Source: Minisyncoccota bacterium (GTDB taxonomy: Bacteria > Patescibacteriota > Minisyncoccia > Phycocordibacterales > UBA9973). Taken from it: a stretch of 64,000 nt of DNA. The position numbers were made by a program, and so were the translations under genes. The notes beneath the pieces were generated by a model. The model was not told the DNA's origin. It searched no databases and worked only from the letters and a program-made list of their open reading frames with translations. Location: contig JBAZVG010000001.1 of NCBI GenBank assembly GCA_041661005.1, positions 607,515 to 671,514 on the forward strand, in the 5' to 3' direction. The first letter of the stretch is position 1. Every line of letters starts with the position of its first letter. This document shows positions 1 to 64,000 of this stretch, piece after piece.

Positions 1-126
1 TGCAAGATTACTCAAGCTTAGCCAAAGGCCAAGCTGGTTATTTGTTTTTTCAAGGATAGAAGCATAATTATCCAACACTACCTTGTATTGCTCTGGGACT
101 ACTGAAACTGTAGTTATTGGTGTCAT
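1..126 (-). CDS. hypothetical protein, C-terminal part cut by window edge (reverse strand; start ATG at 126-124, MTPITTVSVVPEQYKVVLDNYASILEKTNNQ...)
   Basis: Open reading frame on the minus strand running off the left window edge; no recognisable motifs. Confidence 0.3.
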   Translation of the reverse strand, partial: MTPITTVSVVPEQYKVVLDNYASILEKTNNQLGLWLSLSNLA

Positions 127-205
127 GCGCGGATTTTAGCATAACAATTTGAAAACTCAAAATAAAGTTTTATTTTAACTATTCATCCTTCGAATTCCTC
201 AGGAT

Positions 206-1753
206 CTAAGCGACTTTCGGTCTGTATTGTATCGCTTCTAAAATATGATTCGCTTTTACATCTTCCGAATTTTCGAGGTCGGCAATAGTCCGAGCGATTT
301 TAATAACTCGATGATAAGCGCGAGCGGAGAGAGCCAAACGTTCCGCGCTGTCGTCCAGCAGATCCCTCACCTCTTCTGTGAGTTTGACCATACTTCCTAA
401 ATCTTTCACATTCATTTCGCTATTTGTGCTGATATCGCGACCAAGTTTTTTAAATCTTTTCTTTTGATTCTCGCGCGCTTTTATTACTCTCGTCTTTATT
501 TTCTCACTTTTTTCTCCCGTTCCTTCTCCACCAAGTTTTTTGTAATCCACATTACCGACAGATACCCATAAATCTATGCGATCCATTATAGGTCCAGATA
601 ATTTTCTTTTGTATCTATCCAAATCAGATGGCTTGCAAATGCAAGATCTTTGTTTGCTACCAGCATTACCACAAGGACAGGGATTCATTGCGGCCACCAA
701 TATAAAATTCGAAGGGAAAATGGCCGAACCTTTGGCGCGAGAAATTGAAACAATGTTATCTTCGAGGGGCTGTCGGAGCGATTCGATTACTCTTTTTTCA
801 AATTCTGGAAATTCATCTAAAAACAAAACTCCTCGATGCGCGAGCGTTACTTCTCCGGGTTTTGGATATGTTCCTCCACCGATCAATGAAACATAAGATG
901 AAGTGTGATGTGGGGCTCGAAATGGCGGGAAGCAAACCAACTCTCCTCTCGTAGCTCCTGCCACGGAATGAATACCAGTTATTTCCAACACTTCTTCGGT
1001 GCTCAAGTCCGGCAACAATCCTGAAAAAACTCTAGCAAGCATCGTCTTGCCTGTGCCGGGAGGGCCATACATGGCGATGTTGTGTCCGCCGGCGGCGGCA
1101 ATTTCGAGTCCACGCTTGGCGCCTTCTTGTCCGCGAATGTCAGAAAAATCCCCTCCTTTTATTTCTCTTTTATAAATTATTTTGGTTTCCGGTTGCACTA
1201 AAATTTTCTTTTTTTTATTTTCCAAATTTTTTTTACCTTCATCAATATGTTCTATAACTTCTTTTAAACTGTTTGCTCCGAAAATTTTTATACCCTCCAC
1301 CAATGCCGCTTCTATCGCATTTTCTTTTGGTAAATATATTTCTTCATACCCCCGTCTTTTAGCTTCTTCTGCAAGTGGCAAAGCCCCACGTATGCTACGA
1401 AGCATCCCATCCAACCCGAGCTCACCAAGAAAAATTTTTTTCTCTGAATTAAATTTAATATCACCAGTAGCCTTGAGATACGCGATAGCAATCGCCAGAT
1501 CAAAAAACGGCCCTTCTTTTTTTAGATCAGCCGGTGAAAGCGAAACTATTATTTTTTGATTTTTTGCTTTTGGAGATTTAAAACCAGAATTTTTTATCGC
1601 TCCGCTTACTCTGTCTTTGGATTCATCCACAGCCTTATCGGGTAAACCAACCACAGAAAAAGTGTGAAGTCCTTTGGACAAATCCACCTCAATCGTCACA
1701 ATAACTCCCCGGAGTAGATTGACTTGCGCCGAGTAAACTTTAGCGAAGCTCAT
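206..1753 (-). CDS. comM: Mg-chelatase-like AAA+ ATPase ComM/YifB family
   Basis: 515 aa; Walker A GPPGTGKT; Lon-like N-terminal domain; C-terminal ChlI-like region; full-length ORF. Confidence 0.9.
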   Translation of the reverse strand: MSFAKVYSAQVNLLRGVIVTIEVDLSKGLHTFSVVGLPDKAVDESKDRVSGAIKNSGFKSPKAKNQKIIVSLSPADLKKEGPFFDLAIAIAYLKATGDIKFNSEKKIFLGELGLDGMLRSIRGALPLAEEAKRRGYEEIYLPKENAIEAALVEGIKIFGANSLKEVIEHIDEGKKNLENKKKKILVQPETKIIYKREIKGGDFSDIRGQEGAKRGLEIAAAGGHNIAMYGPPGTGKTMLARVFSGLLPDLSTEEVLEITGIHSVAGATRGELVCFPPFRAPHHTSSYVSLIGGGTYPKPGEVTLAHRGVLFLDEFPEFEKRVIESLRQPLEDNIVSISRAKGSAIFPSNFILVAAMNPCPCGNAGSKQRSCICKPSDLDRYKRKLSGPIMDRIDLWVSVGNVDYKKLGGEGTGEKSEKIKTRVIKARENQKKRFKKLGRDISTNSEMNVKDLGSMVKLTEEVRDLLDDSAERLALSARAYHRVIKIARTIADLENSEDVKANHILEAIQYRPKVA

Positions 1754-1772
1754 GATGATTTTGCAATCTACA

Positions 1773-2129
1773 CTAATTTTTTAAATGTTCTTTACAAGTT
1801 CGAGCAGCTGGGTTTGCTTCTAAGCGCGTTATTTCTATATTTTTTTTGCATACTTCACACTTGCCGAAAGATTCCCTATTTATCCCCTTGAGCGCTTTTA
1901 AAATATTGTTCAATCTGGGCCCTAGAGTTTTAATCATAGAACTTCTTGCCTCAAAATCTTCGAATCTGTCTGCCATGTCATTTTGATCCGACTCTGGAGA
2001 ATCCAACTCTTCTGGAATCGCCTCCCATTCGAGAGTTTCAGTGTTTAATTTGCCCATACCTCGCAACTCCTCAAGCAAAAGATCTCTTTCAGTTTCCAAT
2101 TCTTCTTTAATTTTTTTCTTGTCTAACAT
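1773..2129 (-). CDS. DksA/TraR-family C4 zinc-finger protein (alternative start at 2228)
   Basis: C-terminal CxxC-x17-CxxC (CEVCKKNIEITRLEANPAARTCKEHLKN) after a coiled-coil. The annotated ORF start at 2423 overlaps the divergent gene, so the internal Met at 2129 (118 aa) or 2228 is preferred. Confidence 0.65.
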   Translation of the reverse strand: MLDKKKIKEELETERDLLLEELRGMGKLNTETLEWEAIPEELDSPESDQNDMADRFEDFEARSSMIKTLGPRLNNILKALKGINRESFGKCEVCKKNIEITRLEANPAARTCKEHLKN

Positions 2130-2259
2130 AAGCAAATAATAGCATTTTAATTTTGCATAGCAAGTATCAGTCTTCTCCCATACCAATGGAAACATCCCAT
2201 CTTCCGCCAAACCGCCACCTATGGTCATTTCGGCAAAAAAAATCTTCCGTGGAAGAAAA

Positions 2260-2288
2260 TTGAGAAAATTAAATAGAACTAGTACAAT
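2260..2288 (+). promoter_or_regulatory. sigma70-like promoter TTGAGA-N17-TACAAT placed 6 nt before the ATG at 2295 (leaderless transcript likely)
   Basis: -35 TTGAGA 2260-2265, 17-nt spacer, -10 TACAAT 2283-2288, start codon 2295. Confidence 0.4.
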
Positions 2289-2294
2289 ATATGT

Positions 2295-3107
2295 ATGGGA
2301 ATTGAACAACCAAAAGCAAACAAATCTGAGAAGGAAAGTTCTCCTAAAAAAAGAAAAGGCATTTTTAATAAAATAGTGAACGTTGTGGCTCTTGGAGCCA
2401 CCCTTGTAGGTGGAAAACTTCATGCAGAAGATTCACAAAATTCTTCAACAACTACTAACCCTACCACCGAAAGTGGAGGAAAATTGGCTGATGCGGAAGC
2501 TGTACAGAAAATAAGAGAAAAACTTGGTGTTCAGGAACCGAAAGTGGAAAGTGATTCAGAGCCTGGTCACATATGGAGTTCTGCTGACGCAAAAATATTT
2601 CAAACTTTGAGAGAAAAAACATTTTTTGATGGAAGTATGGAAAAACACATTAGAGAAGGTATACAGAAAGAGAGAGAATTAAAGGAAAAAGGTTTAGTTG
2701 AGAAAAATAAATTACCGAGCAATCCGGACCAACAAACAACAGGCTCGTCGAGTTGGGCACGCAATGTGGTTAAACATGCAAAAATTTTACAAGAAGGCGT
2801 ACGCGACCAAGAAGACGTAATGAATCTCATATACAAATCGTTTGGGTCTTTTGTCTATCGCTTTCAAAATCCGGATCCTGTGCTGGGAGATTCCATAAAT
2901 GAAATTATGAGAGAAAAGGAAAAACTTATAGAATGGGATAGATCAGGCACAAAAGCGGATTTTAAATCAATATCGGAAGAAGCAAACGAATTAAAAGAAA
3001 TTTTTCAAAAACTTACAAAAGAACATGGTATTCATCCAATCAATATTCGAAACGAGGTTGAAATGTTGAGTGAAATATCTCAGAAATGCGCGGAAAGGGC
3101 AAAATGA
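2295..3107 (+). CDS. hypothetical protein (Lys/Glu-rich, 270 aa)
   Basis: Long ORF with a promoter-like element upstream; no recognisable domain. Confidence 0.5.
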   Translation: MGIEQPKANKSEKESSPKKRKGIFNKIVNVVALGATLVGGKLHAEDSQNSSTTTNPTTESGGKLADAEAVQKIREKLGVQEPKVESDSEPGHIWSSADAKIFQTLREKTFFDGSMEKHIREGIQKERELKEKGLVEKNKLPSNPDQQTTGSSSWARNVVKHAKILQEGVRDQEDVMNLIYKSFGSFVYRFQNPDPVLGDSINEIMREKEKLIEWDRSGTKADFKSISEEANELKEIFQKLTKEHGIHPINIRNEVEMLSEISQKCAERAK

Positions 3108-3130
3108 AAATAAAAGTAAATCTTTCTTTT

Positions 3131-4015
3131 TTATTTTTTTATCTGAGTCGAGGAGAGACGAAACATTATCTCTTTCCCGGCATTTTTGGCATTAGTTATG
3201 ATGATAGAATTATCGTTTGCAAAAATATACATCATCACCATTTTACCACCATCGTCATACAAGATACGCGCATTCTTGTTCTCAACAACTCCGTCTTCAA
3301 AACTTTTTGTAAAGAGGTATTTTATCTCAGATGAAATATCTACCCAAAAAAAATCTTTTAAATCAAGAAACATCTTTTCTTCCCATGCACGCAAAGCGTC
3401 AAAAGTATCGACGACAGAGCGCACTTTGATCAAAATGAAAAAATCTTTACCCGCTGATGGATCAGATTGGATTTCTTCATTGACCACACCCATCAAAAAA
3501 TTATCTCCAACAAAAACATCACCGAGAAGCGGGTCAACTTTAGGCTGAAAATTTCCCTTTATAAGTTCAAAAAACCTTCTCAAGCCTATGATCTTTTTAT
3601 CTTCAGTCAGATAAATCCCTTCAATTCCACCCTTTTTTACTTCTGTTCTTTTGATTTCATTAACGACAGTTTGAATAATTTCTTCTCTTTTCAAACCCTT
3701 CACCTCAATGAAAGCGCTCTTGTCATTAAAAATGAGGGGTGTAAATTGCTTTTCGATGGGGACAGTAGGAACTTCTTCACTGAAAAAGAAAAAAATTAGT
3801 GTAACTAAAGATATCGAAAAAAATAAAAAACTAAAAAACATAAAAAGTTTGTTTTTTTGCGACTCTGGAGACAAATCCATTTTTTCTTTCTCGTGTTTTC
3901 CTTCTTCGTAAATTATTTTTTTTATCAGCCCGCTTTTGTCATCCTCAATCACCTTCGCCATATCTCCAGCATAAGTTTGAACAATTTTATTTTGTATTTT
4001 ATTATCTTTTTCCAT
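3131..4015 (-). CDS. hypothetical single-pass membrane protein
   Basis: 294 aa; one strong TM helix (LFMFFSFLFFSISLVTLIFFFF) after a ~50-aa cytoplasmic N-terminus. Confidence 0.5.
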   Translation of the reverse strand: MEKDNKIQNKIVQTYAGDMAKVIEDDKSGLIKKIIYEEGKHEKEKMDLSPESQKNKLFMFFSFLFFSISLVTLIFFFFSEEVPTVPIEKQFTPLIFNDKSAFIEVKGLKREEIIQTVVNEIKRTEVKKGGIEGIYLTEDKKIIGLRRFFELIKGNFQPKVDPLLGDVFVGDNFLMGVVNEEIQSDPSAGKDFFILIKVRSVVDTFDALRAWEEKMFLDLKDFFWVDISSEIKYLFTKSFEDGVVENKNARILYDDGGKMVMMYIFANDNSIIITNAKNAGKEIMFRLSSTQIKK

Positions 4016-4108
4016 TTTCTATAAAATAAATAGTTTTAATTTTTTAGAATGGTCTGGCTGGGAGAGGGACACGGAAAACCGAGGACCTTATAAAAAATTG
4101 AAAACTAT

Positions 4109-6250
4109 TTATTTTTTAAAGAAATTACTGTCCGCCTCTTTGATAGAAAGACCAATTCTCCCTTTTTCCCTATCAATAGATATAACTTTCACGGGCACTA
4201 TCATACCCTCCTTTATTATATCGCTAACTCGCTCGACACGAAATGGGGCTAATTCAGATATGTGCACCATACCATCTGTAAAAGCATTCAACTTAACAAA
4301 GGCCCCAAAGTCGGCTATTTTTACAACTTCTCCTTTTAATATTTCTCCCACAGCATACTCGTGCGTCATTTCCAAAACTATGGACTTGGCTTTCTCTGCG
4401 GAATCACCTTTCCCTGTGAAATAGACAGTTCCATCATCTTCAATGGTGATCTCTGCTCCAGACTTTTCCTTGATCTCCTTTATAGTTTTTCCGCCACCTC
4501 CTATCACCATGCCTATCATGTCCGGATTTATTTTAATAATCAATATCTTTGGAGCGTTTGGCGATATGTCAGCGCGAGGAATTTTAATTTCTTTTTCAAT
4601 TTTGTCTAAAATAATCGCTCTGGCGGCCTTCGCTTGCAACATTGCTTCACCCAATATTTTTATCGGCACACCTTCTACTTTTACATCGAGCTGTATAGCA
4701 GTGACCCCAACCCTCGTGCCTGCAACTTTGAAATCCATGTCTCCATAGTGATCCTCAGGACCTTGGATGTCAGTCAAGATTTTATATTCATCATCAGACT
4801 TATGCATCAATCCCATCGCGATACCAGCGACAGGCGCCTTGATCGGAACTCCGCCATCCATTAATGCCAAAGTCGAAGCGCAAATCGAAGCTTGAGAAGT
4901 AGAACCATTGGAAGCCATTGATTCAGACACTAGACGAATTGTATATGGGAATTCCAAAGCAGAAGGCAAAACCATCGCGAGCGCTTTTTCAGCCAAAGCG
5001 CCATGACCCACTTCTCGACGATTTGTAAATCCTGCTCGTCCTGTTTCTCCCGAAGAATATGGTGGAAAATTGTAATGATGCATGAATCTTTTTTCAGCTT
5101 TCGTCTGCATCCCATCAATCATGTGTCTATCTTCAGGACCGCCCAATGTCAGCACCGATAAGACATGTGTCCCCCCTCGGTAAAAAATCCCGGAACCGTG
5201 CAAGACAGACGAAACCCCTCCAGCTTGAGCGTAAAGATCTCGAAGCTCATCCATTTTTCTACCATCAGCTCGTTTGTTTTCTTCGATAGCGCTCTGGTGC
5301 AGAATATCGTTTTCTGTATCATCAAACAAATTGTCTTCCGAACTAAAATCTTCTCTCTCAGTATATTTGTCTGCAACCATTTTATTCCAAATGCTATGAA
5401 GCTCGTCGATTTTTGCCTTGCCCACGCCAGAAAATATAGCATCAGACATTTTAGGCAGAATGTTTTCGTTAAATAATTTAACCGATTCAGGATCTATTTC
5501 TTCTTTCGCAATGACTCTTTTTTCTTTACCTATTTCTTTTACAATTTTCTTTTGGAAGTCTTCCAATTTGGCGATCTCTTCACTTGCCCGAGTCAAAGCT
5601 ACCTCCAATTCTTTTTCATCAGTCTGATGAGCTGAAGCTTCAATCATATTTATATTTCCATTTTTACCACAGACAGTAATATCAAATTTATATTTGGCAT
5701 CGTCTACCCTCCAGCTATACGGAGCGTTAACTATCAAACTATCGTCACTTGACTCATGGGAAGCTTGCTTTCCTTCGGGGTCATATTTTCCAATACGCAC
5801 ACAACCAACTGGACCATTCCATGGAATATTAGAAACCGCGAGCGCGAGCGAAGCGGCGTTTACTGCTAAAATTGTCGGATCATTATCGTCAACAGAAATT
5901 ACAGTCACTATCACTTGCACCGCATGGCGAATCGATTGATCAAAAAGCGGACGCAAAGTCCTATCAATAACTCGACTGGCAAGTATCGCATCTTCGCTTG
6001 GCTTGCCTTCTCTTTTTACAAACTTCGAACCTGAAATTTTACCCGAAGCGTAAAATCTTTCCACATAATCCACTGTCAAATTAAAAAATCCCAAGCCATT
6101 TTGCTTGTCTTTAGACATACAAGCAGTGGCTAGAACTATCGTCTCGCCATACTTCAACATCACTGACCCATGGGCTTGCTCTGCCAAATCTGTAAAAATA
6201 GCAGTCAAATTTTTTCCACCAATCTCCACACTATATTCTTTTTTTTGCAT
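4109..6250 (-). CDS. pnp: polyribonucleotide nucleotidyltransferase (PNPase)
   Basis: Two RNase PH domains, KH and C-terminal S1 domain. The start MQKKEY at 6250 is preferred over the upstream in-frame Met at 6313. Confidence 0.92.
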   Translation of the reverse strand: MQKKEYSVEIGGKNLTAIFTDLAEQAHGSVMLKYGETIVLATACMSKDKQNGLGFFNLTVDYVERFYASGKISGSKFVKREGKPSEDAILASRVIDRTLRPLFDQSIRHAVQVIVTVISVDDNDPTILAVNAASLALAVSNIPWNGPVGCVRIGKYDPEGKQASHESSDDSLIVNAPYSWRVDDAKYKFDITVCGKNGNINMIEASAHQTDEKELEVALTRASEEIAKLEDFQKKIVKEIGKEKRVIAKEEIDPESVKLFNENILPKMSDAIFSGVGKAKIDELHSIWNKMVADKYTEREDFSSEDNLFDDTENDILHQSAIEENKRADGRKMDELRDLYAQAGGVSSVLHGSGIFYRGGTHVLSVLTLGGPEDRHMIDGMQTKAEKRFMHHYNFPPYSSGETGRAGFTNRREVGHGALAEKALAMVLPSALEFPYTIRLVSESMASNGSTSQASICASTLALMDGGVPIKAPVAGIAMGLMHKSDDEYKILTDIQGPEDHYGDMDFKVAGTRVGVTAIQLDVKVEGVPIKILGEAMLQAKAARAIILDKIEKEIKIPRADISPNAPKILIIKINPDMIGMVIGGGGKTIKEIKEKSGAEITIEDDGTVYFTGKGDSAEKAKSIVLEMTHEYAVGEILKGEVVKIADFGAFVKLNAFTDGMVHISELAPFRVERVSDIIKEGMIVPVKVISIDREKGRIGLSIKEADSNFFKK

Positions 6251-6413
6251 TTTTTTCTTGCCCCGAGCGAAGTCGAGGGGAGTTCGTATCCAGACTACAG
6301 TGTTGTTCCGCAATTTTGGAACACTACTTTGTGTCTAGACGCGAACCGATTAACTAATAAAATCTAATCAACTTATGATCATTATAGCATTTTTAGACTA
6401 AAAGGCAATGAAA

Positions 6414-6689
6414 TTAAAAAAGTTCTGAGTGAGTACCTATATCGAATAACACCAGAACAAGTTTATTTCCTTCAATCCTGTATATTAGTAAAATATTACC
6501 TTGAATATGGCATTCTCTATATCCATCATATTCACCATGCAAGTTGTGGTCTTGATAAATTGAACCAAGTTTCTCTTCTCTACATAAAGCATCAATGATT
6601 TTATTCAGTTCTGTTTCATTAAATTTACCAGAATGTTTTAATTTCTTAAAAGACTTTTCGTATTGCTTTGTTGGAAAAGGTATAAGCAT
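6414..6689 (-). CDS. yafQ: type II toxin, YafQ/RelE-family mRNA interferase
   Basis: 91 aa; C-terminal ...GYRECHIQGNILLIYRIEGNKLVLVLFDIGTHSELF is typical of the YafQ/RelE fold; lies 3 nt downstream of its antitoxin. Confidence 0.8.
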   Translation of the reverse strand: MLIPFPTKQYEKSFKKLKHSGKFNETELNKIIDALCREEKLGSIYQDHNLHGEYDGYRECHIQGNILLIYRIEGNKLVLVLFDIGTHSELF

Positions 6690-6691
6690 TT

Positions 6692-6958
6692 CTATCTTTT
6701 CATAATATCATCGTGCATTTCTTTTGCCGATGCATATCCTTTGCCATTTTTTATTACCCAATTAAATTCTTTGTCCCATCTTTTCCTATTAGCTCTTGTT
6801 TTCGTAGTGCTAGGTACAAAGGGCATACACTGATCAATTGCTACTTGATTTAAAAACATTTTCATACCAGAAGACATATCAATACCCATACCTTTAAATG
6901 CCTTTTGGGCTCTTATTTTAGTGGGACTATCTATTCTAATTTGTATTGTTGTGTTCAT
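6692..6958 (-). CDS. dinJ: type II antitoxin, DinJ/RelB family
   Basis: MNTTIQIRIDSPTKIRAQKAFKGMGIDMSSGMKMFLNQV resembles the RHH DinJ N-terminus. The internal Met at 6958 avoids overlap with the RT gene. Adjacent to yafQ. Confidence 0.75.
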   Translation of the reverse strand: MNTTIQIRIDSPTKIRAQKAFKGMGIDMSSGMKMFLNQVAIDQCMPFVPSTTKTRANRKRWDKEFNWVIKNGKGYASAKEMHDDIMKR

Positions 6959-7019
6959 ATACATAGCATATACCCCTGTAATGACAATGTCAATACATAA
7001 AAATATGTAAACACTTTTA

Positions 7020-8069
7020 TTACTCATTCAACCAAAACCAAAATTTATTTTGTATTTCCTGGCTTAGTTTATAAGCGTTCGCATGAGATAAAACACCAAG
7101 ATAAGATTGAAGGGAAGAACGAAGAGTCAACTCACTGACTTGCCCATTCCTATAACGATTCACATTTTCTTTCAGCTTCCTAAAAATTCTTTGTTTCGTT
7201 TTTGTTCTCAACTTAATATGTTCAGGCAAAATGACGTAGCCGAGAAAATCAACGCCACGGATATGTTTAGTGATATGAACTTTTTTAGGATGGAGTTCAA
7301 GACATAATTTTGTTTCCAAAAAATCTTGTATCGCCGGAATTAAATTTTTTAGGTATGTCTTATCCGTAGAAATTATTATGAAGTCATCAGTGTAGCGTGC
7401 GTAGTATTTTATTTTCAATTCATGCTTAACGAACTGGTCAAATTCATTCATATAGATATTGGCAAAAATCTGCGATGTCAGGTTGCCGATCGGCACACCC
7501 CGGCGATCAAAGAGATTTCTTTTGTTCGTCTCAAAGCTCTCGATGATTTCTCGCATGAGTTTCATCACTTTTTCATCCCTGATTCTTTTTTCCAGAATGC
7601 CGAGCAAAACATTATGATTCACAGAATCAAAAAACTTTCTGATGTCGCATTTCAGAGCATAACACCGGCGGGTACTATTTTGACTTACGGAGCGAGTCAT
7701 CTCTACAACCTTTTCCATCCCTTTGTGAGTTCCTTTACCGACACGACAAGAAAAAGAATCAGGAATAAAGGTCGGCTCAAATATCGGATTAAGTACATTA
7801 AAAATAGCGTGGTGGAGAACGCGGTCGCGGACAGTCGCTTTATGAATCCGGCGCAGTTTCGGGTCATGAATCCAAAACCCTTTATACGGTCCATGTTTGT
7901 ATATTCCGCTCTTTAAATCCCTATAAAGATCGAAAATGTTTTTTTCGAGATTAAGTTCAAAATCGCTGACGTCTATCCTGTTTCTTTTGTCCGCTTTAAA
8001 CATGTCCCATGCGCGAAATAATGAAGAAGGAGAAATTATTAACCAATATAAATCTTTATAGAATTTCAT
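7020..8069 (-). CDS. diversity-generating retroelement reverse transcriptase
   Basis: 349 aa; RT motifs including YARYTDDFII (YxDD) and the DGR-specific motif-4 PIGNLTSQ (IGxxxSQ); sits next to avd, TR and VR. Confidence 0.9.
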   Translation of the reverse strand: MKFYKDLYWLIISPSSLFRAWDMFKADKRNRIDVSDFELNLEKNIFDLYRDLKSGIYKHGPYKGFWIHDPKLRRIHKATVRDRVLHHAIFNVLNPIFEPTFIPDSFSCRVGKGTHKGMEKVVEMTRSVSQNSTRRCYALKCDIRKFFDSVNHNVLLGILEKRIRDEKVMKLMREIIESFETNKRNLFDRRGVPIGNLTSQIFANIYMNEFDQFVKHELKIKYYARYTDDFIIISTDKTYLKNLIPAIQDFLETKLCLELHPKKVHITKHIRGVDFLGYVILPEHIKLRTKTKQRIFRKLKENVNRYRNGQVSELTLRSSLQSYLGVLSHANAYKLSQEIQNKFWFWLNE

Positions 8070-8072
8070 TTT

Positions 8073-8423
8073 ATGAATGACCTAGATATCCCCATCTTAA
8101 GAAAATCCTACGACCTGTACAAAGAATTTTACAAACTAAGATTAGTAGTACCAAAACAAGATCGCTATGTTCTTTGGCAGAAATGCGAGAATACTTTGAT
8201 CACCGTCTTAGAAGGTGCATTGCTTGCCAGTCAGCAATCTAAAATGGAGAAACTACCAACACTGGAAAGAACCAGCGTTAAGCTAAACTTCCTGAAAGTT
8301 TGTGTTCGCCTTATGAAAGACGTCAAAGCTATTAATTCCAAAACTTATATCGTCATCGAAGCAGATCTCGACGAGATTGGAAAAATGCTTGGAGGGTGGA
8401 TTAAATCCACAAAAGAGCGTTAA
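8073..8423 (+). CDS. avd: DGR accessory variability determinant (Avd, four-helix-bundle family)
   Basis: 116 aa; the C-terminal EADLDEIGKMLGGWIKSTKER resembles BPP-1 Avd (EVGRILGSWIARVNRK); divergent from the RT gene with 3 nt between the two start codons. Confidence 0.8.
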   Translation: MNDLDIPILRKSYDLYKEFYKLRLVVPKQDRYVLWQKCENTLITVLEGALLASQQSKMEKLPTLERTSVKLNFLKVCVRLMKDVKAINSKTYIVIEADLDEIGKMLGGWIKSTKER

Positions 8424-8424
8424 C

Positions 8425-8456
8425 AGAAACTCCCACGATTTAAGGTGGGAGTTTCT
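8425..8456 (+). terminator. hairpin just after the avd stop (agaaactcccac-N8-gtgggagtttct), T-rich 3' flank
   Basis: Perfect 12-bp inverted repeat starting 2 nt after the avd stop; lies between avd and TR. Confidence 0.45.
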
Positions 8457-8478
8457 TATGAGAGAAGATGGAAATGCC

Positions 8479-8586
8479 GGGAGGCGCCAACACCGACGTT
8501 GTCGTTCTGGTTACCATTCCAGTTGTTGACATTGAGACCGTTCTCGTTGAAGTTACCGACGCACGAGACGTTACCAGCGTTGACCT
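8479..8586 (-). repeat. DGR template repeat (TR), sense on the minus strand
   Basis: 108 bp homologous to 9083-9190. On the minus strand it reads QVNAGNVSCVGNFNENGLNVNNWNGNQNDNVGVGAS with 12 AAC/AAT codons. Not inside any plausible ORF. Confidence 0.85.
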
Positions 8587-9000
8587 AACGTATATTGCTT
8601 GTTTTCATCCGTGTCACCAAGAATTGAGTTTTACCGTTTTTGCAAACCTATATACTCTTTCCTTTGTTTTAGATATAAAGTTCCAAACCTTATATCAGAT
8701 TTAATTTGGAAGCATCTGTATAAACAGAACTTCACTAAAAACAAGCAAGAATTTCCATCTCTATTCTTAATCGCACTCTACTGTGATCCGTAGACCATTA
8801 GTATTCCGGCGATATCTCAAGATGAGATATCTCGCGAGCTTGAACCGTAATCCAAACTACATTAGCAAGATGTAAATATATTAACTTAATGTATATAAAA
8901 TAGAAAGACCTCGCGAGAAGCAGAGCTTTCACGAGGTCTGACGAACCTCGTGGTTCGTATTTGTTATAGACAAGATAATATAAGAATCACCCACATCAGA

Positions 9001-9033
9001 GCCTCCGCGCCCCAGAAAAAATGGCGCGGAGGC
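9001..9033. promoter_or_regulatory. GC-rich hairpin (11-bp perfect stem gcctccgcgcc/ggcgcggaggc, 11-nt loop), 27 nt past the target stop and 50 nt from the VR 3' end
   Basis: Inverted repeat seen directly; no U-run on either strand, so not a canonical intrinsic terminator; position matches DGR hairpin/cruciform elements. Confidence 0.5.
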
Positions 9034-9059
9034 TCAAGTAGTCAAGAGGAGCAAATCCT

Positions 9060-9707
9060 CTAGGCTACAAGGGTCACTTTCAGGGAGGCGCCAACACCGA
9101 CGCGGTCGCCCTGGAGACCACCCCAGCCGATGACAGAGAGACCGTGCCCGCCGAAGATACCGACGCACGAGACGTCACCAGCGTTGACCTGCGCGGTCTT
9201 CACGGTACGCTCGGCGCAGGCCGCCCAAACGTTCGGGTTGGACCGCTTTCCGGTGCGACGATAGACGAGGATATCCTTGGTCACTTCGGCGATGGTCGTC
9301 GGCACTTCGTACTCAGGGGGCAACATCGCCACCTGCTCTTCGGGCGTCTTGCTCGTCGAGCCGGGAACAATTTCCCTGAGCATGATGTACAAACGCGGTT
9401 CGAGTACCGCGATGTCCGTGTGTGGCTGACCCACATGCCACGGATTTGTGTTGAAGTAGAACTTCGGCTGTCCGTCCGCCGAATGTAGCTCAAGCCACTT
9501 CGCGACCGTGAGCGGATTGCCGTCGAGCGCCGGCATCCCCATGAAGGCGAAGTGAGTGTCTTTCACCAGTTTGCCCTTGTTGAAGGGGCAGGCGCTCATG
9601 AGGACTTCCTCGACCGCCGGGCCCAACTTTTCAGTTGGGCCGTAGTAACTGACCCAGTCGGCTTGACCGAAGATGCGAACTCGGAGGTCCTGCGTTGTGC
9701 TTGTCAT
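9060..9707 (-). CDS. DGR variable (target) protein, VR at the C-terminus
   Basis: 215 aa; ~60% GC ORF in a ~35% GC context; the last 36 codons are the VR (9083-9190). Confidence 0.8.
   Translation of the reverse strand: MTSTTQDLRVRIFGQADWVSYYGPTEKLGPAVEEVLMSACPFNKGKLVKDTHFAFMGMPALDGNPLTVAKWLELHSADGQPKFYFNTNPWHVGQPHTDIAVLEPRLYIMLREIVPGSTSKTPEEQVAMLPPEYEVPTTIAEVTKDILVYRRTGKRSNPNVWAACAERTVKTAQVNAGDVSCVGIFGGHGLSVIGWGGLQGDRVGVGASLKVTLVA
9083..9190 (-). repeat. DGR variable repeat (VR)
   Basis: 108 bp; 19 differences from TR, all at TR adenine positions (minus-strand sense). AAC in TR becomes GAC/ATC/GGC/CAC/CTC/CGC in VR, and AAT becomes TCT or GGT. Confidence 0.85.
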
Positions 9708-9765
9708 TGCTTTATCCTTTCGGTTGCCAGATTCGCTCTGGCTTTTGTTGCGGCCTGTCTCAGTT

Positions 9766-9850
9766 GAGAGACGAGCCCTCTGTCGCCAAATAAATTATTG
9801 GCTCAAAAAGTTTACCCGTCCCGTCGCTTTAGCGAAGGAGGGCTCGTCTC
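9766..9850 (-). promoter_or_regulatory. 13-bp perfect inverted repeat (gagacgagccctc ... gagggctcgtctc) enclosing two small hairpins, in the 5' leader of the DGR target gene
   Basis: Seen directly; nested stems gccaa-taaattat-ttggc and cgc-ttta-gcg. Confidence 0.35.
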
Positions 9851-9945
9851 ATGTAGGGATTCTTGTAAAAGAGCAGTTCTTTAAACTGTTTTTAGTATAA
9901 CATGAAAGAGGACAACCTGTCAAGAAAATTTAGAAATGTCTTTTT

Positions 9946-10455
9946 CTATTTCACCCCGATCAAATACTTGCGAGGATTCTCGGAAAGATCTACGAAGTCG
10001 TCTACCGCTTCGCGAAGCTTACCGGAAGTTGATTGACTAAACGAGACGACTTCTACTTGCACCCCCATCGTCTGCAAGTATTCCACGAGTGGAACAAAGT
10101 CTCCATCACCAGAAACGATAACCGCAGAGTCGAGGCGAGGCGACATTTTGATAGCGTCTACTGCGAGCCCCACGTCCCAATCCGCCTTCTTGCTTCCCCC
10201 GGCGAATATTTGCAAGTCTTTTGTTTTAGTTTCGATACCGAGCTTGGACAACGCTTCAAAGAAATTCTTTTCATCCCCTGCTTCGGTAGTGATGACATAC
10301 GCCACTGCGCGCACAAGCTTCCTGCCCGCCACTGCATCGCGCAAAACCGCGCCGAAATTTACTCGCGCTTTATATAAATTGCGAGCCGAATGGTATAAAT
10401 TTTGAGTATCAATAAAAACCCCAACCCTCTGTTCTTTATGTTTTATTACTGTCAT
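9946..10455 (-). CDS. NYN-domain (LabA-like, COG1432) protein
   Basis: MTVIKHKEQRVGVFIDTQNLYHSARNLY... then VIVSGDGDFVPLVEYL; the internal Met at 10455 is preferred. Confidence 0.75.
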   Translation of the reverse strand: MTVIKHKEQRVGVFIDTQNLYHSARNLYKARVNFGAVLRDAVAGRKLVRAVAYVITTEAGDEKNFFEALSKLGIETKTKDLQIFAGGSKKADWDVGLAVDAIKMSPRLDSAVIVSGDGDFVPLVEYLQTMGVQVEVVSFSQSTSGKLREAVDDFVDLSENPRKYLIGVK

Positions 10456-10489
10456 GTAATTATTATAGCAGATATTAAAATTTGTCGCA

Positions 10490-10590
10490 GGCGTACTTTT
10501 TAGAAAGCCTTGCGCAGGCTGACGAGCCGAGCAGTTCGCTGGCAAAGCTTTGCCAGATAGATTGCTTTATGAAAAGTATGCCAAGAAAGA
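10490..10590 (-). repeat. intergenic TIR/hairpin repeat family 1, copy A (reverse orientation)
   Basis: Shares ~100 bp with 13517-13609 and 23539-23631; 18-bp terminal inverted repeats; central variable hairpin ctggcaaagctttgccag. Confidence 0.7.
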
Positions 10591-10600
10591 ATTTTAATAT

Positions 10601-10864
10601 CTAAACGAGTTCAACCTTCTTCATCAAAGCGTTGTAGCGAGCCTTGTTTGTTCTTTCCAAATATTTCAAATGAGTGCGTCTGTTGGCCACCATCTTGATC
10701 AAACCCCTTCGAGAATGATTGTCTTTCTTGTGTTTCTTTAAATGTTTTGCCAATTCATCAATCGCCGCAGAAATAATAGCCACCTGCACCTCTGGAGAGC
10801 CTGTGTCCTTATCATGAATCTGATTTTTCTTTATAATTGTCTGCTTTTTCTTTACTGCTAACAT
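10601..10864 (-). CDS. rpsO: 30S ribosomal protein S15
   Basis: TGSPEVQVAIISAAIDELAKHLKKHKKDNHSRRGLIKMVANRRTHLKYL matches the S15 consensus; internal Met at 10864 (88 aa). Confidence 0.9.
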   Translation of the reverse strand: MLAVKKKQTIIKKNQIHDKDTGSPEVQVAIISAAIDELAKHLKKHKKDNHSRRGLIKMVANRRTHLKYLERTNKARYNALMKKVELV

Positions 10865-10962
10865 ACAAAGGATAATAGCATAAACTGGCAAAAATTGCAA
10901 TCCCACCCTCTCCTCAAGATTTTTTGTATAAAATATATTGTGCGACATGGTAGAATATATTC

Positions 10963-11949
10963 ATGGCATCAATTAAAGATCTAAAAAACCAATTTCTTGA
11001 ATATATAGAAATAGAAAAAGGACGAGCGATAAGAACCGTAGAAAATTACGATCATTATTTGACTGTATTTCTGGAGCAGACAAAAATTACAGACCCCAAA
11101 AACATAACCGACGATAAAGTCCGAGACTTTCGTATTTGGCTCAATCGTCAACCCGCATTGCCGGAGCACATGCGAGGCAGGTCCACTGGAAACAATCGCG
11201 TGACAGGCGACACCATAAAAAAGAAAACACAGAATTATTATTTAATAGCTCTCAGAAGTTTCCTAAAATTTTTAACAAAAAGAAATATTAATTCCCTACC
11301 GGCAGACCATATAGAGCTCGCAAAAATCAGTGAAAGACAAATAGACGTAATTTCTCAAGAAGAATTGAAAAGACTTTTAGACGCTCCGAATCAAGAAAAA
11401 AATCCTGAAAGAAAAGCTCGCGACAAGGCAATACTAGAGATGCTTTTTTCCACCGGTTTGCGTGTTTCTGAACTGTGTTCGTTGAAAAATGATTTAGATC
11501 TGCATTTAGACGAATTTTCTATCCGTGGAAAAGGAGGAAAGGTCCGCGTAGTTTTCTTGTCTGACGAAGCCAAGAAGGCGGTGAAAGATTATTTAACTTT
11601 GCGAAAAGACATGTCGGACGCTCTTTTTGCAAAAGTAAATGATGAAACTTTTAAAGGAAAAAATTTGAATCAAAAAAAGAATAACTCAGAAATAGAAGAT
11701 GGCCTAACTCGCCGTTCGATAGAAAGAATTGTAAAAAGATACGCCACGATCGCCGGCATATCCAAAAAAGTAACTCCCCATGTGATTCGTCATGTCTTCG
11801 CGACTGACCTCTTAAGCAACGGCGCAGACATTCGTTCTGTGCAAGCCATGCTCGGCCATGCCAACATAGGTACTACACAAATATATACTCACGTGACGGA
11901 CAAACATTTGCGGGATATACACAAGAAATATCATGGCATCAATAAATAA
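10963..11949 (+). CDS. xerC: tyrosine recombinase XerC/XerD family
   Basis: 328 aa; C-terminal HVIRHVFATDLL...GHANIGTTQIYTHV (R-H-R-Y catalytic residues); extended -10 TGgTAGAAT lies 6 nt before the ATG. Confidence 0.88.
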   Translation: MASIKDLKNQFLEYIEIEKGRAIRTVENYDHYLTVFLEQTKITDPKNITDDKVRDFRIWLNRQPALPEHMRGRSTGNNRVTGDTIKKKTQNYYLIALRSFLKFLTKRNINSLPADHIELAKISERQIDVISQEELKRLLDAPNQEKNPERKARDKAILEMLFSTGLRVSELCSLKNDLDLHLDEFSIRGKGGKVRVVFLSDEAKKAVKDYLTLRKDMSDALFAKVNDETFKGKNLNQKKNNSEIEDGLTRRSIERIVKRYATIAGISKKVTPHVIRHVFATDLLSNGADIRSVQAMLGHANIGTTQIYTHVTDKHLRDIHKKYHGINK

Positions 11950-11969
11950 GGTATAATAAATTCATAAAT

Positions 11970-12623
11970 ATGGATTATTCAAAACACAAAGATTACTACA
12001 AAACGGCATATCAAAATGGCACTGACATTTGGACGCACTTGCCGGTCAAGACAAGGGGCGTAAAGAAATTGATAGAAAAACTGCCTCCCGGTGGATCTAT
12101 TTTAGACATCGGTTCTGGGCGTGGACTTATTGCAAAAAATTTGGCAGAAATGGGTTTTAAAGTTATCGGTATAGATTTCGAAGGAGATGTCGTGAGGAAA
12201 GTAAACGAGGAAATAAAAAACTGGAAGCTGGAAGGCAAGTTGAAATTCATAGAAGCAGATGTCTTTGACATACCCTTCACAGATGCTAGCTTTGACGGAG
12301 TTTGTGATTTTGGATTATTGGAAAATTTATACCAAGGAGACTGGGAGCTTTATGCAAATGAGATAAATCGCATCTTGCGACCGGGTGGATTTTATTTAAA
12401 TGTTTCCTTATCGCGCAAAACGAAAGATTTCTTAGACTTCTCCCCTATCAATTCTAAAAATGGAGAACTTGAAAAAGATGACGTGCACTATCATTTTTTC
12501 GAAAAAGAAGAGATTGTAAATATCTTTAACAAAAAAATGACATTAGTTTCCGATAGCATAGAATTTTCAGAAAAACCAAGAGAGGTGGCGCTACTGCAAA
12601 CACTTTTCCAAAAGAAAAAATAA
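11970..12623 (+). CDS. class I SAM-dependent methyltransferase
   Basis: Motif I ILDIGSGRGLIAKNLAEMGFKVIGIDF. Confidence 0.75.
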   Translation: MDYSKHKDYYKTAYQNGTDIWTHLPVKTRGVKKLIEKLPPGGSILDIGSGRGLIAKNLAEMGFKVIGIDFEGDVVRKVNEEIKNWKLEGKLKFIEADVFDIPFTDASFDGVCDFGLLENLYQGDWELYANEINRILRPGGFYLNVSLSRKTKDFLDFSPINSKNGELEKDDVHYHFFEKEEIVNIFNKKMTLVSDSIEFSEKPREVALLQTLFQKKK

Positions 12624-12650
12624 AATACAAACCTCTCCCCGCCTTTGGCA

Positions 12651-12680
12651 CCCCTCTCCATTCTACGGAATGGAGAGGGG
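12651..12680 (+). terminator. GC-rich hairpin (cccctctccatt-ctacg-gaatggagagggg) after the methyltransferase stop, next to the xth promoter
   Basis: 12-bp perfect stem; an extended -10 gTGTATAAT follows at ~12690. Confidence 0.35.
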
Positions 12681-12707
12681 TTGGGGGTGAGGGTGTATAA
12701 TAGAACA

Positions 12708-13514
12708 ATGCGATTAGTTTCTTGGAACGTAAACGGGATAAGGGCAGTGCATAAAAAAGGACTTCTTATGCCTTTTATAAAAAAACATAAACCAGATATT
12801 TTTTGTATCCAAGAAACCAAAGCACAAAAAGATCAGAGCGAGGTAGATCTGTCAGACTATGAAGAATATTGGAACTCAGCTACACGCAAAGGATACAGTG
12901 GCACCGCAATATTTGTACACAAATCTTTTGAGAAACCACTCGCTGTCACACTCGACTTTCCACAGAACATTGTGAAACAATATAATTTGTCTACCGATAA
13001 TTTTGGAGATGTGAATGCTGAAGGCCGAGTTTTAACTTTAGAATTTAAAGATTTTTATATTGTAAATGTTTACACACCAAATAGTAAACGTGAACTCACA
13101 CGGTTGAAACTCAGACATAAACAATGGGACCCTGCCTTTCTTGAATACATGAAAAACCTAGAAAGGCGGGGCAAGTCCGTCATTTTCTGCGGAGATTTAA
13201 ATGTTGCGCACACACCTGATGATCTTGCGAATCCAGAAACCAATCACACGACGCACGGTTTCACAGACGAGGAACGTGAAGGAATCCAAAATGTAATCGA
13301 TTCCGGTTTCACAGATACTTTTAGAATGTTTACAAATGGAAACGGACACTATACATGGTGGAGTCCTTTTAGAAATGCGCGAGCGAGGAACATAGGGTGG
13401 AGAATAGATTATATTTTCGTAAGCTCTGAATTATTAAAGAAAATAGTGAGCTCAAAAATATTTCCTGAAGTTTTAGGTTCTGATCATTGTCCGATTGTGC
13501 TTGAAATGTCTTAA
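12708..13514 (+). CDS. xth: exodeoxyribonuclease III (AP endonuclease, EEP family)
   Basis: MRLVSWNVNGIRA... with a C-terminal histidine motif; internal Met at 12708 preferred. Confidence 0.88.
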   Translation: MRLVSWNVNGIRAVHKKGLLMPFIKKHKPDIFCIQETKAQKDQSEVDLSDYEEYWNSATRKGYSGTAIFVHKSFEKPLAVTLDFPQNIVKQYNLSTDNFGDVNAEGRVLTLEFKDFYIVNVYTPNSKRELTRLKLRHKQWDPAFLEYMKNLERRGKSVIFCGDLNVAHTPDDLANPETNHTTHGFTDEEREGIQNVIDSGFTDTFRMFTNGNGHYTWWSPFRNARARNIGWRIDYIFVSSELLKKIVSSKIFPEVLGSDHCPIVLEMS

Positions 13515-13516
13515 AA

Positions 13517-13609
13517 ACTCTTTCTTGGCATACTTTTTATAAAGCAATCTATCTGGCGTTGCTACGCCAGCGAACTGCTCGGCTCGTCAGCCTGCGCAAG
13601 GCTTTCTAA
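13517..13609 (+). repeat. intergenic TIR/hairpin repeat family 1, copy B
   Basis: Starts 3 nt after the xth stop; central hairpin ctggcgttgctacgccag (compensatory relative to copies A and C). Confidence 0.7.
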
Positions 13610-13664
13610 AAAATACGCCTGCAACGAGTTTTTAACTAAAGAGTTTTGTGCTATTATTTTAACT

Positions 13665-14327
13665 ATGAATCATAGTAGACTAGATCAGCTTTCAGACGGA
13701 ATATTTGCCATCGTGATGACTATTCTCGTCTTTCAGATTGAGCTACCGACAATCTGGGGGCCGATAGATAACCTAGGACTCTGGAACGAAATTGCAAAAT
13801 TACTTCCAGTATTTTTGAGCTACGCTTTGAGCTTCGCCATTCTTTATACTTATTGGCGAGCGCATCATTTCTTTGTAACTATTTACGCCAAAAATGTTGA
13901 CTCAATGCTCATAAACATCAATGCCCTATTTCTCATGCTGATAAGTTTGATACCCTTTTCATCCAGCATCCTCGGACAATTCAGCAAGAATGAATTGCCG
14001 ATAATAATATTCGGAGTACATACGATTTTGATCGGGCTCACCTTGTATTGGATGCGAAGATACGTCTTGTATTCTGAACATATAAAAAATCCAGAAATAA
14101 CCAAACGCGAAATTCGCGGTAGCACCGTTCGCACTTTGGCACCCGTAGTCTTTGCCATCATTGCCATACCGCTTTCTTTTTTCAGCATAACTCTTTCTCT
14201 TATTTTGTTCACTTTGGCTGTTATTTTCAATCTGTCCTCATATAGCACTCGTCTTTTCGAAAAAATAATGAAAGCAATTCATGGCTTCATGTTCGGAGCT
14301 GACATAAAAGGCCACTTCGCAGACTAA
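13665..14327 (+). CDS. DUF1211/TMEM175-family membrane protein (putative K+ channel)
   Basis: N-terminal RLDQLSDGIFAIVMTILVFQIELP signature and multiple TM helices. Confidence 0.7.
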   Translation: MNHSRLDQLSDGIFAIVMTILVFQIELPTIWGPIDNLGLWNEIAKLLPVFLSYALSFAILYTYWRAHHFFVTIYAKNVDSMLININALFLMLISLIPFSSSILGQFSKNELPIIIFGVHTILIGLTLYWMRRYVLYSEHIKNPEITKREIRGSTVRTLAPVVFAIIAIPLSFFSITLSLILFTLAVIFNLSSYSTRLFEKIMKAIHGFMFGADIKGHFAD

Positions 14328-14355
14328 AAATGCTGGTTTTTAGGTAGAAAAATTT

Positions 14356-16041
14356 ATGCAAAAAATTTGCCAGACATGTAAAAAAAATTTTGAAATAAGG
14401 GATGAAGATTTAACTTTTTATGAACAGGTAAAAACTGTTCCCCCACTTGATTGCCCTGACTGCCGTATGGCAAGACGGTTAGTTTTCCGTAACGAGAGAA
14501 CTTTTTATAAAAGACCTTGTGATCTTTGCAAGAAAGACATGATTTCCTTGTATGACGACAAATCGTCCTTTTTGTCATATTGCCACGATTGTTGGTGGAG
14601 CGATAAATGGGATCCAAAAAGTTTCGCCCAAGATTATGATCCGAACAAAACATTTTTTGAACAATTTAGAGAATTACAAAAAAAGGTGCCGAGAATTGGT
14701 TTGATGGTCTTAAATAATGTAAGAAGTGAATACACAAATGGCGCAGCCGAAAATAAAGATTGTTATCTGATTTTTGCCGCTGATTATAATGAAGATTGTC
14801 TGTATGGAAGACTGCTTCAAAGGAATAAAGGATGTGTAGACTGCGCTTTCCTGCACGAATCCGAGCTTTGTTATGAATGTATAGACACTAGAGGATGTTT
14901 CAAATGCATGTTTTGCGAGCAATGCCAATCTTCAACCGATCTTTTATTCTGCTACAACATGCGCAATTCAAATAATTGCATTTTCTGCACGAACGGAAGA
15001 AATGTTTCCAACGCAATCCTTAACGTAAAGTATACAAAAGAAGAATATGAAGAAAAGAAAAAGGAAATCCTTTCCAGTTATGACAGCATCGAGCAAGCGA
15101 AAAAGGAATTTGCAGAACTAAAGAAAAAAACTATTGTAAAATACGCTTCACAAACCAAATGCCACAATGTGACTGGCAACTATTTACATAACTGCCATCA
15201 AGGAATAATGCTCTATGACACTTACGACTCAAAAAATTGTTCTTACATGACGGACACAGAAAATCCGACAGATAGCATGGATTGCAATAATTTTTACTAT
15301 AAATCAGAATTTTGTTATAACGTTATGGGGTCAATCCAAATGAGTAAAGTTAAAAATTGCGCATTCGGTTTTTACTCAAATGAAACAGAATATTGCGAAA
15401 ATTGTTACAACCTGACAAGTGCATTTGGATGTTCCGCTATTCGTAAAGGTGAATATATGATTTTGAATAAACAATATTCTAAGGAGGAATACTATGAACT
15501 TAGAGCAAAAATTGAAGAGAGTATGAGAAAAGAAAATGTTTACGGACAATTTTTTCCAGCCAGTCTAGCCCCTTTCGGATATAATGAGACACTTGCACAC
15601 GAATATTTCCCTCTAACTAAAGAAGAAGCGCTTAAAAGAGGTTTCAGATGGCAAGAAAGAACTACCGGCACCTACGGTAAAGAAACAATCAAAGAAAATG
15701 ATATGCCGAAGACTATCGGAGAAGTCACTGAAGATATTTTAAACCAAGTTTTGGTGTGTAAAGACTGCAAAAAGAATTTTCGCATCACAAAATCCGAATT
15801 GGACTTTTATAAAAGAATGAACATCCCCCTTCCCCACAAAGATTTCGAATGCCGACATCAAGATAGGATGAAGAAACGCAATCCACGTAAACTTTGGCAC
15901 AGAAAATGCATGAAAGAAGGTTGTCAAAATGAATTCGAAACCTCCTACTCCCCCGACCCGCGCTACGCCGAAGGCTCCGGCGAGGCGAGCCGTCCGGAGA
16001 TAGTGTATTGCGAGACTTGCTATCAGCAGGAAGTGTATTAA
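14356..16041 (+). CDS. cysteine-rich protein with homologous N- and C-terminal zinc-ribbon modules (paralog of 59195-60916)
   Basis: 561 aa; ~50 Cys; modules CxxCKKxFxIxxxDLxFYxxxxxPxPxxCxxCR at both ends; central CxxC repeats; shared C-terminus ...KLWHRKCMxxGCxNEFETSY...RPEIVYCxxCYQQEVY. Confidence 0.6.
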   Translation: MQKICQTCKKNFEIRDEDLTFYEQVKTVPPLDCPDCRMARRLVFRNERTFYKRPCDLCKKDMISLYDDKSSFLSYCHDCWWSDKWDPKSFAQDYDPNKTFFEQFRELQKKVPRIGLMVLNNVRSEYTNGAAENKDCYLIFAADYNEDCLYGRLLQRNKGCVDCAFLHESELCYECIDTRGCFKCMFCEQCQSSTDLLFCYNMRNSNNCIFCTNGRNVSNAILNVKYTKEEYEEKKKEILSSYDSIEQAKKEFAELKKKTIVKYASQTKCHNVTGNYLHNCHQGIMLYDTYDSKNCSYMTDTENPTDSMDCNNFYYKSEFCYNVMGSIQMSKVKNCAFGFYSNETEYCENCYNLTSAFGCSAIRKGEYMILNKQYSKEEYYELRAKIEESMRKENVYGQFFPASLAPFGYNETLAHEYFPLTKEEALKRGFRWQERTTGTYGKETIKENDMPKTIGEVTEDILNQVLVCKDCKKNFRITKSELDFYKRMNIPLPHKDFECRHQDRMKKRNPRKLWHRKCMKEGCQNEFETSYSPDPRYAEGSGEASRPEIVYCETCYQQEVY

Positions 16042-16048
16042 TTTAAAT

Positions 16049-16909
16049 CTATTTAAGTTTCTGAAATTCTTTAATAAATTGAAGTGGATTCACAGAAGCA
16101 TTGCCGACTTTAATAGCAAAATGGAGGTGCGCACCCTCTACATCTGCTCCCTGATCGCCCGAATAGCCAACAATTTCGCCTGCTTTTATTTTTGATCCAG
16201 CTTGCACCAAAACTTTTGAAAGATGTAGATATTTTGAAATAACTCCATCACCATGATCTATCACAACTGTCGGCCCTTCTAAATACAGTGCCTTACTTTC
16301 ACCCCAGAGAATAATACCGTCGGAAATCGCATAGACCGGCGTGTCAATTTTTGCGCGTAAATCCACTCCTTGATGTGTGGTTGAGTAATTGGTATAAATC
16401 CTTTTATATCCAAACGGACTTGTGGTCGTCATAGTATCAAGTGGATCTCTGAAGATTGATTTCCAAAGCTTGGGTTTCGTTTCTGTAACTACCTTAGTAA
16501 GTAAAGCTACAAGTGGAGCTTTGTCTTTTAATACGACCTCCTGCTTTGCTTTAGGAAGCGTCGCAAATTTATATGCTGTTTTTGTCACAGTTTTTTTGTA
16601 AGTTCCTAATTTTACCTGAATAACTCTCCTATCTAATTCTTTTTCACCTTCTTTAATTCGAAGATTATAATTACCGAGTTGCTTGCTCACGTCAACCGCA
16701 ATAAGAGTATACTTTCGATCACCATAATCAAAAACCGGCATTTTTACACCACCAAACAATACCGAAGTTGTCGTCGAAAAATATATCGGATACAAAAGCA
16801 CCTCCCCTTGTTTCACAGTTAAAAGAGCGGCATCCGATTCATGACTAAATCCCAAAATACATGACAAAAAAATTAGAAAGATGAAAAATCTTGCGCTAAA
16901 ATTATTCAT
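16049..16909 (-). CDS. M23-family metallopeptidase (LytM-like), secreted
   Basis: Signal peptide; HxxxD ... HLHF catalytic motifs. Confidence 0.85.
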   Translation of the reverse strand: MNNFSARFFIFLIFLSCILGFSHESDAALLTVKQGEVLLYPIYFSTTTSVLFGGVKMPVFDYGDRKYTLIAVDVSKQLGNYNLRIKEGEKELDRRVIQVKLGTYKKTVTKTAYKFATLPKAKQEVVLKDKAPLVALLTKVVTETKPKLWKSIFRDPLDTMTTTSPFGYKRIYTNYSTTHQGVDLRAKIDTPVYAISDGIILWGESKALYLEGPTVVIDHGDGVISKYLHLSKVLVQAGSKIKAGEIVGYSGDQGADVEGAHLHFAIKVGNASVNPLQFIKEFQKLK

Positions 16910-16921
16910 ACTGCTATCATA

Positions 16922-18631
16922 TCATTTCCGCACTCCATGTTTGGTATGTAACTTTTCCACCTCTTTTTCTTCGAGCTCTTCTTTTTTTTCTTTTCCTTTA
17001 TCCCCAAGCGCTTTGAGCTCTTTGTCACTGAGTTTGTCAAAAGATTTCACTAATTCAGACAATTTTTCTACTGTATTTTTCTCTGGATTATCTAAAACTT
17101 CTTCTAGTAAAGCATGCAAGATCCACCCCATTCTGGGTCCCGGCTTGATTCCAAGCTCTTTTATCATGAATTCCCCATTGATTTTCAGCTGTCCGACAGA
17201 AATAGGGTCTCGAAGCGCCTCTTCAATCATTGCAAAATACTTGCGCAAGCGATATGGCGCTTCTTTTTTCTTCATTCCTACCCTGTCGCACTCACGGACA
17301 TTCATCAAAAGCCAAATATTATCCACGCCGACTTTTGTAATAATCCTACGCACAGCAGAAAGTGTGATTAATTCTGTATCTGAAAAAAACATATGGTTGC
17401 GAACAAGTTTTTCCACAAGATCAATTTCTTTTTTGGGAAATTTCAATCTCTCCATTATTTTTTTTACCATTCGCGCGCCGACAACTTCATGGCCGTAGAA
17501 AGTATATTTTTTCTTTGAAGCCTGCCTCGACAAAAATTCTGGGAGCCGTATCGGTCCCCTGTCCTCTTGACTCCAAGGGCGAAGGCGGGAGAATTTTTCG
17601 GTCGGGGCAGGCGAAAAAATTCGTCTTGTTTTCGGCTTGCCGATATCGTGAAAAAGCGCAGAAAGCCTTATTTCTAAAGGCCAATTCTTGTCTGCGGCAT
17701 GTTGTAGGGCATGAAGCAAATGATCCCAAACATCATAAATATGCTCGCCTAATTGTTCACACCTTATCCCCTCTTCTAATTCCGGAATTATATTTTTTAA
17801 CAATCCAAATTTTTGCAACATTAAAATTCCACTCGCAGGATTTTTAGACATTATTATTTTTACAAACTCATCACGAATTCTTTCCTCAGATATTTTTTTT
17901 ATTAAATCAGAATTTTTTAAAATACTTTCTGTTGTGAGATATGACACAGAAAAATCAAGTTGACAAGCAAAGCGAACAGCGCGCAACATTCGCAGAGCAT
18001 CTTCTTGAAATCTTTCATCCGGCTCCCCTACTGCTCTTAATGTTTTACTCTCAATGTCCTTTATACCACCAAACAGGTCAATAACATGTCCGTTATCTTG
18101 TCCTTGATGCCTGCCCGCCGTAGATTTAGCGGAGGCGGGTCCTTTATCTATCCGAAGAGCTAGAGCATTGACCGTGAAATCACGTCTCTTAAGGTCATCT
18201 TCTAGTCTAGTACTGAATCTAATTTCATCGGGGTGTCGGAAGTCGCTATATTTTGCTTCAATTCTATATGGTGTAACTTCAATAATGCTATATTCTGATG
18301 TTGTTTCACGAATAACGTCACCCGGAGATGTTTCTCGTGAAACATCCGTCTTGTTTGTTTCACGCGGAACGTCCTGAGTATGCCCGAAAGATGAAACGCA
18401 TACACCAACAGTACCAAAGGTATTTTCATAGATAGTCTTTTTAAAAAGACCCATAATCTGATCTGGTTTAGCGTTTGTTGTAACATCCCAATCGTTCGGT
18501 TTTCTAGACATTATAAGATCACGAACACAACCACCAACTAGATATGCTTCAAAACCAGCTTTTTCAAGCACACTAGTTACATGTGAAACTTCTTTAGGTA
18601 TCTTTTCGATGATATTTTTAAGATTAGTCAT
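16922..18631 (-). CDS. cca: CCA tRNA nucleotidyltransferase / poly(A) polymerase family with HD domain
   Basis: GGCVRDLIM...DWDV head domain and a C-terminal HD domain; contains an in-frame repeat insertion (see 18297-18380). Confidence 0.85.
   Translation of the reverse strand: MTNLKNIIEKIPKEVSHVTSVLEKAGFEAYLVGGCVRDLIMSRKPNDWDVTTNAKPDQIMGLFKKTIYENTFGTVGVCVSSFGHTQDVPRETNKTDVSRETSPGDVIRETTSEYSIIEVTPYRIEAKYSDFRHPDEIRFSTRLEDDLKRRDFTVNALALRIDKGPASAKSTAGRHQGQDNGHVIDLFGGIKDIESKTLRAVGEPDERFQEDALRMLRAVRFACQLDFSVSYLTTESILKNSDLIKKISEERIRDEFVKIIMSKNPASGILMLQKFGLLKNIIPELEEGIRCEQLGEHIYDVWDHLLHALQHAADKNWPLEIRLSALFHDIGKPKTRRIFSPAPTEKFSRLRPWSQEDRGPIRLPEFLSRQASKKKYTFYGHEVVGARMVKKIMERLKFPKKEIDLVEKLVRNHMFFSDTELITLSAVRRIITKVGVDNIWLLMNVRECDRVGMKKKEAPYRLRKYFAMIEEALRDPISVGQLKINGEFMIKELGIKPGPRMGWILHALLEEVLDNPEKNTVEKLSELVKSFDKLSDKELKALGDKGKEKKEELEEKEVEKLHTKHGVRK
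18297..18380. repeat. GTTTCACG / CGTGAAAC palindromic repeat family 5, three tandem units in frame in cca (encodes VPRET...VSRET...VIRET)
   Basis: tgtttcacg x2 plus palindrome gatgtttctcgtgaaacatc; the same core recurs at 19163-19190 and 19381-19400. Confidence 0.5.
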
Positions 18632-18641
18632 TCAATTTTTG

Positions 18642-18715
18642 TGCACCCGGGGGGAGTCGAACCCTCAACGACCGCTTCGAAGGCGGGTATGATATCCATT
18701 TCACTACGGGTGCAA
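18642..18715 (-). tRNA. tRNA, probably Arg (anticodon TCG), non-canonical
   Basis: Cloverleaf with acceptor GCACCCG/CGGGTGC, T-loop TTCGACT, anticodon loop CTTCGAA; one mismatch each in the anticodon stem (27:43 C.T) and the T stem; no encoded CCA. Confidence 0.5.
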
Positions 18716-18894
18716 AATTATTTAATAATCAGTTAATTATACACTAATTCGAAAAATCCACAAATAACTCTTATTTTACAAGCCAATTAAGGAATTGCTT
18801 TAGTTCAAAAAAAATATTATAATCAAAGCACATTTTTATTTTAGGAAAAGAATTTAAAATGTTTTTATTGTTCCTTGTTACATAAATAAATTTT

Positions 18895-18965
18895 GCGGTC
18901 ATCGATTAATGGTAGGTCAGGACATTGCCAATGTTCAGGTTGGAGTTCGATTCTCCATGGCCGCA
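18895..18965 (+). tRNA. tRNA-Gly (GCC)
   Basis: Acceptor GCGGTCA/TGGCCGC, anticodon stem GGACA/TGTTC with loop TTGCCAA, T arm TGGAG-TTCGATT-CTCCA. Confidence 0.7.
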
Positions 18966-19162
18966 CAAAGTGATGTCCTTTATAAATTTTCGGTGATATC
19001 TTGAAAAATAAGCTTTTATTCTAAACTGTGGATAACTATGTTGGTAATGTTTATAAAGGACACATTCAGAGTTTGTCTTTAAAGTACTTTTTTGACTAAA
19101 ATACGTTGCAAAATAAGGATACCCGCCTTGCCGTCGAGGCAGGTTTCAATAAAAGACACTAA

Positions 19163-19190
19163 ATTTCAAGTATTTGTTTCACGTGAAACA
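19163..19190. repeat. perfect 28-bp palindrome tatttgtttcacgtgaaacaaata (family 5 core) just upstream of yraN
   Basis: Seen directly. Confidence 0.45.
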
Positions 19191-19203
19191 AATACAATAA
19201 TAA

Positions 19204-19629
19204 ATGCCAAAAGTATTTACCTCAGAAACACAAAAGATAGGAGAAATAGGTGAAAATATAGCCGTAAAGTTTCTCATGAAACGTGGTTTTTCTATACTGG
19301 ATCGTAATTACACGAAGAAATGGGGAGAAATAGACATAATAGCCGAGAAATCAAATAAACTCTATTTCATCGAGGTTAAGAGTGTTTCTCGTGAAACACT
19401 AAATACTTTTATTCCAAAATCTTTTAGTGACTCTGATGAAAGATATGAACATAGACCAGAAGATAACATGCATCCGTGGAAATTAAAAAGAATGGCGCGA
19501 ACAATCCAAACTTATATTTTATCTAAAAATCTAGATGAAAGAGAATGGCAAGTAGATTTGTTGGTTGTTTATTTATGTAAAAAAGAAAAGATGGCAAGAG
19601 TAAAAGTAGTAAGTGATATTATTTTATAA
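19204..19629 (+). CDS. yraN: YraN-family (UPF0102) endonuclease-like protein
   Basis: GEIGENIAVKFLMKRGFSILDRNYTKKWGEIDIIAEKSNKLYFIEVKS matches the YraN core; contains a family-5 palindrome at 19381-19400. Confidence 0.7.
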   Translation: MPKVFTSETQKIGEIGENIAVKFLMKRGFSILDRNYTKKWGEIDIIAEKSNKLYFIEVKSVSRETLNTFIPKSFSDSDERYEHRPEDNMHPWKLKRMARTIQTYILSKNLDEREWQVDLLVVYLCKKEKMARVKVVSDIIL

Positions 19630-19651
19630 AGACATTTTTAGCGATAATTTG

Positions 19652-19725
19652 TGGTGCGGGATAGGAGAATCGAACTCCTGTCCACAGTTTGGAAAACTGT
19701 TATTTTACCATTAAACTAATCCCGC
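19652..19725 (-). tRNA. tRNA-Gly (TCC) with encoded CCA
   Basis: GCGGGAT...anticodon loop TTCCAAA...GGAGTTCGATTCTCC...ATCCCGCACCA. Confidence 0.85.
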
Positions 19726-19729
19726 AATG

Positions 19730-19800
19730 TCGGGCCGCTGGGAATTGAACCCAGTCTAAATGCTCCCAAAGCACTTGTACTACCGGTATACTACGGCCCG
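19730..19800 (-). tRNA. tRNA-Pro (TGG)
   Basis: CGGGCCG acceptor, anticodon loop TTTGGGA (G37), T arm CTGGG-TTCAATT-CCCAG. Confidence 0.8.
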
Positions 19801-19901
19801 TAATTTCTTTAACTGTGCCAGTTTAACACAAAAATTTTTTAAATTCTACCTAATTCAATTCTCCTAAAAACTATTTTTATACAGTCTATTTCTCTTTCGT
19901 C

Positions 19902-21170
19902 CTATTTAGCCCAACTCCAATCAGCTCCAGGATTTTTAGCGCCGAAAATTTCAAAGTGAATGTGGGGGCCAGTTGATTTGCCCGTAGAACCCACAAGACC
20001 GACAACATCTCCTCGGTCAACTTGTGCGCCAGTGTGAGTTATGACTTTGCTCATGTGAGCATACAAGGTTTTTGTGCCGTTTGAATGTTGAATTATCACC
20101 ATATTTCCATAACCTCCACCACAACGTGTCTGACCAACCTTACAGCCTGTCTTGACTGCTGTTACGATTCCTGGAGCAGATGCATAAATATTGGTACCAG
20201 TTGGAGCTCCAATATCTATACCTCTTCTGCCCGGACCATGAAGACCTTGAGTTTTGTGGCCAGTTGGAAGGGGATTAATAAAATATCCTATTATATTTTT
20301 CAATGAGCTAGTAGCATAGTAGTTTTTATCCTTGATTTCATTAGCTTTTAGGTTTGGCGATGGAATATCACCTCCTTCATCGGCCATATTGCCATTTGGA
20401 ATCATCAGTTTGTCTCCGATTGCAAGTTTGGTGGCTTCGTTGATGTCGTTGTAAAAAGTAATATCGTCCACATCCACCTTATACAATTTGGCTATGCTCT
20501 GTATTGTCTGCCCCTTAGTAACCGTATGTTCAATACCAGAAATGGGTAAGATGAAGAGCACATCACCCTCGATAATCTTGTCGCTTTTCTTCATATCGTT
20601 GGCCCAGAGGATGGTATTCACTGAAACTTCGAACATATCGGCTATGGCGGATATGGAATCTCCTTTTCTTACAACATAAACACTGGTTTCCATGGCAGAA
20701 GGATCCACAACATCTTTTCCACTGTAGACTCCCATGGGGCCGGTGGCTGGTAAAAGAGCATTGTTAGAGACAATGTTATCTGCGTTATCTACATCAACAA
20801 TGCCTCCTTTGTCTTTTTGGCTAACATCTTTTAATTTTTTATCTTCATAGACTGAAGCAGAAGAGATATTGGCCTGAAGAAGCGCTATGGTTCCAGAAGT
20901 TTGACTAAACTGAGTCGGATCAACAGTTGCCGTCTTCGCGCTGGCATTGTCACCCAAGATTGAAGACAAAAACCCGGCTTGAGCTCTTGTAGGCATAGAG
21001 GGCAACAAAACAACCCCAAACAATAGGGTAAGAGCGAAAATAGAGCTGTATATTTTAAATGAGTGTTTTATAAAACAAACGAATATCGTAAGAGTTCCTT
21101 CCCAGCCCTCGATTAAACATTGTAAAATAAGGGTGGAATTACAGGACGACCAGAATAGTACTGCAAACAA
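19902..21170 (-). CDS. LysM-domain M23 peptidase (secreted cell-wall hydrolase)
   Basis: Two LysM repeats and a C-terminal M23 domain (HxxxD, HIHFE); TTG start at 21170; hydrophobic signal-like segment. Confidence 0.85.
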   Translation of the reverse strand: MFAVLFWSSCNSTLILQCLIEGWEGTLTIFVCFIKHSFKIYSSIFALTLLFGVVLLPSMPTRAQAGFLSSILGDNASAKTATVDPTQFSQTSGTIALLQANISSASVYEDKKLKDVSQKDKGGIVDVDNADNIVSNNALLPATGPMGVYSGKDVVDPSAMETSVYVVRKGDSISAIADMFEVSVNTILWANDMKKSDKIIEGDVLFILPISGIEHTVTKGQTIQSIAKLYKVDVDDITFYNDINEATKLAIGDKLMIPNGNMADEGGDIPSPNLKANEIKDKNYYATSSLKNIIGYFINPLPTGHKTQGLHGPGRRGIDIGAPTGTNIYASAPGIVTAVKTGCKVGQTRCGGGYGNMVIIQHSNGTKTLYAHMSKVITHTGAQVDRGDVVGLVGSTGKSTGPHIHFEIFGAKNPGADWSWAK

Positions 21171-21307
21171 AAGGTTCTCACGATGGTTACTATCACTTCT
21201 AGCTTTCGGTCAATTTATGCCATGCCTCTCTTCAGAACTATACCTTCAAAGTACCTCAAAAAAATACTAAAGTCAACGATGGTGTGGATAACTTTAGAAA
21301 CTAAAGT

Positions 21308-23527
21308 TTGTGTTATATTTCAAGTGTGACCACAGACACACAACATTTTTTTGGACTAAACAATAAACAAAAAGAAGCGGCGATGCACATAAGCGGTCCG
21401 CTTCTTATTATTGCAGGGGCGGGTGCGGGAAAAACTAAAACAATAACGCATAGAATTGTGAATTTGATAAAAAACGGAGTCGCCCCAGAGAGAATTTTAG
21501 CGGTTACGTTCACAAATAAAGCAGCAAAGGAAATGCGGGAACGGATTATCGCTGAAATTAAGAAAAATTCCCACGAAGCAGGGGGCCAAGAAAAAACCCC
21601 ATTCGTCAGCACGTTTCATTCATTGGGGGTCTATATCATAAAAGAAAATGCCAGATTGCTGGGATTAACCAAGCACTTTACGATTCTAGATGAAGGAGAC
21701 GCGACATCACTCATAAAAGAAATACTAAAGGAGTTAGGAATAGATCCGAAACAATATGATCCAAAAAAAATAAAAAATATAATATCTCGCGAAAAAGGAA
21801 AATTCACACATTTGTCAGACTATGCAGAGAGGGAAAGGGGAACATATGGTTTGATGGTAACGCAAGTTTGGGGTTTATATGAAAAACAAAAAATGAAAGA
21901 AAATTCGCTAGACTTCGATGATCTGCTTTTAAAGGCGACGAAATTGTTAAAGGACAATCTGGAAATAAGGAAAATTTATCAGGAGAAATGGGAATATATT
22001 CATATCGATGAATATCAAGACACAAATGAGGTGCAGTATTTGATGTCTAAAATGTTAGCGGAAAATAATGAAAATATCTGCGTAGTTGGAGACGCAGACC
22101 AAAACATCTACTCCTGGCGCGGAGCAAATTTGAAAAACATTTTAAGTTTCGAGAAAGATTATCCGAGTACAAAGATAGTTTTATTAGAAGAGAATTACAG
22201 ATCAACTCAAAACATCTTGGAGGCGGCCAATGTGGTAATTAAAAAAAACAAATACAGGCCAGACAAGAATTTATTCACAAAAAACAAAACTGGCGAAAAA
22301 ATAGGCCTATATGAAGCACTCGATGAAAGCGATGAGTCTGATTTTGTCGCGACAAAAATTCTAGAGATTTTAGATGGCTCGCCTGCGAGAGAAATATCCT
22401 CGGACTCACCACGAAAATTTTCTGCTGAAAATTTTCTCTGTCCGTCGTCGCCACTCCTACCAAGGGTTCCCTCGAGGACATTTCTCTCTTCGGCTGATAA
22501 CGCAGTAAGTTTCCTTGAGCGGGGTGTCTCGCAGGCTGACGAGCCGAGAGGCAGCGCTCCGCGAGCGCGCGGAGACAGCGACCCCGCTGAGACAGCACCT
22601 GCTCCCTTGTCCGAAATCGCTATATTATATCGCGCTAATTTTCAGTCGCGGGCGCTAGAAGAAGCAATGCTGAAATACAATATCCCATATCAAGTTTTGG
22701 GCGTTAAATTTTTCGAAAGACGTGAAATAAAAGACACCTTGGCATATCTTCGCGCAGCGCTAAACCCCGACAGTTTGTCGGACATAAAACGAATAATTAA
22801 TTTCCCTGCGCGAGGTATCGGCAAGGTTACTTTGGCTAAAATTTTTGCCGGACAAAAAGAAAACTTGCCAATTAAGGTAAAAATTAAAATAAATAATTTT
22901 TATAAAATATTAGAAGAAATAAAAGAAAAAATAGAAAGCGAAAAAGCAAGCAAAGCGATAAAATTTGTAGTAAAAAGGTCAGGCATCGAGACAGAACTCT
23001 CATCTGGCACCGAAGAAGATATGGAGAGGTTTGAAAACATAAAAGAACTCGCCACACTAGCGCTAAAATATGATAATCTGGAGAATGGTCTTGGTGTAGA
23101 AAAGCTTTTAGAAGACGCCTCACTCGCGTCAGATCAAGATTCACTGATTATCAGCGAACCCGCCTCCACCAAAGGCTTCGGCGAGGCAAAGGAAAAAAAG
23201 AAAGGAGAAAACTCTGTGAAATTAATGACCGTGCATGCTTCAAAAGGATTGGAGTTTAAGTATGTCTTTGTTGCCGGATTAGAGGATGGACTTTTCCCCA
23301 ACCAAAGACGCAACGAAGAAGTGGATAAGGATAGTGAAGAAGAGCGTAGACTTTTTTATGTGGCGATCACTCGCGCTAAAGAAAAATTATTCTTATCGTT
23401 CGCGAATTTCCGCACCATCTTCGGAGCGCGCAACATCAACGCTCCATCAGAATTTATATCGGACATACCAGCAGATTTATTGGAAAAAGAGGGAGAAAAA
23501 GATAGAATAAAGACAATTTATATATGA
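21308..23527 (+). CDS. uvrD: ATP-dependent DNA helicase UvrD/PcrA family
   Basis: LNNKQKEAAMHISGPLLIIAGAGAGKT (motifs Q/I); motifs through VI present; carries a ~220-bp in-frame repeat insertion; TTG start. Confidence 0.88.
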   Translation: MCYISSVTTDTQHFFGLNNKQKEAAMHISGPLLIIAGAGAGKTKTITHRIVNLIKNGVAPERILAVTFTNKAAKEMRERIIAEIKKNSHEAGGQEKTPFVSTFHSLGVYIIKENARLLGLTKHFTILDEGDATSLIKEILKELGIDPKQYDPKKIKNIISREKGKFTHLSDYAERERGTYGLMVTQVWGLYEKQKMKENSLDFDDLLLKATKLLKDNLEIRKIYQEKWEYIHIDEYQDTNEVQYLMSKMLAENNENICVVGDADQNIYSWRGANLKNILSFEKDYPSTKIVLLEENYRSTQNILEAANVVIKKNKYRPDKNLFTKNKTGEKIGLYEALDESDESDFVATKILEILDGSPAREISSDSPRKFSAENFLCPSSPLLPRVPSRTFLSSADNAVSFLERGVSQADEPRGSAPRARGDSDPAETAPAPLSEIAILYRANFQSRALEEAMLKYNIPYQVLGVKFFERREIKDTLAYLRAALNPDSLSDIKRIINFPARGIGKVTLAKIFAGQKENLPIKVKIKINNFYKILEEIKEKIESEKASKAIKFVVKRSGIETELSSGTEEDMERFENIKELATLALKYDNLENGLGVEKLLEDASLASDQDSLIISEPASTKGFGEAKEKKKGENSVKLMTVHASKGLEFKYVFVAGLEDGLFPNQRRNEEVDKDSEEERRLFYVAITRAKEKLFLSFANFRTIFGARNINAPSEFISDIPADLLEKEGEKDRIKTIYI
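22389..22486. repeat. TIR-bounded repeat family 2 (reverse orientation) inserted in frame in uvrD
   Basis: Termini gagaaatatcctcggac ... gtcctcgaggacatttctc; core gacggacagagaaaattttcagcagaaaattttcgtggtgagtccgag shared with 24020-24133 and 56167-56256. Confidence 0.7.
22521..22585. repeat. palindromic repeat family 3 (GGGGTGTCTCGCAGGCTGACGAGCCGAG...GGAGACAGCGACCCC) in frame in uvrD
   Basis: Shared with 62263-62327 and 62690-62754 (reverse); inner stem ctccgcg/cgcggag. Confidence 0.7.
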
Positions 23528-23538
23528 AACTCTTTCTT

Positions 23539-23631
23539 GGCATACTTTTTATAAAGCAATCTATCTCCGCAAGCTTGCGGAGCGAACTGCTCGGCTCGTC
23601 AGCCTGCGCAAGGCTTTCTAAAAAGTACGCC
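23539..23631 (+). repeat. intergenic TIR/hairpin repeat family 1, copy C
   Basis: Starts 12 nt after the uvrD stop; central hairpin ctccgcaagcttgcggag. Confidence 0.7.
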
Positions 23632-23656
23632 TGCAACGAATTTCATAATTAAAAAT

Positions 23657-24727
23657 ATGATATATAAAGCTAAAAAATCGTTAGGACTAAAAAACGAACA
23701 CGTTTTCGTCCGAGCCAAAAAGGCTTTAGGACAAAATTTCCTGAAATCGGAAATGGCCTTGCGAAAAATTATTGAAGCGGGAGAAATAAAAAAAGATGAC
23801 ATAATCCTTGAAATAGGTCCGGGCAGGGGAGCGCTAACAAAAAAGCTTTTGGAAAAAGTTTACCCCGCCACGGCGGGGCAAGGATTTGTGATAGCAGTAG
23901 AAAAAGATTATGAACTTTTTGAATTTTTAAAAAATAAATTTGAAAGTGAAATAAAATTAGGTTCTCTCGTGCTGGTGCAAGATGACATACTGGATTTTGA
24001 TATAACAAAAGTTGGGCAAAATATTCTCGAGCGAACCCTTGGTAGCAGAAAATGTGCTGGGGGCACATTTCTGAGAGACGACGGACAGAGAAAATTTTCA
24101 GCAGAAAATTTTCGTGGTGAGTCCGAGAATATTTTGCCCAATTTAAAACGCTACAAAATAATCGCCAACATCCCTTACAACATCACCGGCGCGATTTTGA
24201 AAAAATTTTTGACAGACAAACATCAGCCCGAAAGCATGGTGCTGATGGTGCAACATGAAGTTGCGACAAGAATACTCGGAAGGGGAAGCAACCCTTCGAC
24301 TCCGCTCAGGGTAAAAGAAAGCATACTTTCCATTTCGGTCAAAGCATACGGAGCTCCAAAAATGATTGCGAAGGTTGATAAAAGATATTTTTCACCAATG
24401 CCAAAGGTAAATTCAGCGATTATTTCCATAAAAAATATTTCACGCAAGAATTTTAATTCTCCTCTTGAGGAGTACTCCGACTTGGAGTCGGAGGGAGGTG
24501 GACCGAATTTATCCACCCCGTCTCGCCAGCGAGCCACCCCTCAAGAGGGGAATTTTGAAGAAAAATTTTGGGAAATAGTTAAGGCAGGCTTTGCGCACAA
24601 GCGAAAAAAGCTTTCTAGCAACCTGAAAAACATTTGTCAAAGGGCATCTTTGACAAGTTTGGGGAATAAAAGAGCGGAAGATTTGTCGCTAAAGGATTGG
24701 ATTGAACTTGCGAAATCACAAAACTAG
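23657..24727 (+). CDS. rsmA: 16S rRNA (adenine1518/1519-N6)-dimethyltransferase RsmA/KsgA
   Basis: LGQNFL, EIGPGRGALT, NIPYNI motifs; lengthened to 356 aa by two in-frame repeat insertions. Confidence 0.85.
   Translation: MIYKAKKSLGLKNEHVFVRAKKALGQNFLKSEMALRKIIEAGEIKKDDIILEIGPGRGALTKKLLEKVYPATAGQGFVIAVEKDYELFEFLKNKFESEIKLGSLVLVQDDILDFDITKVGQNILERTLGSRKCAGGTFLRDDGQRKFSAENFRGESENILPNLKRYKIIANIPYNITGAILKKFLTDKHQPESMVLMVQHEVATRILGRGSNPSTPLRVKESILSISVKAYGAPKMIAKVDKRYFSPMPKVNSAIISIKNISRKNFNSPLEEYSDLESEGGGPNLSTPSRQRATPQEGNFEEKFWEIVKAGFAHKRKKLSSNLKNICQRASLTSLGNKRAEDLSLKDWIELAKSQN
24020..24133. repeat. repeat family 2 copy in frame in rsmA (with an extra internal hairpin agaaatgtgc/gcacatttct)
   Basis: TIRs aatattctcgagc ... 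gtccgagaatatt. Confidence 0.7.
24461..24550. repeat. palindromic repeat family 4 (CCTCTTGAGG...CCTCAAGAGG) in frame in rsmA
   Basis: Shared with 31728-31802, 40784-40866 and 48989-49063; inner hairpin variant ctccgacttggagtcggag. Confidence 0.7.
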
Positions 24728-24755
24728 ACCTTCCAATTTTGTCGATTAATTACAA

Positions 24756-25757
24756 TTAGGTCGGAAGAAGAGGAGAAGAACCAACCATTGGGAGAATGGT
24801 GCCTTCGGTCTTTATGTTAACAATGCTATATGAACAAACACCGACTGGTTCATAGAATCCAAGTAGAGATTTGGAAGTAGGAGAAGCAATATTGTAACTT
24901 GCAAACCCTTGAGTTCCTTGATAATAACTGAGAAGTTTTACTCCCTTGGGAGGTAGGGGTAGCATAACTATCATAAAACTACCCATACAGGGAATAGCTA
25001 ATGCGTACGAACTACCAAATGCAAAAAACTCTGTTTGAGCTTGAGCGATAGAAGGAGTAATGCCCAACAAAGAAAGAGTTTTAGAAACAAATTTATCAAA
25101 AATAGCCAGAGGTGATTTAGGTTTAAAGTTGGTGCTTAATTTTGCTTCCTGCATGAGTAAATTTTCAAATTCTTGATTTAAGTCAACATCACTATTGGTA
25201 ACAACGTCCCTCACAGTGTCAGCCATGAGCTGGAGTTCCGTTTCCGAGGAACCATTTTTTCTATTTACTTCAACAATTGTTTCAATAGCTTGATCTAAAT
25301 TTGCAAGATTGGGGTTTACATTTTCTGTATTATTACTGTTAGTTGCTGAAACACTGTTTACAAGGGGAGCTGGCGCTAGAGGATTTGAATAACTATCGCA
25401 TTTAATACCAGTTATTGGACTGTATCCTGTTATTCCCTTACAACCTGTCGGATAATTACCTTTATCAACTAAAACACCATTGAGCGCCGAAAGAGTAAGA
25501 TGACCGACTATTCCATCAGCCACCAACCCATTATTTAACTGAAAAGCCTTGACTGCCACATTAGTTAAGGGTCCAAAACTGCCATCCGCAACCGCCCCTA
25601 CTTTTTTCTGAAGACATTTCACTTCAGCGCCCCTCGAACCCATCCTCAATGTGGTAACAATAATACAATCAACTGAAATCGGAGCTATCTCAACAGCAAG
25701 AATTGCTTGCGCAGAGGAGAAAAGAATAAAAAGAATAAATAAATAAAATAATCTCAT
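24756..25757 (-). CDS. secreted protein with peptidoglycan-binding (PG_binding_1) domain
   Basis: Signal peptide; LRMGSRGAEVKCLQKKVG...ADGSFGPLT...ADGIVGHLT. Confidence 0.6.
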   Translation of the reverse strand: MRLFYLFILFILFSSAQAILAVEIAPISVDCIIVTTLRMGSRGAEVKCLQKKVGAVADGSFGPLTNVAVKAFQLNNGLVADGIVGHLTLSALNGVLVDKGNYPTGCKGITGYSPITGIKCDSYSNPLAPAPLVNSVSATNSNNTENVNPNLANLDQAIETIVEVNRKNGSSETELQLMADTVRDVVTNSDVDLNQEFENLLMQEAKLSTNFKPKSPLAIFDKFVSKTLSLLGITPSIAQAQTEFFAFGSSYALAIPCMGSFMIVMLPLPPKGVKLLSYYQGTQGFASYNIASPTSKSLLGFYEPVGVCSYSIVNIKTEGTILPMVGSSPLLPT

Positions 25758-25972
25758 TAGAAATAATCATAACACAATCACAAAACTGAGCATAGGTCGC
25801 ATTGCACCAAAGTAAAACTAGTTTCTTTTTTGAAAAGTGTTACAATTAACTCATAATCAAAAAGTTTATTTTAAAAAATAAAAGAATATTTCTAATCGCC
25901 CTTGCGATACTTTTTCTGGTCGCGCTTTTTATCTTTAAAACAACTTCAATATTTGACAATACGGAAAGATAC

Positions 25973-26788
25973 TTGGGCGTCAATCAAGAAAATGGCTTAA
26001 GTTATAGTGGCAGTATTACGGTGGAGGACTCGGTGAACAAAGATACCGATGGTGACGGAATACTGGATTGGGAGGAAGGCCTGTGGGGAACCGATCCAAC
26101 TAAAAAAGAAACCACCCCGGGGACGAGAGATGCTGTCGCAATAGAAAATTTAAAAAAACAAACAGGCAAAGGTGTTGATCCAGAGATTTTGTCGGGAAAT
26201 GAAGAAAAATTGACGGAAACCGATAAATTCTCCAGAGAACTTTTTGCGACCATGGCCACCATCAACCAAAATGGAGTTGTCGATCAAACCACGATAGACA
26301 CTTTGAGCACTTCTTTGGCTGAAAAGATAAAAAATCCCGTAGTCAGAAAAGTTTTTTCGATTTCCGATATAAAAACAATAAACGACGACAGTTTTCAAGC
26401 TTTCACAAATTATAACAATGCTTTAAACAGCACCTTCGCAAAATACAAAGTTGGATACACCGTTGCAGATGTGTTACAGCAATTTGTAACCGATGAAAAC
26501 ACCGTTGACGCGAGCGCGCTCTTAAAACTCGGCCCGATTATAGGACAAATAAACACAATAATAGGGGGGATGACGGGAATGAATACGCCACAATCTATTT
26601 CAACTCTACATTTGAACATGATAAATTCGCTTCAACGATTGATAGAAAATTTAAGTGATATGAGGCTATATGATACGGATCCAATTGTGGCTATGGGCGC
26701 CATCAGCCAATACGACAAAAATAGCACCCTGTTAAAAACTGCCACCAAAAATCTTTTGAGCGCAATTGAACAAAAATTGAACAATTAA
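25973..26788 (+). CDS. hypothetical protein (first gene of T4SS-like cluster); probably starts further upstream with a TM helix
   Basis: TTG start in the ORF track; an in-frame hydrophobic segment 25850-25970 lacks a canonical start. Confidence 0.45.
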   Translation: MGVNQENGLSYSGSITVEDSVNKDTDGDGILDWEEGLWGTDPTKKETTPGTRDAVAIENLKKQTGKGVDPEILSGNEEKLTETDKFSRELFATMATINQNGVVDQTTIDTLSTSLAEKIKNPVVRKVFSISDIKTINDDSFQAFTNYNNALNSTFAKYKVGYTVADVLQQFVTDENTVDASALLKLGPIIGQINTIIGGMTGMNTPQSISTLHLNMINSLQRLIENLSDMRLYDTDPIVAMGAISQYDKNSTLLKTATKNLLSAIEQKLNN

Positions 26789-26796
26789 AATGGAAA

Positions 26797-28776
26797 TTGT
26801 ATAATAATATAAACAAAAAAATGATAGCCAAAGATAAAACAACGAAACTCATATCCGCTTCCTTGATTGTTTCGATGTTACTGCCTGCAGTTTTACTTCT
26901 AAACCCAAAACAAGCAGAAGCTGCGCTTCCGATCGGTGTGCCGGTGAACGATGTTGTAGCTCAAGCAACTCTCCTCGACATTGCAGGAAACACAACGATC
27001 AGTTCTGCAACCGATACCAAAAGCTGGGCACAAAAGCTTCTTGAACTGCTACTCATGGTGGCCGCTAAAAGGTTTCTGGCTCAAATGACCCAAGCGACTG
27101 TAAACTGGATAAATTCCGGTTTCCACGGAGCGCCACTTTTCATTGAAAACCCCGGATCTTTCTTTAAAGATATATCCAAATCTGAACTTAGAAGTTTGAT
27201 TGATATGATCGGCTACGACACTCTCCGGTTTCCTTTCGGCAAGGATATTGCGCTCCAAGTCATAGCGAGCTATAAAAGCCAGCTCGAAACCAACGCGCAA
27301 TACACCCTAAGCAAGGTTATTTACGATCCAGACCTCTTGGTCCGTTACAGAAACGATTTCAACATAGGCGGGTGGAACGGATTTTTGATAAATACGCAAT
27401 ATCCACAAAATAATTACCTGGGATTCAATATGATAATACAGCAAAACCTAGCAAGCAGACTGGAAGGGACATTGATGGCGCCAGCGCAACAAGTAAAAGA
27501 CATTTTGCAACAAGGAATGGGATTTTTGTCTCCGCAGACTTGTCCAAGTAATCCAAAATATAATAATGGCACAAACGAATTTCTAAAACCAAGCTTCAAG
27601 TCCACAGTAGAATATGTTCCACCATCTCCTGAACCTGCAGATACATACTTGGAACGAGATCGCGCAGCCAGAGCCGCATATCAGAACAACAAGAATGTTG
27701 AAAAGGCAAAATACATGGAAGAAAACACATGTCCAGGTGGTTTAGTTTCCACCACCCCCGGCTCAGTGGCGGCAAATCAAATATTTAACGCGCTTGATAC
27801 TCCCAGAGAATCAACCACCCTCGCTGGAGCATTGGGTAATAGTGTGGTGGACAGCGTCGCCGCTATTTTTGACGCACTGATAGGAAAACTTTTTAGCACC
27901 GGCTTGAATGCATTATCCAGCACAATAAATCCCGAGCCTTCTGTAGACAACTGGAGCTACAATGGCCAGACCCTCGACGGTGGTTACAATTACAACACAA
28001 CTACTGCTGGAACTCTGAATATCCCACAAAATGTTTCAGTCAGAGTCGGAGAATCGACCAGCACCGCCATATCCGGAGGCACAGCCCCTTATGTCATAAT
28101 CAACAAAACTCAGCCTTATTTGTTAGAACCAAAATTGGATGCAACAGTAACGAATGCTCAAATTACTGGCGCTACCCTCCGAGTAACTGGTGTCGGATCG
28201 GGACAGACTGTAGCCATGATCAGAGATTCATCTTTCCCGAACAAAATTGTTCGCGTAAAAATCACAGTAAATGCCGTCGGAGCGCTAGCGGCCTTCCCAG
28301 CGAGTATCTCGACTGGCATCAACGAACCGACTACCGCAATCATAAATGGTGGCGAAGGACCTTATTTTGTCAGAATAGAGCCTGACAATTCGATAGCCGT
28401 GGCAAATTTTGCTGATGGAAATTTGATCATAACCGGTCTCAAAAAAGGCGACACCTTTATTGAAATCGAAGATTCATCTTCGGGAACCAAGAAAACCGTC
28501 CGCATCCCTATTGTGATCAACGGCCCCGAAGATCTAGTCATTCAACAAAACGTCCTAGCCAATGTCGGCGAAGAGGTAAGCATACCGATATCGGGAGGTA
28601 TGGCTCCTTATGCCGTTACGAACCAGCAGGATGTGAGAGTGGCAAACGCGCAAATATTGCCTGCTACTCCGAACACCCTCACAATCAATGGCATCTTGAA
28701 AGGTCAAACAGAAATCCGAGTGGAAGATTCTTCAACGCCAAAGAAGGCTGTGATCGTCAGCGTTACAGTAAATTGA
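26797..28776 (+). CDS. large secreted/membrane-anchored protein with three C-terminal Ig-like (Big_2-type) repeats
   Basis: N-terminal TM/signal; ~65-aa repeats containing SGGTAPY / NGGEGPY / SGGMAPY. Confidence 0.55.
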   Translation: MYNNINKKMIAKDKTTKLISASLIVSMLLPAVLLLNPKQAEAALPIGVPVNDVVAQATLLDIAGNTTISSATDTKSWAQKLLELLLMVAAKRFLAQMTQATVNWINSGFHGAPLFIENPGSFFKDISKSELRSLIDMIGYDTLRFPFGKDIALQVIASYKSQLETNAQYTLSKVIYDPDLLVRYRNDFNIGGWNGFLINTQYPQNNYLGFNMIIQQNLASRLEGTLMAPAQQVKDILQQGMGFLSPQTCPSNPKYNNGTNEFLKPSFKSTVEYVPPSPEPADTYLERDRAARAAYQNNKNVEKAKYMEENTCPGGLVSTTPGSVAANQIFNALDTPRESTTLAGALGNSVVDSVAAIFDALIGKLFSTGLNALSSTINPEPSVDNWSYNGQTLDGGYNYNTTTAGTLNIPQNVSVRVGESTSTAISGGTAPYVIINKTQPYLLEPKLDATVTNAQITGATLRVTGVGSGQTVAMIRDSSFPNKIVRVKITVNAVGALAAFPASISTGINEPTTAIINGGEGPYFVRIEPDNSIAVANFADGNLIITGLKKGDTFIEIEDSSSGTKKTVRIPIVINGPEDLVIQQNVLANVGEEVSIPISGGMAPYAVTNQQDVRVANAQILPATPNTLTINGILKGQTEIRVEDSSTPKKAVIVSVTVN

Positions 28777-28792
28777 GAAGTTAGAAAGTAAA

Positions 28793-31267
28793 ATGAGCAA
28801 AAAAATTAAAAAAATAATTCCATATTGCCTGATACTGGTCATCTTGGCCGGACTTTTTGGACCACTAGCGCAGATTCGAGCGCAAGGTCCATCCAACGCA
28901 CAGTCGGCAGGGGCATTGGTGACAGGAATACAACAGATAAATGCAGCAACGCCAGACAAAAGTAAATCAGCATTTGAAAATGCCCTTGATGAACATTGCA
29001 GTACCATAGCGAGTGGAAGTATTGGTGGCTGTCTGGCTCAATTATTTTATTTTCTATTTTACACAATACCAACATTTTTGCTTGGATTAACGGGAAAATT
29101 ATTAAATGTTGTTATCGTCCTTTCCTTGGACAGCGCCACATACAAAACTGGCTTCATAGATCAGGCATGGACAGTTGTCCGAGACTTTTCGAATATTTTC
29201 TTCATACTTATATTGCTGTATGTAGCTATTCAAACAATCTTGGGAATGGGTCACGAGACCAAGAAAATAATAGTCCAAGTCATCATCATGGCGTTACTCA
29301 TAAATTTTTCTATGTTTTTTACAAGAGTAGTAATTGATTCATCAAATATCTTAGCGCTTGTTTTTTACAATAAATTGACTACGTCGCAGGGAGACACTCC
29401 GTCAAATATAGTATCTTTGAAAAACAAAAGTACCGTAGAAAAAGGTATAACAGAAAAATTAGTTCAAGGGTTTGATATTACAAGGTTAATTAACGCAGAA
29501 TTTTTTAAACAGGCAAAAACCAGATCGGGGTTTGCTCCAGTATCCTTATCAAGCGCCGGATATACTGGAGCCGGAGCGGTGATTGGGACTTATATATTGC
29601 CAGGAGTGGGTACTGTAATTGGTGGAATCGCAGGGTTTACGTTGGCTTGGATCAACTCTGACAAGGTGCCTCCTTCTCTGCTGATAAGCATACTGATACC
29701 AGCAGGAATCATTATGTACTACGCAATGTACGTCTTTTTCACAGCGGGAATAGCTCTCTTGTCTAGAATAATCGAACTATGGGTGCTTACAATTTTTTCA
29801 CCATTTGCCTTTATGTCTTCAAGTTTGCCTTCACTGGCAAAGTTCCCGGGTGTTGGCTGGAGTGAATGGTTAAAAAGACTTTTTGAGGTAGCTCTCTCGG
29901 CGCCGATTTTTATGTTTTTCCTATTGCTGATTTTTAAAATAGTAGATGCGGATATAACCAAAGATCTACTCTCGCCAACAAGATTAGCGAAAGATCAGTG
30001 GCTCTTAGAAACAATCGTCCTTGTATCAATCGCTGCCTTTATAATTCTAGCACTCCTACAAAAAGCTACAAAATATGCCAAGAAAGCATCGGGAGAATTG
30101 GGAGAATTAATAACGAAGGGCGTAGGTCTAGTCAGTGGACTTGCCATAGGTGGAGGAATAGGTGTTGCAGCGGCAGGTTTGCAGGGGAGCTTGGGACATT
30201 TAGGTCAGAAGGCCTACGAGTCTAAAGGGTTGGCGGAATTGGAAACAAGTAAAAAAACTGGCATAAGAGGATGGGGTGAAAGAAGTATCGGTCGTGGATT
30301 AAGGACCATCGCAGGCGGAGATGACGGCAAAGGTGGATTTGCTGGTTCAAGTTTCGACTTGAGAAAAGGCACAGCTGGTGGAATTTTGAAACTGGCATCC
30401 TCCGCCACTGGGTTTAATTTAGGAGCGCAATCTAAATTCCTCATGAAAGAAGAGGGTGGATATATGGCAGACCTAAAGAGACGAGATGCAAAAAGAAAAG
30501 AGAGAGCCGAGGGATTGCAAGAATCATCAAGCGCAAAAGCCAAAGAAGAATTGCGCGACGCAGAAGACCAGCACCAAACCCTAATGACGGTAAGCTCACA
30601 GCCAATCAAAGAAATTGAAGAAAAAATCAAGAAAGCTCGAGAAGCTAAAAAGGATGCTAAAGCGGGAGATAAAGACGCAATATCAGACAAAATTAAAAAA
30701 CTCGAAGAACAGAAAAAGGCAATCAAGAATGCTAAAGCAAAGTCAATTGAAGAAGCTGAAAAAGATGTTAAAGAAGCAACTGAAGCGGCTGAACAAGCAA
30801 AACAAGCCTTAAAAGACAACCCTGATGACAAAGCCCTTCAAGATGTGGCTTGGGATGCCAACCAAAAATTAGCTGCTACTAAAGCTGGTAGAGCTTCTGC
30901 CATATCTGCTAAGGCTCTTGGTCTCAAGCCTGAAGATATGAGATCTATTAATGATTATGAGGATAATCTGATTAAAGATGCTAAACACAAGGTGCATCAC
31001 ACGGAGGAAAGAGTCGCACGAGCCTTCTCTGAGAATATAGAAAAGCAATTAGCTTGGCCATGGAATAAGGCTGCGCGCAAAAGATCGGCACAAGACATAA
31101 GAATGGGTATCAAGCCGGAAAAAAGTCATGATGAGGGGCACGGCGCACAACACTTTTGGGGTGATTTAGCAGCAGGAGCAATAACAAATGCACTTTCTGA
31201 TCATGGACACGAAGAAAAGAGTGATAATGCTAAACCTAGTGGAGACTCACATGCACCTGGACACTAA
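28793..31267 (+). CDS. VirB6/TrbL-like polytopic membrane protein with long C-terminal coiled-coil/low-complexity tail
   Basis: Signal peptide, then ~6 TM helices, then a Lys/Glu/Ala-rich 350-aa tail; TrbL-like architecture. Confidence 0.5.
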   Translation: MSKKIKKIIPYCLILVILAGLFGPLAQIRAQGPSNAQSAGALVTGIQQINAATPDKSKSAFENALDEHCSTIASGSIGGCLAQLFYFLFYTIPTFLLGLTGKLLNVVIVLSLDSATYKTGFIDQAWTVVRDFSNIFFILILLYVAIQTILGMGHETKKIIVQVIIMALLINFSMFFTRVVIDSSNILALVFYNKLTTSQGDTPSNIVSLKNKSTVEKGITEKLVQGFDITRLINAEFFKQAKTRSGFAPVSLSSAGYTGAGAVIGTYILPGVGTVIGGIAGFTLAWINSDKVPPSLLISILIPAGIIMYYAMYVFFTAGIALLSRIIELWVLTIFSPFAFMSSSLPSLAKFPGVGWSEWLKRLFEVALSAPIFMFFLLLIFKIVDADITKDLLSPTRLAKDQWLLETIVLVSIAAFIILALLQKATKYAKKASGELGELITKGVGLVSGLAIGGGIGVAAAGLQGSLGHLGQKAYESKGLAELETSKKTGIRGWGERSIGRGLRTIAGGDDGKGGFAGSSFDLRKGTAGGILKLASSATGFNLGAQSKFLMKEEGGYMADLKRRDAKRKERAEGLQESSSAKAKEELRDAEDQHQTLMTVSSQPIKEIEEKIKKAREAKKDAKAGDKDAISDKIKKLEEQKKAIKNAKAKSIEEAEKDVKEATEAAEQAKQALKDNPDDKALQDVAWDANQKLAATKAGRASAISAKALGLKPEDMRSINDYEDNLIKDAKHKVHHTEERVARAFSENIEKQLAWPWNKAARKRSAQDIRMGIKPEKSHDEGHGAQHFWGDLAAGAITNALSDHGHEEKSDNAKPSGDSHAPGH

Positions 31268-31307
31268 AAATTTACTTGTCCCGTACTAAATTATAAAAAC
31301 AAAACAC

Positions 31308-31847
31308 ATGACTGAAAAATTAAAACAAGCAATTGAAGAAGAAATCGCAAAATTGCCCAAAGAAGGGCAAGACGCCATTGGTGCTGTTAATTGGATTAAA
31401 ATAACCGAAGAAATAGGGAAAAAGTTTTTACTGGAAAATGATGAAATAGAAGATTTTCAATTGGAAACATTATTAGTCTTGATCGGATCCGTGGACTCTG
31501 AATTCTATTCAGTTAACATCGAAAACCAAGTGGGCACGACGAAGGAAGAAGCAAAAAATATGGCCGATGAAGCTTTCCAGAAAATATTCGTTCCCATAAG
31601 AAATATTCTGGAAGAAAATATAAAGAAAGATATGAAAAATAAAAATCCGGATTGGAAACAATCTCTTGATTTTATTCTCTCGGGTGGAGACTATCTTTCT
31701 TTTATAACGCCAACACAGACAAATTCTCCTCTTGAGGAGTACCCTTTAGGGGGAGGTGGAATATCCACCCCGTCTGGTAAACCAGCCACCCCTCAAGAGG
31801 GGAACGATCAAGAAACAGTTATCCCAGTGTTTTCGATAAAAAAATAA
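31308..31847 (+). CDS. hypothetical protein (carries a family-4 repeat in frame)
   Basis: 179 aa; N-terminal region resembles the next ORF. Confidence 0.45.
   Translation: MTEKLKQAIEEEIAKLPKEGQDAIGAVNWIKITEEIGKKFLLENDEIEDFQLETLLVLIGSVDSEFYSVNIENQVGTTKEEAKNMADEAFQKIFVPIRNILEENIKKDMKNKNPDWKQSLDFILSGGDYLSFITPTQTNSPLEEYPLGGGGISTPSGKPATPQEGNDQETVIPVFSIKK
31728..31802. repeat. palindromic repeat family 4 copy (in frame, encodes SPLEEYPLGGGGISTPSGKPATPQEGN)
   Basis: cctcttgagg ... cctcaagagg termini. Confidence 0.7.
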
Positions 31848-31880
31848 ACCAACAATTAAAATCTAAGCTATAATAACACC

Positions 31881-32549
31881 ATGACAGATACAATAGACTT
31901 GTTGCAAATAAAAATAGAGAAAGCGAAAAGGGAACTTCCGTCGGAAACTTTGAACGCCATTAACGCTGTCGACTGGAAGGCGTCCATCTTGGAACTGCGA
32001 GCAAAAAAGGGATACACCTTTGAACAGTTGAGTGATCTCGAGCTTGAAACAGAATTATTGCTTTGTGGACTTGCTCGTGCAGAAGATTACCCAAAAGAAC
32101 TGGAAAAAAGAATGGGGATTTCAAAATCGGCTACTAATGATCTGGTAAATGAAATGAACAACTTGGTTTTTAGAAAAATAAGAGAAGAATTAATCAAAAA
32201 TACTGAGAGAAAAAAAATATACGCGCAAAATGAACAAAAAAACACCAGCGACTCTCAAATCCTAAAATCAGTCGGTATTGAAATCGTCGAAAAAGAAACC
32301 TTGCCAGTGGCAGAGAAACTAGAACTCACGACAGCGCCCGTGGCTGGAGAAAAGTTTAAAGAAATCAGGAAGGAAGTGTTAGAAAAGATAGAAAATCCAG
32401 AGCCCGCTCATCCGATATTGGCTCAGAAATTGTCCGCCTCAGTCCAAGCTCCAATAGTCAAAACAGATCATTCGCTAGGCAACCTGTCTAAGACAAATAC
32501 ACCAAACACCACGCCCAAAATAGATCCTTACCGCGAAATACCGGAGTAG
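31881..32549 (+). CDS. hypothetical protein (distant paralog of 31308-31847)
   Basis: 222 aa; similar N-terminal helical region. Confidence 0.45.
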   Translation: MTDTIDLLQIKIEKAKRELPSETLNAINAVDWKASILELRAKKGYTFEQLSDLELETELLLCGLARAEDYPKELEKRMGISKSATNDLVNEMNNLVFRKIREELIKNTERKKIYAQNEQKNTSDSQILKSVGIEIVEKETLPVAEKLELTTAPVAGEKFKEIRKEVLEKIENPEPAHPILAQKLSASVQAPIVKTDHSLGNLSKTNTPNTTPKIDPYREIPE

Positions 32550-32598
32550 ACACTGTGGGAGAGTAATCAGATTCATGTTAAACTTAGGTTAGTTCTCA

Positions 32599-33015
32599 AT
32601 GCAATTCAAAGTACCACAATTTTTAGATATAGAAGACAAGATCTTTGGTCCATTCACTTTCAAAGAGTTTGTTTACTTGGCAGGTGGAGCAGGTCTTTGT
32701 TTTGTGCTTTATAAATTGCTGGGGCTCGTCTGGGGCGCTATACCGATCTTGGCAGTCGGAGGATTTTCAATAGCTCTCGCTCGATATAGACCCAACAACA
32801 AACCTTTCATCAATATGATCGAGGCGGGATTTAGCTATTTAATGCAGAGCAAGCTCTACATTTGGAAAAGACGCACAAATAAAGCGAACACTAAAGAACA
32901 GAAAGAGATAGCAAATGAAAATATTGTCATGAATAGGAACACGGTAAGGTTAGGAGGGAACAAGTTGCGGGATTTGGCTTGGAGCCTGGACGTGCTTGAT
33001 TTAAAAAAGCAGTAA
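32599..33015 (+). CDS. PrgI/VirB3-like small membrane protein
   Basis: FKVPQFLDIEDKIFGPFTFKEFVYLAGGAGLCFVLYKLL matches the PrgI-family pattern; two TM helices; immediately upstream of VirB4. Confidence 0.5.
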   Translation: MQFKVPQFLDIEDKIFGPFTFKEFVYLAGGAGLCFVLYKLLGLVWGAIPILAVGGFSIALARYRPNNKPFINMIEAGFSYLMQSKLYIWKRRTNKANTKEQKEIANENIVMNRNTVRLGGNKLRDLAWSLDVLDLKKQ

Positions 33016-33024
33016 ATTAATAAT

Positions 33025-33666
33025 ATGTCTTTAAACGCAAAAGCAACTCAAGAGTTTGTGCCAATCAAGGAAGTCCGCGATGGAGTAATCGTGCTAAAAG
33101 ACGGCGGATTGCGAGCAATCATACTCGCTAATTCGGTCAATTTATCGCTAAAGTCAGGTGAAGAACAAAAGGCCACCATTTTTCAATTCCAAAGTTTTTT
33201 GAATACTTTAGATTTCGCCGTTCAGATATCGGTGCAAAGCAGAAGGCTGGATATCCGACCGTATCTATTGCTTTTAGAAGACCGAGCAAAAGTGCAAAAC
33301 GAGCCCTTGCTCAAATTGCAAACAAAGGAATACATAGAGTTCATAAGAAATTTTACCGAATCAGTAAGCATAATGACTAAAAGTTTTTTTGTGGTAGTTC
33401 CATATACGCACACTGTTTTAAGATCAGACTCCGGGATATTAAAAAGATTGTTCCAAAAAAGAAACAAAGAAGAAGCAAACACTGCAAAACAAGAAGATTT
33501 CGAGGAAAAGAGATCGCAACTGGAAGAAAGAGTAAGCGTGATCGAACAAGGGCTCAGTCGCTGTGGCATAAAATCAGCCCAGCTGGGCACGGAAGAAGTC
33601 GTGGAAGTATTTTATAAAGTATTTAATCCGGGGGAAGTGGAGGGGAAGATTAAAATTGAACAATAA
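33025..33666 (+). CDS. VirB4/TraC-family ATPase, N-terminal domain (separate ORF)
   Basis: CagE/TrbE/VirB N-domain-like; stop at 33666, next ORF starts at 33672 in another frame. Confidence 0.55.
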   Translation: MSLNAKATQEFVPIKEVRDGVIVLKDGGLRAIILANSVNLSLKSGEEQKATIFQFQSFLNTLDFAVQISVQSRRLDIRPYLLLLEDRAKVQNEPLLKLQTKEYIEFIRNFTESVSIMTKSFFVVVPYTHTVLRSDSGILKRLFQKRNKEEANTAKQEDFEEKRSQLEERVSVIEQGLSRCGIKSAQLGTEEVVEVFYKVFNPGEVEGKIKIEQ

Positions 33667-33671
33667 AGATT

Positions 33672-35519
33672 ATGGGCATATTTGATAAATTATTTAAAAA
33701 AAAAGGAAGTAACTCTTACGGAGGCGAAGCCAATGCGTCTATTCTAGCGGTATTACCGGAACAAATCTATGAATCGGCGAGTCTAGAGCTCCAAGATGTG
33801 ATCGCGCCATCAGCGCTCAAAATCGAATCAAAGTCCATAAATTTGGGCGACAAAATCGCTCGAACATTTTTTATAATATCTTACCCGAGATTTTTGACTG
33901 ACAATTGGTTTTCTCCGATAATCAATTTGGACAAAGTTTTTGATATTTCAATTTTCATCCATCCGATAGACACCTCTTTGATGCTACGACAATTTCAGAA
34001 AAAAGTTGCAGAAGTGCAAAGCCAGATAAATGTGCGTGAAACAAAAGGCATGGTACGCGATCCGATGCTTGACACTTCCTACCAAGACCTCGAAGGGTTG
34101 CGCGACAGCTTGATCCAAGCGCAGGAAAAAATGTTTGATGTCGGAATTTACATAACTATTTATGCCGATAATGAACTTGAGCTTTTCAAAACTGAAAATG
34201 AAATAAAATCCATGTTGGAATCTAAATTGATATACATCAAACCAGCGCTTTTTCAACAAGAAGACGGTTTCAAGAGCGTCATACCGATAAATACCGACTT
34301 GCTAAATATTCACCAAAAATTAAATTCGGAGCCCCTCTCGAGCGTTTTCCCGTTTATCTCTTTCGATCTGACTTCTGACAAAGGCATCCTTTACGGCATC
34401 AATAGACACAACTCAAGCTTAGTGATCTTCGATAGGTTCAGCTTAGAAAACTATAATTCAGTAACTTTTGCCAAATCAGGTTCAGGAAAATCATACGCGA
34501 CAAAATTGGAAATCCTCAGGTCTTTGATGTTTGATGTTGACGTGATAGTGATAGACCCAGAAAGGGAATACGAGTTTTTGTCTGAAGCCGTGGGTGGGAG
34601 ATATTTCAACATCTCCCTTTCTTCAGACCATCATATGAATCCGTTTGATCTGCCAATGCCACGTGAAGACGAAACGGCTGAAGATGTGTTGCGTTCAAAC
34701 ACCATTAATCTGGTCGGGCTCTTTCGATTGATGCTGGGAGGACTCACGCCCGAAGAAGATTCGATGGTTGATCGAGCCATTTCAGAAACTTATGCCATCA
34801 AGGATATAACTCCAGAATCGGATTTTTCAAATATCGAGCCTCCACTCCTTTCAGACTTTGAGATGGTGCTAGGAGGAATGGATGGAAGCGATTCGATCGT
34901 GCAACGTTTGGCAAAATACACCAAAGGCTCTTGGGCAACTTTTTTAAATAGACCAAGTAACGTGGACATCAATAAAAAGTTCATCGTCTTCTCTGTCCGC
35001 GATATGGAGGACGAATTGAAACCGGTCGCAATGTATATAATCATGCATTACATCTGGAATTCGATACGCAAAAATCTGAAAAAACGTTTACTGGTCGTCG
35101 ATGAAGCTTGGTGGATGATGAAATCCGAAGACACTGCTTCGTTCCTATATTCTATCGCCAAAAGAGGCAGAAAATATTATTTGGGACTTTCTACGATCAC
35201 CCAAGACGCGGCTGACTTCATGAAATCTCCATATGGCGTACCGATAATCACCAACTCCTCTATCCAGCTATTGTTAAAACAATCTCCGACAACTATTGAT
35301 ATACTGCAAAAAACATTCAATTTAACTGACGAAGAAAAATACCTCCTGCTCGAATCGAGCGTGGGCGAAGGCATCTTCTTTGCAGGGTTAAAGCACGTTG
35401 CCATAAAAATAATTTCTTCCTACATAGAAGATCAGATAATTACCAGTGACCCTTCGCAGATATTGTTAAATAGAAAAGCAAAAGAAGAACAAGAGGCGGG
35501 GACGCTAGTTGCAAAGTAA
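33672..35519 (+). CDS. VirB4/TraC-family conjugal-transfer ATPase, C-terminal ATPase domain
   Basis: Walker A AKSGSGKS, Walker B LLVVDEAW, conserved GLSTITQ region. Confidence 0.8.
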   Translation: MGIFDKLFKKKGSNSYGGEANASILAVLPEQIYESASLELQDVIAPSALKIESKSINLGDKIARTFFIISYPRFLTDNWFSPIINLDKVFDISIFIHPIDTSLMLRQFQKKVAEVQSQINVRETKGMVRDPMLDTSYQDLEGLRDSLIQAQEKMFDVGIYITIYADNELELFKTENEIKSMLESKLIYIKPALFQQEDGFKSVIPINTDLLNIHQKLNSEPLSSVFPFISFDLTSDKGILYGINRHNSSLVIFDRFSLENYNSVTFAKSGSGKSYATKLEILRSLMFDVDVIVIDPEREYEFLSEAVGGRYFNISLSSDHHMNPFDLPMPREDETAEDVLRSNTINLVGLFRLMLGGLTPEEDSMVDRAISETYAIKDITPESDFSNIEPPLLSDFEMVLGGMDGSDSIVQRLAKYTKGSWATFLNRPSNVDINKKFIVFSVRDMEDELKPVAMYIIMHYIWNSIRKNLKKRLLVVDEAWWMMKSEDTASFLYSIAKRGRKYYLGLSTITQDAADFMKSPYGVPIITNSSIQLLLKQSPTTIDILQKTFNLTDEEKYLLLESSVGEGIFFAGLKHVAIKIISSYIEDQIITSDPSQILLNRKAKEEQEAGTLVAK

Positions 35520-35537
35520 TACAACCCCTCCCAACCT

Positions 35538-35584
35538 CCCCTTGTCAGGGGAGGAAAAATTCGGAGTGTCTCCCTGACAAGGGG
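35538..35584 (+). terminator. GC-rich hairpin (ccccttgtcaggg / ccctgacaagggg, 13-bp stem) after the virB4 stop, before an extended -10 promoter (TGGTATAAT)
   Basis: Seen directly. Confidence 0.35.
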
Positions 35585-35620
35585 GATATAGGGGGTTGAA
35601 TTATGGTATAATTAAATTGC

Positions 35621-36610
35621 ATGAAATTTGGAAAATTTTTGTCATTATGTTTAATCGCCACGTTTGCAGTATTTGTAATTATTCCAACATACAAGGCAAA
35701 CGCTCAATCGTCTGGTGGCATCTCGATCAACATGTCGCCCTCCAATCCGGCGCCGTATGAAAACACGACTATCACCCTAAAAAGTTATGAGAGCAATCTA
35801 GACAGCGTCTTGATATCTTGGTCTATCGATGGAAAAGTTTCCTCCTCGGGTATTGGCAAAAAATCATTCTCTGTCACCGCTCCAGCCACAGGAGGGGAGA
35901 TGCGTGTTGTGGCCACAATATCTTTACCAAGTGGCCCAAAAAATATAAGTTTAACGATAAAGCCCTCTGTAATGGTTCTACTTTGGCAGGCAAACGACTC
36001 GCATGTTCCTCCTTTTTATAAAGGCAAGGCTCTACCAACCCCTGACAGCGAAGTGAAGGTTGTAGCGATGCCTGAAATAAGAAATAGTTCTGGTAATATT
36101 CCTCCACAGAACATGATCTACTCTTGGAAAAAAGACTACACCAACAACGTAGACGGTTCAGGCTATGGTAAAAGTTTTTTTCTCTACATAAACGATTATT
36201 TAGAAGACTCAAATAATATTTCAGTCGTAGTTTCGACCATAGATCAACAACTTTCATCGAATGCAAGCATAGACATAGGAACAGTCCAACCAAAAATATT
36301 ATTTTACAAAAATGACGCCAATCTTGGCACGATTTTAGAGCATTCACTGCTTAATCCTCACAAAATACAAGGAGGGGAGATATTAGAAGCAATACCTTAT
36401 TTTATTTCACCGAAAGAAATACAAAATCCGACCTTGGTCTGGAATTGGTATATCAATGACAATTTGGTAAACTTAATAAGTCCTAAAAAAAATTTAATGC
36501 CGTTGCAGGTGGAAGCAGGGACACACGGAACATCCAAACTAAGGCTCAATATTGAAAATCAAGACAAAATTTTTCAAACAGCAAATAAGGAAATAAATAT
36601 AGAATTCTAA
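35621..36610 (+). CDS. secreted hypothetical protein
   Basis: Signal peptide MKFGKFLSLCLIATFAVFVIIPTYKANA; Ser/Asn-rich. Confidence 0.5.
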   Translation: MKFGKFLSLCLIATFAVFVIIPTYKANAQSSGGISINMSPSNPAPYENTTITLKSYESNLDSVLISWSIDGKVSSSGIGKKSFSVTAPATGGEMRVVATISLPSGPKNISLTIKPSVMVLLWQANDSHVPPFYKGKALPTPDSEVKVVAMPEIRNSSGNIPPQNMIYSWKKDYTNNVDGSGYGKSFFLYINDYLEDSNNISVVVSTIDQQLSSNASIDIGTVQPKILFYKNDANLGTILEHSLLNPHKIQGGEILEAIPYFISPKEIQNPTLVWNWYINDNLVNLISPKKNLMPLQVEAGTHGTSKLRLNIENQDKIFQTANKEINIEF

Positions 36611-36616
36611 AATAGA

Positions 36617-37255
36617 ATGAAACATGTAAAATACATTTTAATACTTATAATACTAGTTGGTATATTTGGCACAATAACGCAGGTGAGTGCGCAAGGTTAC
36701 CGAATTGGAGACACAAGCACACAATCAGGCACAACAGCTGCAGATGCGATAAATGTGCAAAATGCGCGACAAATATTGAATAATCCTAATTCTACTCCAG
36801 CGCAAAGAGCTACGGCCACTGCGCAAATTAATGCAATAAATGCACAAGCGGCGGCGGCAAATCCGCCACCAACTCAAACACCATCCACTCCAGCAAACAC
36901 AAAATATCAGCTTTTGGCTCCATTGCCCGATCCATATAACAACAATCAACTGAAAAAAGAAATCAACACGACAAGCGGATTTGGCGCATATCTAAATCTG
37001 ATGATAAAAATATTTATAGGTCTTGCCGCAGTTTTGTCTGTGGTAATGATTGTAGTGGGTGGGTTAGAAGTTATGACAAGTGAGCTTTCTCACACTAAAA
37101 CAGCAGGTAAGGAAAAAATAGCGCACGCCATCTTGGGACTTGTTATAGCCCTGGGAGCTTACGCGCTTCTTTATACGATAAATCCAGACTTATTAAAGAG
37201 CGATCTGTGTATTCATCCACAAGTTTTTCAAAATGGAAAATGTGTTAATCCATAA
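36617..37255 (+). CDS. pilin-like protein (VirB2/TrbC-like candidate): signal peptide plus two hydrophobic helices
   Basis: Signal peptide, Ala/Gln/Pro-rich linker, two TM segments. Confidence 0.4.
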   Translation: MKHVKYILILIILVGIFGTITQVSAQGYRIGDTSTQSGTTAADAINVQNARQILNNPNSTPAQRATATAQINAINAQAAAANPPPTQTPSTPANTKYQLLAPLPDPYNNNQLKKEINTTSGFGAYLNLMIKIFIGLAAVLSVVMIVVGGLEVMTSELSHTKTAGKEKIAHAILGLVIALGAYALLYTINPDLLKSDLCIHPQVFQNGKCVNP

Positions 37256-37257
37256 TT

Positions 37258-38844
37258 ATGCCAAAAAGAAATTTCGTACTTTTAATAATAGTTCTGGTAA
37301 TCGCGGTAATTGCGATTTTTGGATTTTATTATTTTCAGCCGGAAACAACCGAGCCGGGAAGTGAGAATGAAAACACTGGTACAAATTTTATCTCACAATT
37401 CAATCCATTTGGAAGCAAAAAGGAACCCACAGAAACTGTCACACCTTCGGTTGAGGTCTCAGGCTATCAACCTCCTGTTGAAGACATACAAAAAAAACTA
37501 AATAAAGTTTCAACTATGCCCGTAGCAGGATTCACGGTTTTTTCCAAAGAAAGGTTAAAAGAAATACCGATAATAGTGCCAACAACAGCCCCAAGCATTC
37601 CCTACAACTTCGGTTCTGTTACTCTCAAAAATGGAAGCACTGGTGAAGCAGTTATGGAAATTCAAAGATTTTTAAACAATACGCTTGATCTTAGTTTAGA
37701 GCTTGACGGTATATTAGATGCGGAAATAATTACCACAATTAAAGAGTGGCAAAGTAATAATGATTTAGTTGCCGATGGTATCGTCGGCGCAAAAACAAAA
37801 GCGATGATGTACTCATCGGTAAATCAAGAAATAATAACAACGAAACCAAAAAAGCCATTGACTGAATTCGCGTCCGCCTTGAGATATGTTGACAGAGCGA
37901 CTGGAAATATTTACCAAACCTTCGCTGATAAAATCGAAGAAAAAAAATTCTCTGCGACCATAATACCAAAAGTGCATGAGGCATTCTTTGATAGCAAAGG
38001 AGAGTCTGTAATTATGCGTTATCTAAAAGAAGATGAGAGAACTATAGAAACTTTTGTCGGAACACTTCCGAAAGAATTGTTGGGAGGGGAGGCAAAAGAC
38101 AGTAATGAAATCAAGGGAACTTTTCTTCCAAATAATATCAAAGACATAAGCATGTCGCCCGATGGTTCGAAGATATTCTATTTATTCAATGTTGGAGACA
38201 GTGTAGCGGGCGCCACTTTTAGTTTTTTAAATAACAAAAAAGCTCAAATATTTGATTCTCCTTTTACAGAATGGCTGTCATTTTGGCCAGCTAAAAATGT
38301 TATTACCCTCACGACCAAACCTTCCGCCAATGTCCCCGGATACATGTATAGCATTGATGGGGCTGGTAAAAATTTGACCAAAGTGCTGGGTGGCATAAAC
38401 GGGTTGACTACACTAGGAAGCCCGGACGGAAAATTAATTCTTTACAGCGACAATAATTTATCACTTAATATTTATCATACAGATACAAGGAGTTCGGATC
38501 TATTAGGAATAAAAACTCTGCCAGAAAAATGTATCTGGAATAAAGGGGGGAAAGCAAACGATGTCATCTACTGCGCAGTGCCAAAATCTATTAACCTAAA
38601 CCAATATCCAGATGTTTGGTATCAAGGAGAAATATCTTTTAACGATCAGATTTGGAAAATAGATGTCAAAACAGGAAATGGAACAATGATTGTAGACCCA
38701 ATCACTGTCGATAGGGGACCTGCCTCATCGAGTCAAGGCATAGGAGAAATCGATGGCATCAAGCTTGCCTTGGATGAAAGTGAAAATTATTTATTTTTCG
38801 TGAACAAAAAAGATTCTTTTCTCTGGAAATTGGATTTGGAATAA
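37258..38844 (+). CDS. membrane-anchored protein with PG-binding domain and TolB-like beta-propeller repeats
   Basis: N-terminal TM; GEAVMEIQRFL...DGIVGAKT; SPDGSKIFY / SPDGKLILY repeats. Confidence 0.55.
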   Translation: MPKRNFVLLIIVLVIAVIAIFGFYYFQPETTEPGSENENTGTNFISQFNPFGSKKEPTETVTPSVEVSGYQPPVEDIQKKLNKVSTMPVAGFTVFSKERLKEIPIIVPTTAPSIPYNFGSVTLKNGSTGEAVMEIQRFLNNTLDLSLELDGILDAEIITTIKEWQSNNDLVADGIVGAKTKAMMYSSVNQEIITTKPKKPLTEFASALRYVDRATGNIYQTFADKIEEKKFSATIIPKVHEAFFDSKGESVIMRYLKEDERTIETFVGTLPKELLGGEAKDSNEIKGTFLPNNIKDISMSPDGSKIFYLFNVGDSVAGATFSFLNNKKAQIFDSPFTEWLSFWPAKNVITLTTKPSANVPGYMYSIDGAGKNLTKVLGGINGLTTLGSPDGKLILYSDNNLSLNIYHTDTRSSDLLGIKTLPEKCIWNKGGKANDVIYCAVPKSINLNQYPDVWYQGEISFNDQIWKIDVKTGNGTMIVDPITVDRGPASSSQGIGEIDGIKLALDESENYLFFVNKKDSFLWKLDLE

Positions 38845-38975
38845 AATTCCAAAACTTGTTGCAGGTGTAGTTTTAGATAGACATTGCGCAGGCTGTCGAG
38901 CCGAGCATAGCAAATTTTCAGCAGAAAATTATGTCGTGTCTAGATAAAACTATACCAAGAAAGAGTTTTGGAATT

Positions 38976-39485
38976 TTATATTCCCCCAACATACTTGATC
39001 ACCACTCGACGAGTATGCCCCATGCCTGTTGATTCAGTTTTTAAATCTATTGCGTCGGACAAAAATTCATGAACAATCCTACGTTCAAAAGCCGACATTG
39101 GATCGACTTCAATACTTGATTTGAAATATCTAGCCCGTTCTCCCATCATATGAGCTATCGCGCGGATATTTTCTACATGCTTTTTTTGATAGCCATTTAT
39201 ATCGATAATAATTCCCAAGCCGGACTGTAATTCCTTCCCAATCGTCTGACCTTTACTTAAAGAAGCGCGGGAAGCGGGATCTCTGGCTTCAATAATCCTG
39301 TGAACTAAATGATTTAAAGCATGCAACCCCTCGCCATCCCCTGAAATGAAAAAATGCGGTTCACTGACTTCCGCCGAAATCCACATATTTTTCGGTCCGT
39401 CTTCGGTAATTGAAATTTCTTTCAGTTTTATTGAAGTTTTTTCAATTAGTTCCTTTATTAAGCTTTGAATTTCATCTTTTTTCAT
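38976..39485 (-). CDS. jag: Jag/KhpB-type RNA-binding protein (KH + R3H)
   Basis: Conserved position downstream of yidC; R3H motif region. Confidence 0.75.
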   Translation of the reverse strand: MKKDEIQSLIKELIEKTSIKLKEISITEDGPKNMWISAEVSEPHFFISGDGEGLHALNHLVHRIIEARDPASRASLSKGQTIGKELQSGLGIIIDINGYQKKHVENIRAIAHMMGERARYFKSSIEVDPMSAFERRIVHEFLSDAIDLKTESTGMGHTRRVVIKYVGGI

Positions 39486-39487
39486 TT

Positions 39488-40222
39488 TTATTTTATAACT
39501 ATTTTGAAATTCTTCTCTTTTTTAACATAAATCTGCTGGGCCACCATAAACAAATTGCTTGTAATCCAGTACAACGCCACCGCTCCGGAAATGCTATAAG
39601 CTATAAATGCCACAACAAATGGAAAAACGTATTTCATCTGCATTTGCATGCTCTTGGCAAAACTTTCCGAGAAAGAAATAGCAGATCCACTGGCGCTTGG
39701 TGTGGAAGCAGGTTTTGGCATAAAGTGCGCCTGTAAATACTGAGATACTCCGGCCAAAATTGCTAAAACCAGGCTTTTTTTACTTATATCTAGAATCCCT
39801 AAGAAAATCATGTTGGCGTGCTCTGGCGCGTGGACAAAAGAATAAAGCAATCCACTTTGGAAATTTATCCCTTTATAAAAAACATAATACAGAGCAAAAA
39901 TTATGGGAATTTGAACCAAAACCAGAAGACAGCCAGAAAAAGGATTTGTGTTGTGTTTTTTGTAAAGTTCAAAAGTAAGGCGCGCTTGTTCTTCCTTGCT
40001 TGCCCCGCTTGCTTTGATTCTGTTAAGCTCAGGCGCGAGAATGTTCATCTCGGCTTGGCTTTCAATGGACTTCTGAGACAGCGGAAAAAGTATGACTTTA
40101 ACGAGAATAGTAAGAATTATAACGGCTAACCCGACATCTCCGCCGGGAATAATCGAAACCAAAAAAGCCAATGCGTTTAATAAAGGCTGATATAAAATAG
40201 CGTTCCAGATATTTGAAAGCAT
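39488..40222 (-). CDS. yidC: membrane protein insertase YidC (short form)
   Basis: TM core and motifs; genomic context rnpA-yidD-yidC-jag. Confidence 0.85.
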   Translation of the reverse strand: MLSNIWNAILYQPLLNALAFLVSIIPGGDVGLAVIILTILVKVILFPLSQKSIESQAEMNILAPELNRIKASGASKEEQARLTFELYKKHNTNPFSGCLLVLVQIPIIFALYYVFYKGINFQSGLLYSFVHAPEHANMIFLGILDISKKSLVLAILAGVSQYLQAHFMPKPASTPSASGSAISFSESFAKSMQMQMKYVFPFVVAFIAYSISGAVALYWITSNLFMVAQQIYVKKEKNFKIVIK

Positions 40223-40262
40223 CTTTTCATTCTATATGAAAAGATGAAAAAACGCCAGAAAG

Positions 40263-40484
40263 TTAAATTACCGGGTCAATATGATTTTTTTGCCACGGAT
40301 GACAGCGTAAAATTCTCCAAAATCCCAAATAAAGACCTTTCAAGACACCATATTTCGCTATAGCTTGTTTAGTGTATTCTGAACAAGTAGGATAAAACAC
40401 ACAGCTACGTTTAAAGAAAATAGAAATGTATTTTTGGTAAAAACTAATTAATTTTTGCAAGTATAGTCTTAATTTCATTTTCAA
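40263..40484 (-). CDS. yidD: membrane protein insertion efficiency factor YidD
   Basis: LISFYQKYISIFFKRSCVFYPTCSEYT motif. Confidence 0.85.
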   Translation of the reverse strand: MKMKLRLYLQKLISFYQKYISIFFKRSCVFYPTCSEYTKQAIAKYGVLKGLYLGFWRILRCHPWQKNHIDPVI

Positions 40485-40770
40485 GTATTAAAATATCTTC
40501 TTGATATTTTTTAAAAACAAAAACACCGGTAATCCCAAGAGGGAACTGGTTTATATATTTTTCCAAAACACGATATCCTAACCTTCTTAGAGAATTCCTT
40601 TTGACAGCCAATTTGACAACACTTTTTGGAGCGATAAAAGAAATTTTTACTTCTTGATTCCCTTGATCTTTAAAATACTTAAACGTCAAACTTGGAGAAA
40701 CTATAAATTTTCCTTCTTTAAAAATTTTCTCTATTGCCTTTTTATCGGCTCTATGTTTCTTTTGGAGCAT
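40444..40770 (-). CDS. rnpA: ribonuclease P protein component
   Basis: 108 aa, basic; RNase P protein motif RLGxxVxKK...; position downstream of rpmH. Confidence 0.85.
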   Translation of the reverse strand: MLQKKHRADKKAIEKIFKEGKFIVSPSLTFKYFKDQGNQEVKISFIAPKSVVKLAVKRNSLRRLGYRVLEKYINQFPLGITGVFVFKKYQEDILILENEIKTILAKIN

Positions 40771-40783
40771 GTATCTTTTATTC

Positions 40784-40866
40784 TCCTCTTTGAGGAGTAC
40801 CCTTTAGGGGGAGGTGGATGAATTTTCCACCCCGTCTCGCAAAAGCGAGCCACCCCTCAAGAGGGG
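40784..40866. repeat. palindromic repeat family 4 copy in the rpmH-rnpA spacer
   Basis: cctctttgagg ... cctcaagagg; inner hairpin ctcgc-aaaa-gcgag. Confidence 0.7.
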
Positions 40867-40869
40867 AAT

Positions 40870-41004
40870 CTAAACAGATAACTTTTTTCTGCCTTTTTGA
40901 CGTCTCCTCTTCAACACTTTCTTGCCAGTCTTGATTCTAGATCGAACTAAAAATCCATGGCTTCGAGCTCTCTTTCTTTTTTTAGGTTTGTATGTAAATG
41001 ACAT
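40870..41004 (-). CDS. rpmH: 50S ribosomal protein L34
   Basis: 44 aa [44 protein letters not shown] matches the L34 consensus; absent from the ORF track because it is shorter than 60 aa. Confidence 0.85.
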
Positions 41005-41155
41005 ATATCCAATACTATAATAAAATTAAACATTAGGCAACTAGGTGAATGACTTCATTAAAAAATTTGGAAGTTGCGTTATACACAGATTATCAACAAG
41101 TTTAATAACTTTCAATAAGTATCCAACATTTTACAAATAGTATAATATGTAACCA

Positions 41156-42505
41156 ATGAATACAAAACAACTTTGGAAAAATTGCCTGACAGAAATCGAA
41201 GCGGGGGTGTCAAAGGCAAACTTTAGCACATGGTTTAAGAACACATGCATTATAAAAGAGGAGACGGGTATCGTTTATATCGGCGTGCCAAATGAGTTTG
41301 TCCGCGATTGGCTTATAAACAAATATCACAAACTCATCACCAAAACCATAGCTGATGCCTATGAAAACATGCGCGCAGTGGAATATACCATCACTAAAAT
41401 AGAAGTAGACAAGCAGGAATCAGCTCCAGTAGGGGAGAATGCAAGTTATGTGAACAAAGAATTGCCCCTAAAAGACCTCTACATCAACCCTGAAGACAAT
41501 TTAAACCCTCGTTATCATTTCAATTCTTTCATTGTCGGATCTTTCAATGAACTCGCGTATGCGGCCAGTCTCGCCATAATAGACAGCCCCGGTACTAAAT
41601 ACAATCCATTCTTTATCTATGGAGGCACCGGCCTCGGCAAAACTCACTTGATTCAAGCAGTGGGAAATTCAATAAAAGAAAAATATCCAAACAAAAAAGT
41701 GCATTATATGACTTTGGAGAAATTTGCTACCGACTTTATAAATTCATTACAGAGCAACAAAGCAAACTCTTTTAAAGAAAAGTATCGCAAATATGATCTT
41801 TTAATCATCGATGACATTCAATTTATCGGAAAAATGGAAAAAATTCAGGAAGAACTTTTCCACACATTCAACACCTTCCACGAAAACAGCAAACAAATTA
41901 TTTTTTCTTCTGATAAGCACCCGAACTACATCCCTGAGCTCGCAGAACGCTTAAAATCCCGCTTTGCCGCTGGTATGATAGTGGACATATCTCCCCCAGA
42001 CTATGAGTCTCGCCTTGCGATTTTAAAAGTGAAATTGCAGGAACTTAACATTGATTTAGATCAGGAGGTATTGGAATATGTAGCTGTTTCAGTTGACGGC
42101 AACATTCGAGAACTTGAAGGGAGTTTGAATATAATAGTCTGTCAGTATCGCTTAAAAAACAGAACTTTGACGCTCACTGAAGTGAAAAATCTACTAAAAA
42201 ATAACATGAAGCCGAAAAAAAATATCGCAATAAAAGATGTTGTAAAGATAGTAAGCGAGTATTACAAGTTGGATGAAGCTTCAATTTACGAAAAAACAAG
42301 AAAAAAAGAGATAGTGAAGGCAAGGCAAGTGGTTATGTATTTACTTCGAGAAAATTTTAATGTCTCATATCCCCTAATTGGACAAAAACTTGGTGGAAAA
42401 GATCACACGACTGTGATTCACTCCTGTTTAAAAATTAAAAACGATCTAAAAACTGACCCACAACTTTTACAGGAATTAGAGCAAATACGAATAATGTTCA
42501 AATAA
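41156..42505 (+). CDS. dnaA: chromosomal replication initiator DnaA
   Basis: Walker A GGTGLGKTHL, AAA+ domain, C-terminal DNA-binding domain. Confidence 0.93.
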   Translation: MNTKQLWKNCLTEIEAGVSKANFSTWFKNTCIIKEETGIVYIGVPNEFVRDWLINKYHKLITKTIADAYENMRAVEYTITKIEVDKQESAPVGENASYVNKELPLKDLYINPEDNLNPRYHFNSFIVGSFNELAYAASLAIIDSPGTKYNPFFIYGGTGLGKTHLIQAVGNSIKEKYPNKKVHYMTLEKFATDFINSLQSNKANSFKEKYRKYDLLIIDDIQFIGKMEKIQEELFHTFNTFHENSKQIIFSSDKHPNYIPELAERLKSRFAAGMIVDISPPDYESRLAILKVKLQELNIDLDQEVLEYVAVSVDGNIRELEGSLNIIVCQYRLKNRTLTLTEVKNLLKNNMKPKKNIAIKDVVKIVSEYYKLDEASIYEKTRKKEIVKARQVVMYLLRENFNVSYPLIGQKLGGKDHTTVIHSCLKIKNDLKTDPQLLQELEQIRIMFK

Positions 42506-42636
42506 TTAAAAGTTATTAGACTTAAATTAAAAACAAAAAACTATATACAACCTTATGAAATATAAGCGAAAAAAGTTATCCACTTATCAAGGTATCTAAT
42601 AGTATTAATAGATTATATATATAAAATTATAAACAT
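42506..42636. other. candidate oriC segment (DnaA box TTATCCACT at ~42577 plus an AT-rich unwinding region)
   Basis: dnaA-dnaN spacer; a second cluster of imperfect boxes lies upstream of dnaA (41060-41110). Confidence 0.45.
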
Positions 42637-43734
42637 ATGAAACTAGAATGCAAAACTGAAGAAATAAAAAATAAAATTTCACAAGTAGAAAGAATTACTG
42701 GAAAGAATTTAACTTTACCTGTTTTAAATTCAATTCTTTTGATTGCGTCTGGTAAATCATTAAAACTCAGATCTACAAATCTAAGTTTAGGTATTGAAGT
42801 TGAAATCCCTGCCAAGGTGGAAAAGGAAGGTATTGTTGCTATTTCTGGGTCAGTATTAAATGGTATTTTTTCTAATGTTTTTCAAAATGAGAATGTTTAC
42901 TTTGAAAGCGTGGATGGTAATCTGTTAATTCAAACAAAGAAGAGTAAAATAAAACTTAAAGGCCAACCACACGATGATTTTCCAACAATACCAATGGTTT
43001 CTGGAACAAGTTTTGAGATAGATTCTAAAAAATTAGTAGATGGGATAAAATCCGTTTACTATAGTTCATCTTCATCAGATATAAAGCCTGAAATATCAAG
43101 CGTTTTCATGCACACCCAGGAAGATAATTTAATATTTGTTTCCACTGATTCATTTAGGTTGGCAGAGAAGAAAATAAAAATAAAAGGACTTCCTGAAATA
43201 GGAGGTATATTGATTCCATATAAAAACATCTCTGAAATTCTAAGAGTTTTTGGGGAATTATCTTTGACCGTAAAGGTATGTTTCAATAAAAACCAAATTT
43301 CCTTTTCATCCGATGGTGTGTATCTGACTTCACGAGTGATCGATGGAGTTTTTCCAGATTATCGTCAAATTATCCCCAAGACTTCAGGAACCAGCGCTGT
43401 TGTGCTCAAACAGGACATGTTGAATGCGCTCAAGATTTCAAATATCTTTTCAGATAAATTTAATCAAGTTAATTTAAGAGTTTCACCGCAGGAGAAAGTC
43501 TTTGAGCTTTCATCTATCAACAATGACATCGGAGAAAATAAAACGTATCTAGATGCCGCCTTAACCGGAGAGGACGTCGAACTTGGTTTTAATTACAAAT
43601 ACTTTCTAGATTGTTTCCAGTCTATCGCCACCGACAGCATGTCCATAAAATTCTCTGGAGTTAGCAGTCCTTTGATGGTGTCTCCGGTCTCCGATTCGTC
43701 ATTTACGTATCTTATTATGCCGATGAATAGGTGA
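42637..43734 (+). CDS. dnaN: DNA polymerase III beta sliding clamp
   Basis: 365 aa; three-domain clamp; conserved synteny with dnaA. Confidence 0.9.
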   Translation: MKLECKTEEIKNKISQVERITGKNLTLPVLNSILLIASGKSLKLRSTNLSLGIEVEIPAKVEKEGIVAISGSVLNGIFSNVFQNENVYFESVDGNLLIQTKKSKIKLKGQPHDDFPTIPMVSGTSFEIDSKKLVDGIKSVYYSSSSSDIKPEISSVFMHTQEDNLIFVSTDSFRLAEKKIKIKGLPEIGGILIPYKNISEILRVFGELSLTVKVCFNKNQISFSSDGVYLTSRVIDGVFPDYRQIIPKTSGTSAVVLKQDMLNALKISNIFSDKFNQVNLRVSPQEKVFELSSINNDIGENKTYLDAALTGEDVELGFNYKYFLDCFQSIATDSMSIKFSGVSSPLMVSPVSDSSFTYLIMPMNR

Positions 43735-43735
43735 T

Positions 43736-46273
43736 CTATTGCTCCACTTTAAATACCGAAACAGCTTCACTTTTGTTGTAGACGCTGTCTTGAGCAACTA
43801 TTCGCAATTCGTTTTCTGCCTGCAAGTCTTCTAACTCTTTGGGAATAAAAGAAAAACCGGAGATGGAATTGGAGGTTCCCAAGAATATATTGTTTACAAA
43901 AATATCTATTTTAGTGAGCGGATAACGACTGAAATTTGAAATTTTTATATTTATTCTTTGGTTGGGTTGATAAGTCGTAATATTGTTTGGCTCAATGATA
44001 GAGATGACTGGTTTTGATGAATCAGTATGCACGTCATCCAACATAGTTGGTTTTTCACTAGCGGTAATTGTTCTATATTTTCCTTTATTTTGCGCCCACC
44101 AATCTTGGATGGGTATTTCCCAATGATTAAATTGAGAATTGCTAGTTGGGTTTGAAGGCACCGGTCCTAAAATATCGCTTCTATCTATCCAATAGAGAAT
44201 CGAATGCATGTTGGTTATAACTTTTTCCTGCAAAGTTTCCTTTGGGGTGTTTTCGGTTGCCAATTTTCCCGAGATTTTGTCGATGAAGAAGTTTTCATTT
44301 CCCTGCCAGTTTCCTCGGATCGCTGGTTTTACTGTGGTTGGGTCAGCATCTAGATTTGGTTTGTCAAATTTTTCATTTGGCAAAGTTTTTAGCGCCTCGT
44401 TTATAAATTTATTCCAGATCGGACCTGCCACAGCCACGCCTCCTTTTTTCATCGGCGTGTTGTCGTTGTTTCCTGCCCAGACGCCCACAGCGATGGAAGG
44501 AGTATAGCCGATAGTCCAAGCGTCTTTATTGTTGTTTGTTGTTCCGGTTTTTACAGCCACATCATGTCCGGGGATGAGAAGAGCTGAATGCTGTCCGAAG
44601 GTTGGGATGCGCGCTTTTTCATCCGACAGGATGTTTGAAATAGTTAGCGCGGTATTTTCAGGCAGAACTTCTCGTGTATTTGTCTTAAATTCTTCTAAAA
44701 TTTCTCCACTGCTGTCTTCGATTTTTAAAATTCCAGTGTAGGGATTGCGAATACCGTTATTTGCAAAAACACTATAAGCTGATGTCATATCGAGGAGGGA
44801 AACTTCTCCACCTCCGATGACAAGTGTGAGTCCATATCGGCCGATATCGCCCAAAGTGCTGATGCCCATGTCTTCTGCTGTTTTCAGTGAATCTGAAAGA
44901 CCTGCCAAATAGAAGAGTTTTACCGCTATGAGGTTGATCGATTGCGCTAAAGCATCTCGGAGGGTCATCGGCCCGCGGAATTTTCCATCGTAATTGTCTG
45001 GCATGTAGCAATCTTTCTGATTGTGTCCGGGAAGAGCCTTGCCGTAAGCGTTGCAAGTGGTCTGAAATTCTGTAGGCAGGTCAAACAGCGTTGTGTCTGG
45101 GGTAAAGCCCTTGTTGAAGGCTGTGGCGTATATAAAAGGCTTGAAGGACGAACCTGGCTGTCTAGAAGCAGTAGCTACATTGAAGTTTCCATCTATTTCT
45201 TTATCAAAATAATTTCGAGAGCCGATCATTGTCAAAATCTGTCCAGTTTTCGGATCTATCGCTACCAAGCTGGCATTTTTTCCGTTCCAATTTTCTTGAT
45301 TTATCAATGCGCCTTCATTTACGATTTGTTCCCCTTTTTGTTGCAGATCATAATCCAAGGTTGTCGTGACTTTAAGCCCGCCCTTTTCTACCATTTCGTT
45401 GCCATATTTTTGTTCGAGGTAATCTTTAATAAAGAAAACAAAATGTGGAGCCTTGATTCCGTTTGATGCTTGGGGAACAAACACCACGACTTCGTTTTTT
45501 GCCTTGTCGTGTTCTTCTTTAGAAATGAAATTTAGTTCCAACATTCTAGCCAGCACTAGATTTTTCCTAGCTTCCAACCTTTCTTTGTTCCTTCCATAAG
45601 GAGACAAAATAGTAGGGGATTGCGGGATCGAAGCCAAATATGCAGCTTCAGCGAGGGTTAAATAGAGCGGTTCTTTATTGAAATAAGTCTTACTCGCTTC
45701 TTCTATTCCGTAAATGTTTCCACCATAAGGAGCCTCGTTCAAATAATATTCCAAGATTTTTTCTTTTGGCATCGATCCGTCTATTTTGACCGCTAAAAAC
45801 CACTCCTTCATTTTTCTGACATAGCTGACTTTTTGCGTCAGAAGGGTGTTTTTCACCAATTGCTGGGTTATCGTCGAACCTCCTCCACCTATTCCAATGT
45901 GAAATATATTAGAAAGAACCGCTCGGATGGTGGAAGTTATCCGCACTCCTTTGTGGTTATAAAATTCGGAATCTTCAATAGCCACCGTGGCGTTTTTGAT
46001 GTTTATTCCCATTGCATCTCCCGAGATGTCTGTTCTTTTTGTGTCTCGATGCATGTCGTAAAGCAAGATTTCTCCTGTCTTGTCATATATTTTGATGGAA
46101 TTCTGTATTTTTCTGTCGTTGAAAGAATTAAAATCTGGAATCTTCATAGAAGAAATCAAAAGCATTAGCATTCCAAGCGTTAAAATGAAAATACTGACCA
46201 AAAGCACTATCAAATTCTTCCAGAATTTCTTGTTTTTTGCGATTTCTTTGAAAGCTCGAAATATTTTTCTCAT
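43736..46273 (-). CDS. class A penicillin-binding protein (transglycosylase + transpeptidase; PBP1A-type)
   Basis: N-terminal TM, GT51 motifs (GGSTITQQ), transpeptidase SxxK/KTG motifs, C-terminal extension. Confidence 0.9.
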   Translation of the reverse strand: MRKIFRAFKEIAKNKKFWKNLIVLLVSIFILTLGMLMLLISSMKIPDFNSFNDRKIQNSIKIYDKTGEILLYDMHRDTKRTDISGDAMGINIKNATVAIEDSEFYNHKGVRITSTIRAVLSNIFHIGIGGGGSTITQQLVKNTLLTQKVSYVRKMKEWFLAVKIDGSMPKEKILEYYLNEAPYGGNIYGIEEASKTYFNKEPLYLTLAEAAYLASIPQSPTILSPYGRNKERLEARKNLVLARMLELNFISKEEHDKAKNEVVVFVPQASNGIKAPHFVFFIKDYLEQKYGNEMVEKGGLKVTTTLDYDLQQKGEQIVNEGALINQENWNGKNASLVAIDPKTGQILTMIGSRNYFDKEIDGNFNVATASRQPGSSFKPFIYATAFNKGFTPDTTLFDLPTEFQTTCNAYGKALPGHNQKDCYMPDNYDGKFRGPMTLRDALAQSINLIAVKLFYLAGLSDSLKTAEDMGISTLGDIGRYGLTLVIGGGEVSLLDMTSAYSVFANNGIRNPYTGILKIEDSSGEILEEFKTNTREVLPENTALTISNILSDEKARIPTFGQHSALLIPGHDVAVKTGTTNNNKDAWTIGYTPSIAVGVWAGNNDNTPMKKGGVAVAGPIWNKFINEALKTLPNEKFDKPNLDADPTTVKPAIRGNWQGNENFFIDKISGKLATENTPKETLQEKVITNMHSILYWIDRSDILGPVPSNPTSNSQFNHWEIPIQDWWAQNKGKYRTITASEKPTMLDDVHTDSSKPVISIIEPNNITTYQPNQRINIKISNFSRYPLTKIDIFVNNIFLGTSNSISGFSFIPKELEDLQAENELRIVAQDSVYNKSEAVSVFKVEQ

Positions 46274-46293
46274 TGGTAGAATTATAGCAGAAA

Positions 46294-47490
46294 ATGTGGT
46301 ATAGTCCGAATATTGTGAAAATAATAACAGATGAAAAAAAAATAGATGAAATTTTAAATCGCGGAGTTGAAGATATTTTCATAAAAGAAAGCTTAAAGAA
46401 AAAAATGCTCTCCGGAAAAGTTCTCCGCGTTAAGTTTGGCATTGATCCGACTGGCCCCAAGATACATTTAGGCAGAGCTGTTCCGCTTAGAAAATTACGT
46501 CAATTTCAAAACTTGGGACATAAGGTTGTTATACTTGTGGGCGATTTTACCGCCACTATTGGAGATCCGTCGGACAAGCTTGAAAAGCGACCGATGCTGA
46601 CGACAGCAGAAATAAAAAAGAATATGAAAGATTACAAAAGTCAGCTTGGTAAGATAATTGATCTAAAAAAAGCTGAGTTTGTTTATAACAGCAAGTGGCT
46701 CAGTAGGCTTGGTTTTGCTGAAATTTCCGAATTAGCTGAAAGTTTTTCCGTTCAGCAGATGTCCAGTCGCAGAAATTTCAAAGACAGAATTGAAAAAGGT
46801 GAAGAAGTTTCTTTGCGTGAGTTTTTGTATCCCATTATGCAGGGATATGACAGCGTGGTGGTGAAAGCGGATGTGGAAATCGGAGGTTTTGATCAGTTAT
46901 TCAATTTAAAAGCAGGTAGAGTTATTCAGAGACATTACAAAATGCCCGAACAGGATGTTTTAACGGTGCAAATGCTCGAAGGCACGGATGGTAGAAAGAT
47001 GTCCAGCTCTTGGGGAAACGTGATTTCGATTGTGGATGAACCGAACGATATGTTTGGAAAGATTATGGCTGTGCGCGATGAACTTATTTCAAAGTATTTT
47101 AAACTTTGCACGGATATTTCTGACTCTGAGATTCCAAAAAGCGAAAATCCCCGCGATTTAAAGATGCGTCTTGCTTATGAAATAGTAAAAATCTATCATG
47201 GAGAAAAAAAAGCGCAGGGGGCTCAAGAAAATTTCATCAATACTTTCCAAAAAAGAGAGATTCCAGAAGAAATGGAAGAAATAAAAGCTAACGCGGGAGA
47301 ATTGTTGAGTGAAGTCCTGGTTAAAAATAAAATTTTAGCATCAAAAGGCGAATGGCGCAGGCTTGTTCTAGGGAACGCAGTGCATGATTTAGAAAAGAAT
47401 AGTGTTATAACAGATCAAAATATGAAAATTGCAGAAAATCTGAAACTAAAAATTGGCAAGAAAAGATTTCTAAAAGTTTTAGTGAGTTAA
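46294..47490 (+). CDS. tyrS: tyrosine--tRNA ligase
   Basis: HIGH-like ...HLGRAVPL and KMSSS motif; S4-like C-terminus. Confidence 0.9.
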   Translation: MWYSPNIVKIITDEKKIDEILNRGVEDIFIKESLKKKMLSGKVLRVKFGIDPTGPKIHLGRAVPLRKLRQFQNLGHKVVILVGDFTATIGDPSDKLEKRPMLTTAEIKKNMKDYKSQLGKIIDLKKAEFVYNSKWLSRLGFAEISELAESFSVQQMSSRRNFKDRIEKGEEVSLREFLYPIMQGYDSVVVKADVEIGGFDQLFNLKAGRVIQRHYKMPEQDVLTVQMLEGTDGRKMSSSWGNVISIVDEPNDMFGKIMAVRDELISKYFKLCTDISDSEIPKSENPRDLKMRLAYEIVKIYHGEKKAQGAQENFINTFQKREIPEEMEEIKANAGELLSEVLVKNKILASKGEWRRLVLGNAVHDLEKNSVITDQNMKIAENLKLKIGKKRFLKVLVS

Positions 47491-47504
47491 ATATTTTTTA
47501 GTTG

Positions 47505-47645
47505 CTATTTATCTTTATCTGGGTCCTCTTCGTCCAATCCAAAGTCAGGTATTTCTTCTGGCATATCCAACGGCTCGCCTAATTCATCTTCATCAGCGCC
47601 AACTTTAAAACCATCTTCTACTTCTTCATTTTCATCGTAACTCAT
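47505..47645 (-). CDS. small highly acidic protein (46 aa)
   Basis: MSYDENEEVEDGFKVGADEDELGEPLDMPEEIPDFGLDEEDPDKDK; below the ORF-track size cutoff. Confidence 0.25.
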   Translation of the reverse strand: MSYDENEEVEDGFKVGADEDELGEPLDMPEEIPDFGLDEEDPDKDK

Positions 47646-47840
47646 AGTGTTTATTATTTTTAATTAATTATTATTAATAATTTTACTATTTTTCATCTGA
47701 AGTATTCATTTTGTCTTCAGTGAAAACAAACTCCATGTTGGAATTTCTTCTTTTGTAACAAAATCTAAAACGGTTGGCAATAGCAAAAAGACCTAAGATG
47801 TGGATAACCCCGAACCAGAGCAAGCTCGGTACGGGGCAGG

Positions 47841-48344
47841 CTAAACTTTTTGATGCGCGAACGCAGTGAGCGCGATGGCGATAGCGTCTAATTCGTCATC
47901 AGATTTTTTATTTTCTTCTATATCCACTAAAATTTTAACCATTTTTATCACTTGTTCTTTATCCGCTTTTCCATAGCCGGTTGTTGCCATTTTTATTTGG
48001 GGTGGGGAAGCCTCAAAGATGCGCAGTCCGGCGAGGGCTCCTTCATAAACCACAACTCCGCGCGCTTCGGCGACTCGCATGACCGTCTTTTGATTTGTAT
48101 TTAAAAACAAAGTTTCTATTGCTAAAATTTCTGGTTTATATTCTTTTATTATTCTGCGCACTTCTTCGCCGATCAGGCGCAATCTCTCGGGAAATTCCAA
48201 CTTTGCAGAAGTTTTAAAACATTCAGAAAAAATGACACGTTCCCTGCCAAAAGCGGAGTCGAAGGGTTTGTTGCCCTGTTTGGTCTTTTCTAATATTGCC
48301 ACTCCCAGCCTTTCAAATCCGGGGTCTATTCCTAAAATTCTCAT
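47841..48344 (-). CDS. ruvC: crossover junction endodeoxyribonuclease RuvC
   Basis: MRILGIDPG... with catalytic acidic residues. Confidence 0.9.
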   Translation of the reverse strand: MRILGIDPGFERLGVAILEKTKQGNKPFDSAFGRERVIFSECFKTSAKLEFPERLRLIGEEVRRIIKEYKPEILAIETLFLNTNQKTVMRVAEARGVVVYEGALAGLRIFEASPPQIKMATTGYGKADKEQVIKMVKILVDIEENKKSDDELDAIAIALTAFAHQKV

Positions 48345-48548
48345 ATTTTGAAGTTTAACATAACTTATCTAATAATAGTGATATTATATATAAGGCATTG
48401 TTCTTTATCAGTAGAGCTAGGGCACATTATAAGTGCATAAGGGTGTTTAATGGGACGTTCTTCTGATCCCAGAACATGCAGGGAGTTGGCCCTTGGAGTC
48501 TCTGTTGAGTGAACCAACTTTCACTCAACATCAAGTCGTTCGGACCGA

Positions 48549-48570
48549 GAAAGCCTGACGGCTTTTTTAT
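48549..48570 (+). terminator. intrinsic terminator (aagcc-tgac-ggctt + T6) ending a ~170-nt plus-strand transcript that has no ORF
   Basis: Stem-loop plus U-run seen directly. Confidence 0.5.
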
Positions 48571-48706
48571 TTGCCCAGCTTCGTTGAGTTTTCCACAGTC
48601 AGAATTTGACATATATATATATCGGTTCATTATTTAAGTGAACAGCTCTTTGACGCGATTCGGAACATTAAGTCGGATCTAAAGTGAGGGGCTGTCTAAG
48701 AAACAT

Positions 48707-48865
48707 ATGCCGAACAAACTGCTCGTTGGCTTCGCCAACATCAATGGTCAGATTCAGGCTTCGCGTGGCGCGCTCGACTGCACCCAGGCGGCTCATCCGG
48801 CGGCCACCATCGTGGCCATGAGCGACAACAACAATCCGGTGCGGCGCTTTGGTAGCACCGCGTGA
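48707..48865 (+). CDS. small ORF (52 aa) in a ~60% GC island; coding status uncertain
   Basis: MPNKLLVGFANINGQIQ...; preceded by a TTGACA-N17 promoter-like sequence at 48608; overlaps an 86-aa ORF on the opposite strand. Confidence 0.25.
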   Translation: MPNKLLVGFANINGQIQASRGALDCTQAAHPAATIVAMSDNNNPVRRFGSTA

Positions 48866-48988
48866 TCGAAGATCTGCCCGAGCTCCGGGAGGGGTCTGAC
48901 AAGACCCCTCCCATCCATCAAAGTCCACTAGTTGGACTCTTTCACTGAAGGAGCACTAGTGGCTTTTTCTTTTACCTTTTTTATTATT

Positions 48989-49063
48989 CCCCTCTTGAGG
49001 GGTGGCTCGCTTGTGAGACGGGGTGGATATCCCACCTCCCCCTAAAGGGTACTCCTCAAGAGG
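48989..49063. repeat. palindromic repeat family 4 copy overlapping the ruvB 3' end (supplies the last codons and stop)
   Basis: cctcttgagg ... cctcaagagg. Confidence 0.7.
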
Positions 49064-50090
49064 AGAATGGAAACCCTAAATGCTCATACGATGCCTTGGT
49101 GGCGACACGTCCGCGCGCAGTGCGCTCCAATAATCCGAGTTGAATTAAATACGGTTCGATTACTTCTTCGACGGTGGCTTCTTCTTCGGACATAGCAGCT
49201 GCCATAGTTTTTAACCCCACCGGTCCGCCCTTGAATTTTTCAATTAATATTTCCAAGAATTTTCTATCGGAAGAATTAAGCCCTATGTCATCGATCGCGA
49301 GCATATTCAATGCCTCTTTTACTATTTTCTGATCTAAACTTTTTTTATTGTCCTTTTTACTTACTTGAGCAAAGTCACGACAACGCTTCAAGAAATAATT
49401 TGCGGTGCGAGGAGTAAATCTGCTTCTCTTGGCGATCTCTGCTAAAGCCTCTTTTTCTAAAATAATATCTAAAAGTTTACTTGACCGCTCGATTATTTTT
49501 GCAATTTCTTCATTGGAATAAAATTCCAATCGGAAAACTCCGCCGGAGAATCGTGAACGAAGTGGAGAGGAGATCAAAGCCACTCGAGTAGTCGCTGCTA
49601 TCAAAGTAAAAGGCGGGAGGTCTAATTGAATAGTGCGAGCAGATGGACCTTTGCCGATGATGATGTCTAAAACACCAGACTCCATGGCTGGGTAAAGTAT
49701 TTCTTCAACCATTTTATTTAGTCTGTGAATCTCATCGATAAAAAGAATGTCGCCCGGAGCAAGGTTCGTGAGGATAGATGCCAAATCTCCCACTTTTTCG
49801 ATTGCCGGTCCGGAAGTTATTTTCATTTGCCGACCGGTTTCTTTTGCTATGAGATGCGCCAGAGTAGTCTTGCCCAAACCTGGAGGTCCGTAAAAAAGGA
49901 TGTGTTCTGGAATGTGTCCACGCTCCTCTGCCGCTCGCAAAAGGATTTTTACGTTGTCTTTTATGTGTTTTTGACCGATGTATTCATCGAAGCGGGTAGG
50001 GCGCAAGGTTTGATCCAGTACCACGTCTTCAGTTTTGCTTGCCCCGCCTTGGCGTGGGTCTTTTTCTTTGGAGGTTGACATTAGTTTCAC
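49056..50090 (-). CDS. ruvB: Holliday junction branch migration ATPase RuvB
   Basis: Walker A GPPGLGKTTLA, sensor motifs, winged-helix C-terminus. Confidence 0.92.
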   Translation of the reverse strand: MKLMSTSKEKDPRQGGASKTEDVVLDQTLRPTRFDEYIGQKHIKDNVKILLRAAEERGHIPEHILFYGPPGLGKTTLAHLIAKETGRQMKITSGPAIEKVGDLASILTNLAPGDILFIDEIHRLNKMVEEILYPAMESGVLDIIIGKGPSARTIQLDLPPFTLIAATTRVALISSPLRSRFSGGVFRLEFYSNEEIAKIIERSSKLLDIILEKEALAEIAKRSRFTPRTANYFLKRCRDFAQVSKKDNKKSLDQKIVKEALNMLAIDDIGLNSSDRKFLEILIEKFKGGPVGLKTMAAAMSEEEATVEEVIEPYLIQLGLLERTARGRVATKASYEHLGFPFSS

Positions 50091-50399
50091 AATATGCTAT
50101 ACTGATCAAGTAGTACATTTATCAACACAGTATCAACATAGCTATACACATTATAGCATTTGTGGTACTTTCAATATAGTATAATTGTTTTTAAGGAGTC
50201 ATGCGCAAGAAGGCATTAATCTCTAAGCAATCAGCCATCGGTTATACGAATTTGCATAGGACGTTTTGGTCCGCCTCTGGCGCGACTGGTGCTATCCTCT
50301 AATAATTTGTTACTCTTGGAGCCTAGCTTCAAAAGGATTGTTTAGAGATTAATGCTTTTTTCTTTAGCGAGAAAACTGCACCAAGAAAGATTTTTTTCG

Positions 50400-51056
50400 C
50401 TAAACAATTTCTTTTCGGTGTAGTTCAGAAAACAAAGCGACGGTTTTGCCAAAATCTTTTTCCGCAACTATGAAAATTAATTCTGTGGGTGTGGACACGA
50501 GTTCTTCAATGTTAATCCGGGCGCGAGCCGTTACTGAAAGGAGTGAGAAAAAAACATTCGGCGTGCCGAAAACTTCTGGTCCATAAGAGATTCCGATGGC
50601 GGCAAAATTGTGATTAACCCACTTTGGTTTTATTTTAAAATGTTGCAATATTTTACTTTCTAAATTTGATGAACAGATGATGTCTATTTCTGCTGTACCC
50701 ATGGTTGTCGTAAAAAAGTCTTCTTGAGTCACAGATATATTCTTGTGAAGAGATTCAAATTTTTCCATGAGTTTATTTGAGTTTTCATAAGCTATTTCTG
50801 AAAGAGGAAGTTTGGTCGTTATATTTTTTATTGCCACTTCATGAACGAGGGGTTTTTCTTTTTTAAATTCCTTACGCAGGCGCGATAGGGAAACCACCAA
50901 ACTTGTGATGGTTACTTGTTTTTTTGCGCGTTCCTCGACGGCTGGTTTTATGCGGTGCGCGTAACTGCTCATATTCATGTAGCCGTTAGTCAAAGCAAAG
51001 CAGGCTTCTACTTCTTTGAGCACTATTTCTCGCACAATTGGTTGTATCTTGATCAC
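50400..51056 (-). CDS. hypothetical protein (possible ACT-like regulatory domain)
   Basis: 218 aa; weak resemblance only. Confidence 0.4.
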   Translation of the reverse strand: MIKIQPIVREIVLKEVEACFALTNGYMNMSSYAHRIKPAVEERAKKQVTITSLVVSLSRLRKEFKKEKPLVHEVAIKNITTKLPLSEIAYENSNKLMEKFESLHKNISVTQEDFFTTTMGTAEIDIICSSNLESKILQHFKIKPKWVNHNFAAIGISYGPEVFGTPNVFFSLLSVTARARINIEELVSTPTELIFIVAEKDFGKTVALFSELHRKEIV

Positions 51057-51173
51057 TTGTGTATTCTAACAGATTTTACAAAAAGTCCAAATCTTTAAGT
51101 GGATGTAAAAAAAATTTACTATATTCGATAAAGCGAACATACTTCTTGTGTAAAAAAATATTATAAATTATTT

Positions 51174-52088
51174 ATGAAAAAATTGTCACAAAGTTTGCTT
51201 GATGTCATAGGAAATACGCCTTTGGTCAAAGTTCCATTTAAAAGCGAAGCAAAAATTTTTGCCAAATTAGAATATTTAAATCCAGGAGGAAGTATCAAAG
51301 ACCGTTCGGCGCTCTTCATGATCGAAGAAGCGGAGAAAAAAGGTTTGCTGAAGCCCGGCGGAACGATAGTCGAATCTTCTTCTGGGAATCAAGGTGTGGC
51401 TTGCGCTATGATCGGAGCAACTAAAGGATACAAAGTCATTATCACTGCTTCTCCGGCCATGAGTGAAGAAAAAGTAAAAACCATCAAGGCTTATGGAGCG
51501 AAAGTCATAATGTGTCCCGCTGTTTCTATCCTTGACCCCGCAAGTCGTCATAGTCAGGCATCTATAATTGCAAAAAATACCCCAAACTCTTTTATGCCAG
51601 ATCAATATTTCAATCTTTCCAATCCAAAGGCTCATTACACGAGTCTGGGCCCAGAGATTTGGCGACAAACCAATGGAAAGATTACCCATTTTTTTGCAGC
51701 GGCTGGAACTGGTGGAACAATAAGTGGCGCAGGGAAATTCTTAAAAGAAAAAAATCCTAAAATTAAAATCATGGCTGTCGATGTCGATACATCTTTTCAT
51801 TCCACCAAAGGACATCCATCACCATACAGGATGGAGGGCATCGGGATTGATTTTGAAACTCATTGTCTCAATGAATCTGTGATTGATGAATTTTTCCCAG
51901 TTTCAGATGAAAATGGACTTGATATGCTCAAAGTTATGGCTTCAAATTATGGTTTGCTTGTTGGCACGGGCAGTGGGGCGGTAGCTTATGCTGTTCAAGA
52001 ATATTTAAACAAACTAACCAAAGATGATGTGGTGGTGATGCTGTTTGGCGACTCCGGCCGGGCGTATCTGTCAAAAAACTATTTTTAA
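51174..52088 (+). CDS. cysK: PLP-dependent cysteine synthase/cystathionine beta-synthase family enzyme
   Basis: NPGGSIKDR lysine motif, GTGGT nucleotide-binding loop. Confidence 0.85.
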   Translation: MKKLSQSLLDVIGNTPLVKVPFKSEAKIFAKLEYLNPGGSIKDRSALFMIEEAEKKGLLKPGGTIVESSSGNQGVACAMIGATKGYKVIITASPAMSEEKVKTIKAYGAKVIMCPAVSILDPASRHSQASIIAKNTPNSFMPDQYFNLSNPKAHYTSLGPEIWRQTNGKITHFFAAAGTGGTISGAGKFLKEKNPKIKIMAVDVDTSFHSTKGHPSPYRMEGIGIDFETHCLNESVIDEFFPVSDENGLDMLKVMASNYGLLVGTGSGAVAYAVQEYLNKLTKDDVVVMLFGDSGRAYLSKNYF

Positions 52089-52176
52089 CAGATTTAACAA
52101 AAAGATTGAGTTTCATGGTGGATGTTAAAAAAATTAACTTAAAATGACGAAACTGATATTTTGTATGAAACCTTAA

Positions 52177-52368
52177 TTGAACAAATTTATGTGTGATAAA
52201 AATAGAAGTCTCGTTACAAGCGAGATCACGAGGCAAGTTAACCTTCGAGAAGAACTCCGTTTGTCGGCTTTGACTCTTAGATTGCAAGGGGTTACAAGGT
52301 CCAACATATGGAAATTAGTCAAGGAGGAACGCGCTCGACGAAAATCGAGATATAGGCCAAAATACTAG
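52177..52368 (+). CDS. small basic protein (63 aa) followed by its own terminator hairpin (agccggc ... gccggct)
   Basis: Possible HTH-like region; low information. Confidence 0.3.
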   Translation: MNKFMCDKNRSLVTSEITRQVNLREELRLSALTLRLQGVTRSNIWKLVKEERARRKSRYRPKY

Positions 52369-52477
52369 CCTGAACAATCATCAACTGAGAGCCGGCGATG
52401 CAAAGCCGGCTTTACTCTTCGTTCAAATCCACCACACTCCGCACTTCTTCAGTGAGTTCAACGATTTTATCATTTAG

Positions 52478-52514
52478 CATTAGTAAGCGGTCGCACACTA
52501 TTGCTAAATTAGCG
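52478..52514. repeat. 37-bp direct repeat, copy 1 (agcatta-gt-aagcggtcgcacactattgctaaatt), with 9-bp inverted arms
   Basis: Identical except 2 nt to 53088-53124; the two copies flank the PaaX-like gene. Confidence 0.65.
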
Positions 52515-53072
52515 CAAATTAAATTTTTTCATTAGGTGTAGTTGATTATCTATCTTTTCAGCTAAAATGAAACGCACGTATCTTCTTGCATTATAAAATT
52601 CCAAAATAAATTCAATTTCTTTATTGCAAGGATAAGGGTATACCAATACGGACTTTTGAAGCTCAATAAGGCCAACTTCCCGAAAATGCAACCGAAGTGA
52701 ATCACGTAATCTTTTTAATTTTTCAGGGATATCAAACATAACTACTCGCCATTTACCGTCCCACTTTGCTGGTTTTTTTATTTCTATTTTATCAATATTG
52801 AATCGTAACGCTTTTTGTTTGCCATTTTCATTTAAAATAAAAGTTGTTGTTCCATCTTTATTTTCCTTTTCTTCTATTAAATGAGAAGTATACAGTGAAT
52901 TGATTGCTCTTTCTAAAGCTTGGCGGTTTATATTTTTCCATTCTTTCGGTATTTGCTTTAAAATCCAGAAATGTTTTTTGGGTGATTTTGTTAAACCAAG
53001 TGCAATGCCAGCGGAAAGCAACAAGAGAGCTTTCTTTTTAATATTTCCTATTCTTGGTTCATTGTGTCCCAT
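52509..53072 (-). CDS. PaaX-like transcriptional regulator (wHTH + PaaX_C-like WDGKWRVVMFDIPE)
   Basis: WDGKWRVVMFDIPEKLKRLRDSLRLHFREVGLIELQKSVLVYP matches the PaaX C-domain signature. Confidence 0.55.
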   Translation of the reverse strand: MGHNEPRIGNIKKKALLLLSAGIALGLTKSPKKHFWILKQIPKEWKNINRQALERAINSLYTSHLIEEKENKDGTTTFILNENGKQKALRFNIDKIEIKKPAKWDGKWRVVMFDIPEKLKRLRDSLRLHFREVGLIELQKSVLVYPYPCNKEIEFILEFYNARRYVRFILAEKIDNQLHLMKKFNLR

Positions 53073-53087
53073 CTCTTTATTATAGCA

Positions 53088-53124
53088 TTAACAAGCGGTC
53101 GCACACTATTGCTAAATTGATTCT
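53088..53124. repeat. 37-bp direct repeat, copy 2
   Basis: See 52478-52514. Confidence 0.65.
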
Positions 53125-53141
53125 AAAAAACAATTTTTATA

Positions 53142-53411
53142 TCAGACCTTTTTAAAAAATTTGTACAAAAATCTTAATATTTTTTCACATATTGCTGCCA
53201 AAATAAATATCCAGATAAATTCTATTATCCAAAAAATGACTGAAAAAAGAACATTAATCTCATTGAATATATTCGTGAAAAAAATCGGAGCTAATAATAT
53301 ACTCATATAAATATCAATAATTCTGGAATGTAAATAAAACAAACCCACCACTGGACTTATGGAGAGTACAACAAAAATAATTACCCTTAAAAAATTTACT
53401 TTTTTACTCAT
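53142..53411 (-). CDS. small membrane protein (2-3 TM helices)
   Basis: 89 aa hydrophobic ORF between the repeat and pilB. Confidence 0.35.
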   Translation of the reverse strand: MSKKVNFLRVIIFVVLSISPVVGLFYLHSRIIDIYMSILLAPIFFTNIFNEINVLFSVIFWIIEFIWIFILAAICEKILRFLYKFFKKV

Positions 53412-53414
53412 ACT

Positions 53415-55112
53415 TTATTCCTCACTCAAATCCACCACACTCTGTACTTCTGCGAGCGAGGTGATGCCATTTAAGATTTTAACTATACCATCCTGACGCA
53501 TAGAGAGAATGCCCTGAGAACGCGCCACTTTTTTGATTTCATGTTCGTTGGGGCTTTCTGGAATTATTTTTTCTATCGCTTCGTCGGTTTTGATCGCTTC
53601 GAAAATGCCTATTCGTCCCTTGTAGCCTATGTTGTTGCATTTTTCGCAACCGACAGGGGAGAAAATTTTGAAAGATTCATCTGGTTTTATATTATATTTT
53701 GAAAGATCCTTGCCTTCATCTTTTATACTGTCCAAGACTAATTTTATAGTCTTGCTTTCTTCTTCGGTTGGATTATTTTCTTTTTTACAAAATTGGCAGA
53801 GTTTGCGGACCAAGCGTTGAGCGATGGAGAGAGATAGGGCTGAAACTAAGATCTTTGGATTAACTCCTAGGTCAATGAGACGGGGGATGACGCCAGCGGC
53901 GTTGTTGGTGTGTAGGGTGGAGAAGACTATGTGACCGGTGAGGGCAGACTGCACGGCAGTGTCGGCTGTTTCTTTGTCGCGGATTTCTCCGACCATCACT
54001 ACGTCTGGATCTTGACGCAACGCGCTACGTAACCCTTCTGCGAAAGTGTAGCCTCTCTCTTCATTTGTCTGAGTTTGGGTGATGCCAGTCAGGTGATATT
54101 CTATCGGATCTTCGATGGTGATTATTTTAATCTCTGGTGAATATATTTTTCGAAGAAATGCGTATAAAGTGGTAGTCTTTCCACTTCCAGTAGGGCCGGT
54201 AATCAAGATCAAGCCGTTCGGTTTTACTATTTCTTGTTGTATTACAGAAAATAGATAAGGTTCTATTCCCATATCCTCCAGTTCTATCTGGATAGATTTC
54301 GGATCAAGAATTCGCATGACTATCGATTCACCATATGCGCCGGGAATGAGAGACGCGCGGATGCTCAATTCTTCTTTTTCTTCCATGATGCTGAAACGAC
54401 CATCTTGAGCTATTTTTGAAGTGAGTTTCATGCCCGAGAGAAGTTTGATACGCGAATTTAACAAGCGATATATATCAAGTCCGAAAAAATTTATATCTTG
54501 AAGCACTCCATCCAGACGCAACCGCAACCTCCCTCTATCCTTTTCTGGTTCTATATGTATATCCGAAGCCTTGATGGCTATCGCGCCAGCCAAGATGATT
54601 TCAAGCAAGCGGGAAATTTTATGAATTTTATTTCCCTCCAGAGCTTCCATTACCAACTTTTCTATATCTTGCATGCGTTCGATGCTTTTTGCAGTATCTC
54701 TCAGAACTTCGGGGGAGATATCCAACCCTCCTATTTTTGAATCCTCAGCCATTGAAATTTCTTTATACCTATTCCAGACTTTATTCAAACTTGCGTTTGA
54801 AGCCATGTAAAAAGTGGGCGTTAAATTTTTTCCTTCCGCCACTTCTTTTAGTGTTTTCAAAAGATCAGGTGTTGGTGTGCGTACGGCTATGAAAATATTT
54901 TTTCCAAAAAGTTTAAAAGGCGCGACTTTCATTTGAGTAGCGTCTTTTTCGGGTATTGCTCTAAGCGCTTCATTGTCTATGCCTAGGCGATACAGGTCGA
55001 CATAGGGGAGATGGTATTTAGATTCTGCTAGTGTCGCCACTAATTCCTCTTCTTCTTGCTTACGCAAGTCATCTAGTTGTTTATTTTGTTTTTCTTCATC
55101 AAAATCGGACAT
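53415..55112 (-). CDS. pilB: type IV pilus / type II secretion assembly ATPase (PilB/GspE family)
   Basis: Walker A GPTGSGKTTT, Asp box, His box, tetracysteine motif CEKCNNIGYKGR. Confidence 0.9.
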   Translation of the reverse strand: MSDFDEEKQNKQLDDLRKQEEEELVATLAESKYHLPYVDLYRLGIDNEALRAIPEKDATQMKVAPFKLFGKNIFIAVRTPTPDLLKTLKEVAEGKNLTPTFYMASNASLNKVWNRYKEISMAEDSKIGGLDISPEVLRDTAKSIERMQDIEKLVMEALEGNKIHKISRLLEIILAGAIAIKASDIHIEPEKDRGRLRLRLDGVLQDINFFGLDIYRLLNSRIKLLSGMKLTSKIAQDGRFSIMEEKEELSIRASLIPGAYGESIVMRILDPKSIQIELEDMGIEPYLFSVIQQEIVKPNGLILITGPTGSGKTTTLYAFLRKIYSPEIKIITIEDPIEYHLTGITQTQTNEERGYTFAEGLRSALRQDPDVVMVGEIRDKETADTAVQSALTGHIVFSTLHTNNAAGVIPRLIDLGVNPKILVSALSLSIAQRLVRKLCQFCKKENNPTEEESKTIKLVLDSIKDEGKDLSKYNIKPDESFKIFSPVGCEKCNNIGYKGRIGIFEAIKTDEAIEKIIPESPNEHEIKKVARSQGILSMRQDGIVKILNGITSLAEVQSVVDLSEE

Positions 55113-55221
55113 TACATGAATTATAGCAACAAATGAGGAGCATAAACAAATTTATTTGTTTAATGTCCGAGTGCTGTTGCTATATGGTAATCCATATATC
55201 TTAAATGGTATTATTTACATA

Positions 55222-57723
55222 ATGCCTAAAGAAGACAATCAGGATTCTAAAACATTAGTTTTGTTGGATTCTCACGCCATAATTCATCGTGCGTATCACG
55301 CCTTACCAGAATTTTTGTCGTCAAAAGGAGAACCCACTGGGGCCTTGTATGGCCTTGCAAGCATGTTGATGAAGATAGTTACTGATTTAAAACCAGACTA
55401 TATCGTGGCTTGTTATGATTTGCCGGAAAAGACTTTTCGTCATTTAGCTTATGATGATTACAAGGCTGGACGAGCGAAAACAGATGACGCTCTGATCTTG
55501 CAGTTGAAAAATTCTCGCCAGATTTTCGAGGCATTTAATATTCCTATTTATGACTGTTCGGGTTTTGAGGCGGATGATGTATTGGGAACGATATGCGAGC
55601 AGATGAAGAAAAATAATGGGACTAAGGTAATCATTGCTTCGGGTGATATGGACACAATGCAGTTAGTAGACGACAAGAGAGTCCAGGTTTATACCCTCAA
55701 AAAGGGAATTAATGAAACAATTTTATATGATGAAGATGCAGTTGTGGCCCGTTTTGGATTTAAGCCTCAACTTTTGCCGGATTACAAAGGATTACGTGGT
55801 GATCCATCAGATAACATTAAAGGTATCAAAGGGATTGGAGAAAAAACAGCAACTACACTGATTACGACTTTTGGCAGTATCGAAGAAATTTACAACAAAA
55901 TAAAAAAAGACGAAGAATCTTTCATTAAAGCTGGCATCACTCCTAGAATGATCGAGTTAATAAAAAATAATGAAGAAGAAGCGCTCTTTTCAAAAACTTT
56001 AGCCAAGATTCGAACTGATGTTCCGATAAATTTTCTTTTGCCCCAGAAAACTTTTTGGGAAAATGTAAATCCAGAAAAAATAGAGAAAACTTTTGCCTTG
56101 TTTGAATTTAGAAGCTTATTTGGACGTTTGAAAAACTTCTTTAGCGGACAGAAGACACACGAGGAGAATGTTCTCGAGCGAACCCTTGGTAGGAGTGACG
56201 ACGACGGACAGAGAAAATTTTCAGCAGGAAATTTTCGTGGTGAGTCCGAGAATATTCTCTCGAGTGAGGATTCTAAAGGTATAGATTCTCTGAAACTTCA
56301 AGAAGCTAGCATTGCTCTTTGGCTTGTAAATTCAGATATCTCAAATCCACAACTCGAAGATGTTTTAATGTTTGCCCGCCTAGACTCGGCGAGGCTGGCC
56401 AGCACAGATTCTTTTGATGTTGCGTATGAGCAAATTTTTAAGACTCTGAAAGAAAAAAAGCTTGATAGAGTTTATGAAGAAATAGAACGTCCAATAATGC
56501 ACATAGTCAAAGAGATGGAAGATTATGGAATTTTGATAGATAAAAAATATTTTGAAAATTTATCAACGGAGTATCATCGAGAATTAGATAAATTAACTGC
56601 CAAAATATACAAGATGGCTGGCACAGAATTCAATATCAATTCACCCAAACAGATGGGGGAAGTTCTTTTTGAGAAAATGGGCATGAAGTCCGGAACAAAA
56701 TTAGCCAAGAAAAATGCGAGTGGCAACTTTTCTACCAAAGTTTCAGTATTAGAAGAACTTGAAGAAGCAAACCCAATAATCAAAGAAATACTTGCTTACC
56801 GAGAATTGCAAAAATTGCTTTCCACTTATATTGATGTAATTCCTAAAATGGTTGGCGCTGATGACAGACTACATGCAATATTTTTGCAAAATGGCAGTAC
56901 CACTGGAAGATTCTCCTCGCAGGATCCAAATTTGCAGAACTTGCCGATAAAAACAGAATTAGGGAAAAAGATTCGAGGTGGTTTTATCGCCCAAAAGGGT
57001 TACAAACTCTGCGCTTTTGATTATAGTCAGATTGAACTGCGTGTAGCTGCCATACTTTCGGGTGATAAAAAAATGACGCAAATATTCAAGGAAGGTAAGG
57101 ATATTCATTCAGGAGTTGCGTCTTTTGTTTTTGGTGTGCCGATAGATAAAGTTGACAGTGAAATGCGACGCAAGGCGAAGGTAATAAATTTCGGAATAAT
57201 TTATGGCATGGGAGTTTCTAGTTTACGCAAGAATCTTGGGGGTACACGAGAAGAGGCGCAAAAATTTTATGATAATTACTTTAATCAATTTTCCGGAGTG
57301 CGAGATTATTTGGAGGAAACGAAGAAGTTTGCGCTAAAAAATTCTTTTACCGAGACTTTGTTTGGCCGACGTAGATATTTTCCGAATATAAATTCCAGAA
57401 TTCCATTTTTAAAAAATATGGCCGAACGGACAGCCACGAACGCGCCAATCCAAGGCACAGCCACGGCGGATATTATCAAGCTTGCTATCAGATATGCAGA
57501 AGAGGATTTAAAAAATGCAGGACTTTTGGCACAAGTTCATCTTGTTCTCCAAATTCATGACGAGCTGGTGTATGAAATAGAGGAAGGTGTTTTAGAAAAA
57601 GCTGATGAAATAATAAAAAATGCCATGAAAAGTGTCTTGGAAAGATCATATTTGCATTATAAAACCGATATTCCACTTGAAGTGCATTCTGGCTCTGGAG
57701 ACAATTTCGGGGAGGTAAAATAG
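55222..57723 (+). CDS. polA: DNA polymerase I
   Basis: 5'-3' exonuclease domain (LLDSHAIIHRAYHA), polymerase motifs A/B/C (DYSQIELR, KxxNFGxxYG, QIHDEL); the annotated ORF starts at 55156 but the internal Met at 55222 is preferred; carries an in-frame family-2 repeat. Confidence 0.9.
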   Translation: MPKEDNQDSKTLVLLDSHAIIHRAYHALPEFLSSKGEPTGALYGLASMLMKIVTDLKPDYIVACYDLPEKTFRHLAYDDYKAGRAKTDDALILQLKNSRQIFEAFNIPIYDCSGFEADDVLGTICEQMKKNNGTKVIIASGDMDTMQLVDDKRVQVYTLKKGINETILYDEDAVVARFGFKPQLLPDYKGLRGDPSDNIKGIKGIGEKTATTLITTFGSIEEIYNKIKKDEESFIKAGITPRMIELIKNNEEEALFSKTLAKIRTDVPINFLLPQKTFWENVNPEKIEKTFALFEFRSLFGRLKNFFSGQKTHEENVLERTLGRSDDDGQRKFSAGNFRGESENILSSEDSKGIDSLKLQEASIALWLVNSDISNPQLEDVLMFARLDSARLASTDSFDVAYEQIFKTLKEKKLDRVYEEIERPIMHIVKEMEDYGILIDKKYFENLSTEYHRELDKLTAKIYKMAGTEFNINSPKQMGEVLFEKMGMKSGTKLAKKNASGNFSTKVSVLEELEEANPIIKEILAYRELQKLLSTYIDVIPKMVGADDRLHAIFLQNGSTTGRFSSQDPNLQNLPIKTELGKKIRGGFIAQKGYKLCAFDYSQIELRVAAILSGDKKMTQIFKEGKDIHSGVASFVFGVPIDKVDSEMRRKAKVINFGIIYGMGVSSLRKNLGGTREEAQKFYDNYFNQFSGVRDYLEETKKFALKNSFTETLFGRRRYFPNINSRIPFLKNMAERTATNAPIQGTATADIIKLAIRYAEEDLKNAGLLAQVHLVLQIHDELVYEIEEGVLEKADEIIKNAMKSVLERSYLHYKTDIPLEVHSGSGDNFGEVK
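56167..56256. repeat. repeat family 2 copy in frame in polA
   Basis: aatgttctcgagcg ... gtccgagaatatt TIRs; encodes ...RSDDDGQRKFSAGNFRGESENIL. Confidence 0.7.
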
Positions 57724-57724
57724 G

Positions 57725-58219
57725 GTGTTTTGTGGTAGAATAAAAAACATGGAAAATATTAATCAACCTAATGCTAGGCAATACCGTGTTCATAAAATTT
57801 TGGCGCATTCGTATACCCTTTATTTAATTTTATTTTTGATTGGTGTTTGCCTTGATATTCTTTTTAAGTTTAGAATTTTTTTAAATCCCTTTTTCATGTC
57901 GACAGGTGTTGTTTTGTTGATACTTGGCAGCTTTTTGATTATTTGGGCACAGAAAACTTCTCGAGATCTGAACATAGAGAATCTAAGCAAAGAGACTTTT
58001 CACAAAGGACCCTATCGTTACACTCGGAGCCCGACGCATTGGGGGCTTTTTATGCTGGTGCTTGGTTTTGGAATTGTGGCGAACGCTCTTTTTGTGATTT
58101 TATCCACTCTTGTTTCTTTTTCTATTTCGAGATCTATATTTTTAAAGAAGCAAGAAGATGTTCTTGCTTTGAAATACGGCGCTCCTTATTTGGAATATAA
58201 AAAATCAGTCAAACTTTAA
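57725..58219 (+). CDS. isoprenylcysteine carboxyl methyltransferase (ICMT)-family membrane methyltransferase
   Basis: GPYRYTRSPTHWG motif, multiple TM helices. Confidence 0.7.
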   Translation: MFCGRIKNMENINQPNARQYRVHKILAHSYTLYLILFLIGVCLDILFKFRIFLNPFFMSTGVVLLILGSFLIIWAQKTSRDLNIENLSKETFHKGPYRYTRSPTHWGLFMLVLGFGIVANALFVILSTLVSFSISRSIFLKKQEDVLALKYGAPYLEYKKSVKL

Positions 58220-58223
58220 TCCC

Positions 58224-58871
58224 ATGATTTATCTTTTTTCAGGAGATGACGCCAAAAGTAAATTTTCCAGTTATGAAAAATTTATAAAATCCATACCGGA
58301 GGGGCAAGACGTTTTGCATATAAGCAGAAATAATTTTGATCAAATGCAAATTGAAAGTTTGTATTCTGGTTCCAGTCTTTTTTTTGCAAAATCTACCGTA
58401 ATATTTTCTAATATTTTTGAAAATGAAGAGACCCGGGATTTTATTTTAGAGAAATTGGCTCTGATGGGCGGGCCTTCGAACTCTTTTGTCTTTTTGGAAG
58501 GAAAGTTGAACAAGCCAATACTGGACGCTTTTAGAAAAGTCCGGGGCGAAATAAACATTTTTGAATTACCGAAAGAAAAAAAAGAGAGATTTGATAATTT
58601 TTTAGTTGCCAACGCTTTTGAAAAAAAAGATAAGCTGAATGTGTGGATTTATTTTCGTATGGCGATGGATAAAGGGGTAGGAATGGAGGAGCTTATCGGC
58701 GTTCTTTTTTGGAAGATTAAAAATATGCTCTTAAAAAGAAATTTTGGCAAATTTTCTGAAACTGAACTTAAAGATTTTATCTCCCGTCTTTCTTATCTTT
58801 TGCCCCAAGCCCGTAAAGATGGGCGTGATGCCGAATCCGTTTTCGAGCAATTTTTGCTGGAAGCTTTTTAG
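58224..58871 (+). CDS. DNA polymerase III delta-subunit-like protein (HolA-like, short)
   Basis: N-terminal IYLFSGDD and overall helical composition; weak. Confidence 0.4.
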   Translation: MIYLFSGDDAKSKFSSYEKFIKSIPEGQDVLHISRNNFDQMQIESLYSGSSLFFAKSTVIFSNIFENEETRDFILEKLALMGGPSNSFVFLEGKLNKPILDAFRKVRGEINIFELPKEKKERFDNFLVANAFEKKDKLNVWIYFRMAMDKGVGMEELIGVLFWKIKNMLLKRNFGKFSETELKDFISRLSYLLPQARKDGRDAESVFEQFLLEAF

Positions 58872-58922
58872 TTATATTTTGTCTTGATTTTTGACCTTAT
58901 TTACTATATATTTTGTATTCAA

Positions 58923-58995
58923 GCGCCCGTAGCTCAGTCGGTAGAGCAGATCCCTTTTAAGGATAAGGTCGTTGGTTCGATCCCAACCGGGCGCA
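58923..58995 (+). tRNA. tRNA-Lys (TTT)
   Basis: GCGCCCG acceptor, D arm GCTC-AGTCGGTA-GAGC, anticodon loop CTTTTAA, T arm GTTGG-TTCGATC-CCAAC; 27:43 G.A mismatch. Confidence 0.8.
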
Positions 58996-59194
58996 CAAGA
59001 TTAGAAAACATTCAAACTGCTTTGAATTTTTCTAACTTGTGCGAGACGGAGACATGTTTTACTAGCAAGTAAAACTGTTGAGTCAGGGTCGTGAAAATTT
59101 TGTTTTGTCGAAAACAAAATTATTCCTGACCACAGGGAAGTTCTCGGTTTTGTTTTATAAGTATGTTTTGTCCTTAACCCCGACAGGAATCGAA

Positions 59195-60916
59195 TTAATA
59201 CACCTCCTGTTGATAACATTTTACACAGTAAACTATTTCTGGTCGCTCGGGTGCATAGGAAGTTTCAAATTCATTGGTACAGCCCTTATTCATACATTTT
59301 CTGTGCCAAAGTTTCCAGGGTAGGGTTTTCTCTAGTCTAACGAAATAGCGACAATTGGGGCAAAGACTTGGAATCGGTAAATTCATACGTTTATAAAATT
59401 TTAACTCATCGGGCATAATACGAAACGCTTTTGTGCATTGATGGGTGCATGAACCCTCATGCTCGCATTGAATAGTTTCTTTTAAAATATCTTCAGTTAC
59501 TTTAGAAATATCGTCTGCAATATCAGTATTTTTAATTGTAAATTTATAATCACGACCGACATCATCAAACCATTGATACCCCTTTTTTAATGTTTTTTCT
59601 TTTGATAATGGAAATTGTTCGTATGCCATTGTTTCATTATATGTAAAAGACGAAAGTTCTATTGGAAAAAATTCTCCAAATTTATATTTACAGCCATTTT
59701 TATCTATGTATGGCATATCTTTCATTTGTTTTTTTATTTTTTCTAATAAGAATTCGTATTCTGCTTTAGTATATTGTTTATTAAAAATGCAATTATCTAT
59801 TGAATCCAAACCAATGCAACCCAAATTATTTTTCACATTATTACAAGAATGACAATAATATGACTGCATGGTGTTCCAAGAACAAGAGACAAAACCAATT
59901 TCATAGTTACCTCTCCCGCTACAGATTGATTCGTACATTCGTTCTCCTCTCCCTGAATCAAGCATATCGTATGAATCGTTTGAAGAATTTACAGAATAAG
60001 TAACATAACGGATATTTTCTGAATTCCAAACATAAAATGATGAAAGACAATTTTTAGAATTTTCTATAAAATTTCCAGTGCAATCTTGTGCATTTATAAG
60101 TGTGGCGAAAGGAACAATAGTATTTGCTATTAATTTGTCGTATTCATTGGTAAGTTTTAATAAAGATGAACGAGATGAAATTTTTTCTTTTTTTATTGCT
60201 TCTTTGTATGCTTCTTTTGAAAGTTGCTCATTTCTAAATACGTAATTACGATTACGCTGGTTTGAAGACATAAAACAGTTTTGGCAATTCACACAATTAA
60301 AAAGAAATTTTGAATCAATACACTGATGGCATTTTGTTAAGTAAGAGCATTCATAATTATCATTTGAATCAACAGCTTCATAGCATAATTCATTGCCTTT
60401 AAAAATAAGCGAATCAAAACAGTTTTTATTATTTTTGTTTACAAAAGTTGAATAGTAAACGTGTTCTGAGGTAGTAACATTGTAAGATAAATATATATCT
60501 GAGCTTGAATATGTATAGTTAGCGTATTCACATTTCTCACCGTTACTGTTTGCCTGCTCAATGCAAAGTTGGGGAACTTTTCTTTTTAATTTTTCAAATT
60601 GGGTAAAAAAATCAACCGAAAAATCATAATCTAACCAGTAATCAAGAGGATTAAAATTATCAGAAAAATAACATTCAAGACACCAAACAGTGTAGGGTGC
60701 ATCTGCTCTATAAATTGAAACAATTTTATTCTTGCAATTATCACATTTTCTATTATATAAACTACGCACGTTAAAAGTTGCCATGCGACGTTGCAATCTA
60801 CACTCCGGACAGAAAGTTGGCGGAGGCATTTTTATCCTTTCATAAAAAGAAAAATCCTCTGGTTCTATGGTGAAATCTTTTTTGCAGTTTTGGCATATTT
60901 TAGTTTCAGATTGCAT
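59195..60916 (-). CDS. cysteine-rich zinc-ribbon protein, paralog of 14356-16041
   Basis: 573 aa; same N- and C-terminal modules and identical C-terminal end RPEIVYCxxCYQQEVY. Confidence 0.6.
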   Translation of the reverse strand: MQSETKICQNCKKDFTIEPEDFSFYERIKMPPPTFCPECRLQRRMATFNVRSLYNRKCDNCKNKIVSIYRADAPYTVWCLECYFSDNFNPLDYWLDYDFSVDFFTQFEKLKRKVPQLCIEQANSNGEKCEYANYTYSSSDIYLSYNVTTSEHVYYSTFVNKNNKNCFDSLIFKGNELCYEAVDSNDNYECSYLTKCHQCIDSKFLFNCVNCQNCFMSSNQRNRNYVFRNEQLSKEAYKEAIKKEKISSRSSLLKLTNEYDKLIANTIVPFATLINAQDCTGNFIENSKNCLSSFYVWNSENIRYVTYSVNSSNDSYDMLDSGRGERMYESICSGRGNYEIGFVSCSWNTMQSYYCHSCNNVKNNLGCIGLDSIDNCIFNKQYTKAEYEFLLEKIKKQMKDMPYIDKNGCKYKFGEFFPIELSSFTYNETMAYEQFPLSKEKTLKKGYQWFDDVGRDYKFTIKNTDIADDISKVTEDILKETIQCEHEGSCTHQCTKAFRIMPDELKFYKRMNLPIPSLCPNCRYFVRLEKTLPWKLWHRKCMNKGCTNEFETSYAPERPEIVYCVKCYQQEVY

Positions 60917-61232
60917 TAATTAATTATACCAATTCTAAGTTTATTAGGCATTTACTTCCTCTTTCTGCATAGCTTTGATAAAAAGCAGTTTATTGTATAA
61001 ACTATCCATATAGGACTTATCGGAGAATATGGTTATAATACTCTCCTGTTCTGGGCACACAAAGTCAAAAAGTGTTAATATATATAATATGCATAGAATA
61101 AATAAAACGTTGGTATATTTTTTAATATTTACGATAATAAGTTCTACGTTGGCTTATCGCATAGTGGTGAAAGCTTATAGTAACACTTTTGATGCTTATT
61201 TAACTGAATAAGCTATTTTGTGGTAAAGTGTT

Positions 61233-63662
61233 TTGATGTCCAATATACGCAAGAGTATTTTTAGATTACAGAAGCCATGGGAGCCAAGTGGTGACCAACC
61301 AGAGGCTATTTCAAAGCTTGTGGAGGGACTTGAGAAGGGGATGAAAAAGCAGACATTACTCGGGGCGACAGGCACGGGCAAGACTTTTACGATGGCAAAT
61401 GTGATAGCGCGATATAATAAACCAACTCTAGTAATAGCGCACAACAAAACTCTAGCAGCGCAACTCGCGCAGGAGTTTAAATTATTTTTTCCAGATTCCG
61501 CGGTGCATTATTTTGTTTCTTATTATGATTATTATCAGCCAGAGGCTTATATGCCTGCCTCAGATACTTACATTGAAAAAGATGCATCTATCAACAAAGA
61601 AATAGACATGCTTCGTCACGCTTCTACTCAAGCGCTACTCACTCGTCCGGATGTCATTATTGTGGCTTCTGTGTCTTGCATTTATGGATTGGGGTCGCCC
61701 GAGGAATATGAAAAGGTAAATCTGAAATTAGAAGTTGGGCAGAAGGCAGACCGAATGTCTCTGATGAAATCTCTCATTGCTATACATTTTGAACGCACAA
61801 ACGCTGATCTTACCCCTGGAACTTTTCGCTCTATTGGTTCACGAGTAGAGTTAATGCCGGTTTCTGAATCGGTAATGTATCAGATTGAAATGTCGGGTGG
61901 AATAATTTCTAAAATAACAAAAGTTGATCCAGTTTCTTCACATATTCTCAAAGAAGAAAAAAATATTTTTGTTTTTCCGGCTAAACATTTTATTACTGAA
62001 GATATAAAAAAGAAAAAAGCGTTAGTAGAAATTAAAAAAGAATTAGCGAGTCAGCTGAAAAAATTTACAAAAGAGGGAAAACTTCTAGAAGCAGAGCGAA
62101 TAAAACGTCGTACAAATTATGATCTCGCAATGATCAAAGAAGTCGGTTATTGTAGTGGAATTGAAAATTATTCTAGACATTTGTCCGGCAAAAGCGAAGG
62201 AGAACCCCCAGAAACTTTGCTTTCTTATTTTCCGCACACAGGAGCCAGTAATTTTCTTTTCCGGGGTGTCTCGCAGGCTGACGAGCCGAGAGGCAGCGCT
62301 CCGGAAGCATCCGGAGACAGCGACCCCGAAAAAGAAGAATTACTGGCTCCTGTTCCGGATTTTTTAACCATCATCGACGAATCGCATGTAACCTTACCTC
62401 AACTTCAAGGTATGTATGCAGGGGATGCTTCACGCAAGAAAACTCTCGTAGATTATGGTTTTCGTCTACCTTCTGCTAAAGACAATAGACCCCTAAAATA
62501 CGAGGAATTTCAGGAACGCATCGGACAGGTGATTTACACGAGCGCGACCCCAAGTGAACAAGAAAGAAGCCAAAGTGAACAAATCGTAGAACAAATAATT
62601 CGTCCGACTGGGCTTGTGGATCCGGAAACGGTAGTGCGTCCAGTATCTGAAGGAAAAATTTTGGGTAATGGCGAGAAATCTTCTTTTTTGGGGTCGCTGT
62701 CTCCGCGCACTCGCGGAGCGCTGCCTCTCGGCTCGTCAGCCTGCGAGACACCCCAAAAAAGAAATTTCTTTCCATACCCAGGACAGATTTCAGACTTTAT
62801 AAGTGAAGCAGAAAAAACTATCAAGAAAGGTTTTCGTGTTTTAGCTACGACGCTGACTAAAAAAATGGCGGAAGATCTAACCACTTATTTAAAAGAACGT
62901 GGATTCAAAGCTGAATACTTACATTCTGATATCAAAACAATGGAACGCATTAAAATACTTACTAGGTTTAGACGTGGAGGAAAAGGGGAACTTGCCCCGT
63001 CCCAAGCCGGAGGCTTTGGTGCGGGGTTTGATGTTTTAGTTGGAGTGAATCTTTTGCGTGAGGGGCTTGATTTGCCGGAAGTTGCGCTGATTGGCATTCT
63101 CGATGCTGACAAAGAAGGATTTCTACGTTCCGATACAGCGCTCATTCAAACTATCGGCCGAGCTGCTCGCAATAGTGAAGGCAAAGTAATTCTTTATGCA
63201 GATGTTTTGACGGGTTCAATGGAGCGGGCTCTGGGGGAGACCGTTCGCCGTCGTAATATTCAGCTTGCCTACAACAAAAAGCATGGCATTACCCCGAAGA
63301 CTATTATGAAAAAGATCAAAGATATTACTGAAGAAATGGAAAGCGAACATGGAAAAACTGTCAATGCAGAATTGGCGCTTGATTTAGAAGTCTTTAAAAA
63401 AGCTTATTCTAAAGAACTTAGTAAAGACCTGCCTCGACTAGGCAAGGCGGGCGAAAACCTTGCCCGCAAAAAAGTAAACTCTGAATTTTGGAATGAAATT
63501 CTATCAGATGAAGAAAGGGGAAATCTCATTTATGAAAAAATAATAAAGATAAAAGAACGCGAGATGAATAAAGCAGTTAAAGAATTGGATTTTGAAACAG
63601 CTGCGATTTTGCGTGATGAAATTGGAGTGCTCAAAGTGCGTTTGGAAAAGAAAGATCAATAA
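61233..63662 (+). CDS. uvrB: excinuclease ABC subunit B
   Basis: Helicase motifs (GATGTGKT), beta-hairpin, C-terminal UvrB/UvrC interaction domain; two in-frame family-3 repeat insertions. Confidence 0.92.
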   Translation: MMSNIRKSIFRLQKPWEPSGDQPEAISKLVEGLEKGMKKQTLLGATGTGKTFTMANVIARYNKPTLVIAHNKTLAAQLAQEFKLFFPDSAVHYFVSYYDYYQPEAYMPASDTYIEKDASINKEIDMLRHASTQALLTRPDVIIVASVSCIYGLGSPEEYEKVNLKLEVGQKADRMSLMKSLIAIHFERTNADLTPGTFRSIGSRVELMPVSESVMYQIEMSGGIISKITKVDPVSSHILKEEKNIFVFPAKHFITEDIKKKKALVEIKKELASQLKKFTKEGKLLEAERIKRRTNYDLAMIKEVGYCSGIENYSRHLSGKSEGEPPETLLSYFPHTGASNFLFRGVSQADEPRGSAPEASGDSDPEKEELLAPVPDFLTIIDESHVTLPQLQGMYAGDASRKKTLVDYGFRLPSAKDNRPLKYEEFQERIGQVIYTSATPSEQERSQSEQIVEQIIRPTGLVDPETVVRPVSEGKILGNGEKSSFLGSLSPRTRGALPLGSSACETPQKRNFFPYPGQISDFISEAEKTIKKGFRVLATTLTKKMAEDLTTYLKERGFKAEYLHSDIKTMERIKILTRFRRGGKGELAPSQAGGFGAGFDVLVGVNLLREGLDLPEVALIGILDADKEGFLRSDTALIQTIGRAARNSEGKVILYADVLTGSMERALGETVRRRNIQLAYNKKHGITPKTIMKKIKDITEEMESEHGKTVNAELALDLEVFKKAYSKELSKDLPRLGKAGENLARKKVNSEFWNEILSDEERGNLIYEKIIKIKEREMNKAVKELDFETAAILRDEIGVLKVRLEKKDQ
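62263..62327. repeat. palindromic repeat family 3 copy in frame in uvrB (encodes GVSQADEPRGSAPEASGDSDP)
   Basis: Inner stem ctccgga/tccggag, compensatory relative to the uvrD copy. Confidence 0.7.
62690..62754. repeat. palindromic repeat family 3 copy, reverse orientation, in frame in uvrB (encodes GSLSPRTRGALPLGSSACETP)
   Basis: Inner stem ctccgcg-cact-cgcggag. Confidence 0.7.
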
Positions 63663-63801
63663 GAAGACTTTTAGAATTATTGTGATATAGTGAATCCAGT
63701 TCAATATTATAAGGAAAGTCATTGACACCCCCTATGAGCATGGCGGGGTGTGGTTGTGTTATATCCCAGTAGTAGAGCAAAGCTCACTACGGGACAAGTG
63801 T

Positions 63802-64000
63802 ATGAGCAAAATAGATAAAAACATAGACAAAATAAGAGTTGTGGGTGCAAGAACACACAACCTTAAAAATATCACAGTTGAAATGCCACGAAACAAGATG
63901 GTGGTTATTACTGGTGTCTCGGGCTCAGGCAAGTCATCGCTCGCTTTTGACACCATTTTTGCTGAAGGCCAGAGACGATATGTGGAATCGCTTTCTTCAT
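63802..64000 (+). CDS. uvrA: excinuclease ABC subunit A, N-terminal 66 aa (cut by window edge)
   Basis: [60 protein letters not shown] (first Walker A). Confidence 0.85.

Follow-up and report, generated by a model that had tools for sequence, protein, structure and literature searches.

The closest known counterpart of the element reported here, compared by description, is the set of Rickettsia 'protein-coding palindromes' (RPE), to which it is unrelated in host and architecture. RPE are in-frame palindromic repeats in Rickettsia genes (Ogata et al., 2000, 2002; PMC10969869). The two systems share palindromic repeats of ~100–150 bp, in several families and in small AT-rich genomes, with many in-frame copies in unrelated housekeeping genes encoding a conserved peptide that is apparently compatible with folding, and a transposase is identified in neither. 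On the side of the present element, the unit measures 111–120 nt with 46 modelled pairs, seven copies lie within a window of 64 kb, and at least 92 copies within coding sequences, at about 17 sites, are all open and encode one conserved peptide per orientation. Unlike RPE, the element occurs in Patescibacteria, takes the form of a Y, shares an asymmetric and invariant core of 17 nt between its genic and intergenic subfamilies, uses both orientations with a fixed frame for each and with in-place inversion, and has an outer stem that is specific to the copy rather than a family-wide consensus. Membership of RPE in the narrow sense (RPE-1 to RPE-10) is unlikely, since the hosts are Patescibacteria by record label.

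Bacterial MITEs are also found in genes, as with ERIC/RU elements, the Coxiella QMITE and Correia elements (PMC10969869, PMC5896051, PMC2759123). They resemble the present element as small repeats of non-coding size with terminal inverted repeats and long hairpins, which are intergenic and occasionally in frame within genes; the 20–30 bp outer stem of the element and the conserved ends of its intergenic family 1 correspond to such terminal repeats. In contrast to MITEs, no target-site duplication could be assigned to the element, and no parent insertion sequence was seen in 8 kb loci or in the window. Its termini vary around a constant, asymmetric internal core, where MITEs typically show the opposite arrangement. 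REP/REPIN sequences, the GTAG- or CGTC-tagged palindromes of the RAYT (Y1/HUH) transposases (PMC3733652), are likewise abundant palindromes with covarying stems and fixed short tags; the trans-acting enzyme proposed to work on their folded single strand would, by analogy, be the mechanism suggested here, and the core loop of the element reads CGTC on the opposite strand. REPs are extragenic, 20–40 bp in length and tagged at the 5' end of the palindrome, whereas the element is ~110 nt, branched and often genic, with CGTC only as the complement of a GACG hairpin loop. Other coding palindromes, i.e. long near-perfect inverted repeats in functional genes, also have both arms translated, but they are not dispersed relatives built on a common core, and the protein regions that their arms encode are conserved, whereas the element is an insertion of a whole unit that is missing from orthologues. 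The literature on repeats in Patescibacteria, CPR, Parcubacteria and Saccharibacteria, and on in-frame palindromic elements generally, yielded no description of the element.

The copies described below probably form a subfamily within a large superfamily, apparently not described before, of selfish, probably mobile, translated, Y-shaped palindromic elements of Patescibacteria (CPR). Copies are present or absent at orthologous sites, lie between genes or in housekeeping genes, are always open when genic, in one frame per orientation, and are found inverted in place. We infer that the element is, or used to be, propagated as a non-autonomous mobile element. Its folded core strand, most likely as single-stranded DNA, would be recognized by a trans-acting enzyme, with the invariant hairpin of the core and an AGCA loop as the recognition features. 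Selection would then retain only those copies that lie in permissive surface loops, span a multiple of three nucleotides and are read in frames yielding flexible peptides rich in Gly, Ser, Pro and Asp, and the two orientations may interconvert through inversion between the outer inverted repeats. Protein-coding palindromes have hitherto been deemed peculiar to Rickettsia, apart from scattered instances in other hosts; the Patescibacteria system is unrelated to that of Rickettsia and richer, and the colonization of essential genes in frame by hairpin elements looks recurrent in reduced, gene-dense genomes. The element offers an explanation for many of the unexplained inserts and length differences of 35–45 residues in CPR proteins, which matter for annotation, orthology, structure prediction and phylogenomics, and its exactly conserved 17–20-mer is a practical marker of CPR DNA.

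The elements in uvrD and uvrB and their intergenic relatives

The window, which is the whole stretch of DNA analysed, comprises 64,000 nt of a Minisyncoccota bacterium (GCA_041661005.1, contig JBAZVG010000001.1, positions 607,515–671,514 of the forward strand). A preliminary description, made from the sequence of the window, had placed a palindromic element of 65 bp in frame once in uvrD and twice in uvrB, and the three copies were indeed located at 22521–22585 (+), 62263–62327 (+) and, as the reverse complement, 62690–62754. The uvrD gene (21308–23527, + strand) is an ORF of 739 residues with Pfam UvrD-helicase and UvrD_C domains, and uvrB (61233–63662, + strand) is an ORF of 809 residues; both remain open across all three copies, and the encoded peptides are those that had been claimed. 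The length of 65 bp applies to a real inner part; the full unit is ~111–120 nt, as seen from the matches to a covariance model and from the insertion of 117–120 nt relative to an empty uvrB allele at the first of the two uvrB sites (site A).

The uvrD copy spans 22499–22609 on the + strand (94.4 bits), is sense to the gene with the peptide ..ERGVSQADEPRGSAPRARGDSDPAE.. and has an outer stem that is partly degenerate. The copy at uvrB site A spans 62241–62351 on the + strand (123.1 bits), with outer-stem pairing over 62238–62353, and is sense to the gene with the peptide ..GASNFLFRGVSQADEPRGSAPEASGDSDPEKEELLAP.., while that at site B spans 62666–62776 on the − strand (115.6 bits) and is antisense to the gene with the peptide ..EKSSFLGSLSPRTRGALPLGSSACETPQKRNFF.. 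The uvrB product has three insertions relative to solved UvrB structures, and those of sites A and B map between residues 331/332 and 427/428, respectively, of PDB entry 9gy7, chain E. The segments 22521–22585 and 62690–62754 are 98% complementary across 65 nt, the uvrD and site B copies differing by a single loop base (AGCG versus AGTG), and the two uvrB copies have 92-nt arms with 88% complementarity. The stem of site A (CTCCGGA/TCCGGAG) differs from that elsewhere (CTCCGCG/CGCGGAG) by two base pairs altered on both sides, and the outer stems differ among the three copies.

The unit of ~110–120 nt is GC-rich and is predicted to fold into a three-way junction consisting of an outer stem, P1, and two arms, P2 and P3. 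P1 has 20–30 bp, differs by copy and site and usually carries one additional base on its 3' arm. The P2 arm bears the invariant 17-nt core CAGGCTGACGAGCCGAG, with the hairpin GGCT-GACG-AGCC inside it, and the P3 arm is a freely varying 5-bp stem capped by the conserved AGCA loop. The core was matched seven times in the window, once with one mismatch, against an expectation of 0.03, and four of the seven matches belong to intergenic family 1. The preliminary description had already noted the core in family 1, a view that the present analysis bears out and extends, since this family also has the entire three-way architecture and is matched by the model built on the genic family at 46–63 bits. 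Its copies lie at 10482–10591 (+, 53.8 bits), with an outer stem, a core arm and a hairpin with an AGC-type loop, at 13518–13627 (−, 61.7 bits) and at 23530–23639 (−, 63.3 bits), between the uvrD stop codon and the ksgA start; a diverged intergenic copy at 38856–38965 (+, 46.1 bits) carries the core with one mismatch and the P3 arm TTTTC-AGCA-GAAAA. Family 1 has the conserved ends AAACTCGTYGCAGGCGTAC...GTATGCCAAGAAAGAGTTT, outside which each copy is bordered by its own repeats of 7–18 bp, and these are inverted, not direct. The window includes dnaA and dnaN (~41–44 kb), with copies in both directions on either side, and no strand bias relative to replication is evident among the seven window copies.

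Occurrence at orthologous sites and inversion in place

Two public scans for the core returned at least 118 and at least 120 stretches. Among the matches listed, the genomes are almost all Patescibacteria by record label, a kind of label that may err for MAG taxonomy, and the few matches in GC-rich genomes of other phyla lack the architecture. A scan of viral contigs gave no match to the core and thus no sign of a phage vector. Among 120 close UvrB orthologues, 42–50 are empty at either site, and a uvrB allele of 81% identity is empty at site A. Comparison of filled and empty alleles at this site leaves the boundaries ambiguous, with at most a repeated CCN/Pro codon and no definable target-site duplication. 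Derivation of the outer stem from the target is not supported generally, since empty alleles lack both arms at site A and over most of site B; the site B outer stem seems to be paired with host codons, which may contribute solely to its outermost few pairs. The two UvrB sites also house at least five other, unrelated insert families, the presence of which selection alone may not explain.

Both orientations occur at six sites among the matches listed. At the TsaD site, both orientations cover 150 nt, and the 1-nt asymmetry of the arms flips along with the core; what separates two Fmt alleles (L082 and L101) is an exact inversion of the stretch bounded by perfect inverted repeats of 14 bp. In-place inversion is a likelier source of the two orientations than independent insertions, since the site-specific arms and their asymmetries flip with the core.

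No transposase or other candidate mobilizing gene was found beside the copies in the 8 kb loci and the window. The only mobility-type genes of the window are a Xer-like integrase and a DGR reverse transcriptase, and a Pfam scan of window ORFs of at least 150 residues outside 57725–60916 gave no match to Y1_Tnp. Recent transposition typically leaves nearly identical copies at several sites of a genome, a pattern seen among the matches listed in only one genome (L048/L061/L075). At another locus (L090), two inverted copies lie 1.9 kb apart; a composite transposon was rejected there, since the copies are in frame in two ordinary genes, assigned by eye as SpoU-type methyltransferase-like and Fpg-like.

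A more far-reaching reading is put forward only tentatively, namely that the element represents a phylum-wide, unrecognized class of structured mobile DNA with an enzyme-recognized core, adapted to essential genes and acting as a reversible in-frame flip cassette. If so, the enzyme would read the folded core strand via the invariant 17-nt hairpin and the AGCA loop, freedom from stops and a length divisible by three would be adaptations to essential genes, the 1-nt asymmetry of the arms would let an in-place flip give a second benign peptide, and surface loops of core enzymes would be reversibly remodelled. Taken together, the constancy of the core, the covariation of the stems and the inversion in place offer a handle on the enzyme responsible for moving or flipping the element, and they allow one to ask whether palindrome pairing is kept by selection or by replication-templated conversion.

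Covariation and the strand that folds

The preliminary description had taken the compensatory changes among its three copies as covariation consistent with selection on a nucleic acid structure. The covariation itself extends well beyond these copies: over 54 distinct copies, 90.1% of paired cells are complementary, compared with 71.3% in shuffles and 42–47% in slid controls, far below the observed value; 34 of the 46 modelled pairs show changes on both sides, and none of 500 shuffles reaches the observed covariation. In the inner stem, five pairs vary, with 4–5 pair types each and ~99% pairing, and each of the 27 pairs of the outer stem has changed on both sides. The P2 stem alternates between TC/GA, GC-type and TT/AA pairs among subfamilies while the core stays constant. 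A run of 25 consecutive columns is invariant over the 54 distinct copies, third codon positions included, compared with ~70% identity in the host flanks.

The strand that folds may be distinguished by its mismatches. On the core strand, G:T outnumber A:C mismatches by 67 to 25, P2 contains an invariant T:G pair, and in copies that are antisense to the host gene the ratio is still 39 to 12. The folding molecule therefore seems to be the core strand and not the mRNA, in view of this excess of G:T and of the equal frequency of sense and antisense copies. The predicted folding energies are −34 to −35 kcal/mol (z of −2.5 to −3.3) for the core strand and −29 kcal/mol (z of −0.4 to −1.4) for the opposite strand.

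The structural part of the earlier claim is supported with one caveat, in that compensatory change in a DNA palindrome can occur without reflecting selection on a folded molecule. A single template-switch event can create perfect hairpin pairing (PMC10710096), and the in-place inversion documented above implies an interaction between arms, so that template switching, or arm conversion during flip-flop inversion, may keep the arms complementary in an element that would still be a selfish repeat. The inverted repeats of 7–18 bp flanking family 1, which look as if palindromes extend outward, and the apparent pairing of the site B outer stem with host codons are in line with such DNA-level processes. 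Nevertheless, the stems of P3 (5 bp) and P2 (4–5 bp) covary cleanly while being too short for arm recombination, the P3 variants are discrete alleles common to several sites, and both the preference of G:T over A:C and the invariant T:G pair are strand-specific, neither of which is predicted by processes acting symmetrically on a duplex. We therefore regard maintenance of the pairing by DNA-level processes as rather unlikely.

Reading frames, translation and the encoded peptides

The in-frame tolerance of both orientations proposed from the window is general. At least 92 distinct copies lie within coding sequences at ~17 gene sites of Patescibacteria, copies that share a site not being independent; among the matches listed, 44 are sense in frame 0, 47 are antisense in frame 0 and one is doubtful, with one reading frame per orientation in 91 of 92. 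A check for stop codons found all 92 to be open with the host frame kept on both sides, again among the matches listed, and pseudogenizing insertions, the outcome that would have spoken against this tolerance, were not what was found. No split gene occurs among the copies listed, and the copies outside genes sit just beyond the ends of ORFs. The hosts identified using Pfam are UvrD, UvrB, Tgt, TsaD, an IleRS-type synthetase, Fmt, RecG, Def, CCA/poly(A) polymerase and pseudouridine synthase, to which LeuRS, a GlmM-like protein and an IscS-like protein were added by eye. Among the matches listed, the in-CDS copies encode two conserved peptides, one per orientation, and the peptides include GVSQADEPR and GALPLGSSACETPR. 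In UvrB, the element-encoded segments 337–371 and 475–511 are modelled as coil with a pLDDT of 25–31 between structured strands, and such segments are thus predicted to be disordered loops.

The conservation of these peptides, the single frame per orientation at ~17 sites among the matches listed and the finding that the non-used frames are stop-free in about half or more of the copies, such that stops in other frames only partly explain the strict use of one frame, would be expected if the inserts were kept for the peptide, as a reusable linker or interaction module recruited into many enzymes. This is very unlikely, in that conservation is at the nucleotide level and includes third codon positions, a given site can hold VSQADEPRGSA in one genome and the very different peptide ALPLGSSACETP in another, the stems swap amino acids freely while base pairing is kept, the segments are predicted to be disordered, insert-free orthologues are common and the unit is also intergenic.

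If the element were retained as a functional structured RNA that works in cis on its host transcript, such as a ribozyme, processing site, stabilizer or regulator, this would account for the strong covariation, the invariant core, the conserved tetraloop and the better folding of the core strand relative to shuffled sequences. The core also includes CUGACGAG, which is akin to the CUGANGA box of the hammerhead ribozyme (here CUGACGA), likewise built on a three-way junction. The hammerhead reading was rejected, as the required GAA(A) is missing, AGC standing in its place after the putative stem II by inspection, and the box lies within an arm, away from the junction; readings as attC-like or k-turn motifs were dropped by eye, for want of R'/R'' boxes and of tandem G·A pairs, respectively. 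Across the entire window, Rfam 15 returned only tRNAs at gathering thresholds, and with permissive thresholds the uvrB copies scored at best 13–14 bits against thresholds of 95–150. Moreover, the copies divide evenly between sense and antisense (44 and 47 among the matches listed) and occur in mRNAs in both orientations even at one site, the wobble tolerance tracks the core strand even in copies that are antisense to their host gene, the element is missing from many close orthologues, and self-cleavage within essential mRNAs would harm the host. Selection for a cis-acting RNA is thus highly improbable.

In yeast mitochondria, ribosomes bypass GC-rich mobile inserts. Removal of the present element before or during translation, through intron-like excision or ribosomal bypass, would make its frame irrelevant and lift the constraints seen in the 92 in-CDS copies; nothing specific to the element favours it, and it is scarcely credible given copies that are stop-free, frame-keeping and, in 91 of 92 among the matches listed, confined to a single frame. 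The open frames instead suggest that the element is translated, and in one UvrB orthologue (P0015) only a decayed stub of it is left, which is still in frame.

Unit, fold and covariation

The three family-3 copies of the preliminary description were recovered at 22521–22585, 62263–62327 and, inverted, 62690–62754, and the first differs from the reverse complement of the last at a single loop base. The inner stem varies with pairing kept, as had been reported: CTCCGGA/TCCGGAG at 62263–62327, compared with CTCCGCG/CGCGGAG in the others, alters two pairs on both sides. The 65-bp stretch itself is correct, but the full unit is longer; the uvrB copies are alike over 92 nt, and the insertion at uvrB site A (the copy at 62241–62351), measured against a uvrB of 81% identity that lacks it, is 117–120 nt. 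The core, the 17-nt sequence CAGGCTGACGAGCCGAG, occurs seven times in the window versus 0.03 expected, in the three family-3 copies and four intergenic family-1 copies. The 65-nt core strand, which reads this sequence, is predicted to fold as a three-way junction (−34 to −35 kcal/mol, z −2.5 to −3.3), whereas the opposite strand is predicted to fold worse (−29 kcal/mol, z −0.4 to −1.4). The outer helix, P1, runs 20–30 bp into the flanks, P2 is a short stem closing the invariant core (internal loop plus the hairpin GGCU-GACG-AGCC), and P3 carries an AGCA-type loop on a stem of two conserved and five variable pairs.

The core was indeed found to be common to families 1 and 3, and the family-3 covariance model fits all four intergenic copies end to end with 46–63 bits; the two families therefore constitute one superfamily. 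As seen in an oriented listing of matches, its several subfamilies have the core and the AGCA-loop hairpin in common and differ in the junction sequences and P1. The P2 stem pairs switch between subfamilies (TC/GA, GC-type and TT/AA; basal G:C to C:G) with the core unchanged, and one T:G pair in P2 is nearly invariant. No Rfam family matches the element. The family-1 ends are conserved (AAACTCGTYGCAGGCGTAC ... GTATGCCAAGAAAGAGTTT; window 10470–10602, 13505–13640 and 23520–23650, and L021, L033, L060, L110 and other loci from the public scans), and each copy is immediately bordered by inverted, not direct, repeats of 7–18 bp that are specific to the copy, as if it had inserted into a palindrome or the palindrome were growing outward.

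In a gap-free alignment of 54 distinct family-3 copies (111 columns), the covariation extends past the original three: 90.1% of the cells are standard pairs, versus 71.3% in column shuffles, and 42–47% are paired in a slid-partner control. Both sides change in 34 of 46 pairs, and the observed values were reached by none of 500 shuffles. Every one of the 27 P1 pairs changes on both sides; in P3, the five variable positions are ~99% paired, with four to five pair types each. Of the 54 copies, ~40 carry one extra base on the 3′ arm of P1, usually a G ~10 bases from CCCC. That such pairing is kept by template switching or arm conversion (PMC10710096), and not by selection on the fold, is considered rather unlikely. 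Around the core, 25 consecutive columns are invariant, third codon positions included, and identity in the host flanks of orthologous sites is only ~70%; a selected peptide module appears highly improbable. P1 mismatches counted on the core strand comprise 67 G:T and 25 A:C, and antisense copies alone give 39:12, although their mRNA would carry the disfavoured C.A; the numbers are limited, and copies at orthologous sites are not independent of one another. The G:T excess, together with the equal frequency of sense and antisense copies, argues against a role of the structure in the mRNA, and very little credence is given to a cis-acting RNA. The favoured explanation is that the core strand itself folds, most simply as single-stranded DNA.

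Coding context and the UvrB sites

Housekeeping genes carry the element in frame, in either orientation. The ORFs of UvrD (21308–23527; Pfam UvrD-helicase/UvrD_C) and UvrB (61233–63662; identical to the protein of a Candidatus Paceibacterota MAG) are open across all three copies, in agreement with the original proposal. With the two public scans pooled, at least 92 distinct family-3 copies lie inside long ORFs. Among the 92 listed, 44 are sense and 47 antisense relative to the host gene, which extends the earlier observation of two tolerated orientations; all 44 sense copies encode ..G(V/L)SQADEPRGSA-x5-DSDP.., all 47 antisense copies encode ..GSLS-x5-ALPLGSSACETP.., and the remaining copy lies in a doubtful ORF in a different frame. 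The listed in-ORF copies occupy ~17 sites, assigned by Pfam to UvrD (two), UvrB (two), Tgt, TsaD, an IleRS-type synthetase, Fmt, RecG, peptide deformylase, CCA/poly(A) polymerase and pseudouridine synthase, and by eye only to LeuRS, a GlmM-like protein and an IscS-like protein. As to pseudogenising insertions, none of the 28 copies outside long ORFs splits a gene, most lying just past a gene end. Stop codons explain the frame usage only in part: one sense frame always has the TGA of the core, and the remaining unused frames have stops in 12–29 of the 54 copies. Owing to the symmetry of the element, the two frames in use are stop-free in 52 and 53 of the 54 whatever the present orientation, and the 1-nt asymmetry of the arms makes them mirror images of each other about both the outer P1 axis and the P3 axis.

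The element is polymorphic for presence and absence. Among the 120 closest UvrB proteins (P0001–P0120), site A, after ..LSYFP (equivalent to window ~62235–62354), is empty in 42 and site B, after ..VRPVSE (equivalent to window ~62650–62780, with the copy at 62666–62776), in 50. Some proteins have family 3 at these sites, in either orientation; others have inserts of at least five unrelated families, of which two recur elsewhere in the window; and one protein retains only an outer-arm stub. The presence of at least six unrelated insert families in the same two loops may reflect a target preference or a selection filter. Filled alleles have common small flank differences (..FPH..PDF.. versus ..FPKTGF..). 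Mapping onto solved UvrB structures, as had been suggested, places the inserts between residues 331/332 and between residues 427/428 of 9gy7_E. In an AlphaFold model from the 120-sequence alignment, which is moderate overall (mean pLDDT 62.5), the element-encoded residues 337–371 and 475–511 are predicted to be coil (pLDDT 25–31) flanked by structured strands; the inserts would be translated as flexible loops, and their removal before translation is regarded as very unlikely. A third, short insert, GKGELAPSQAGGFGA (window ~62979–63023), lies between RFRRG and FDVLVG near residue 494 of 9gy7_E; it occurs in 19 of the 120 close orthologues, is absent from solved UvrB structures and is predicted with low pLDDT (residues 583–595).

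Distribution, inversion and possible mobility

The repeat is a widespread superfamily with a conserved branched fold. An exact match to the core plus three bases, with one genome per species, was found in at least 118 stretches, and at least 120 further stretches came from metagenomes in a scan specific to family 3; both scans demanded the exact core, and these counts are lower bounds. The matches listed from the first scan are nearly all Patescibacteria according to their MAG record labels (Nomurabacteria, Paceibacterota, Zambryskibacteria, Minisyncoccia, Parcubacteria and MAGs labelled Saccharibacteria), with a few in GC-rich genomes of other phyla without the surrounding architecture. Viral contigs scanned for the core gave no matches.

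The element can invert in place, and among the matches listed both orientations occur, in different genomes, at six sites. At the TsaD site, 150 nt separate the host anchors in either orientation and the extra-base arm is always 3′ of the core; therefore, the whole unit has turned and not the centre alone. At the Fmt site, the sense copy L082 and the antisense copy L101 represent an exact inversion between perfect 14-bp inverted repeats, ATCCGGCAAGGATT/AATCCTTGCCGGAT, with three internal differences in the inverted segment and a flanking gene that is ~80% identical. The outer arms are 55% similar within a site versus 42% between sites, and P3 alleles are often unlike within a site and recur across sites. 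Taken together with the inversions, these patterns mean that descent, flipping, and replacement or re-insertion have all contributed to the history. We infer a selfish, non-autonomous mobile element, the folded core strand of which would be recognized by a putative enzyme via the invariant hairpin and the AGCA loop, with selection presumably retaining only in-frame copies in permissive loops. Among the copies compared, neither a mobilizing gene nor a target motif or duplication could be established.

The closest known system, compared by description, is the Rickettsia palindromic elements, which are inserted in frame in many genes (PMC10969869). Other precedents are the coding palindromes of nematomorph mitochondria (PMC6649704) and the MITEs that lie in frame in enterobacteria and Coxiella (PMC2759123, PMC5896051). 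What sets the present element apart is the phylum of its hosts, its Y shape, an asymmetric core that is invariant and common to genic and intergenic subfamilies, its use in both orientations with a fixed frame for each, and its inversion in place. It falls outside the definitions of REP/REPIN sequences and of the hammerhead. In the open-access and bioRxiv literature, both on Patescibacteria and on in-frame palindromic elements at large, no description of this element was found.

Other repeats and neighbouring genes

A second in-frame palindromic family, with the peptide ..DDGQRKFSAENFRGESE.. and the hairpin GAAAATTTTC-AGCA-GAAAATTTTC, lies at 22392–22482 (uvrD, directly upstream of the family-3 copy), 24019–24134 (a ksgA-like gene) and 56167–56256 (polA), and fills UvrB site B in P0004, P0020, P0023 and P0050. 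A third family (..CCACCCCGTCTCGC..GCGAGCCACCCCTCAAGAGGGGAA..; peptide ..PLEEY..GGG..STPSRxRATPQEGN) lies at 24510–24568, 31723–31814, 40790–40884 and 48977–49068, with an in-frame copy in the ksgA-like gene; in P0005, P0015, P0034, P0049 and P0090 it is found at site B of UvrB. Two in-frame families, antisense family 3 and a ..GLAGVGDPGNRGPE.. family, also occur in a cysteine-desulfurase-like ORF of the metagenome contig L216.

The replication origin is probably within the window, since dnaA and dnaN lie at 41156–43734; core-bearing copies occur in both directions on either side. A Xer-like tyrosine recombinase gene (10963–11949) adjoins the family-1 copy at 10482–10591, and a cluster at 33672–37255 includes a TraG-like P-loop ATPase and a type IV secretion pilin; neither the recombinase nor this cluster was shown to be linked to the repeats in the window. 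A diversity-generating retroelement spans 7020–9707, with its reverse transcriptase (RVT_1) at 7020–8069 (−), the template repeat at 8479–8586 and the 82%-identical variable repeat at 9083–9190, at the 3′ end of ORF 9060–9707 (−); all 21 mismatches between the two repeats are at adenines of the 8479–8586 copy.

Follow-up and report, generated by a model that had tools for sequence, protein, structure and literature searches.

Structured inverted-doublet repeats at gene ends and within genes, and their association with a DUF559 nuclease cassette

How did copies of one short structured repeat come to lie inside two open reading frames, in the spacer between rpmH and rnpA and across the 3' end of ruvB, and what are they? 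All four copies that a sequence-only reading had described, in these same gene contexts, are present in the window (the whole 64-kb stretch of DNA analysed here), where the core 17-mer CCACCCCTCAAGAGGGG occurs four times against 0.03 expected by chance; a covariance-model search of the window with filters off returned no fifth copy. The copies, here c1 (24456-24553, + strand, 98 nt), c2 (31723-31805, + strand, 83 nt), c3 (40780-40869, + strand, 90 nt) and c4 (48986-49068, - strand, 83 nt), run from ATTC to GAAT, slightly outside the limits first given, and these 83-98 bp elements carry an imperfect 17-bp terminal inverted repeat, ATTC[T/C]CCTCTTGAGG[A/G]G. The perfect 10-bp terminal palindrome originally reported is exact in c1, c2 and c4, but the left arm of c3 contains one added T (CCTCTTTGAGG). 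Overlooked at that stage was that each copy is a full inverted doublet of two related half-units of approximately 40-45 nt: a half-unit model matches every copy twice, on opposite strands, with 66.7-72 bits for one match and 22.7-29.5 bits for the other (in c1, 71.9 bits for the right half and 26.4 bits for the left half on the opposite strand; in c3, 72 bits). Read on one strand, the unit consists of ATT, the pyrimidine arm CCCCTC, a TT loop, the purine arm GAGGGG, TGG, a variable hairpin, AGAC and the G-rich box GGGGTG(GA), and the left variable hairpin of c1 is long (CTCCGACTTGGAGTCGGAG).

The compensatory changes proposed for the variable hairpins were borne out on larger samples. Across 57 distinct right halves, three variable-hairpin pairs occur as CG, GC, UA and AU, with a covariation score of 0.255, whereas shuffles give 0.065 and slid controls do not exceed 0.068, and across 49 full elements changes on both sides were seen at 5/5 pairs of the right-half and 5/6 pairs of the left-half variable hairpin. 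Over the 18 nt of the arms and G box, the right half (CCCCTC / GAGGGG / GGGGTG) and the left half (CTCCTC / GAGGAG / GAGGTG) differ at only three positions, which together constitute one base triple, C:G.G in the former and T:A.A in the latter; among 128 distinct units, 97 are CGG, 29 are TAA and two are exceptions. In the long stem between the halves, the same three differences appear as a bulged A, a T.G pair and an A.C mismatch. At the level of predicted structure, the left/right differences keep the local hairpin-plus-third-strand fold and break the long terminal palindrome that had been stressed previously, and neither strand of the element folds better than the other, both having one T.G and one A.C. 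The triple covariation comprises two states only, and may reflect one ancestral event. Folding of the units as triplexes is suggested by their block order, in which the G-rich box would fold back onto the purine arm, a BoxC/PIT intrastrand-triplex design with the addition of a linker hairpin.

The host genes differ in how they accommodate the element. Within rsmA (23657-24727, + strand, 356 aa; Pfam RrnaAD PF00398, E 1.9e-43), c1 reads in frame as SPLEEYSDLESEGGGPNLSTPSRQRATPQEGN, and the same site is also occupied in loci L006, L034 and L065; a different, unrelated repeat family also has a copy in rsmA, at 24077-24134. In an ORF without a Pfam match (31308-31847, + strand, 179 aa), c2 lies in frame close to the 3' end, in the same element reading frame as c1 (SPLEEY..GGGG..STPS..ATPQEGN), and its orthologous site is occupied in L081 and empty in L052. 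The spacer between rpmH (40870-41004, - strand) and rnpA (40444-40770, - strand) is filled by c3, antisense to both genes, which directly adjoins the rpmH stop codon (40870-40872), ends 9 nt from the rnpA ATG at 40770, and when read on the - strand offers AGGAG 12 nt ahead of that ATG. At ruvB (49056-50090, - strand), the left end of c4 encodes the last three residues, F-S-S, and the stop codon TGA at 49056-49058. An ortholog comparison for the suspected C-terminal extension revealed that the element had taken the place of the native C-terminal tail, which is missing rather than simply interrupted. The element is absent from 78 of 81 orthologous ruvB 3' ends, which read ..HLGFDxKKGQEKLL*, and c4 is therefore a derived insertion. 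No exact empty site or target-site duplication was resolved at the nucleotide level, the orthologous ruvB loci included.

The genome-wide motif search that had been proposed recovered more than 112 further loci with the same unit, mostly in Patescibacteria (CPR) genomes, with single units also in MAGs labelled as other phyla. In size, terminal inverted repeat and copy number (four copies in the window and, among the fetched loci, 66 distinct full ones) the element conforms to a MITE. Insertion flanks are A/T-rich, with A at position -1 in 49/66 copies and A or T at position +2 in 64/66, and the 3n+2 length rule is compatible with duplication of either 2 nt (AT) or 3 nt (AAT), the AT being palindromic and overlapping the inverted repeat. 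Approximately 39% of the full copies (26/66) lie within ORFs, open and in frame, in housekeeping genes. The net length is 3n in 21 of these 26, compared with 18, 9 and 13 over the three length classes outside ORFs; as their frame stays open and their net length is 3n, the ORF copies are probably translated rather than removed. In-frame copies occupy the same site in RsmA, Tgt, UvrB and a UvrD-like helicase of several species, with constant parts 93-100% identical and flanking coding DNA 61-85% identical. Many of the same-site insertions are in species whose flanking proteins are just 56-75% identical, suggesting that current activity may be low. In this window, the same protein sites also host repeat families unrelated to the element.

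Related genomes contain a gene of 140-170 aa for a DUF559 (Vsr-like PD-(D/E)XK) endonuclease that lies between inverted units, an arrangement that had also gone unremarked. Within the fetched loci, 10/10 DUF559 ORFs are directly bracketed by units, and nine of the ten ORFs between inverted units are DUF559; in approximately 0.9 Mb of unit-centred loci there was no unit-bracketed transposase-like ORF, and only DUF559 recurred. The bracketed ORFs match Pfam PF04480 (E 4.8e-20; 71.9 bits, cut-off 20.6), have an invariant D..ExDG..H catalytic motif (D76, E87, D89, G90, H93), and have 3HRL as the closest solved structure (E 1.6e-8). A homologue search made independent of the units by using the DUF559 core alone as query gave a similar association, with unit-encoded N- or C-termini in at least 93 of the best 120 matches, and the unit at the 5' end of DUF559 genes is located in the leader or N-terminal region. 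Two placements of the gene were observed: between H' and H, in the apical loop of the doublet (type A, with the start codon approximately 11 nt outside ATTC), and between H and H', at the tail-to-tail junction (type B). The DUF559 gene of locus L061 carries an internal deletion and, judged from this sequence, is an intermediate towards the gene-less form. Cassette and gene-less doublets occur together in two MAGs, JAPLXV01 and CAIVBM01, and no DUF559 gene was found in the 64-kb window.

Since the same two units bracket the DUF559 gene in related genomes, the window copies are best explained as non-autonomous, MITE- or REPIN-like, gene-less derivatives of the DUF559 cassette that would spread by means of the nuclease, a reading to which we assign a probability of roughly 0.6. 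The longer element with the same ends, in the position of a MITE parent, encodes a DUF559 endonuclease and no recognised transposase, and we know of no PD-(D/E)XK nuclease that transposes DNA when acting alone. The nuclease would recognise the units and cut, and subsequent repair or copying by the host would, in trans, spread gene-less copies or make them uniform, with A/T-rich gene ends and surface loops as the main targets. Survival inside genes would follow from one frame per strand being open, with only 3n insertions at tolerant sites being kept.

Mobilisation by a separate, so far unseen transposase, with DUF559 either as a passenger or as a homing-endonuclease gene that landed in pre-existing multi-copy repeats, is an unlikely alternative but the strongest of those considered. 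The two gene placements could reflect insertion into repeats. The type A start codon outside ATTC also speaks for this alternative, as does the existence of Vsr-like homing endonucleases (table entry Vsr/DUF559 in Steczkiewicz et al. 2012, PMC3424549, where Vsr and DUF559 form one clade). The associated nucleases share the fold family of Vsr and of Vsr-like (EDxHD) homing endonucleases such as I-Bth0305I, and resemble the latter as small selfish nuclease genes; they differ from them in having no intron or intein context. Homing endonucleases, moreover, copy themselves into one cognate allele and do not generate dispersed gene-less repeats. The near-exclusive presence of DUF559 between inverted units, within some 0.9 Mb of unit-centred loci, counts against a separate transposase, as does the flanking by units of nearly all members of the associated DUF559 subfamily. 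DUF559 and lineage-specific units also recur together in distant phyla, as expected of a co-evolving enzyme-site pair rather than a casual passenger. Vsr acts at T:G mismatches, and it is tempting to speculate, by analogy, that the single T.G presented by each folded strand of the doublet is connected with such an activity.

It is improbable that the elements work mainly as RNA, ending transcription, directing RNA processing or stability, or regulating translation, and are kept for the benefit of the host genes. Covarying hairpins, the many copies at gene ends, the AGGAG supplied by c3 ahead of rnpA, a T-run after the unit in MAGs labelled Bacillota, and the potential of a unit in the DUF559 leader or N-terminal region to control expression would all accord with such a role. 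However, the terminator or processing function initially suggested found no support at the four copies, none of which is followed by a sense-strand T-run or has the GC-rich hairpin and T-run of an intrinsic terminator on the transcribed strand; the ORF copies remain open and 3n, and the only one of eight terminal hairpins with a terminator-like score, at the left end of c2, is antisense inside the ORF. Rfam 15 at the gathering threshold returned only tRNAs within the window and two riboswitches outside it, with no match at the elements. Further, the two strands fold equally well, copies lie both with and against the direction of transcription, a terminator in the 39% that are intragenic would do harm, and the purine-motif triple does not form in RNA (literature quoted in PMC4666352). 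Conservation of the repeat for coding, with the inserted peptide SPLEEY-GGGG-STPS-ATPQEGN as a selected protein module, is a very unlikely reading. The in-frame same-site copies in RsmA, Tgt, UvrB and the UvrD-like helicase could be taken to favour it, but synonymous positions are as conserved as others (constant parts at 93-100% against flanks at 61-85%), the peptide changes freely in the variable parts, identical DNA is also intergenic and antisense (c3), and the same protein sites in the window hold unrelated repeat families.

The proposed cassette derivatives share features with several known systems. As in REP/REPIN-RAYT systems (Nunvar et al. 2010, PMC2817692; Bertels & Rainey 2011, PMC3116915), single units, inverted doublets and clusters of the short hairpins are all found, the dispersed non-autonomous form is an inverted doublet like a REPIN, the associated gene is bracketed by inverted units like a RAYT, and copies persist over long periods by vertical inheritance at fixed sites. 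They differ in that the associated gene is a DUF559/Vsr-like PD-(D/E)XK nuclease rather than the Y1 HUH, IS200-like transposase of RAYT, in having no GTAG at the 5' end of the unit (the tag beside the variable hairpin is CGTC), in having longer units with a G-rich third segment, and in the large share of intragenic copies. As far as is known, REP sequences are largely lineage-specific, whereas the constant parts of the element stay conserved between genomes that carry the labels of different phyla. Rickettsia palindromic elements (RPE; Ogata et al. 2000) reportedly measure about 100 bp and lie in frame in housekeeping protein genes. They are found in a reduced genome, where they add translated peptide segments to the host proteins and persist at orthologous sites. 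The element family is likewise palindromic and in frame in protein genes, with translation probable, but it has a different host phylum, a candidate partner gene in DUF559, protein sites shared with unrelated repeat families, and a sequence without apparent similarity to RPE-1 to RPE-10 save for the CGTC tag.

The unit is also built like BoxC/PIT/TMECO repeats (Holder et al. 2015, PMC4666352), with a C-rich arm, loop, G-rich arm, linker and second G-rich block, which in those repeats can form G.G:C and T.A:T pairings with the purine arm; the three blocks of the element would permit G.G:C, A.A:T or T.A:T triples. Both groups are highly conserved and widespread and form frequent heterodimeric inverted pairs. 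The BoxC consensus, CCCTCNCCC-N3-6-GGGNGAGGG-N3-GGGNGAGGG, has 9-nt blocks and short loops, whereas the element has 6-nt blocks and, in place of the 3-nt second loop, one of about 15-30 nt (TGG, variable hairpin and AGAC); TMECO is described as always intergenic, whereas the element family is often intragenic. Stable in vivo triplex formation by BoxC could not be shown, and BoxC/PIT/TMECO repeats are without an assigned function or mobility gene (PMC4666352). As in CGTC-tagged REPs, which include Rickettsia RPE-4/RPE-6 and Neisseria dRS3 (Di Nocera et al. 2013, PMC3733652, which also refers to RPE), the variable stem has CGTC immediately on its 5' side and a CCA tail on its 3' side, copies form inverted pairs, and some are inside replication and repair genes; no dedicated transposase has been reported for this class (PMC3733652). 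CCCCGTC-T..A-(G/T)CCA is invariant in 57/57 units, its flanks having been part of the search pattern, and the first variable-stem pair is UA in 52/57, matching the A/T first pair of CGTC-tagged REPs. The element has the extra conserved flanks TCCACC.. and ..CCCTCAAGAGGGGAAT, and its stems are mostly 4-6 bp with loops of 2-6 nt, compared with 8-9 bp and 4-5 nt in CGTC-1 to CGTC-4; it belongs to none of these four published families.

In eight further genera, BoxC/PIT-like hairpin repeats adjoin DUF559 genes: inverted BoxC-like units bracket the gene in Azospirillum, Sinorhizobium, Sphingomonas, Deinococcus and Picosynechococcus, and lie on one side of it in E. coli (ycjD), Methylobacterium and Photobacterium; the background in Azospirillum is approximately 5 BoxC-like loci per 50 kb and 44 genes. 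In Neisseria, as in the last three, the DUF559 gene lacks clean two-sided bracketing, and the Neisseria evidence is ambiguous. Tentatively, and at somewhat less than even odds, DUF559 (YcjD-type, Vsr-like) nucleases could be the missing partners of BoxC/PIT/TMECO and related CGTC-tagged repeats across bacteria, with the enzyme recognising the folded, triplex-like unit and doublets colonising gene ends and, in CPR, the coding sequence of essential genes. If so, this would constitute a nuclease-driven repeat system parallel to REPIN-RAYT, and would point to a partner enzyme for a widespread repeat class that has had none. Typical BoxC-like units are also present within the CPR loci that carry the element.

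All four copies that the sequence-only reading had claimed for this family of ~85-nt structured repeats were found at their places in the window, each with the ends ATTC...GAAT: c1 (24456-24553, + strand, 98 nt), c2 (31723-31805, + strand, 83 nt), c3 (40780-40869, + strand, 90 nt) and c4 (48986-49068, - strand, 83 nt). The window contains the 17-mer CCACCCCTCAAGAGGGG four times against 0.03 occurrences expected by chance, and a covariance-model search with filters off found no fifth copy in the 64 kb, a stretch of ~39% GC that is comparatively rich in such doublets at 4 per 64 kb. Judged from its resemblance to named MAGs, this DNA belongs to a Patescibacteria (CPR) genome of the Nomurabacteria/Paceibacteria group. 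The gene contexts described for the copies also held: c1 is in frame within rsmA, where it separates the methyltransferase domain from the C-terminal domain, c2 is in frame close to the end of ORF 31308-31847, c3 wholly takes up the rpmH-rnpA spacer, and c4 makes up the very end of ruvB, its final three codons together with the TGA stop. At the left end of c3 (window 40771-40795, - strand) an AGGAG precedes the rnpA ATG by 12 nt, and the ribosome-binding site of rnpA may be supplied by this copy.

A half-unit model made from 57 distinct right halves matches each window copy twice and on opposite strands, scoring 66.7-72 bits for the right half and 22.7-29.5 bits for the left half on the other strand, so that each element is an inverted doublet of related ~45-nt half-units. 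In one orientation the unit is laid out as TCCACCCC-GTC-(variable hairpin)-CCACCCC-TCAAGA-GGGGAAT. Compensatory changes in the hairpins, noticed originally among the four copies, were borne out by strong covariation of the variable hairpins in larger sets. Among the 57 right halves, in which this segment was left unconstrained by the search pattern, three hairpin pairs show CG, GC, UA and AU, and the covariation score was 0.255, where shuffles gave 0.065 and slid controls no more than 0.068; among 49 full elements, both-sided changes were seen at all five pairs of the right-half hairpin and at 5/6 pairs of the left-half hairpin.

Whichever strand was folded as a single strand, a four-way junction was predicted. 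A comparison of the halves over the two 6-nt arms and the G box shows exactly three differing positions (CCCCTC/GAGGGG/GGGGTG in one half vs CTCCTC/GAGGAG/GAGGTG in the other), which would make up one base triple (C:G.G to T:A.A) should the G box run antiparallel to the purine arm; across 128 distinct units there were 97 CGG states, 29 TAA states and 2 exceptions. The same changes leave the long inter-half stem with a T.G pair, an A.C mismatch and a bulged A, and a long terminal hairpin or cloverleaf was rejected as the conserved fold since, although predicted thermodynamically, it is disrupted by these conserved differences. As the local unit fold is spared, the comparison favours a conserved fold that is local to each unit, consisting of a short hairpin and a fold-back G strand in a putative triplex form. 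The triple takes only two states, possibly derived from one ancestral event, and a triplex-type fold is somewhat less likely than not to matter.

The genome-wide motif search proposed with the original description returned at least 112 loci; distribution was scanned with an exact pattern and one genome per species. Among the matches listed, full doublets were present in Nomurabacteria, Paceibacterota and other Patescibacteria MAGs, and right-half-type units alone in MAGs labelled Bacillota, Kapabacteria, Nitrospirota, Desulfobulbaceae and Ignavibacteria, the Kapabacteria carriers including a 3.8-Mb chromosome. In these last MAGs the units are found as singles, as inverted pairs of both kinds and as clusters. 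A full doublet in a 'Burkholderiales' locus (L029) was left out of the cross-phylum evidence, being at 29% GC probably a mis-binned CPR contig. An element-independent sample of 80 related metagenome contigs gave ~3 full doublets in 364 kb around ruvB, and Rfam at the gathering threshold gave no match at the elements of the window or of 18 loci labelled non-CPR. Among loci fetched from other genomes (L-numbers), six half-units lie within 1 kb of Kapabacteria chromosome 2 (L046 3597-4574), and tandem ~37-nt units (TTTCCACCCCGTCTGATTGGGGGACTGGGCTTTTCTT) run into a complete half-unit in L014, L058, L020 and L024 (MAG labelled Bacillota), both of which resemble BIME-like arrays. BoxC-like units are nested in the apical loop of copies of the studied family in L023, L035, L060, L073 and L098, and repeats thus insert into repeats.

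Sequence comparison provides evidence that the copies are probably derived insertions. Among metagenome orthologues of ruvB, the element is missing from 78 of 81 orthologous 3' ends, which read ..HLGFDxKKGQEKLL*. It is found at this end only in the window, L113 and L125, where the native tail is replaced; the c2 site is likewise occupied in L081 and empty in L052. A/T-rich DNA flanks the copies, and in 49/66 of them position -1 is an A. At ruvB the native tail is missing, not split, and the nearest empty orthologues are at ~90% protein identity, a distance at which a nucleotide-exact empty site or target-site duplication is not resolvable. Other palindromic families, including the BoxC-like CCCTCTCCTTAATAAGGAGAGGGCTGGGGTGAGGTG, stand at the ruvB 3' end of other lineages with the tail again replaced (L133, L121, L136, L158, L160), and repeats have recurrently landed at this gene end. 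Just beyond ruvB, in the region 48880-48985, there is a terminator-like hairpin (window 48947-48969, + strand; AAAAAGCCrCyAGTG...GTCTTAACGAC) with a sequence that many related contigs conserve downstream of ruvB; it has no Rfam match and could be the terminator of a convergent gene or a small RNA.

A ~150-aa ORF lies between two inverted units, spaced ~390 bp, in L021, L043, L072 and L105; its N-terminus (NSPLEGW..ETKTGW) is encoded by the unit, and it belongs to DUF559 (PF04480, E 4.8e-20), a family of Vsr-like PD-(D/E)XK endonucleases. All ten DUF559 ORFs in the fetched loci are directly bracketed by units; conversely, DUF559 makes up nine of the ten ORFs bracketed by inverted units, the tenth being a 272-aa ORF with no Pfam match. 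With H and H' standing for the two inverted units, these cassettes are arranged either as H'-gene-H (type A), in the same polarity as the window doublets, or as H-gene-H' (type B), in which the stop TGA falls inside ATTCCCCTCTTGA and gives the ending 'KFPS*', the same device as the 'FSS*' of ruvB. In an independent search of 5.8 billion proteins with a DUF559-core query stripped of unit-encoded residues, at least 93 of the best 120 matches had unit-encoded peptide at one terminus or both. The D..ExDG..H motif does not vary among the DUF559 proteins, the nearest solved structure is that of a Neisseria DUF559 protein (3HRL), and the gene of L061 carries an internal deletion. Cassette and gene-less doublets occur together in two MAGs; the 64-kb window contains no DUF559 ORF. 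The type A cassettes of L021 and L043 directly follow a conserved ~187-aa ORF to which no function was assigned (L021 3848-4408, L043 6325-6891), with overlapping or adjoining stop and start codons, and the two genes may be co-transcribed.

Since the CGTC tag and CCA tail by which CGTC-tagged REPs are defined both occur in the unit core, and that class was reported by Di Nocera et al. 2013 to be without a dedicated transposase (PMC3733652), DUF559 genes were tested in other genera. A DUF559-repeat pairing was seen in eight of these, and Neisseria was ambiguous. The genes of Azospirillum lipoferum, Sinorhizobium meliloti, Sphingomonas, Deinococcus and Picosynechococcus are bracketed by inverted BoxC-type hairpin-plus-G-box units, which in S. 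meliloti are CGTC-tagged doublets within 114-nt arms of 96% complementarity and in Picosynechococcus have a different sequence style. In Escherichia coli (ycjD), Methylobacterium and Photobacterium, BoxC-type units are immediately adjacent on one side only; downstream of E. coli ycjD an inverted BoxC/TMECO pair follows at once (L200 736-775 and 937-976). Three units flank the Azospirillum gene, against a background of such hairpins at ~5 loci among 44 genes in 50 kb of the replicon. The Neisseria 3HRL gene, between carA and carB, has repeats 20 nt upstream and at least 146 nt downstream that are not cleanly paired.

The family is read as a mobile-element-derived repeat of the MITE/REPIN type, with a probability of about 0.85. 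In its specific, recurrent, cross-phylum pairing with the units the nuclease gene is apparently intact and Vsr-like, and DUF559 is, by a modest balance of probability, the enzyme that acts on the repeat. The nuclease would recognise and cut the unit, and host repair or copying would then spread or homogenise gene-less doublets in trans. Given the Vsr relationship, recognition might conceivably proceed through a transiently single-stranded folded form, perhaps by way of its T.G mismatch. It is also conceivable, though unlikely, that the doublets were moved by an unseen transposase, in which case DUF559 would be a passenger, or a homing gene landing in the repeats; a RAYT or other transposase was considered as partner, and none is present among the ORFs bracketed by units, which argues against this alternative.

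A role of the elements at the RNA level is rather improbable, and the reading frames of the genic copies bear on it directly. The element consensus has one open frame per strand, SPLEEYPLGGGG.STPS..ATPQEGN forward and SPLEGW..QTGW..LPLKGTPQEEN in reverse, and its remaining frames hit TAG, TGA or TAA within ten codons, so that c1 and c2 share a frame and ruvB stops at once. Twenty-six (39%) of the 66 distinct full doublets lie in long ORFs with the reading frame kept open, and 21 of these 26 have a length of 3n+2 between ATTC and GAAT, equal to a net 3n insertion if the two terminal bases are the target's; for copies outside ORFs the three length classes count 18, 9 and 13. This bias points to selection for translation through the element and argues against splicing or excision of genic copies from RNA. 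The suggestion that the copies serve as terminators was not supported, consensus scans being negative on the sense strand. Same-site copies are present in several species in rsmA, tgt, uvrB, a UvrD-like helicase, a purD-like gene and the c2 host ORF, and between them the 60 constant nt are 93-100% identical vs 61-85% in 150 nt of flanking coding DNA, indicating direct constraint or homogenisation of the constant DNA; the variable hairpins and loops differ freely. A peptide module maintained by selection is the least probable explanation by far. A concatenated insert-peptide query for host proteins gave an uninformative 3 matches.

Several known repeats resemble the family, and it lacks some defining features of each. 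It has the intrastrand-triplex repeat design of BoxC/PIT/TMECO (PMC4666352), but its variable hairpin is placed in the second loop of the unit, its blocks are 6 nt, and that second loop is long and hairpin-containing; its stems are shorter than those of CGTC-1 to CGTC-4; and it behaves like a REPIN, but without a RAYT or GTAG tag, and like the Rickettsia palindromic elements. What chiefly gives it value is the candidate partner enzyme. BoxC/PIT/TMECO repeats have been known since the 1990s, with thousands of instances in proteobacteria, and Holder et al. 2015 (PMC4666352) report that neither a transposase nor an integrase was ever seen close to TMECO sites. BoxC-type and CGTC-tagged repeats are two widespread bacterial classes without a known partner enzyme, and DUF559, which includes E. 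coli YcjD, is a large family of unknown function. The studied family joins both classes, combining the BoxC design with CGTC and CCA tags, and brackets a DUF559 gene in many genomes; no paper linking DUF559 or ycjD to repeats was found in the literature searched. If the proposed relationship is true, DUF559 would gain a function, the origin of BoxC-type repeats and their associated instability would be explained, as would part of the unusual insertions in essential CPR proteins, and it would be testable in E. coli through ycjD and the adjacent BoxC pair.

The window holds further repeat families. Copies of a second family of ~118 nt (10477-10595, 13514-13632, 23527-23643, 38851-38907) are 76-91% identical, in both orientations and mostly at gene ends. 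A third family (22393-22482, 24077-24134, 56167-56256) has one copy inside rsmA, which therefore holds two unrelated insertions, and another inside the UvrD-like helicase ORF 21308-23527. A GC-rich fourth family (22510-22586, 62250-62341, 62676-62767) is found in the UvrD-like helicase and uvrB; its helicase copy sits at a protein site where other species have the studied family, and the insertion at the corresponding site of uvrB is probably the copy 62676-62767. The helicase and uvrB sites of the window are filled by families unrelated to the studied one, and permissive protein sites are reused by different repeat families. A 108-nt direct repeat of 82% identity (8479-8586 and 9083-9190, 604 nt apart) falls where the GC content of the window is highest (0.468).

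Follow-up and report, generated by a model that had tools for sequence, protein, structure and literature searches.

The window, a stretch of 64,000 nucleotides from a Nomurabacteria-like member of Paceibacteria (Patescibacteria), carries eleven genes that very probably form a chromosomal, vertically inherited and non-conjugative type IV secretion system (T4SS) operon of the Patescibacteria clade, which is nested in the monoderm MPF_FATA systems. Patescibacteria are ultra-small and host-dependent, and may make up a quarter of bacterial diversity. An initial annotation of the same sequence had proposed a minimal Gram-positive-like T4SS linked to DNA uptake or host interaction and not to classic conjugation, and this reading is supported by both the tests reported here and the literature. 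The ATPase groups with VirB4 of the CD1110/MPF_FATA type and not with families outside the T4SSs, and the TrsD-like, PrgI/VirB3-like and VirB2-like components are confirmed by profiles. The profile searches proposed in that annotation matched VirB4, PrgI and the pilin, and gave no direct match for VirB6.

The T4SSs of Patescibacteria have already been published as widespread, origin-proximal and relaxase-less systems of MPF_FATA ancestry with TrsD, PrgI, VirB6 and VirB2 content (Wang et al. 2023; Quinonero-Coronel et al. 2025). In the Saccharibacterium Southlakia epibionticum, epibiotic growth requires the T4SS and its pilin genes but not comEC, and the Patescibacteria T4SS is the first T4SS shown to be essential for its own bearer. 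The system in the window is of a known kind, and the window offers a clean and complete example of it from Paceibacteria, a largely uncultured group. Moreover, constraint on the operon exceeds that on the replication initiator, and the conserved partner genes of the operon, together with fusions between VirB2-like proteins and cell-wall enzymes, are missed by current T4SS profile sets. These partner genes and fusions are concrete starting points for genetic and structural studies of the epibiont-host connection.

Layout and inheritance of the operon

The eleven co-directional genes counted in the initial annotation are borne out as tightly packed open reading frames on the + strand, ~25868-38844 (Table 1). 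The intergenic gaps of 2-101 nt suggest that they form one operon, and the GC content of this region is close to that of the remainder of the window. Promoter-like sites are no more numerous across the region than expected from shuffled sequence, and the site just 5' of gene 1 is to be read as a consensus match only. The locus had been taken to begin at 25850, where gene 1 has no canonical start. Its reading frame stays open 5' of the first TTG (25973), and that part encodes a conserved membrane anchor which is kept in the orthologues, several of them beginning with MLKNKR; the start is probably the ATT at 25868. PG-binding proteins had also been assigned to the locus, and PG_binding_1 is indeed present in gene 11 and in the divergent gene on the opposite strand, but the latter is not a core component and has a counterpart in only four related loci. 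M23/LysM peptidases are encoded 5-9 kb upstream of the operon on the other strand.

Table 1. Features of the T4SS locus and its borders, in window positions
Feature	Position	Strand	Remark
PG_binding_1 protein, 333 aa, secreted, divergent	24756..25757	-	accessory, not core
Promoter-like site	25830..25857	+	TTGAAA-16-CATAAT, 10/12 consensus
Gene 1, bitopic membrane protein, ~306 aa	25868..26788	+	probable ATT start
Gene 2, signal-peptide protein with three Ig-like repeats, 651 aa from Met9	26821..28776	+	directly upstream of VirB6-like gene
Gene 3, extended VirB6-like polytopic membrane protein, 824 aa	28793..31267	+	fold and orthology
Gene 4, acidic cytoplasmic protein, short paralogue of gene 5, 179 aa	31308..31847	+	paralogy E 2e-4, family alignment
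Gene 5, cytoplasmic protein, 222 aa	31881..32549	+	unannotated
Gene 6, PrgI/VirB3-like membrane hairpin protein, 138 aa	32599..33015	+	PF12666
Gene 7, TrsD-like protein, detached VirB4 N-terminal domain, 213 aa	33025..33666	+	profile matches
Gene 8, VirB4 ATPase (middle and C-terminal P-loop domain), CD1110/MPF_FATA type, 615 aa	33672..35519	+	profiles, PDB match
Gene 9, secreted or anchored beta-rich protein, 329 aa	35621..36610	+	conserved unannotated wall-zone component
Gene 10, VirB2-like 'T4SS pilin' hairpin protein, 212 aa	36617..37255	+	PF18895
Gene 11, bitopic protein, 528 aa	37258..38844	+	N-terminal anchor, PG_binding_1
Dispersed GC-rich repeat copy	38845..38907		directly after last stop codon, in convergent gap to jag

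At least 544 relatives of the VirB4 protein were found, the best 80 of which are all from Patescibacteria. Comparative synteny, a check that the initial annotation had suggested, gave the same gene order in ~50-80 species-level relatives, with collinearity in 50 of 53 loci. The operon always lies between ksgA and jag-yidC-rnpA-rpmH / dnaA-dnaN; in the window, ksgA is upstream and jag-yidC-yidD-rnpA-rpmH / dnaA-dnaN downstream, with the operon ~2.3 kb from dnaA, and across related loci the median distance from VirB4 to the downstream DnaA is 7.7 kb. Conservation of VirB4 exceeds that of both DnaA and DnaN in 51 of 51 comparable loci, a comparison slightly biased toward VirB4 as the most conserved gene because the 80 loci were chosen by VirB4 similarity. 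The fixed position from ksgA to dnaA and this degree of conservation argue for a vertically inherited core operon rather than a mobile element.

The split VirB4 ATPase and its membrane partners

The energising ATPase is a split VirB4, which consists of a TrsD-like N-domain protein (gene 7) and a 615-aa P-loop protein (gene 8). The best curated model for the latter is NCBIfam NF045971 conju_CD1110 (368.8 bits, cutoff 325), and it also matches Pfam P-loop_TraG (1.2e-24) and the VirB4 structure 4ag5 in the PDB (7e-38). With its Walker A (AKSGSGKS) and Walker B (LLVVDE, residue 473) motifs, the VirB4/TraC ATPase of the initial annotation is retained. Sequence comparison places it as a probable member of the monoderm CD1110/MPF_FATA family and of the Patescibacteria VirB4 clade. 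Identity is 74-95% across 80 Patescibacteria loci, while the plasmid relatives reach at most 35% and, among the matches listed, belong to Firmicutes or Actinobacteria only; no VirB4 relatives were found in viral contigs.

Gene 7 ends 5 nt before the virB4 start. It matches the TrsD model NF041427 over positions 14-200 of 201 (5.6e-7, below the curated cutoff), TIGR00929 VirB4 over positions 4-177, and NF045975 over positions 101-233. The alignment to the N-terminal ~180 residues of several VirB4 models and to the TrsD/TraD model indicates that VirB4 is split, and the counterpart of gene 7 is a separate open reading frame of 209-234 aa in 75 loci, with a median identity of 73%. A PrgI-like protein had been placed directly upstream of VirB4. 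The PrgI-like identity of gene 6 holds, whereas the adjacency does not, since the TrsD-like frame lies between the two. Gene 6 has a hydrophobic segment at residues 27-61 and scores 26.9 bits against PF12666 (cutoff 27), and its orthologues match the same model in 31 of 31 cases scanned, with a best value of 4.1e-11.

Gene 3 has a signal peptide and a pair of conserved cysteines, six or more long hydrophobic helices (residues ~77-460) and a 348-aa tail, which is A/K/E/D-rich, 36% charged, and has a His-rich stretch at its end; on account of this tail it is classed as an 'extended VirB6'. The family comprises 15,688 clusters. No match was found in Pfam, NCBIfam, or PDB sequences, even with profiles of 31-63 sequences. 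The AF2 model (pLDDT 78.8, pTM 0.73) was searched with Foldseek against the PDB, and the top four matches are DotA, itself a VirB6 structural homologue, and R388 TrwI/VirB6, at a weak level (probability 0.33-0.91, E 0.03-0.17, TM <=0.37). In addition, the orthologue ETB64080.1 of RAAC4_OD1_1 is assigned to VirB6 by the CONJScan T_virB6 profile in the published Table S3 (Quinonero-Coronel et al. 2025). The polytopic VirB6/TrbL-like protein with a 350-aa charged tail described at first therefore stands with respect to its helices and tail, and its VirB6-like nature is supported indirectly, through predicted fold and orthology in place of a direct profile match.

Wall-zone and cytoplasmic partners

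The signal-peptide, two-helix pilin-like protein of the initial annotation is recovered as gene 10, which scores 26.6 bits against PF18895, exactly the cutoff, and weakly matches TrbC; 23 of ~30 orthologues match PF18895, the best at 4.7e-10. Its signal peptide is followed by a low-complexity linker of ~95 aa rich in Q/A/N/T/P, a pair of hydrophobic helices at residues 130-186, and a short tail that contains Cys. The proteins of 62 of 68 relatives extend at the C-terminus by 90 aa or more, whereas the window gene, unlike most orthologues, has no such extension. These extensions fall into at least ten unrelated sequence clusters, and all those matching Pfam are cell-wall enzyme domains, namely NlpC/P60, VanY, YkuD, Amidase_5, and SLT_2.

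Five conserved syntenic partners (genes 1, 2, 4/5, 9, and 11) are unannotated as T4SS parts in published work and constitute the new detail of this locus. Gene 1, syntenic in 35 loci, is anchored at its N-terminus (MLKNKRIFLIALAILFLVALFIF) and carries a TSP3-like motif for Ca binding (DTDGDGILDWEEGLWGTDP) as well as an all-helical domain of ~200 aa outside the cytoplasm; it matches TSP3_bac in Pfam, and its PDB matches cover the Ca-binding motif only. Gene 2, also 651 aa in the NCBI model, has a conserved and mostly helical N-domain of ~360 aa, marked by two invariant Cys residues and by the motifs NWINSGFHG and GGWNGF..TQYPQNN. Its three tandem Ig-like repeats of ~85 aa each (~28003-28773) had been described as Big_2-like. 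The repeats themselves are confirmed (R1/R3 45% identity, E 8e-18; R2/R3 E 4e-9), but the Big_2 label is not, as the orthologues match PF13629 and Ig_NUP210. Repeat number and length differ among relatives. The AF2 model of gene 2 (mean pLDDT 63.6) is all-alpha, and no match was found by a fold search with it. Gene 2, which has long terminal helices, is a candidate surface or adhesin part.

Gene 9 is represented by 71 orthologues with invariant W/Y/P columns and a very constant length of ~310-360 aa. Its orthologues yield only weak, sub-threshold matches to Ig_3, BiPBP_C, and PKD_3, and no match was found in the PDB. Across 65 loci, gene 11 keeps its conserved C-domain of ~330 aa while its N-region varies; the PG_binding_1 domain (residues 128-184) is an insert absent from most orthologues, and the PDB matches are confined to PG_binding. 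The cytoplasmic gene 5, always located between the VirB6-like gene and PrgI, consists of a helical N-domain of ~110 aa, a variable linker, conserved C-terminal motifs PILAQKLS..TDHS, and the extreme C-terminus DPYREIPE. It has no relatives in Pfam, NCBIfam, or PDB and is a candidate adaptor or substrate. The C-terminal part of its paralogue, gene 4, is made up of an in-frame copy of a dispersed repeat (31723-31820).

Relation to known systems and probable function

The window shares with the monoderm MPF_FATA systems (pCF10 Prg/Pcf, pGO1 Trs, pIP501 Tra, and the CTn2 CD1110 family) a CD1110-type VirB4 that exceeds the NCBIfam cutoff, a polytopic protein and a PrgI-like hairpin encoded immediately before the ATPase genes, and the lack of an outer-membrane core; as in pGO1, a TrsD-like protein is encoded upstream of VirB4. 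The proteins of the window show no pairwise or profile similarity to pCF10 PrgH and PrgI. In contrast to these systems, it has no T4CP, LPXTG adhesin or relaxase; Pfam scans of the large open reading frames in the 64-kb window detected neither a relaxase nor a VirD4/coupling protein, in agreement with what had been noted initially. A catalytic VirB1-like peptidoglycan hydrolase of the PrgK/TraG type is likewise absent from genes 1-11, where only PG_binding_1 was found, and a VirB8-like protein (PrgL/TraM type) gave no sequence match in the operon with Pfam, NCBIfam, or PDB. On the contrary, a VirB2-like protein is present, which the monoderm MPF_FATA conjugative systems lack.

The two-helix VirB2-like domain (PF18895, weak TrbC) is shared with the diderm VirB/Trw (MPF_T) and Dot/Icm systems. 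Gene 3, like DotA, combines conserved cysteines and a signal peptide with long hydrophobic helices. VirB7, VirB9, VirB10, and VirB11 are not present in the operon and no VirB5 is recognised, and gene 2 might, speculatively, be an analogue of the diderm VirB5. Like the window, H. pylori ComB and archaeal Ced/Ted are chromosomal and relaxase-less systems powered by the VirB4 family.

The best-supported purpose, as extrapolated from one Saccharibacterium, would be that of a contact-dependent, non-conjugative machine required for life as an epibiont. Protein export or a pilus-like, wall-penetrating surface structure is favoured over DNA transfer with about even confidence. In the proposed mechanism, VirB4, presumably a hexamer, would dock on the membrane via PrgI and the extended VirB6-like polytopic protein, which would form the translocon. 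A cell-wall-crossing structure that touches the host cell may be built from the VirB2-like protein together with four proteins that are anchored or secreted (the Ca-binding helical, the helical with three Ig-like repeats, the beta-rich, and the PG-binding one), and the two cytoplasmic paralogues with their conserved C-terminal peptide may act as adaptors or cargo. Tentatively, and with more doubt than confidence, the 'pilin' of the Paceibacteria clade could be a modular wall-active protein rather than a simple pilus subunit, its extension having been lost in the window, and gene 2 a stalk or tip of the VirB5/IcmX type, which together would define a monoderm T4SS building an enzyme-bearing, cell-wall-breaching structure toward the host.

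The families of VirB4, TrsD, and PrgI originate in the conjugation systems of monoderms, which would suit a conjugative element or its remnant (an ICE or integrated plasmid) with relaxase and coupling protein encoded elsewhere. T4CP-like genes are present elsewhere in related genomes, a few Patescibacteria carry relaxases, and a tyrosine recombinase gene is located at 10963-11949. However, this recombinase is XerC/D-like and 14 kb away, and no relaxase, T4CP, or integrase lies in or beside the operon, whose base composition shows no contrast. The identical position from ksgA to jag-yidC-dnaA in dozens of species, the strong purifying selection, and the published count of only 109 relaxases in 3,035 genomes, rarely near virB4, leave this explanation largely refuted and highly improbable.

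An unlikely alternative to the contact-dependent machine is one for import, in which a T4SS with a pilus-like part, comparable to H. pylori ComB and archaeal Ced/Ted, imports DNA, nucleotides, or other building blocks from the host. Patescibacteria are unable to make nucleotides, amino acids, or lipids, and the T4SS has been put forward by reviewers as a candidate uptake route because comEC-based competence is dispensable and the T4SS essential. The missing relaxase and T4CP near the operon are consistent with import, as are the VirB4 relatives of archaeal import systems within the same broad MPF_FATA group. Against it, no ComB- or Ced-specific partners were detected in the operon, no DNA-binding or nuclease component is evident there by Pfam and NCBIfam, and import by any Patescibacteria T4SS is without experimental support. 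In the one Patescibacterium tested, competence requires comEC together with type IV pili and is independent of the T4SS. A housekeeping role, in which the VirB4 system would mainly install the surface proteins of its own cell or remodel that cell's wall and be essential for that rather than for host manipulation, agrees with the conservation of VirB4 above DnaA and DnaN, the fixed location beside yidC and oriC, the published presence in ~80% of all Patescibacteria genomes whatever their class, and the frequent VirB2-like extensions, which are wall enzymes where they match Pfam. It is nevertheless quite improbable, as a purely housekeeping T4SS is without precedent, and the fast-evolving surface-exposed parts with variable repeat numbers are more typical of proteins facing a partner cell.

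The closest counterparts of the window are the other Patescibacteria-clade T4SSs, including the S. epibionticum genes SEML1_0006-0019 (Wang et al. 2023, Cell; Quinonero-Coronel et al. 2025, Microb Genom). The shared features are the split TrsD and VirB4, an upstream PrgI/VirB3, a candidate VirB6, a VirB2-like gene of PF18895, and a chromosomal location beside dnaA/dnaN/ksgA without a nearby relaxase or T4CP. S. epibionticum has a lysozyme or peptidase gene downstream of virB4, whereas the window has none. The window has a single VirB2-like gene, while arrays of 2-11 are common in Saccharimonadia and Microgenomatia. Table S3 of Quinonero-Coronel et al. (2025) itemises each gene of the orthologous RAAC4_OD1_1 operon, whose VirB4 (ETB64084.1), part of the published VirB4 set, is 79% identical to that of the window.

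Operon content and the split VirB4 motor

The locus is a compact, co-directional block that holds a split VirB4 motor together with VirB3-like and VirB2-like membrane hairpins. It comprises 11 plus-strand ORFs, from about 25868 to 38844, with intergenic gaps of 2-101 nt, in agreement with the eleven genes of the initial annotation. Profile searches put names on four of the 11 and confirm VirB4, TrsD, PrgI, and pilin-like components. Rfam and tRNA scans gave zero matches within the locus. The earlier VirB4 call, which noted the Walker motifs, is borne out by the model scores in the table and by AKSGSGKS as Walker A and LLVVDE as Walker B. The model alignment of this 615-aa protein begins at position 183 of 752, and the TrsD-like ORF covers positions up to ~180, from the start, in several models of full-length VirB4. 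The TrsD-like ORF thus corresponds to the N-terminal part of VirB4 and the 615-aa ORF to the remainder, so that VirB4 is divided between two genes with 5 nt between them. The PrgI-like protein has a borderline score in the window, but each of the 31 orthologues scanned gives a match (best 4e-11); BLASTP against pCF10 PrgI found nothing. Its identity as first proposed stands, but not its place directly upstream of VirB4, as the TrsD-like gene intervenes. The two-helix pilin-like protein is likewise retained, with PF18895 present in 23 of ~30 orthologues. PG-binding proteins also occur as noted at the outset, and the further one on the opposite strand exists, but it is an accessory gene found in only four related loci. 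No relaxase or VirD4/TcpA-type coupling protein was found among the other large ORFs of the 64-kb window, as was already observed from the sequence, and DNA-processing genes are absent nearby.

Gene 3 encodes an 824-aa protein that carries a signal peptide, two conserved Cys residues forming a pair, and six or more long hydrophobic helices. Its 348-aa tail is rich in A, K, E, and D with a His-rich stretch at its end, and the loop charges give no clear topology for it. The window protein has no match in Pfam, NCBIfam, or PDB sequences. Pfam searches on 31 orthologues and a 31-sequence profile against PDB sequences were empty, and a 63-sequence profile did not match pCF10 PrgH (hhalign). The family is very large (15,688 50%-identity clusters at E <=1e-3), and the best 150 matches of an exhaustive profile search are close relatives only, with no bridge to TrbL/VirB6. 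Residues 1-476 gave an AlphaFold2 model of reasonable confidence (pLDDT 78.8, pTM 0.73). Against 350,542 PDB chains, its top four Foldseek matches are Legionella DotA, a structural homologue of VirB6, and three R388 TrwI/VirB6 chains (E 0.03-0.17; probability 0.89-0.91 for the best three and 0.33 for the fourth). The TM-scores are low (<=0.37), so these matches do no more than suggest a relationship. The gene 2 model, which is just as helical and served as an informal control, retrieved only unrelated coiled-coil proteins at probability <0.1. Separately from the structure, a published listing names the RAAC4_OD1_1 orthologue VirB6 on the basis of the CONJScan T_virB6 profile, and gives VirB3, TrsD, VirB4, and VirB2 in the order found in the window (Table S3, Quinonero-Coronel et al. 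2025). From the Foldseek matches and this listing, gene 3 is accepted as probably VirB6-like. The earlier VirB6/TrbL-like call for a polytopic protein with a charged tail is thus probable, and its place in the VirB6/TrbL family is tentative; the sequence-profile searches above gave no direct match to VirB6/TrbL.

Coordinates of the features of the window and of related loci
Feature	Position	Strand	Match or detail
Gene 1	25868-26788	+	
Gene 2	26821-28776	+	
Gene 3, probably VirB6-like	28793-31267	+	
Gene 4	31308-31847	+	
Gene 5	31881-32549	+	
Gene 6, PrgI/VirB3-like	32599-33015	+	26.9 bits, cutoff 27
Gene 7, TrsD-like	33025-33666	+	TrsD/TraD model
Gene 8, VirB4 ATPase	33672-35519	+	NCBIfam conju_CD1110 368.8 bits (cutoff 325); Pfam P-loop_TraG 1.2e-24; PDB 4ag5 VirB4 7e-38
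Gene 9	35621-36610	+	
Gene 10, pilin-like (VirB2-like)	36617-37255	+	PF18895 'T4SS pilin' two-helix domain, score equal to cutoff
Extended orthologues of gene 10, examples	L003:12861-14174, L016:12871-14616, L052:11873-13714, L055:12872-14278, L063:13751-15328		
Gene 11	37258-38844	+	PG_binding_1
Divergent PG-binding gene	24756-25757	-	PG_binding_1
M23 peptidases	16049-16909, 19902-21170	-	LysM domains in one
Diversity-generating retroelement	7020-9707	-	
Its reverse transcriptase	7020-8069	-	RVT_1
Its template repeat	~8479-8586		
Its variable repeat	~9083-9190		3' end of ORF 9060-9707
Segment with its flanking inverted repeats	10477-13632		
Tyrosine recombinase	10963-11949		
PilB/GspE-type ATPase	53415-55112	-	T2SSE 5.9e-115
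Repeat copies	22392-22586, 24077-24134, 24510-24568, 31723-31820, 48977-49068, 56167-56256, 62250-62767		
Repeat copies, intergenic	10477-10595, 13514-13632, 23527-23643, 38845-38907, 40826-40884		

Partner proteins and fusions with cell-wall enzymes

For genes 1, 2, 4/5, 9, and 11, neither Pfam nor NCBIfam nor PDB offers relatives except small motifs, and PDB profile searches with genes 1, 4/5, 9, and 11 gave Ca-binding or PG-binding motif matches only. These five syntenic genes are a new detail, since the published table that covers the orthologous locus does not mark them as components of the T4SS. Gene 1 lacks a canonical start at 25850; its reading frame continues without a stop ahead of the first TTG, and no ATG, GTG, or TTG precedes the encoded membrane anchor, which is conserved in orthologues. 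Judged from the sequence, the start is most likely an ATT at 25868, giving MLKNKRIFLIALAILF..., and relatives have the same N-terminus with ATG. In the related loci L009, L017, L023, L036, and L039, the frame is likewise open without a canonical start nearby.

Gene 2 probably starts at Met9 (26821), in agreement with the NCBI model. It has a signal peptide, a long N-terminal helix, a Cys-containing middle region, and long C-terminal helices. The three C-terminal repeats of ~85 aa each that were noticed initially are genuine (E 8e-18 and 4e-9), but the Big_2 label is not upheld, since the orthologues match PF13629 and Ig_NUP210-type models instead. A weak DUF4141 match in two orthologues is confined to the signal-peptide region and was discarded. 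Gene 2 is the direct upstream neighbour of the VirB6-like gene. Its layout is reminiscent of VirB5/IcmX, and it may be speculated that it is a protein of this type. The AlphaFold2 model of its N-domain is poor (pLDDT 63.6) and its Foldseek matches are generic long-helix proteins, and thus no VirB5-like or hydrolase fold is claimed. Genes 4 and 5 are tandem cytoplasmic paralogues (31308-32549) sharing a helical N-domain of ~110 aa, which is duplicated inside one protein in some members of the family. This family always lies between the VirB6-like gene and PrgI in orthologous loci. Its long form conserves P(I/L)LxQKLSG...T(E/D)HS and the extreme C-terminus DPYRE(I)PE (here DPYREIPE).

The pilin-like gene of the window is atypically short: of 68 orthologous loci, 62 have a product of 300-730 aa. 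The long form consists of a signal peptide, a variable N-extension, the PF18895 hairpin, and a C-terminal extension (median 182 aa, at least 90 aa) that is absent from the window and from L001, L005, and L058. By sequence, the extensions form 10 or more clusters unrelated to one another, and those with Pfam matches are peptidoglycan enzymes (NlpC/P60, VanY, YkuD, Amidase_5, and SLT_2), while the Pfam scan of several large clusters was empty. The RAAC4_OD1_1 protein (L055), published plainly as VirB2, is also a fusion. No description of a VirB2-like/wall-enzyme fusion was found in the searchable literature. The fusion may account for the apparent lack of VirB1 homologues, and it questions classical pilin polymerisation of the hairpin in this clade. 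In addition, the two M23 peptidases, encoded 5-9 kb ahead of the operon and outside the 10-kb flanks of most related loci, are candidate wall hydrolases that may stand in for the absent VirB1 function.

Inheritance and proposed role of the operon

VirB4 relatives were sought in one genome per species, which gave at least 544 loci. The best 80, at 74-95% identity, are without exception MAGs of Candidatus Nomurabacteria, Paceibacterota, or Patescibacteria. In database records, the VirB6-like protein (WC735_03590) and gene 2 (WC735_03585) are hypothetical proteins of a Candidatus Paceibacterota MAG. Every window protein was compared with the related loci by tblastn, and the order was read wherever the flanks reach. 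The common order is ksgA - gene 1 - gene 2 - VirB6-like - (gene 4/5 family) - PrgI - TrsD - VirB4 - gene 9 - pilin-like - gene 11 - jag(-) - yidC(-) - dnaA - dnaN, and it is collinear in 50 of the 53 loci possessing the seven core genes. The small ORFs downstream form the origin-proximal block rpmH-rnpA-yidD-yidC-jag, divergent from dnaA-dnaN. The cytoplasmic and membrane core is under strong purifying selection, and the surface parts change rapidly. Median identity is 85% for VirB4, 73% for TrsD, and 59% for PrgI, compared with 79% for DnaA, 68% for DnaN, and 66% for YidC, whereas the envelope-exposed proteins diverge fast (median 29-45%) and differ in length. In 51 of 51 comparable loci, VirB4 has a higher identity than either DnaA or DnaN, with the caveat that the loci were picked by VirB4 similarity. 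Plasmid-borne VirB4 relatives reach at most 35% identity and, among the matches listed, are all monoderm and mostly annotated as CD1110 family; a search of viral contigs found none. The GC content of the operon is unremarkable against the window. On these grounds a mobile-element origin is rejected: the operon belongs to the core genes passed on by vertical inheritance and is no integrated element.

The same system has already been described in the literature, so the locus is an instance of it, not a new system. In a survey of 3,035 Patescibacteria genomes, VirB4 was found in 2,417, and nearly all of these belong to a single clade nested within MPF_FATA (Quinonero-Coronel et al. 2025). TrsD is its commonest partner, and PrgI/VirB3, VirB6, and PF18895/VirB2-like genes lie near virB4, while VirB8 and VirB1 are rare and there are hardly any relaxases. 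The genes dnaA, dnaN, ksgA, rnpA, and rpmH lie close to virB4 in Paceibacteria and Microgenomatia. By Tn-seq, the T4SS cluster and pilin genes are essential to the epibiotic growth of Southlakia epibionticum, and a lack of coupling and relaxase proteins was noted as well (Wang et al. 2023). The locus is a clean example from the Paceibacteria, and the enzyme fusions of its relatives and the unannotated partners merit a survey.

The favoured role is a non-conjugative, contact-dependent export or surface structure. This is close to the initial reading of a minimal Gram-positive-like T4SS for host interaction or uptake rather than conjugation, which the profiles, the synteny, and the published system support. 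Conjugation, the process to which the conju_CD1110 match of VirB4 might point, is extremely unlikely; no relaxase or coupling protein was found among the large ORFs of the window. According to reviews, the T4SS role is unknown, with effector delivery or uptake via a pilus-like conduit as speculations, and comEC is dispensable in Southlakia epibionticum, so that T4SS essentiality is not owed to competence. An import machine would accord with the second speculation and is considered unlikely. A housekeeping envelope role would fit the vertical inheritance and the conserved core, and is judged highly improbable for a locus with such fast-changing surface proteins.

For the favoured export or surface structure, VirB4 and TrsD would dock onto PrgI and the extended VirB6-like translocon. 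The wall-spanning, host-contacting part would consist of the VirB2-like protein and the products of gene 1 (Ca-binding helical), gene 2 (helical with Ig repeats), gene 9 (beta-rich), and gene 11 (PG-binding), and the cytoplasmic gene 4/5 paralogues may serve as adaptors or cargo.

Other features of the window

Given the PilB/GspE-type ATPase, the window also encodes a portion of a type IV pilus or of a type II secretion apparatus, another system tied to epibiosis in Patescibacteria. In the diversity-generating retroelement, the mismatches of the repeat core all fall at adenines of the template copy. Dispersed GC-rich repeats of several families, 55-120 nt long, occur in both orientations. Many copies lie in frame within housekeeping ORFs (UvrD, KsgA, PolA, UvrB, and RuvB) and within T4SS gene 4, giving peptide segments such as SPLEEY..GGG..STPS..ATPQEGN, similar to Rickettsia palindromic elements. 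Two inverted 119-nt copies, 91% complementary, bracket a 2.9-kb segment that encodes the tyrosine recombinase, a methyltransferase, and an Exo_endo_phos nuclease. This region may represent an invertible or mobile cassette, or the intergenic repeat copies may flank it by chance.
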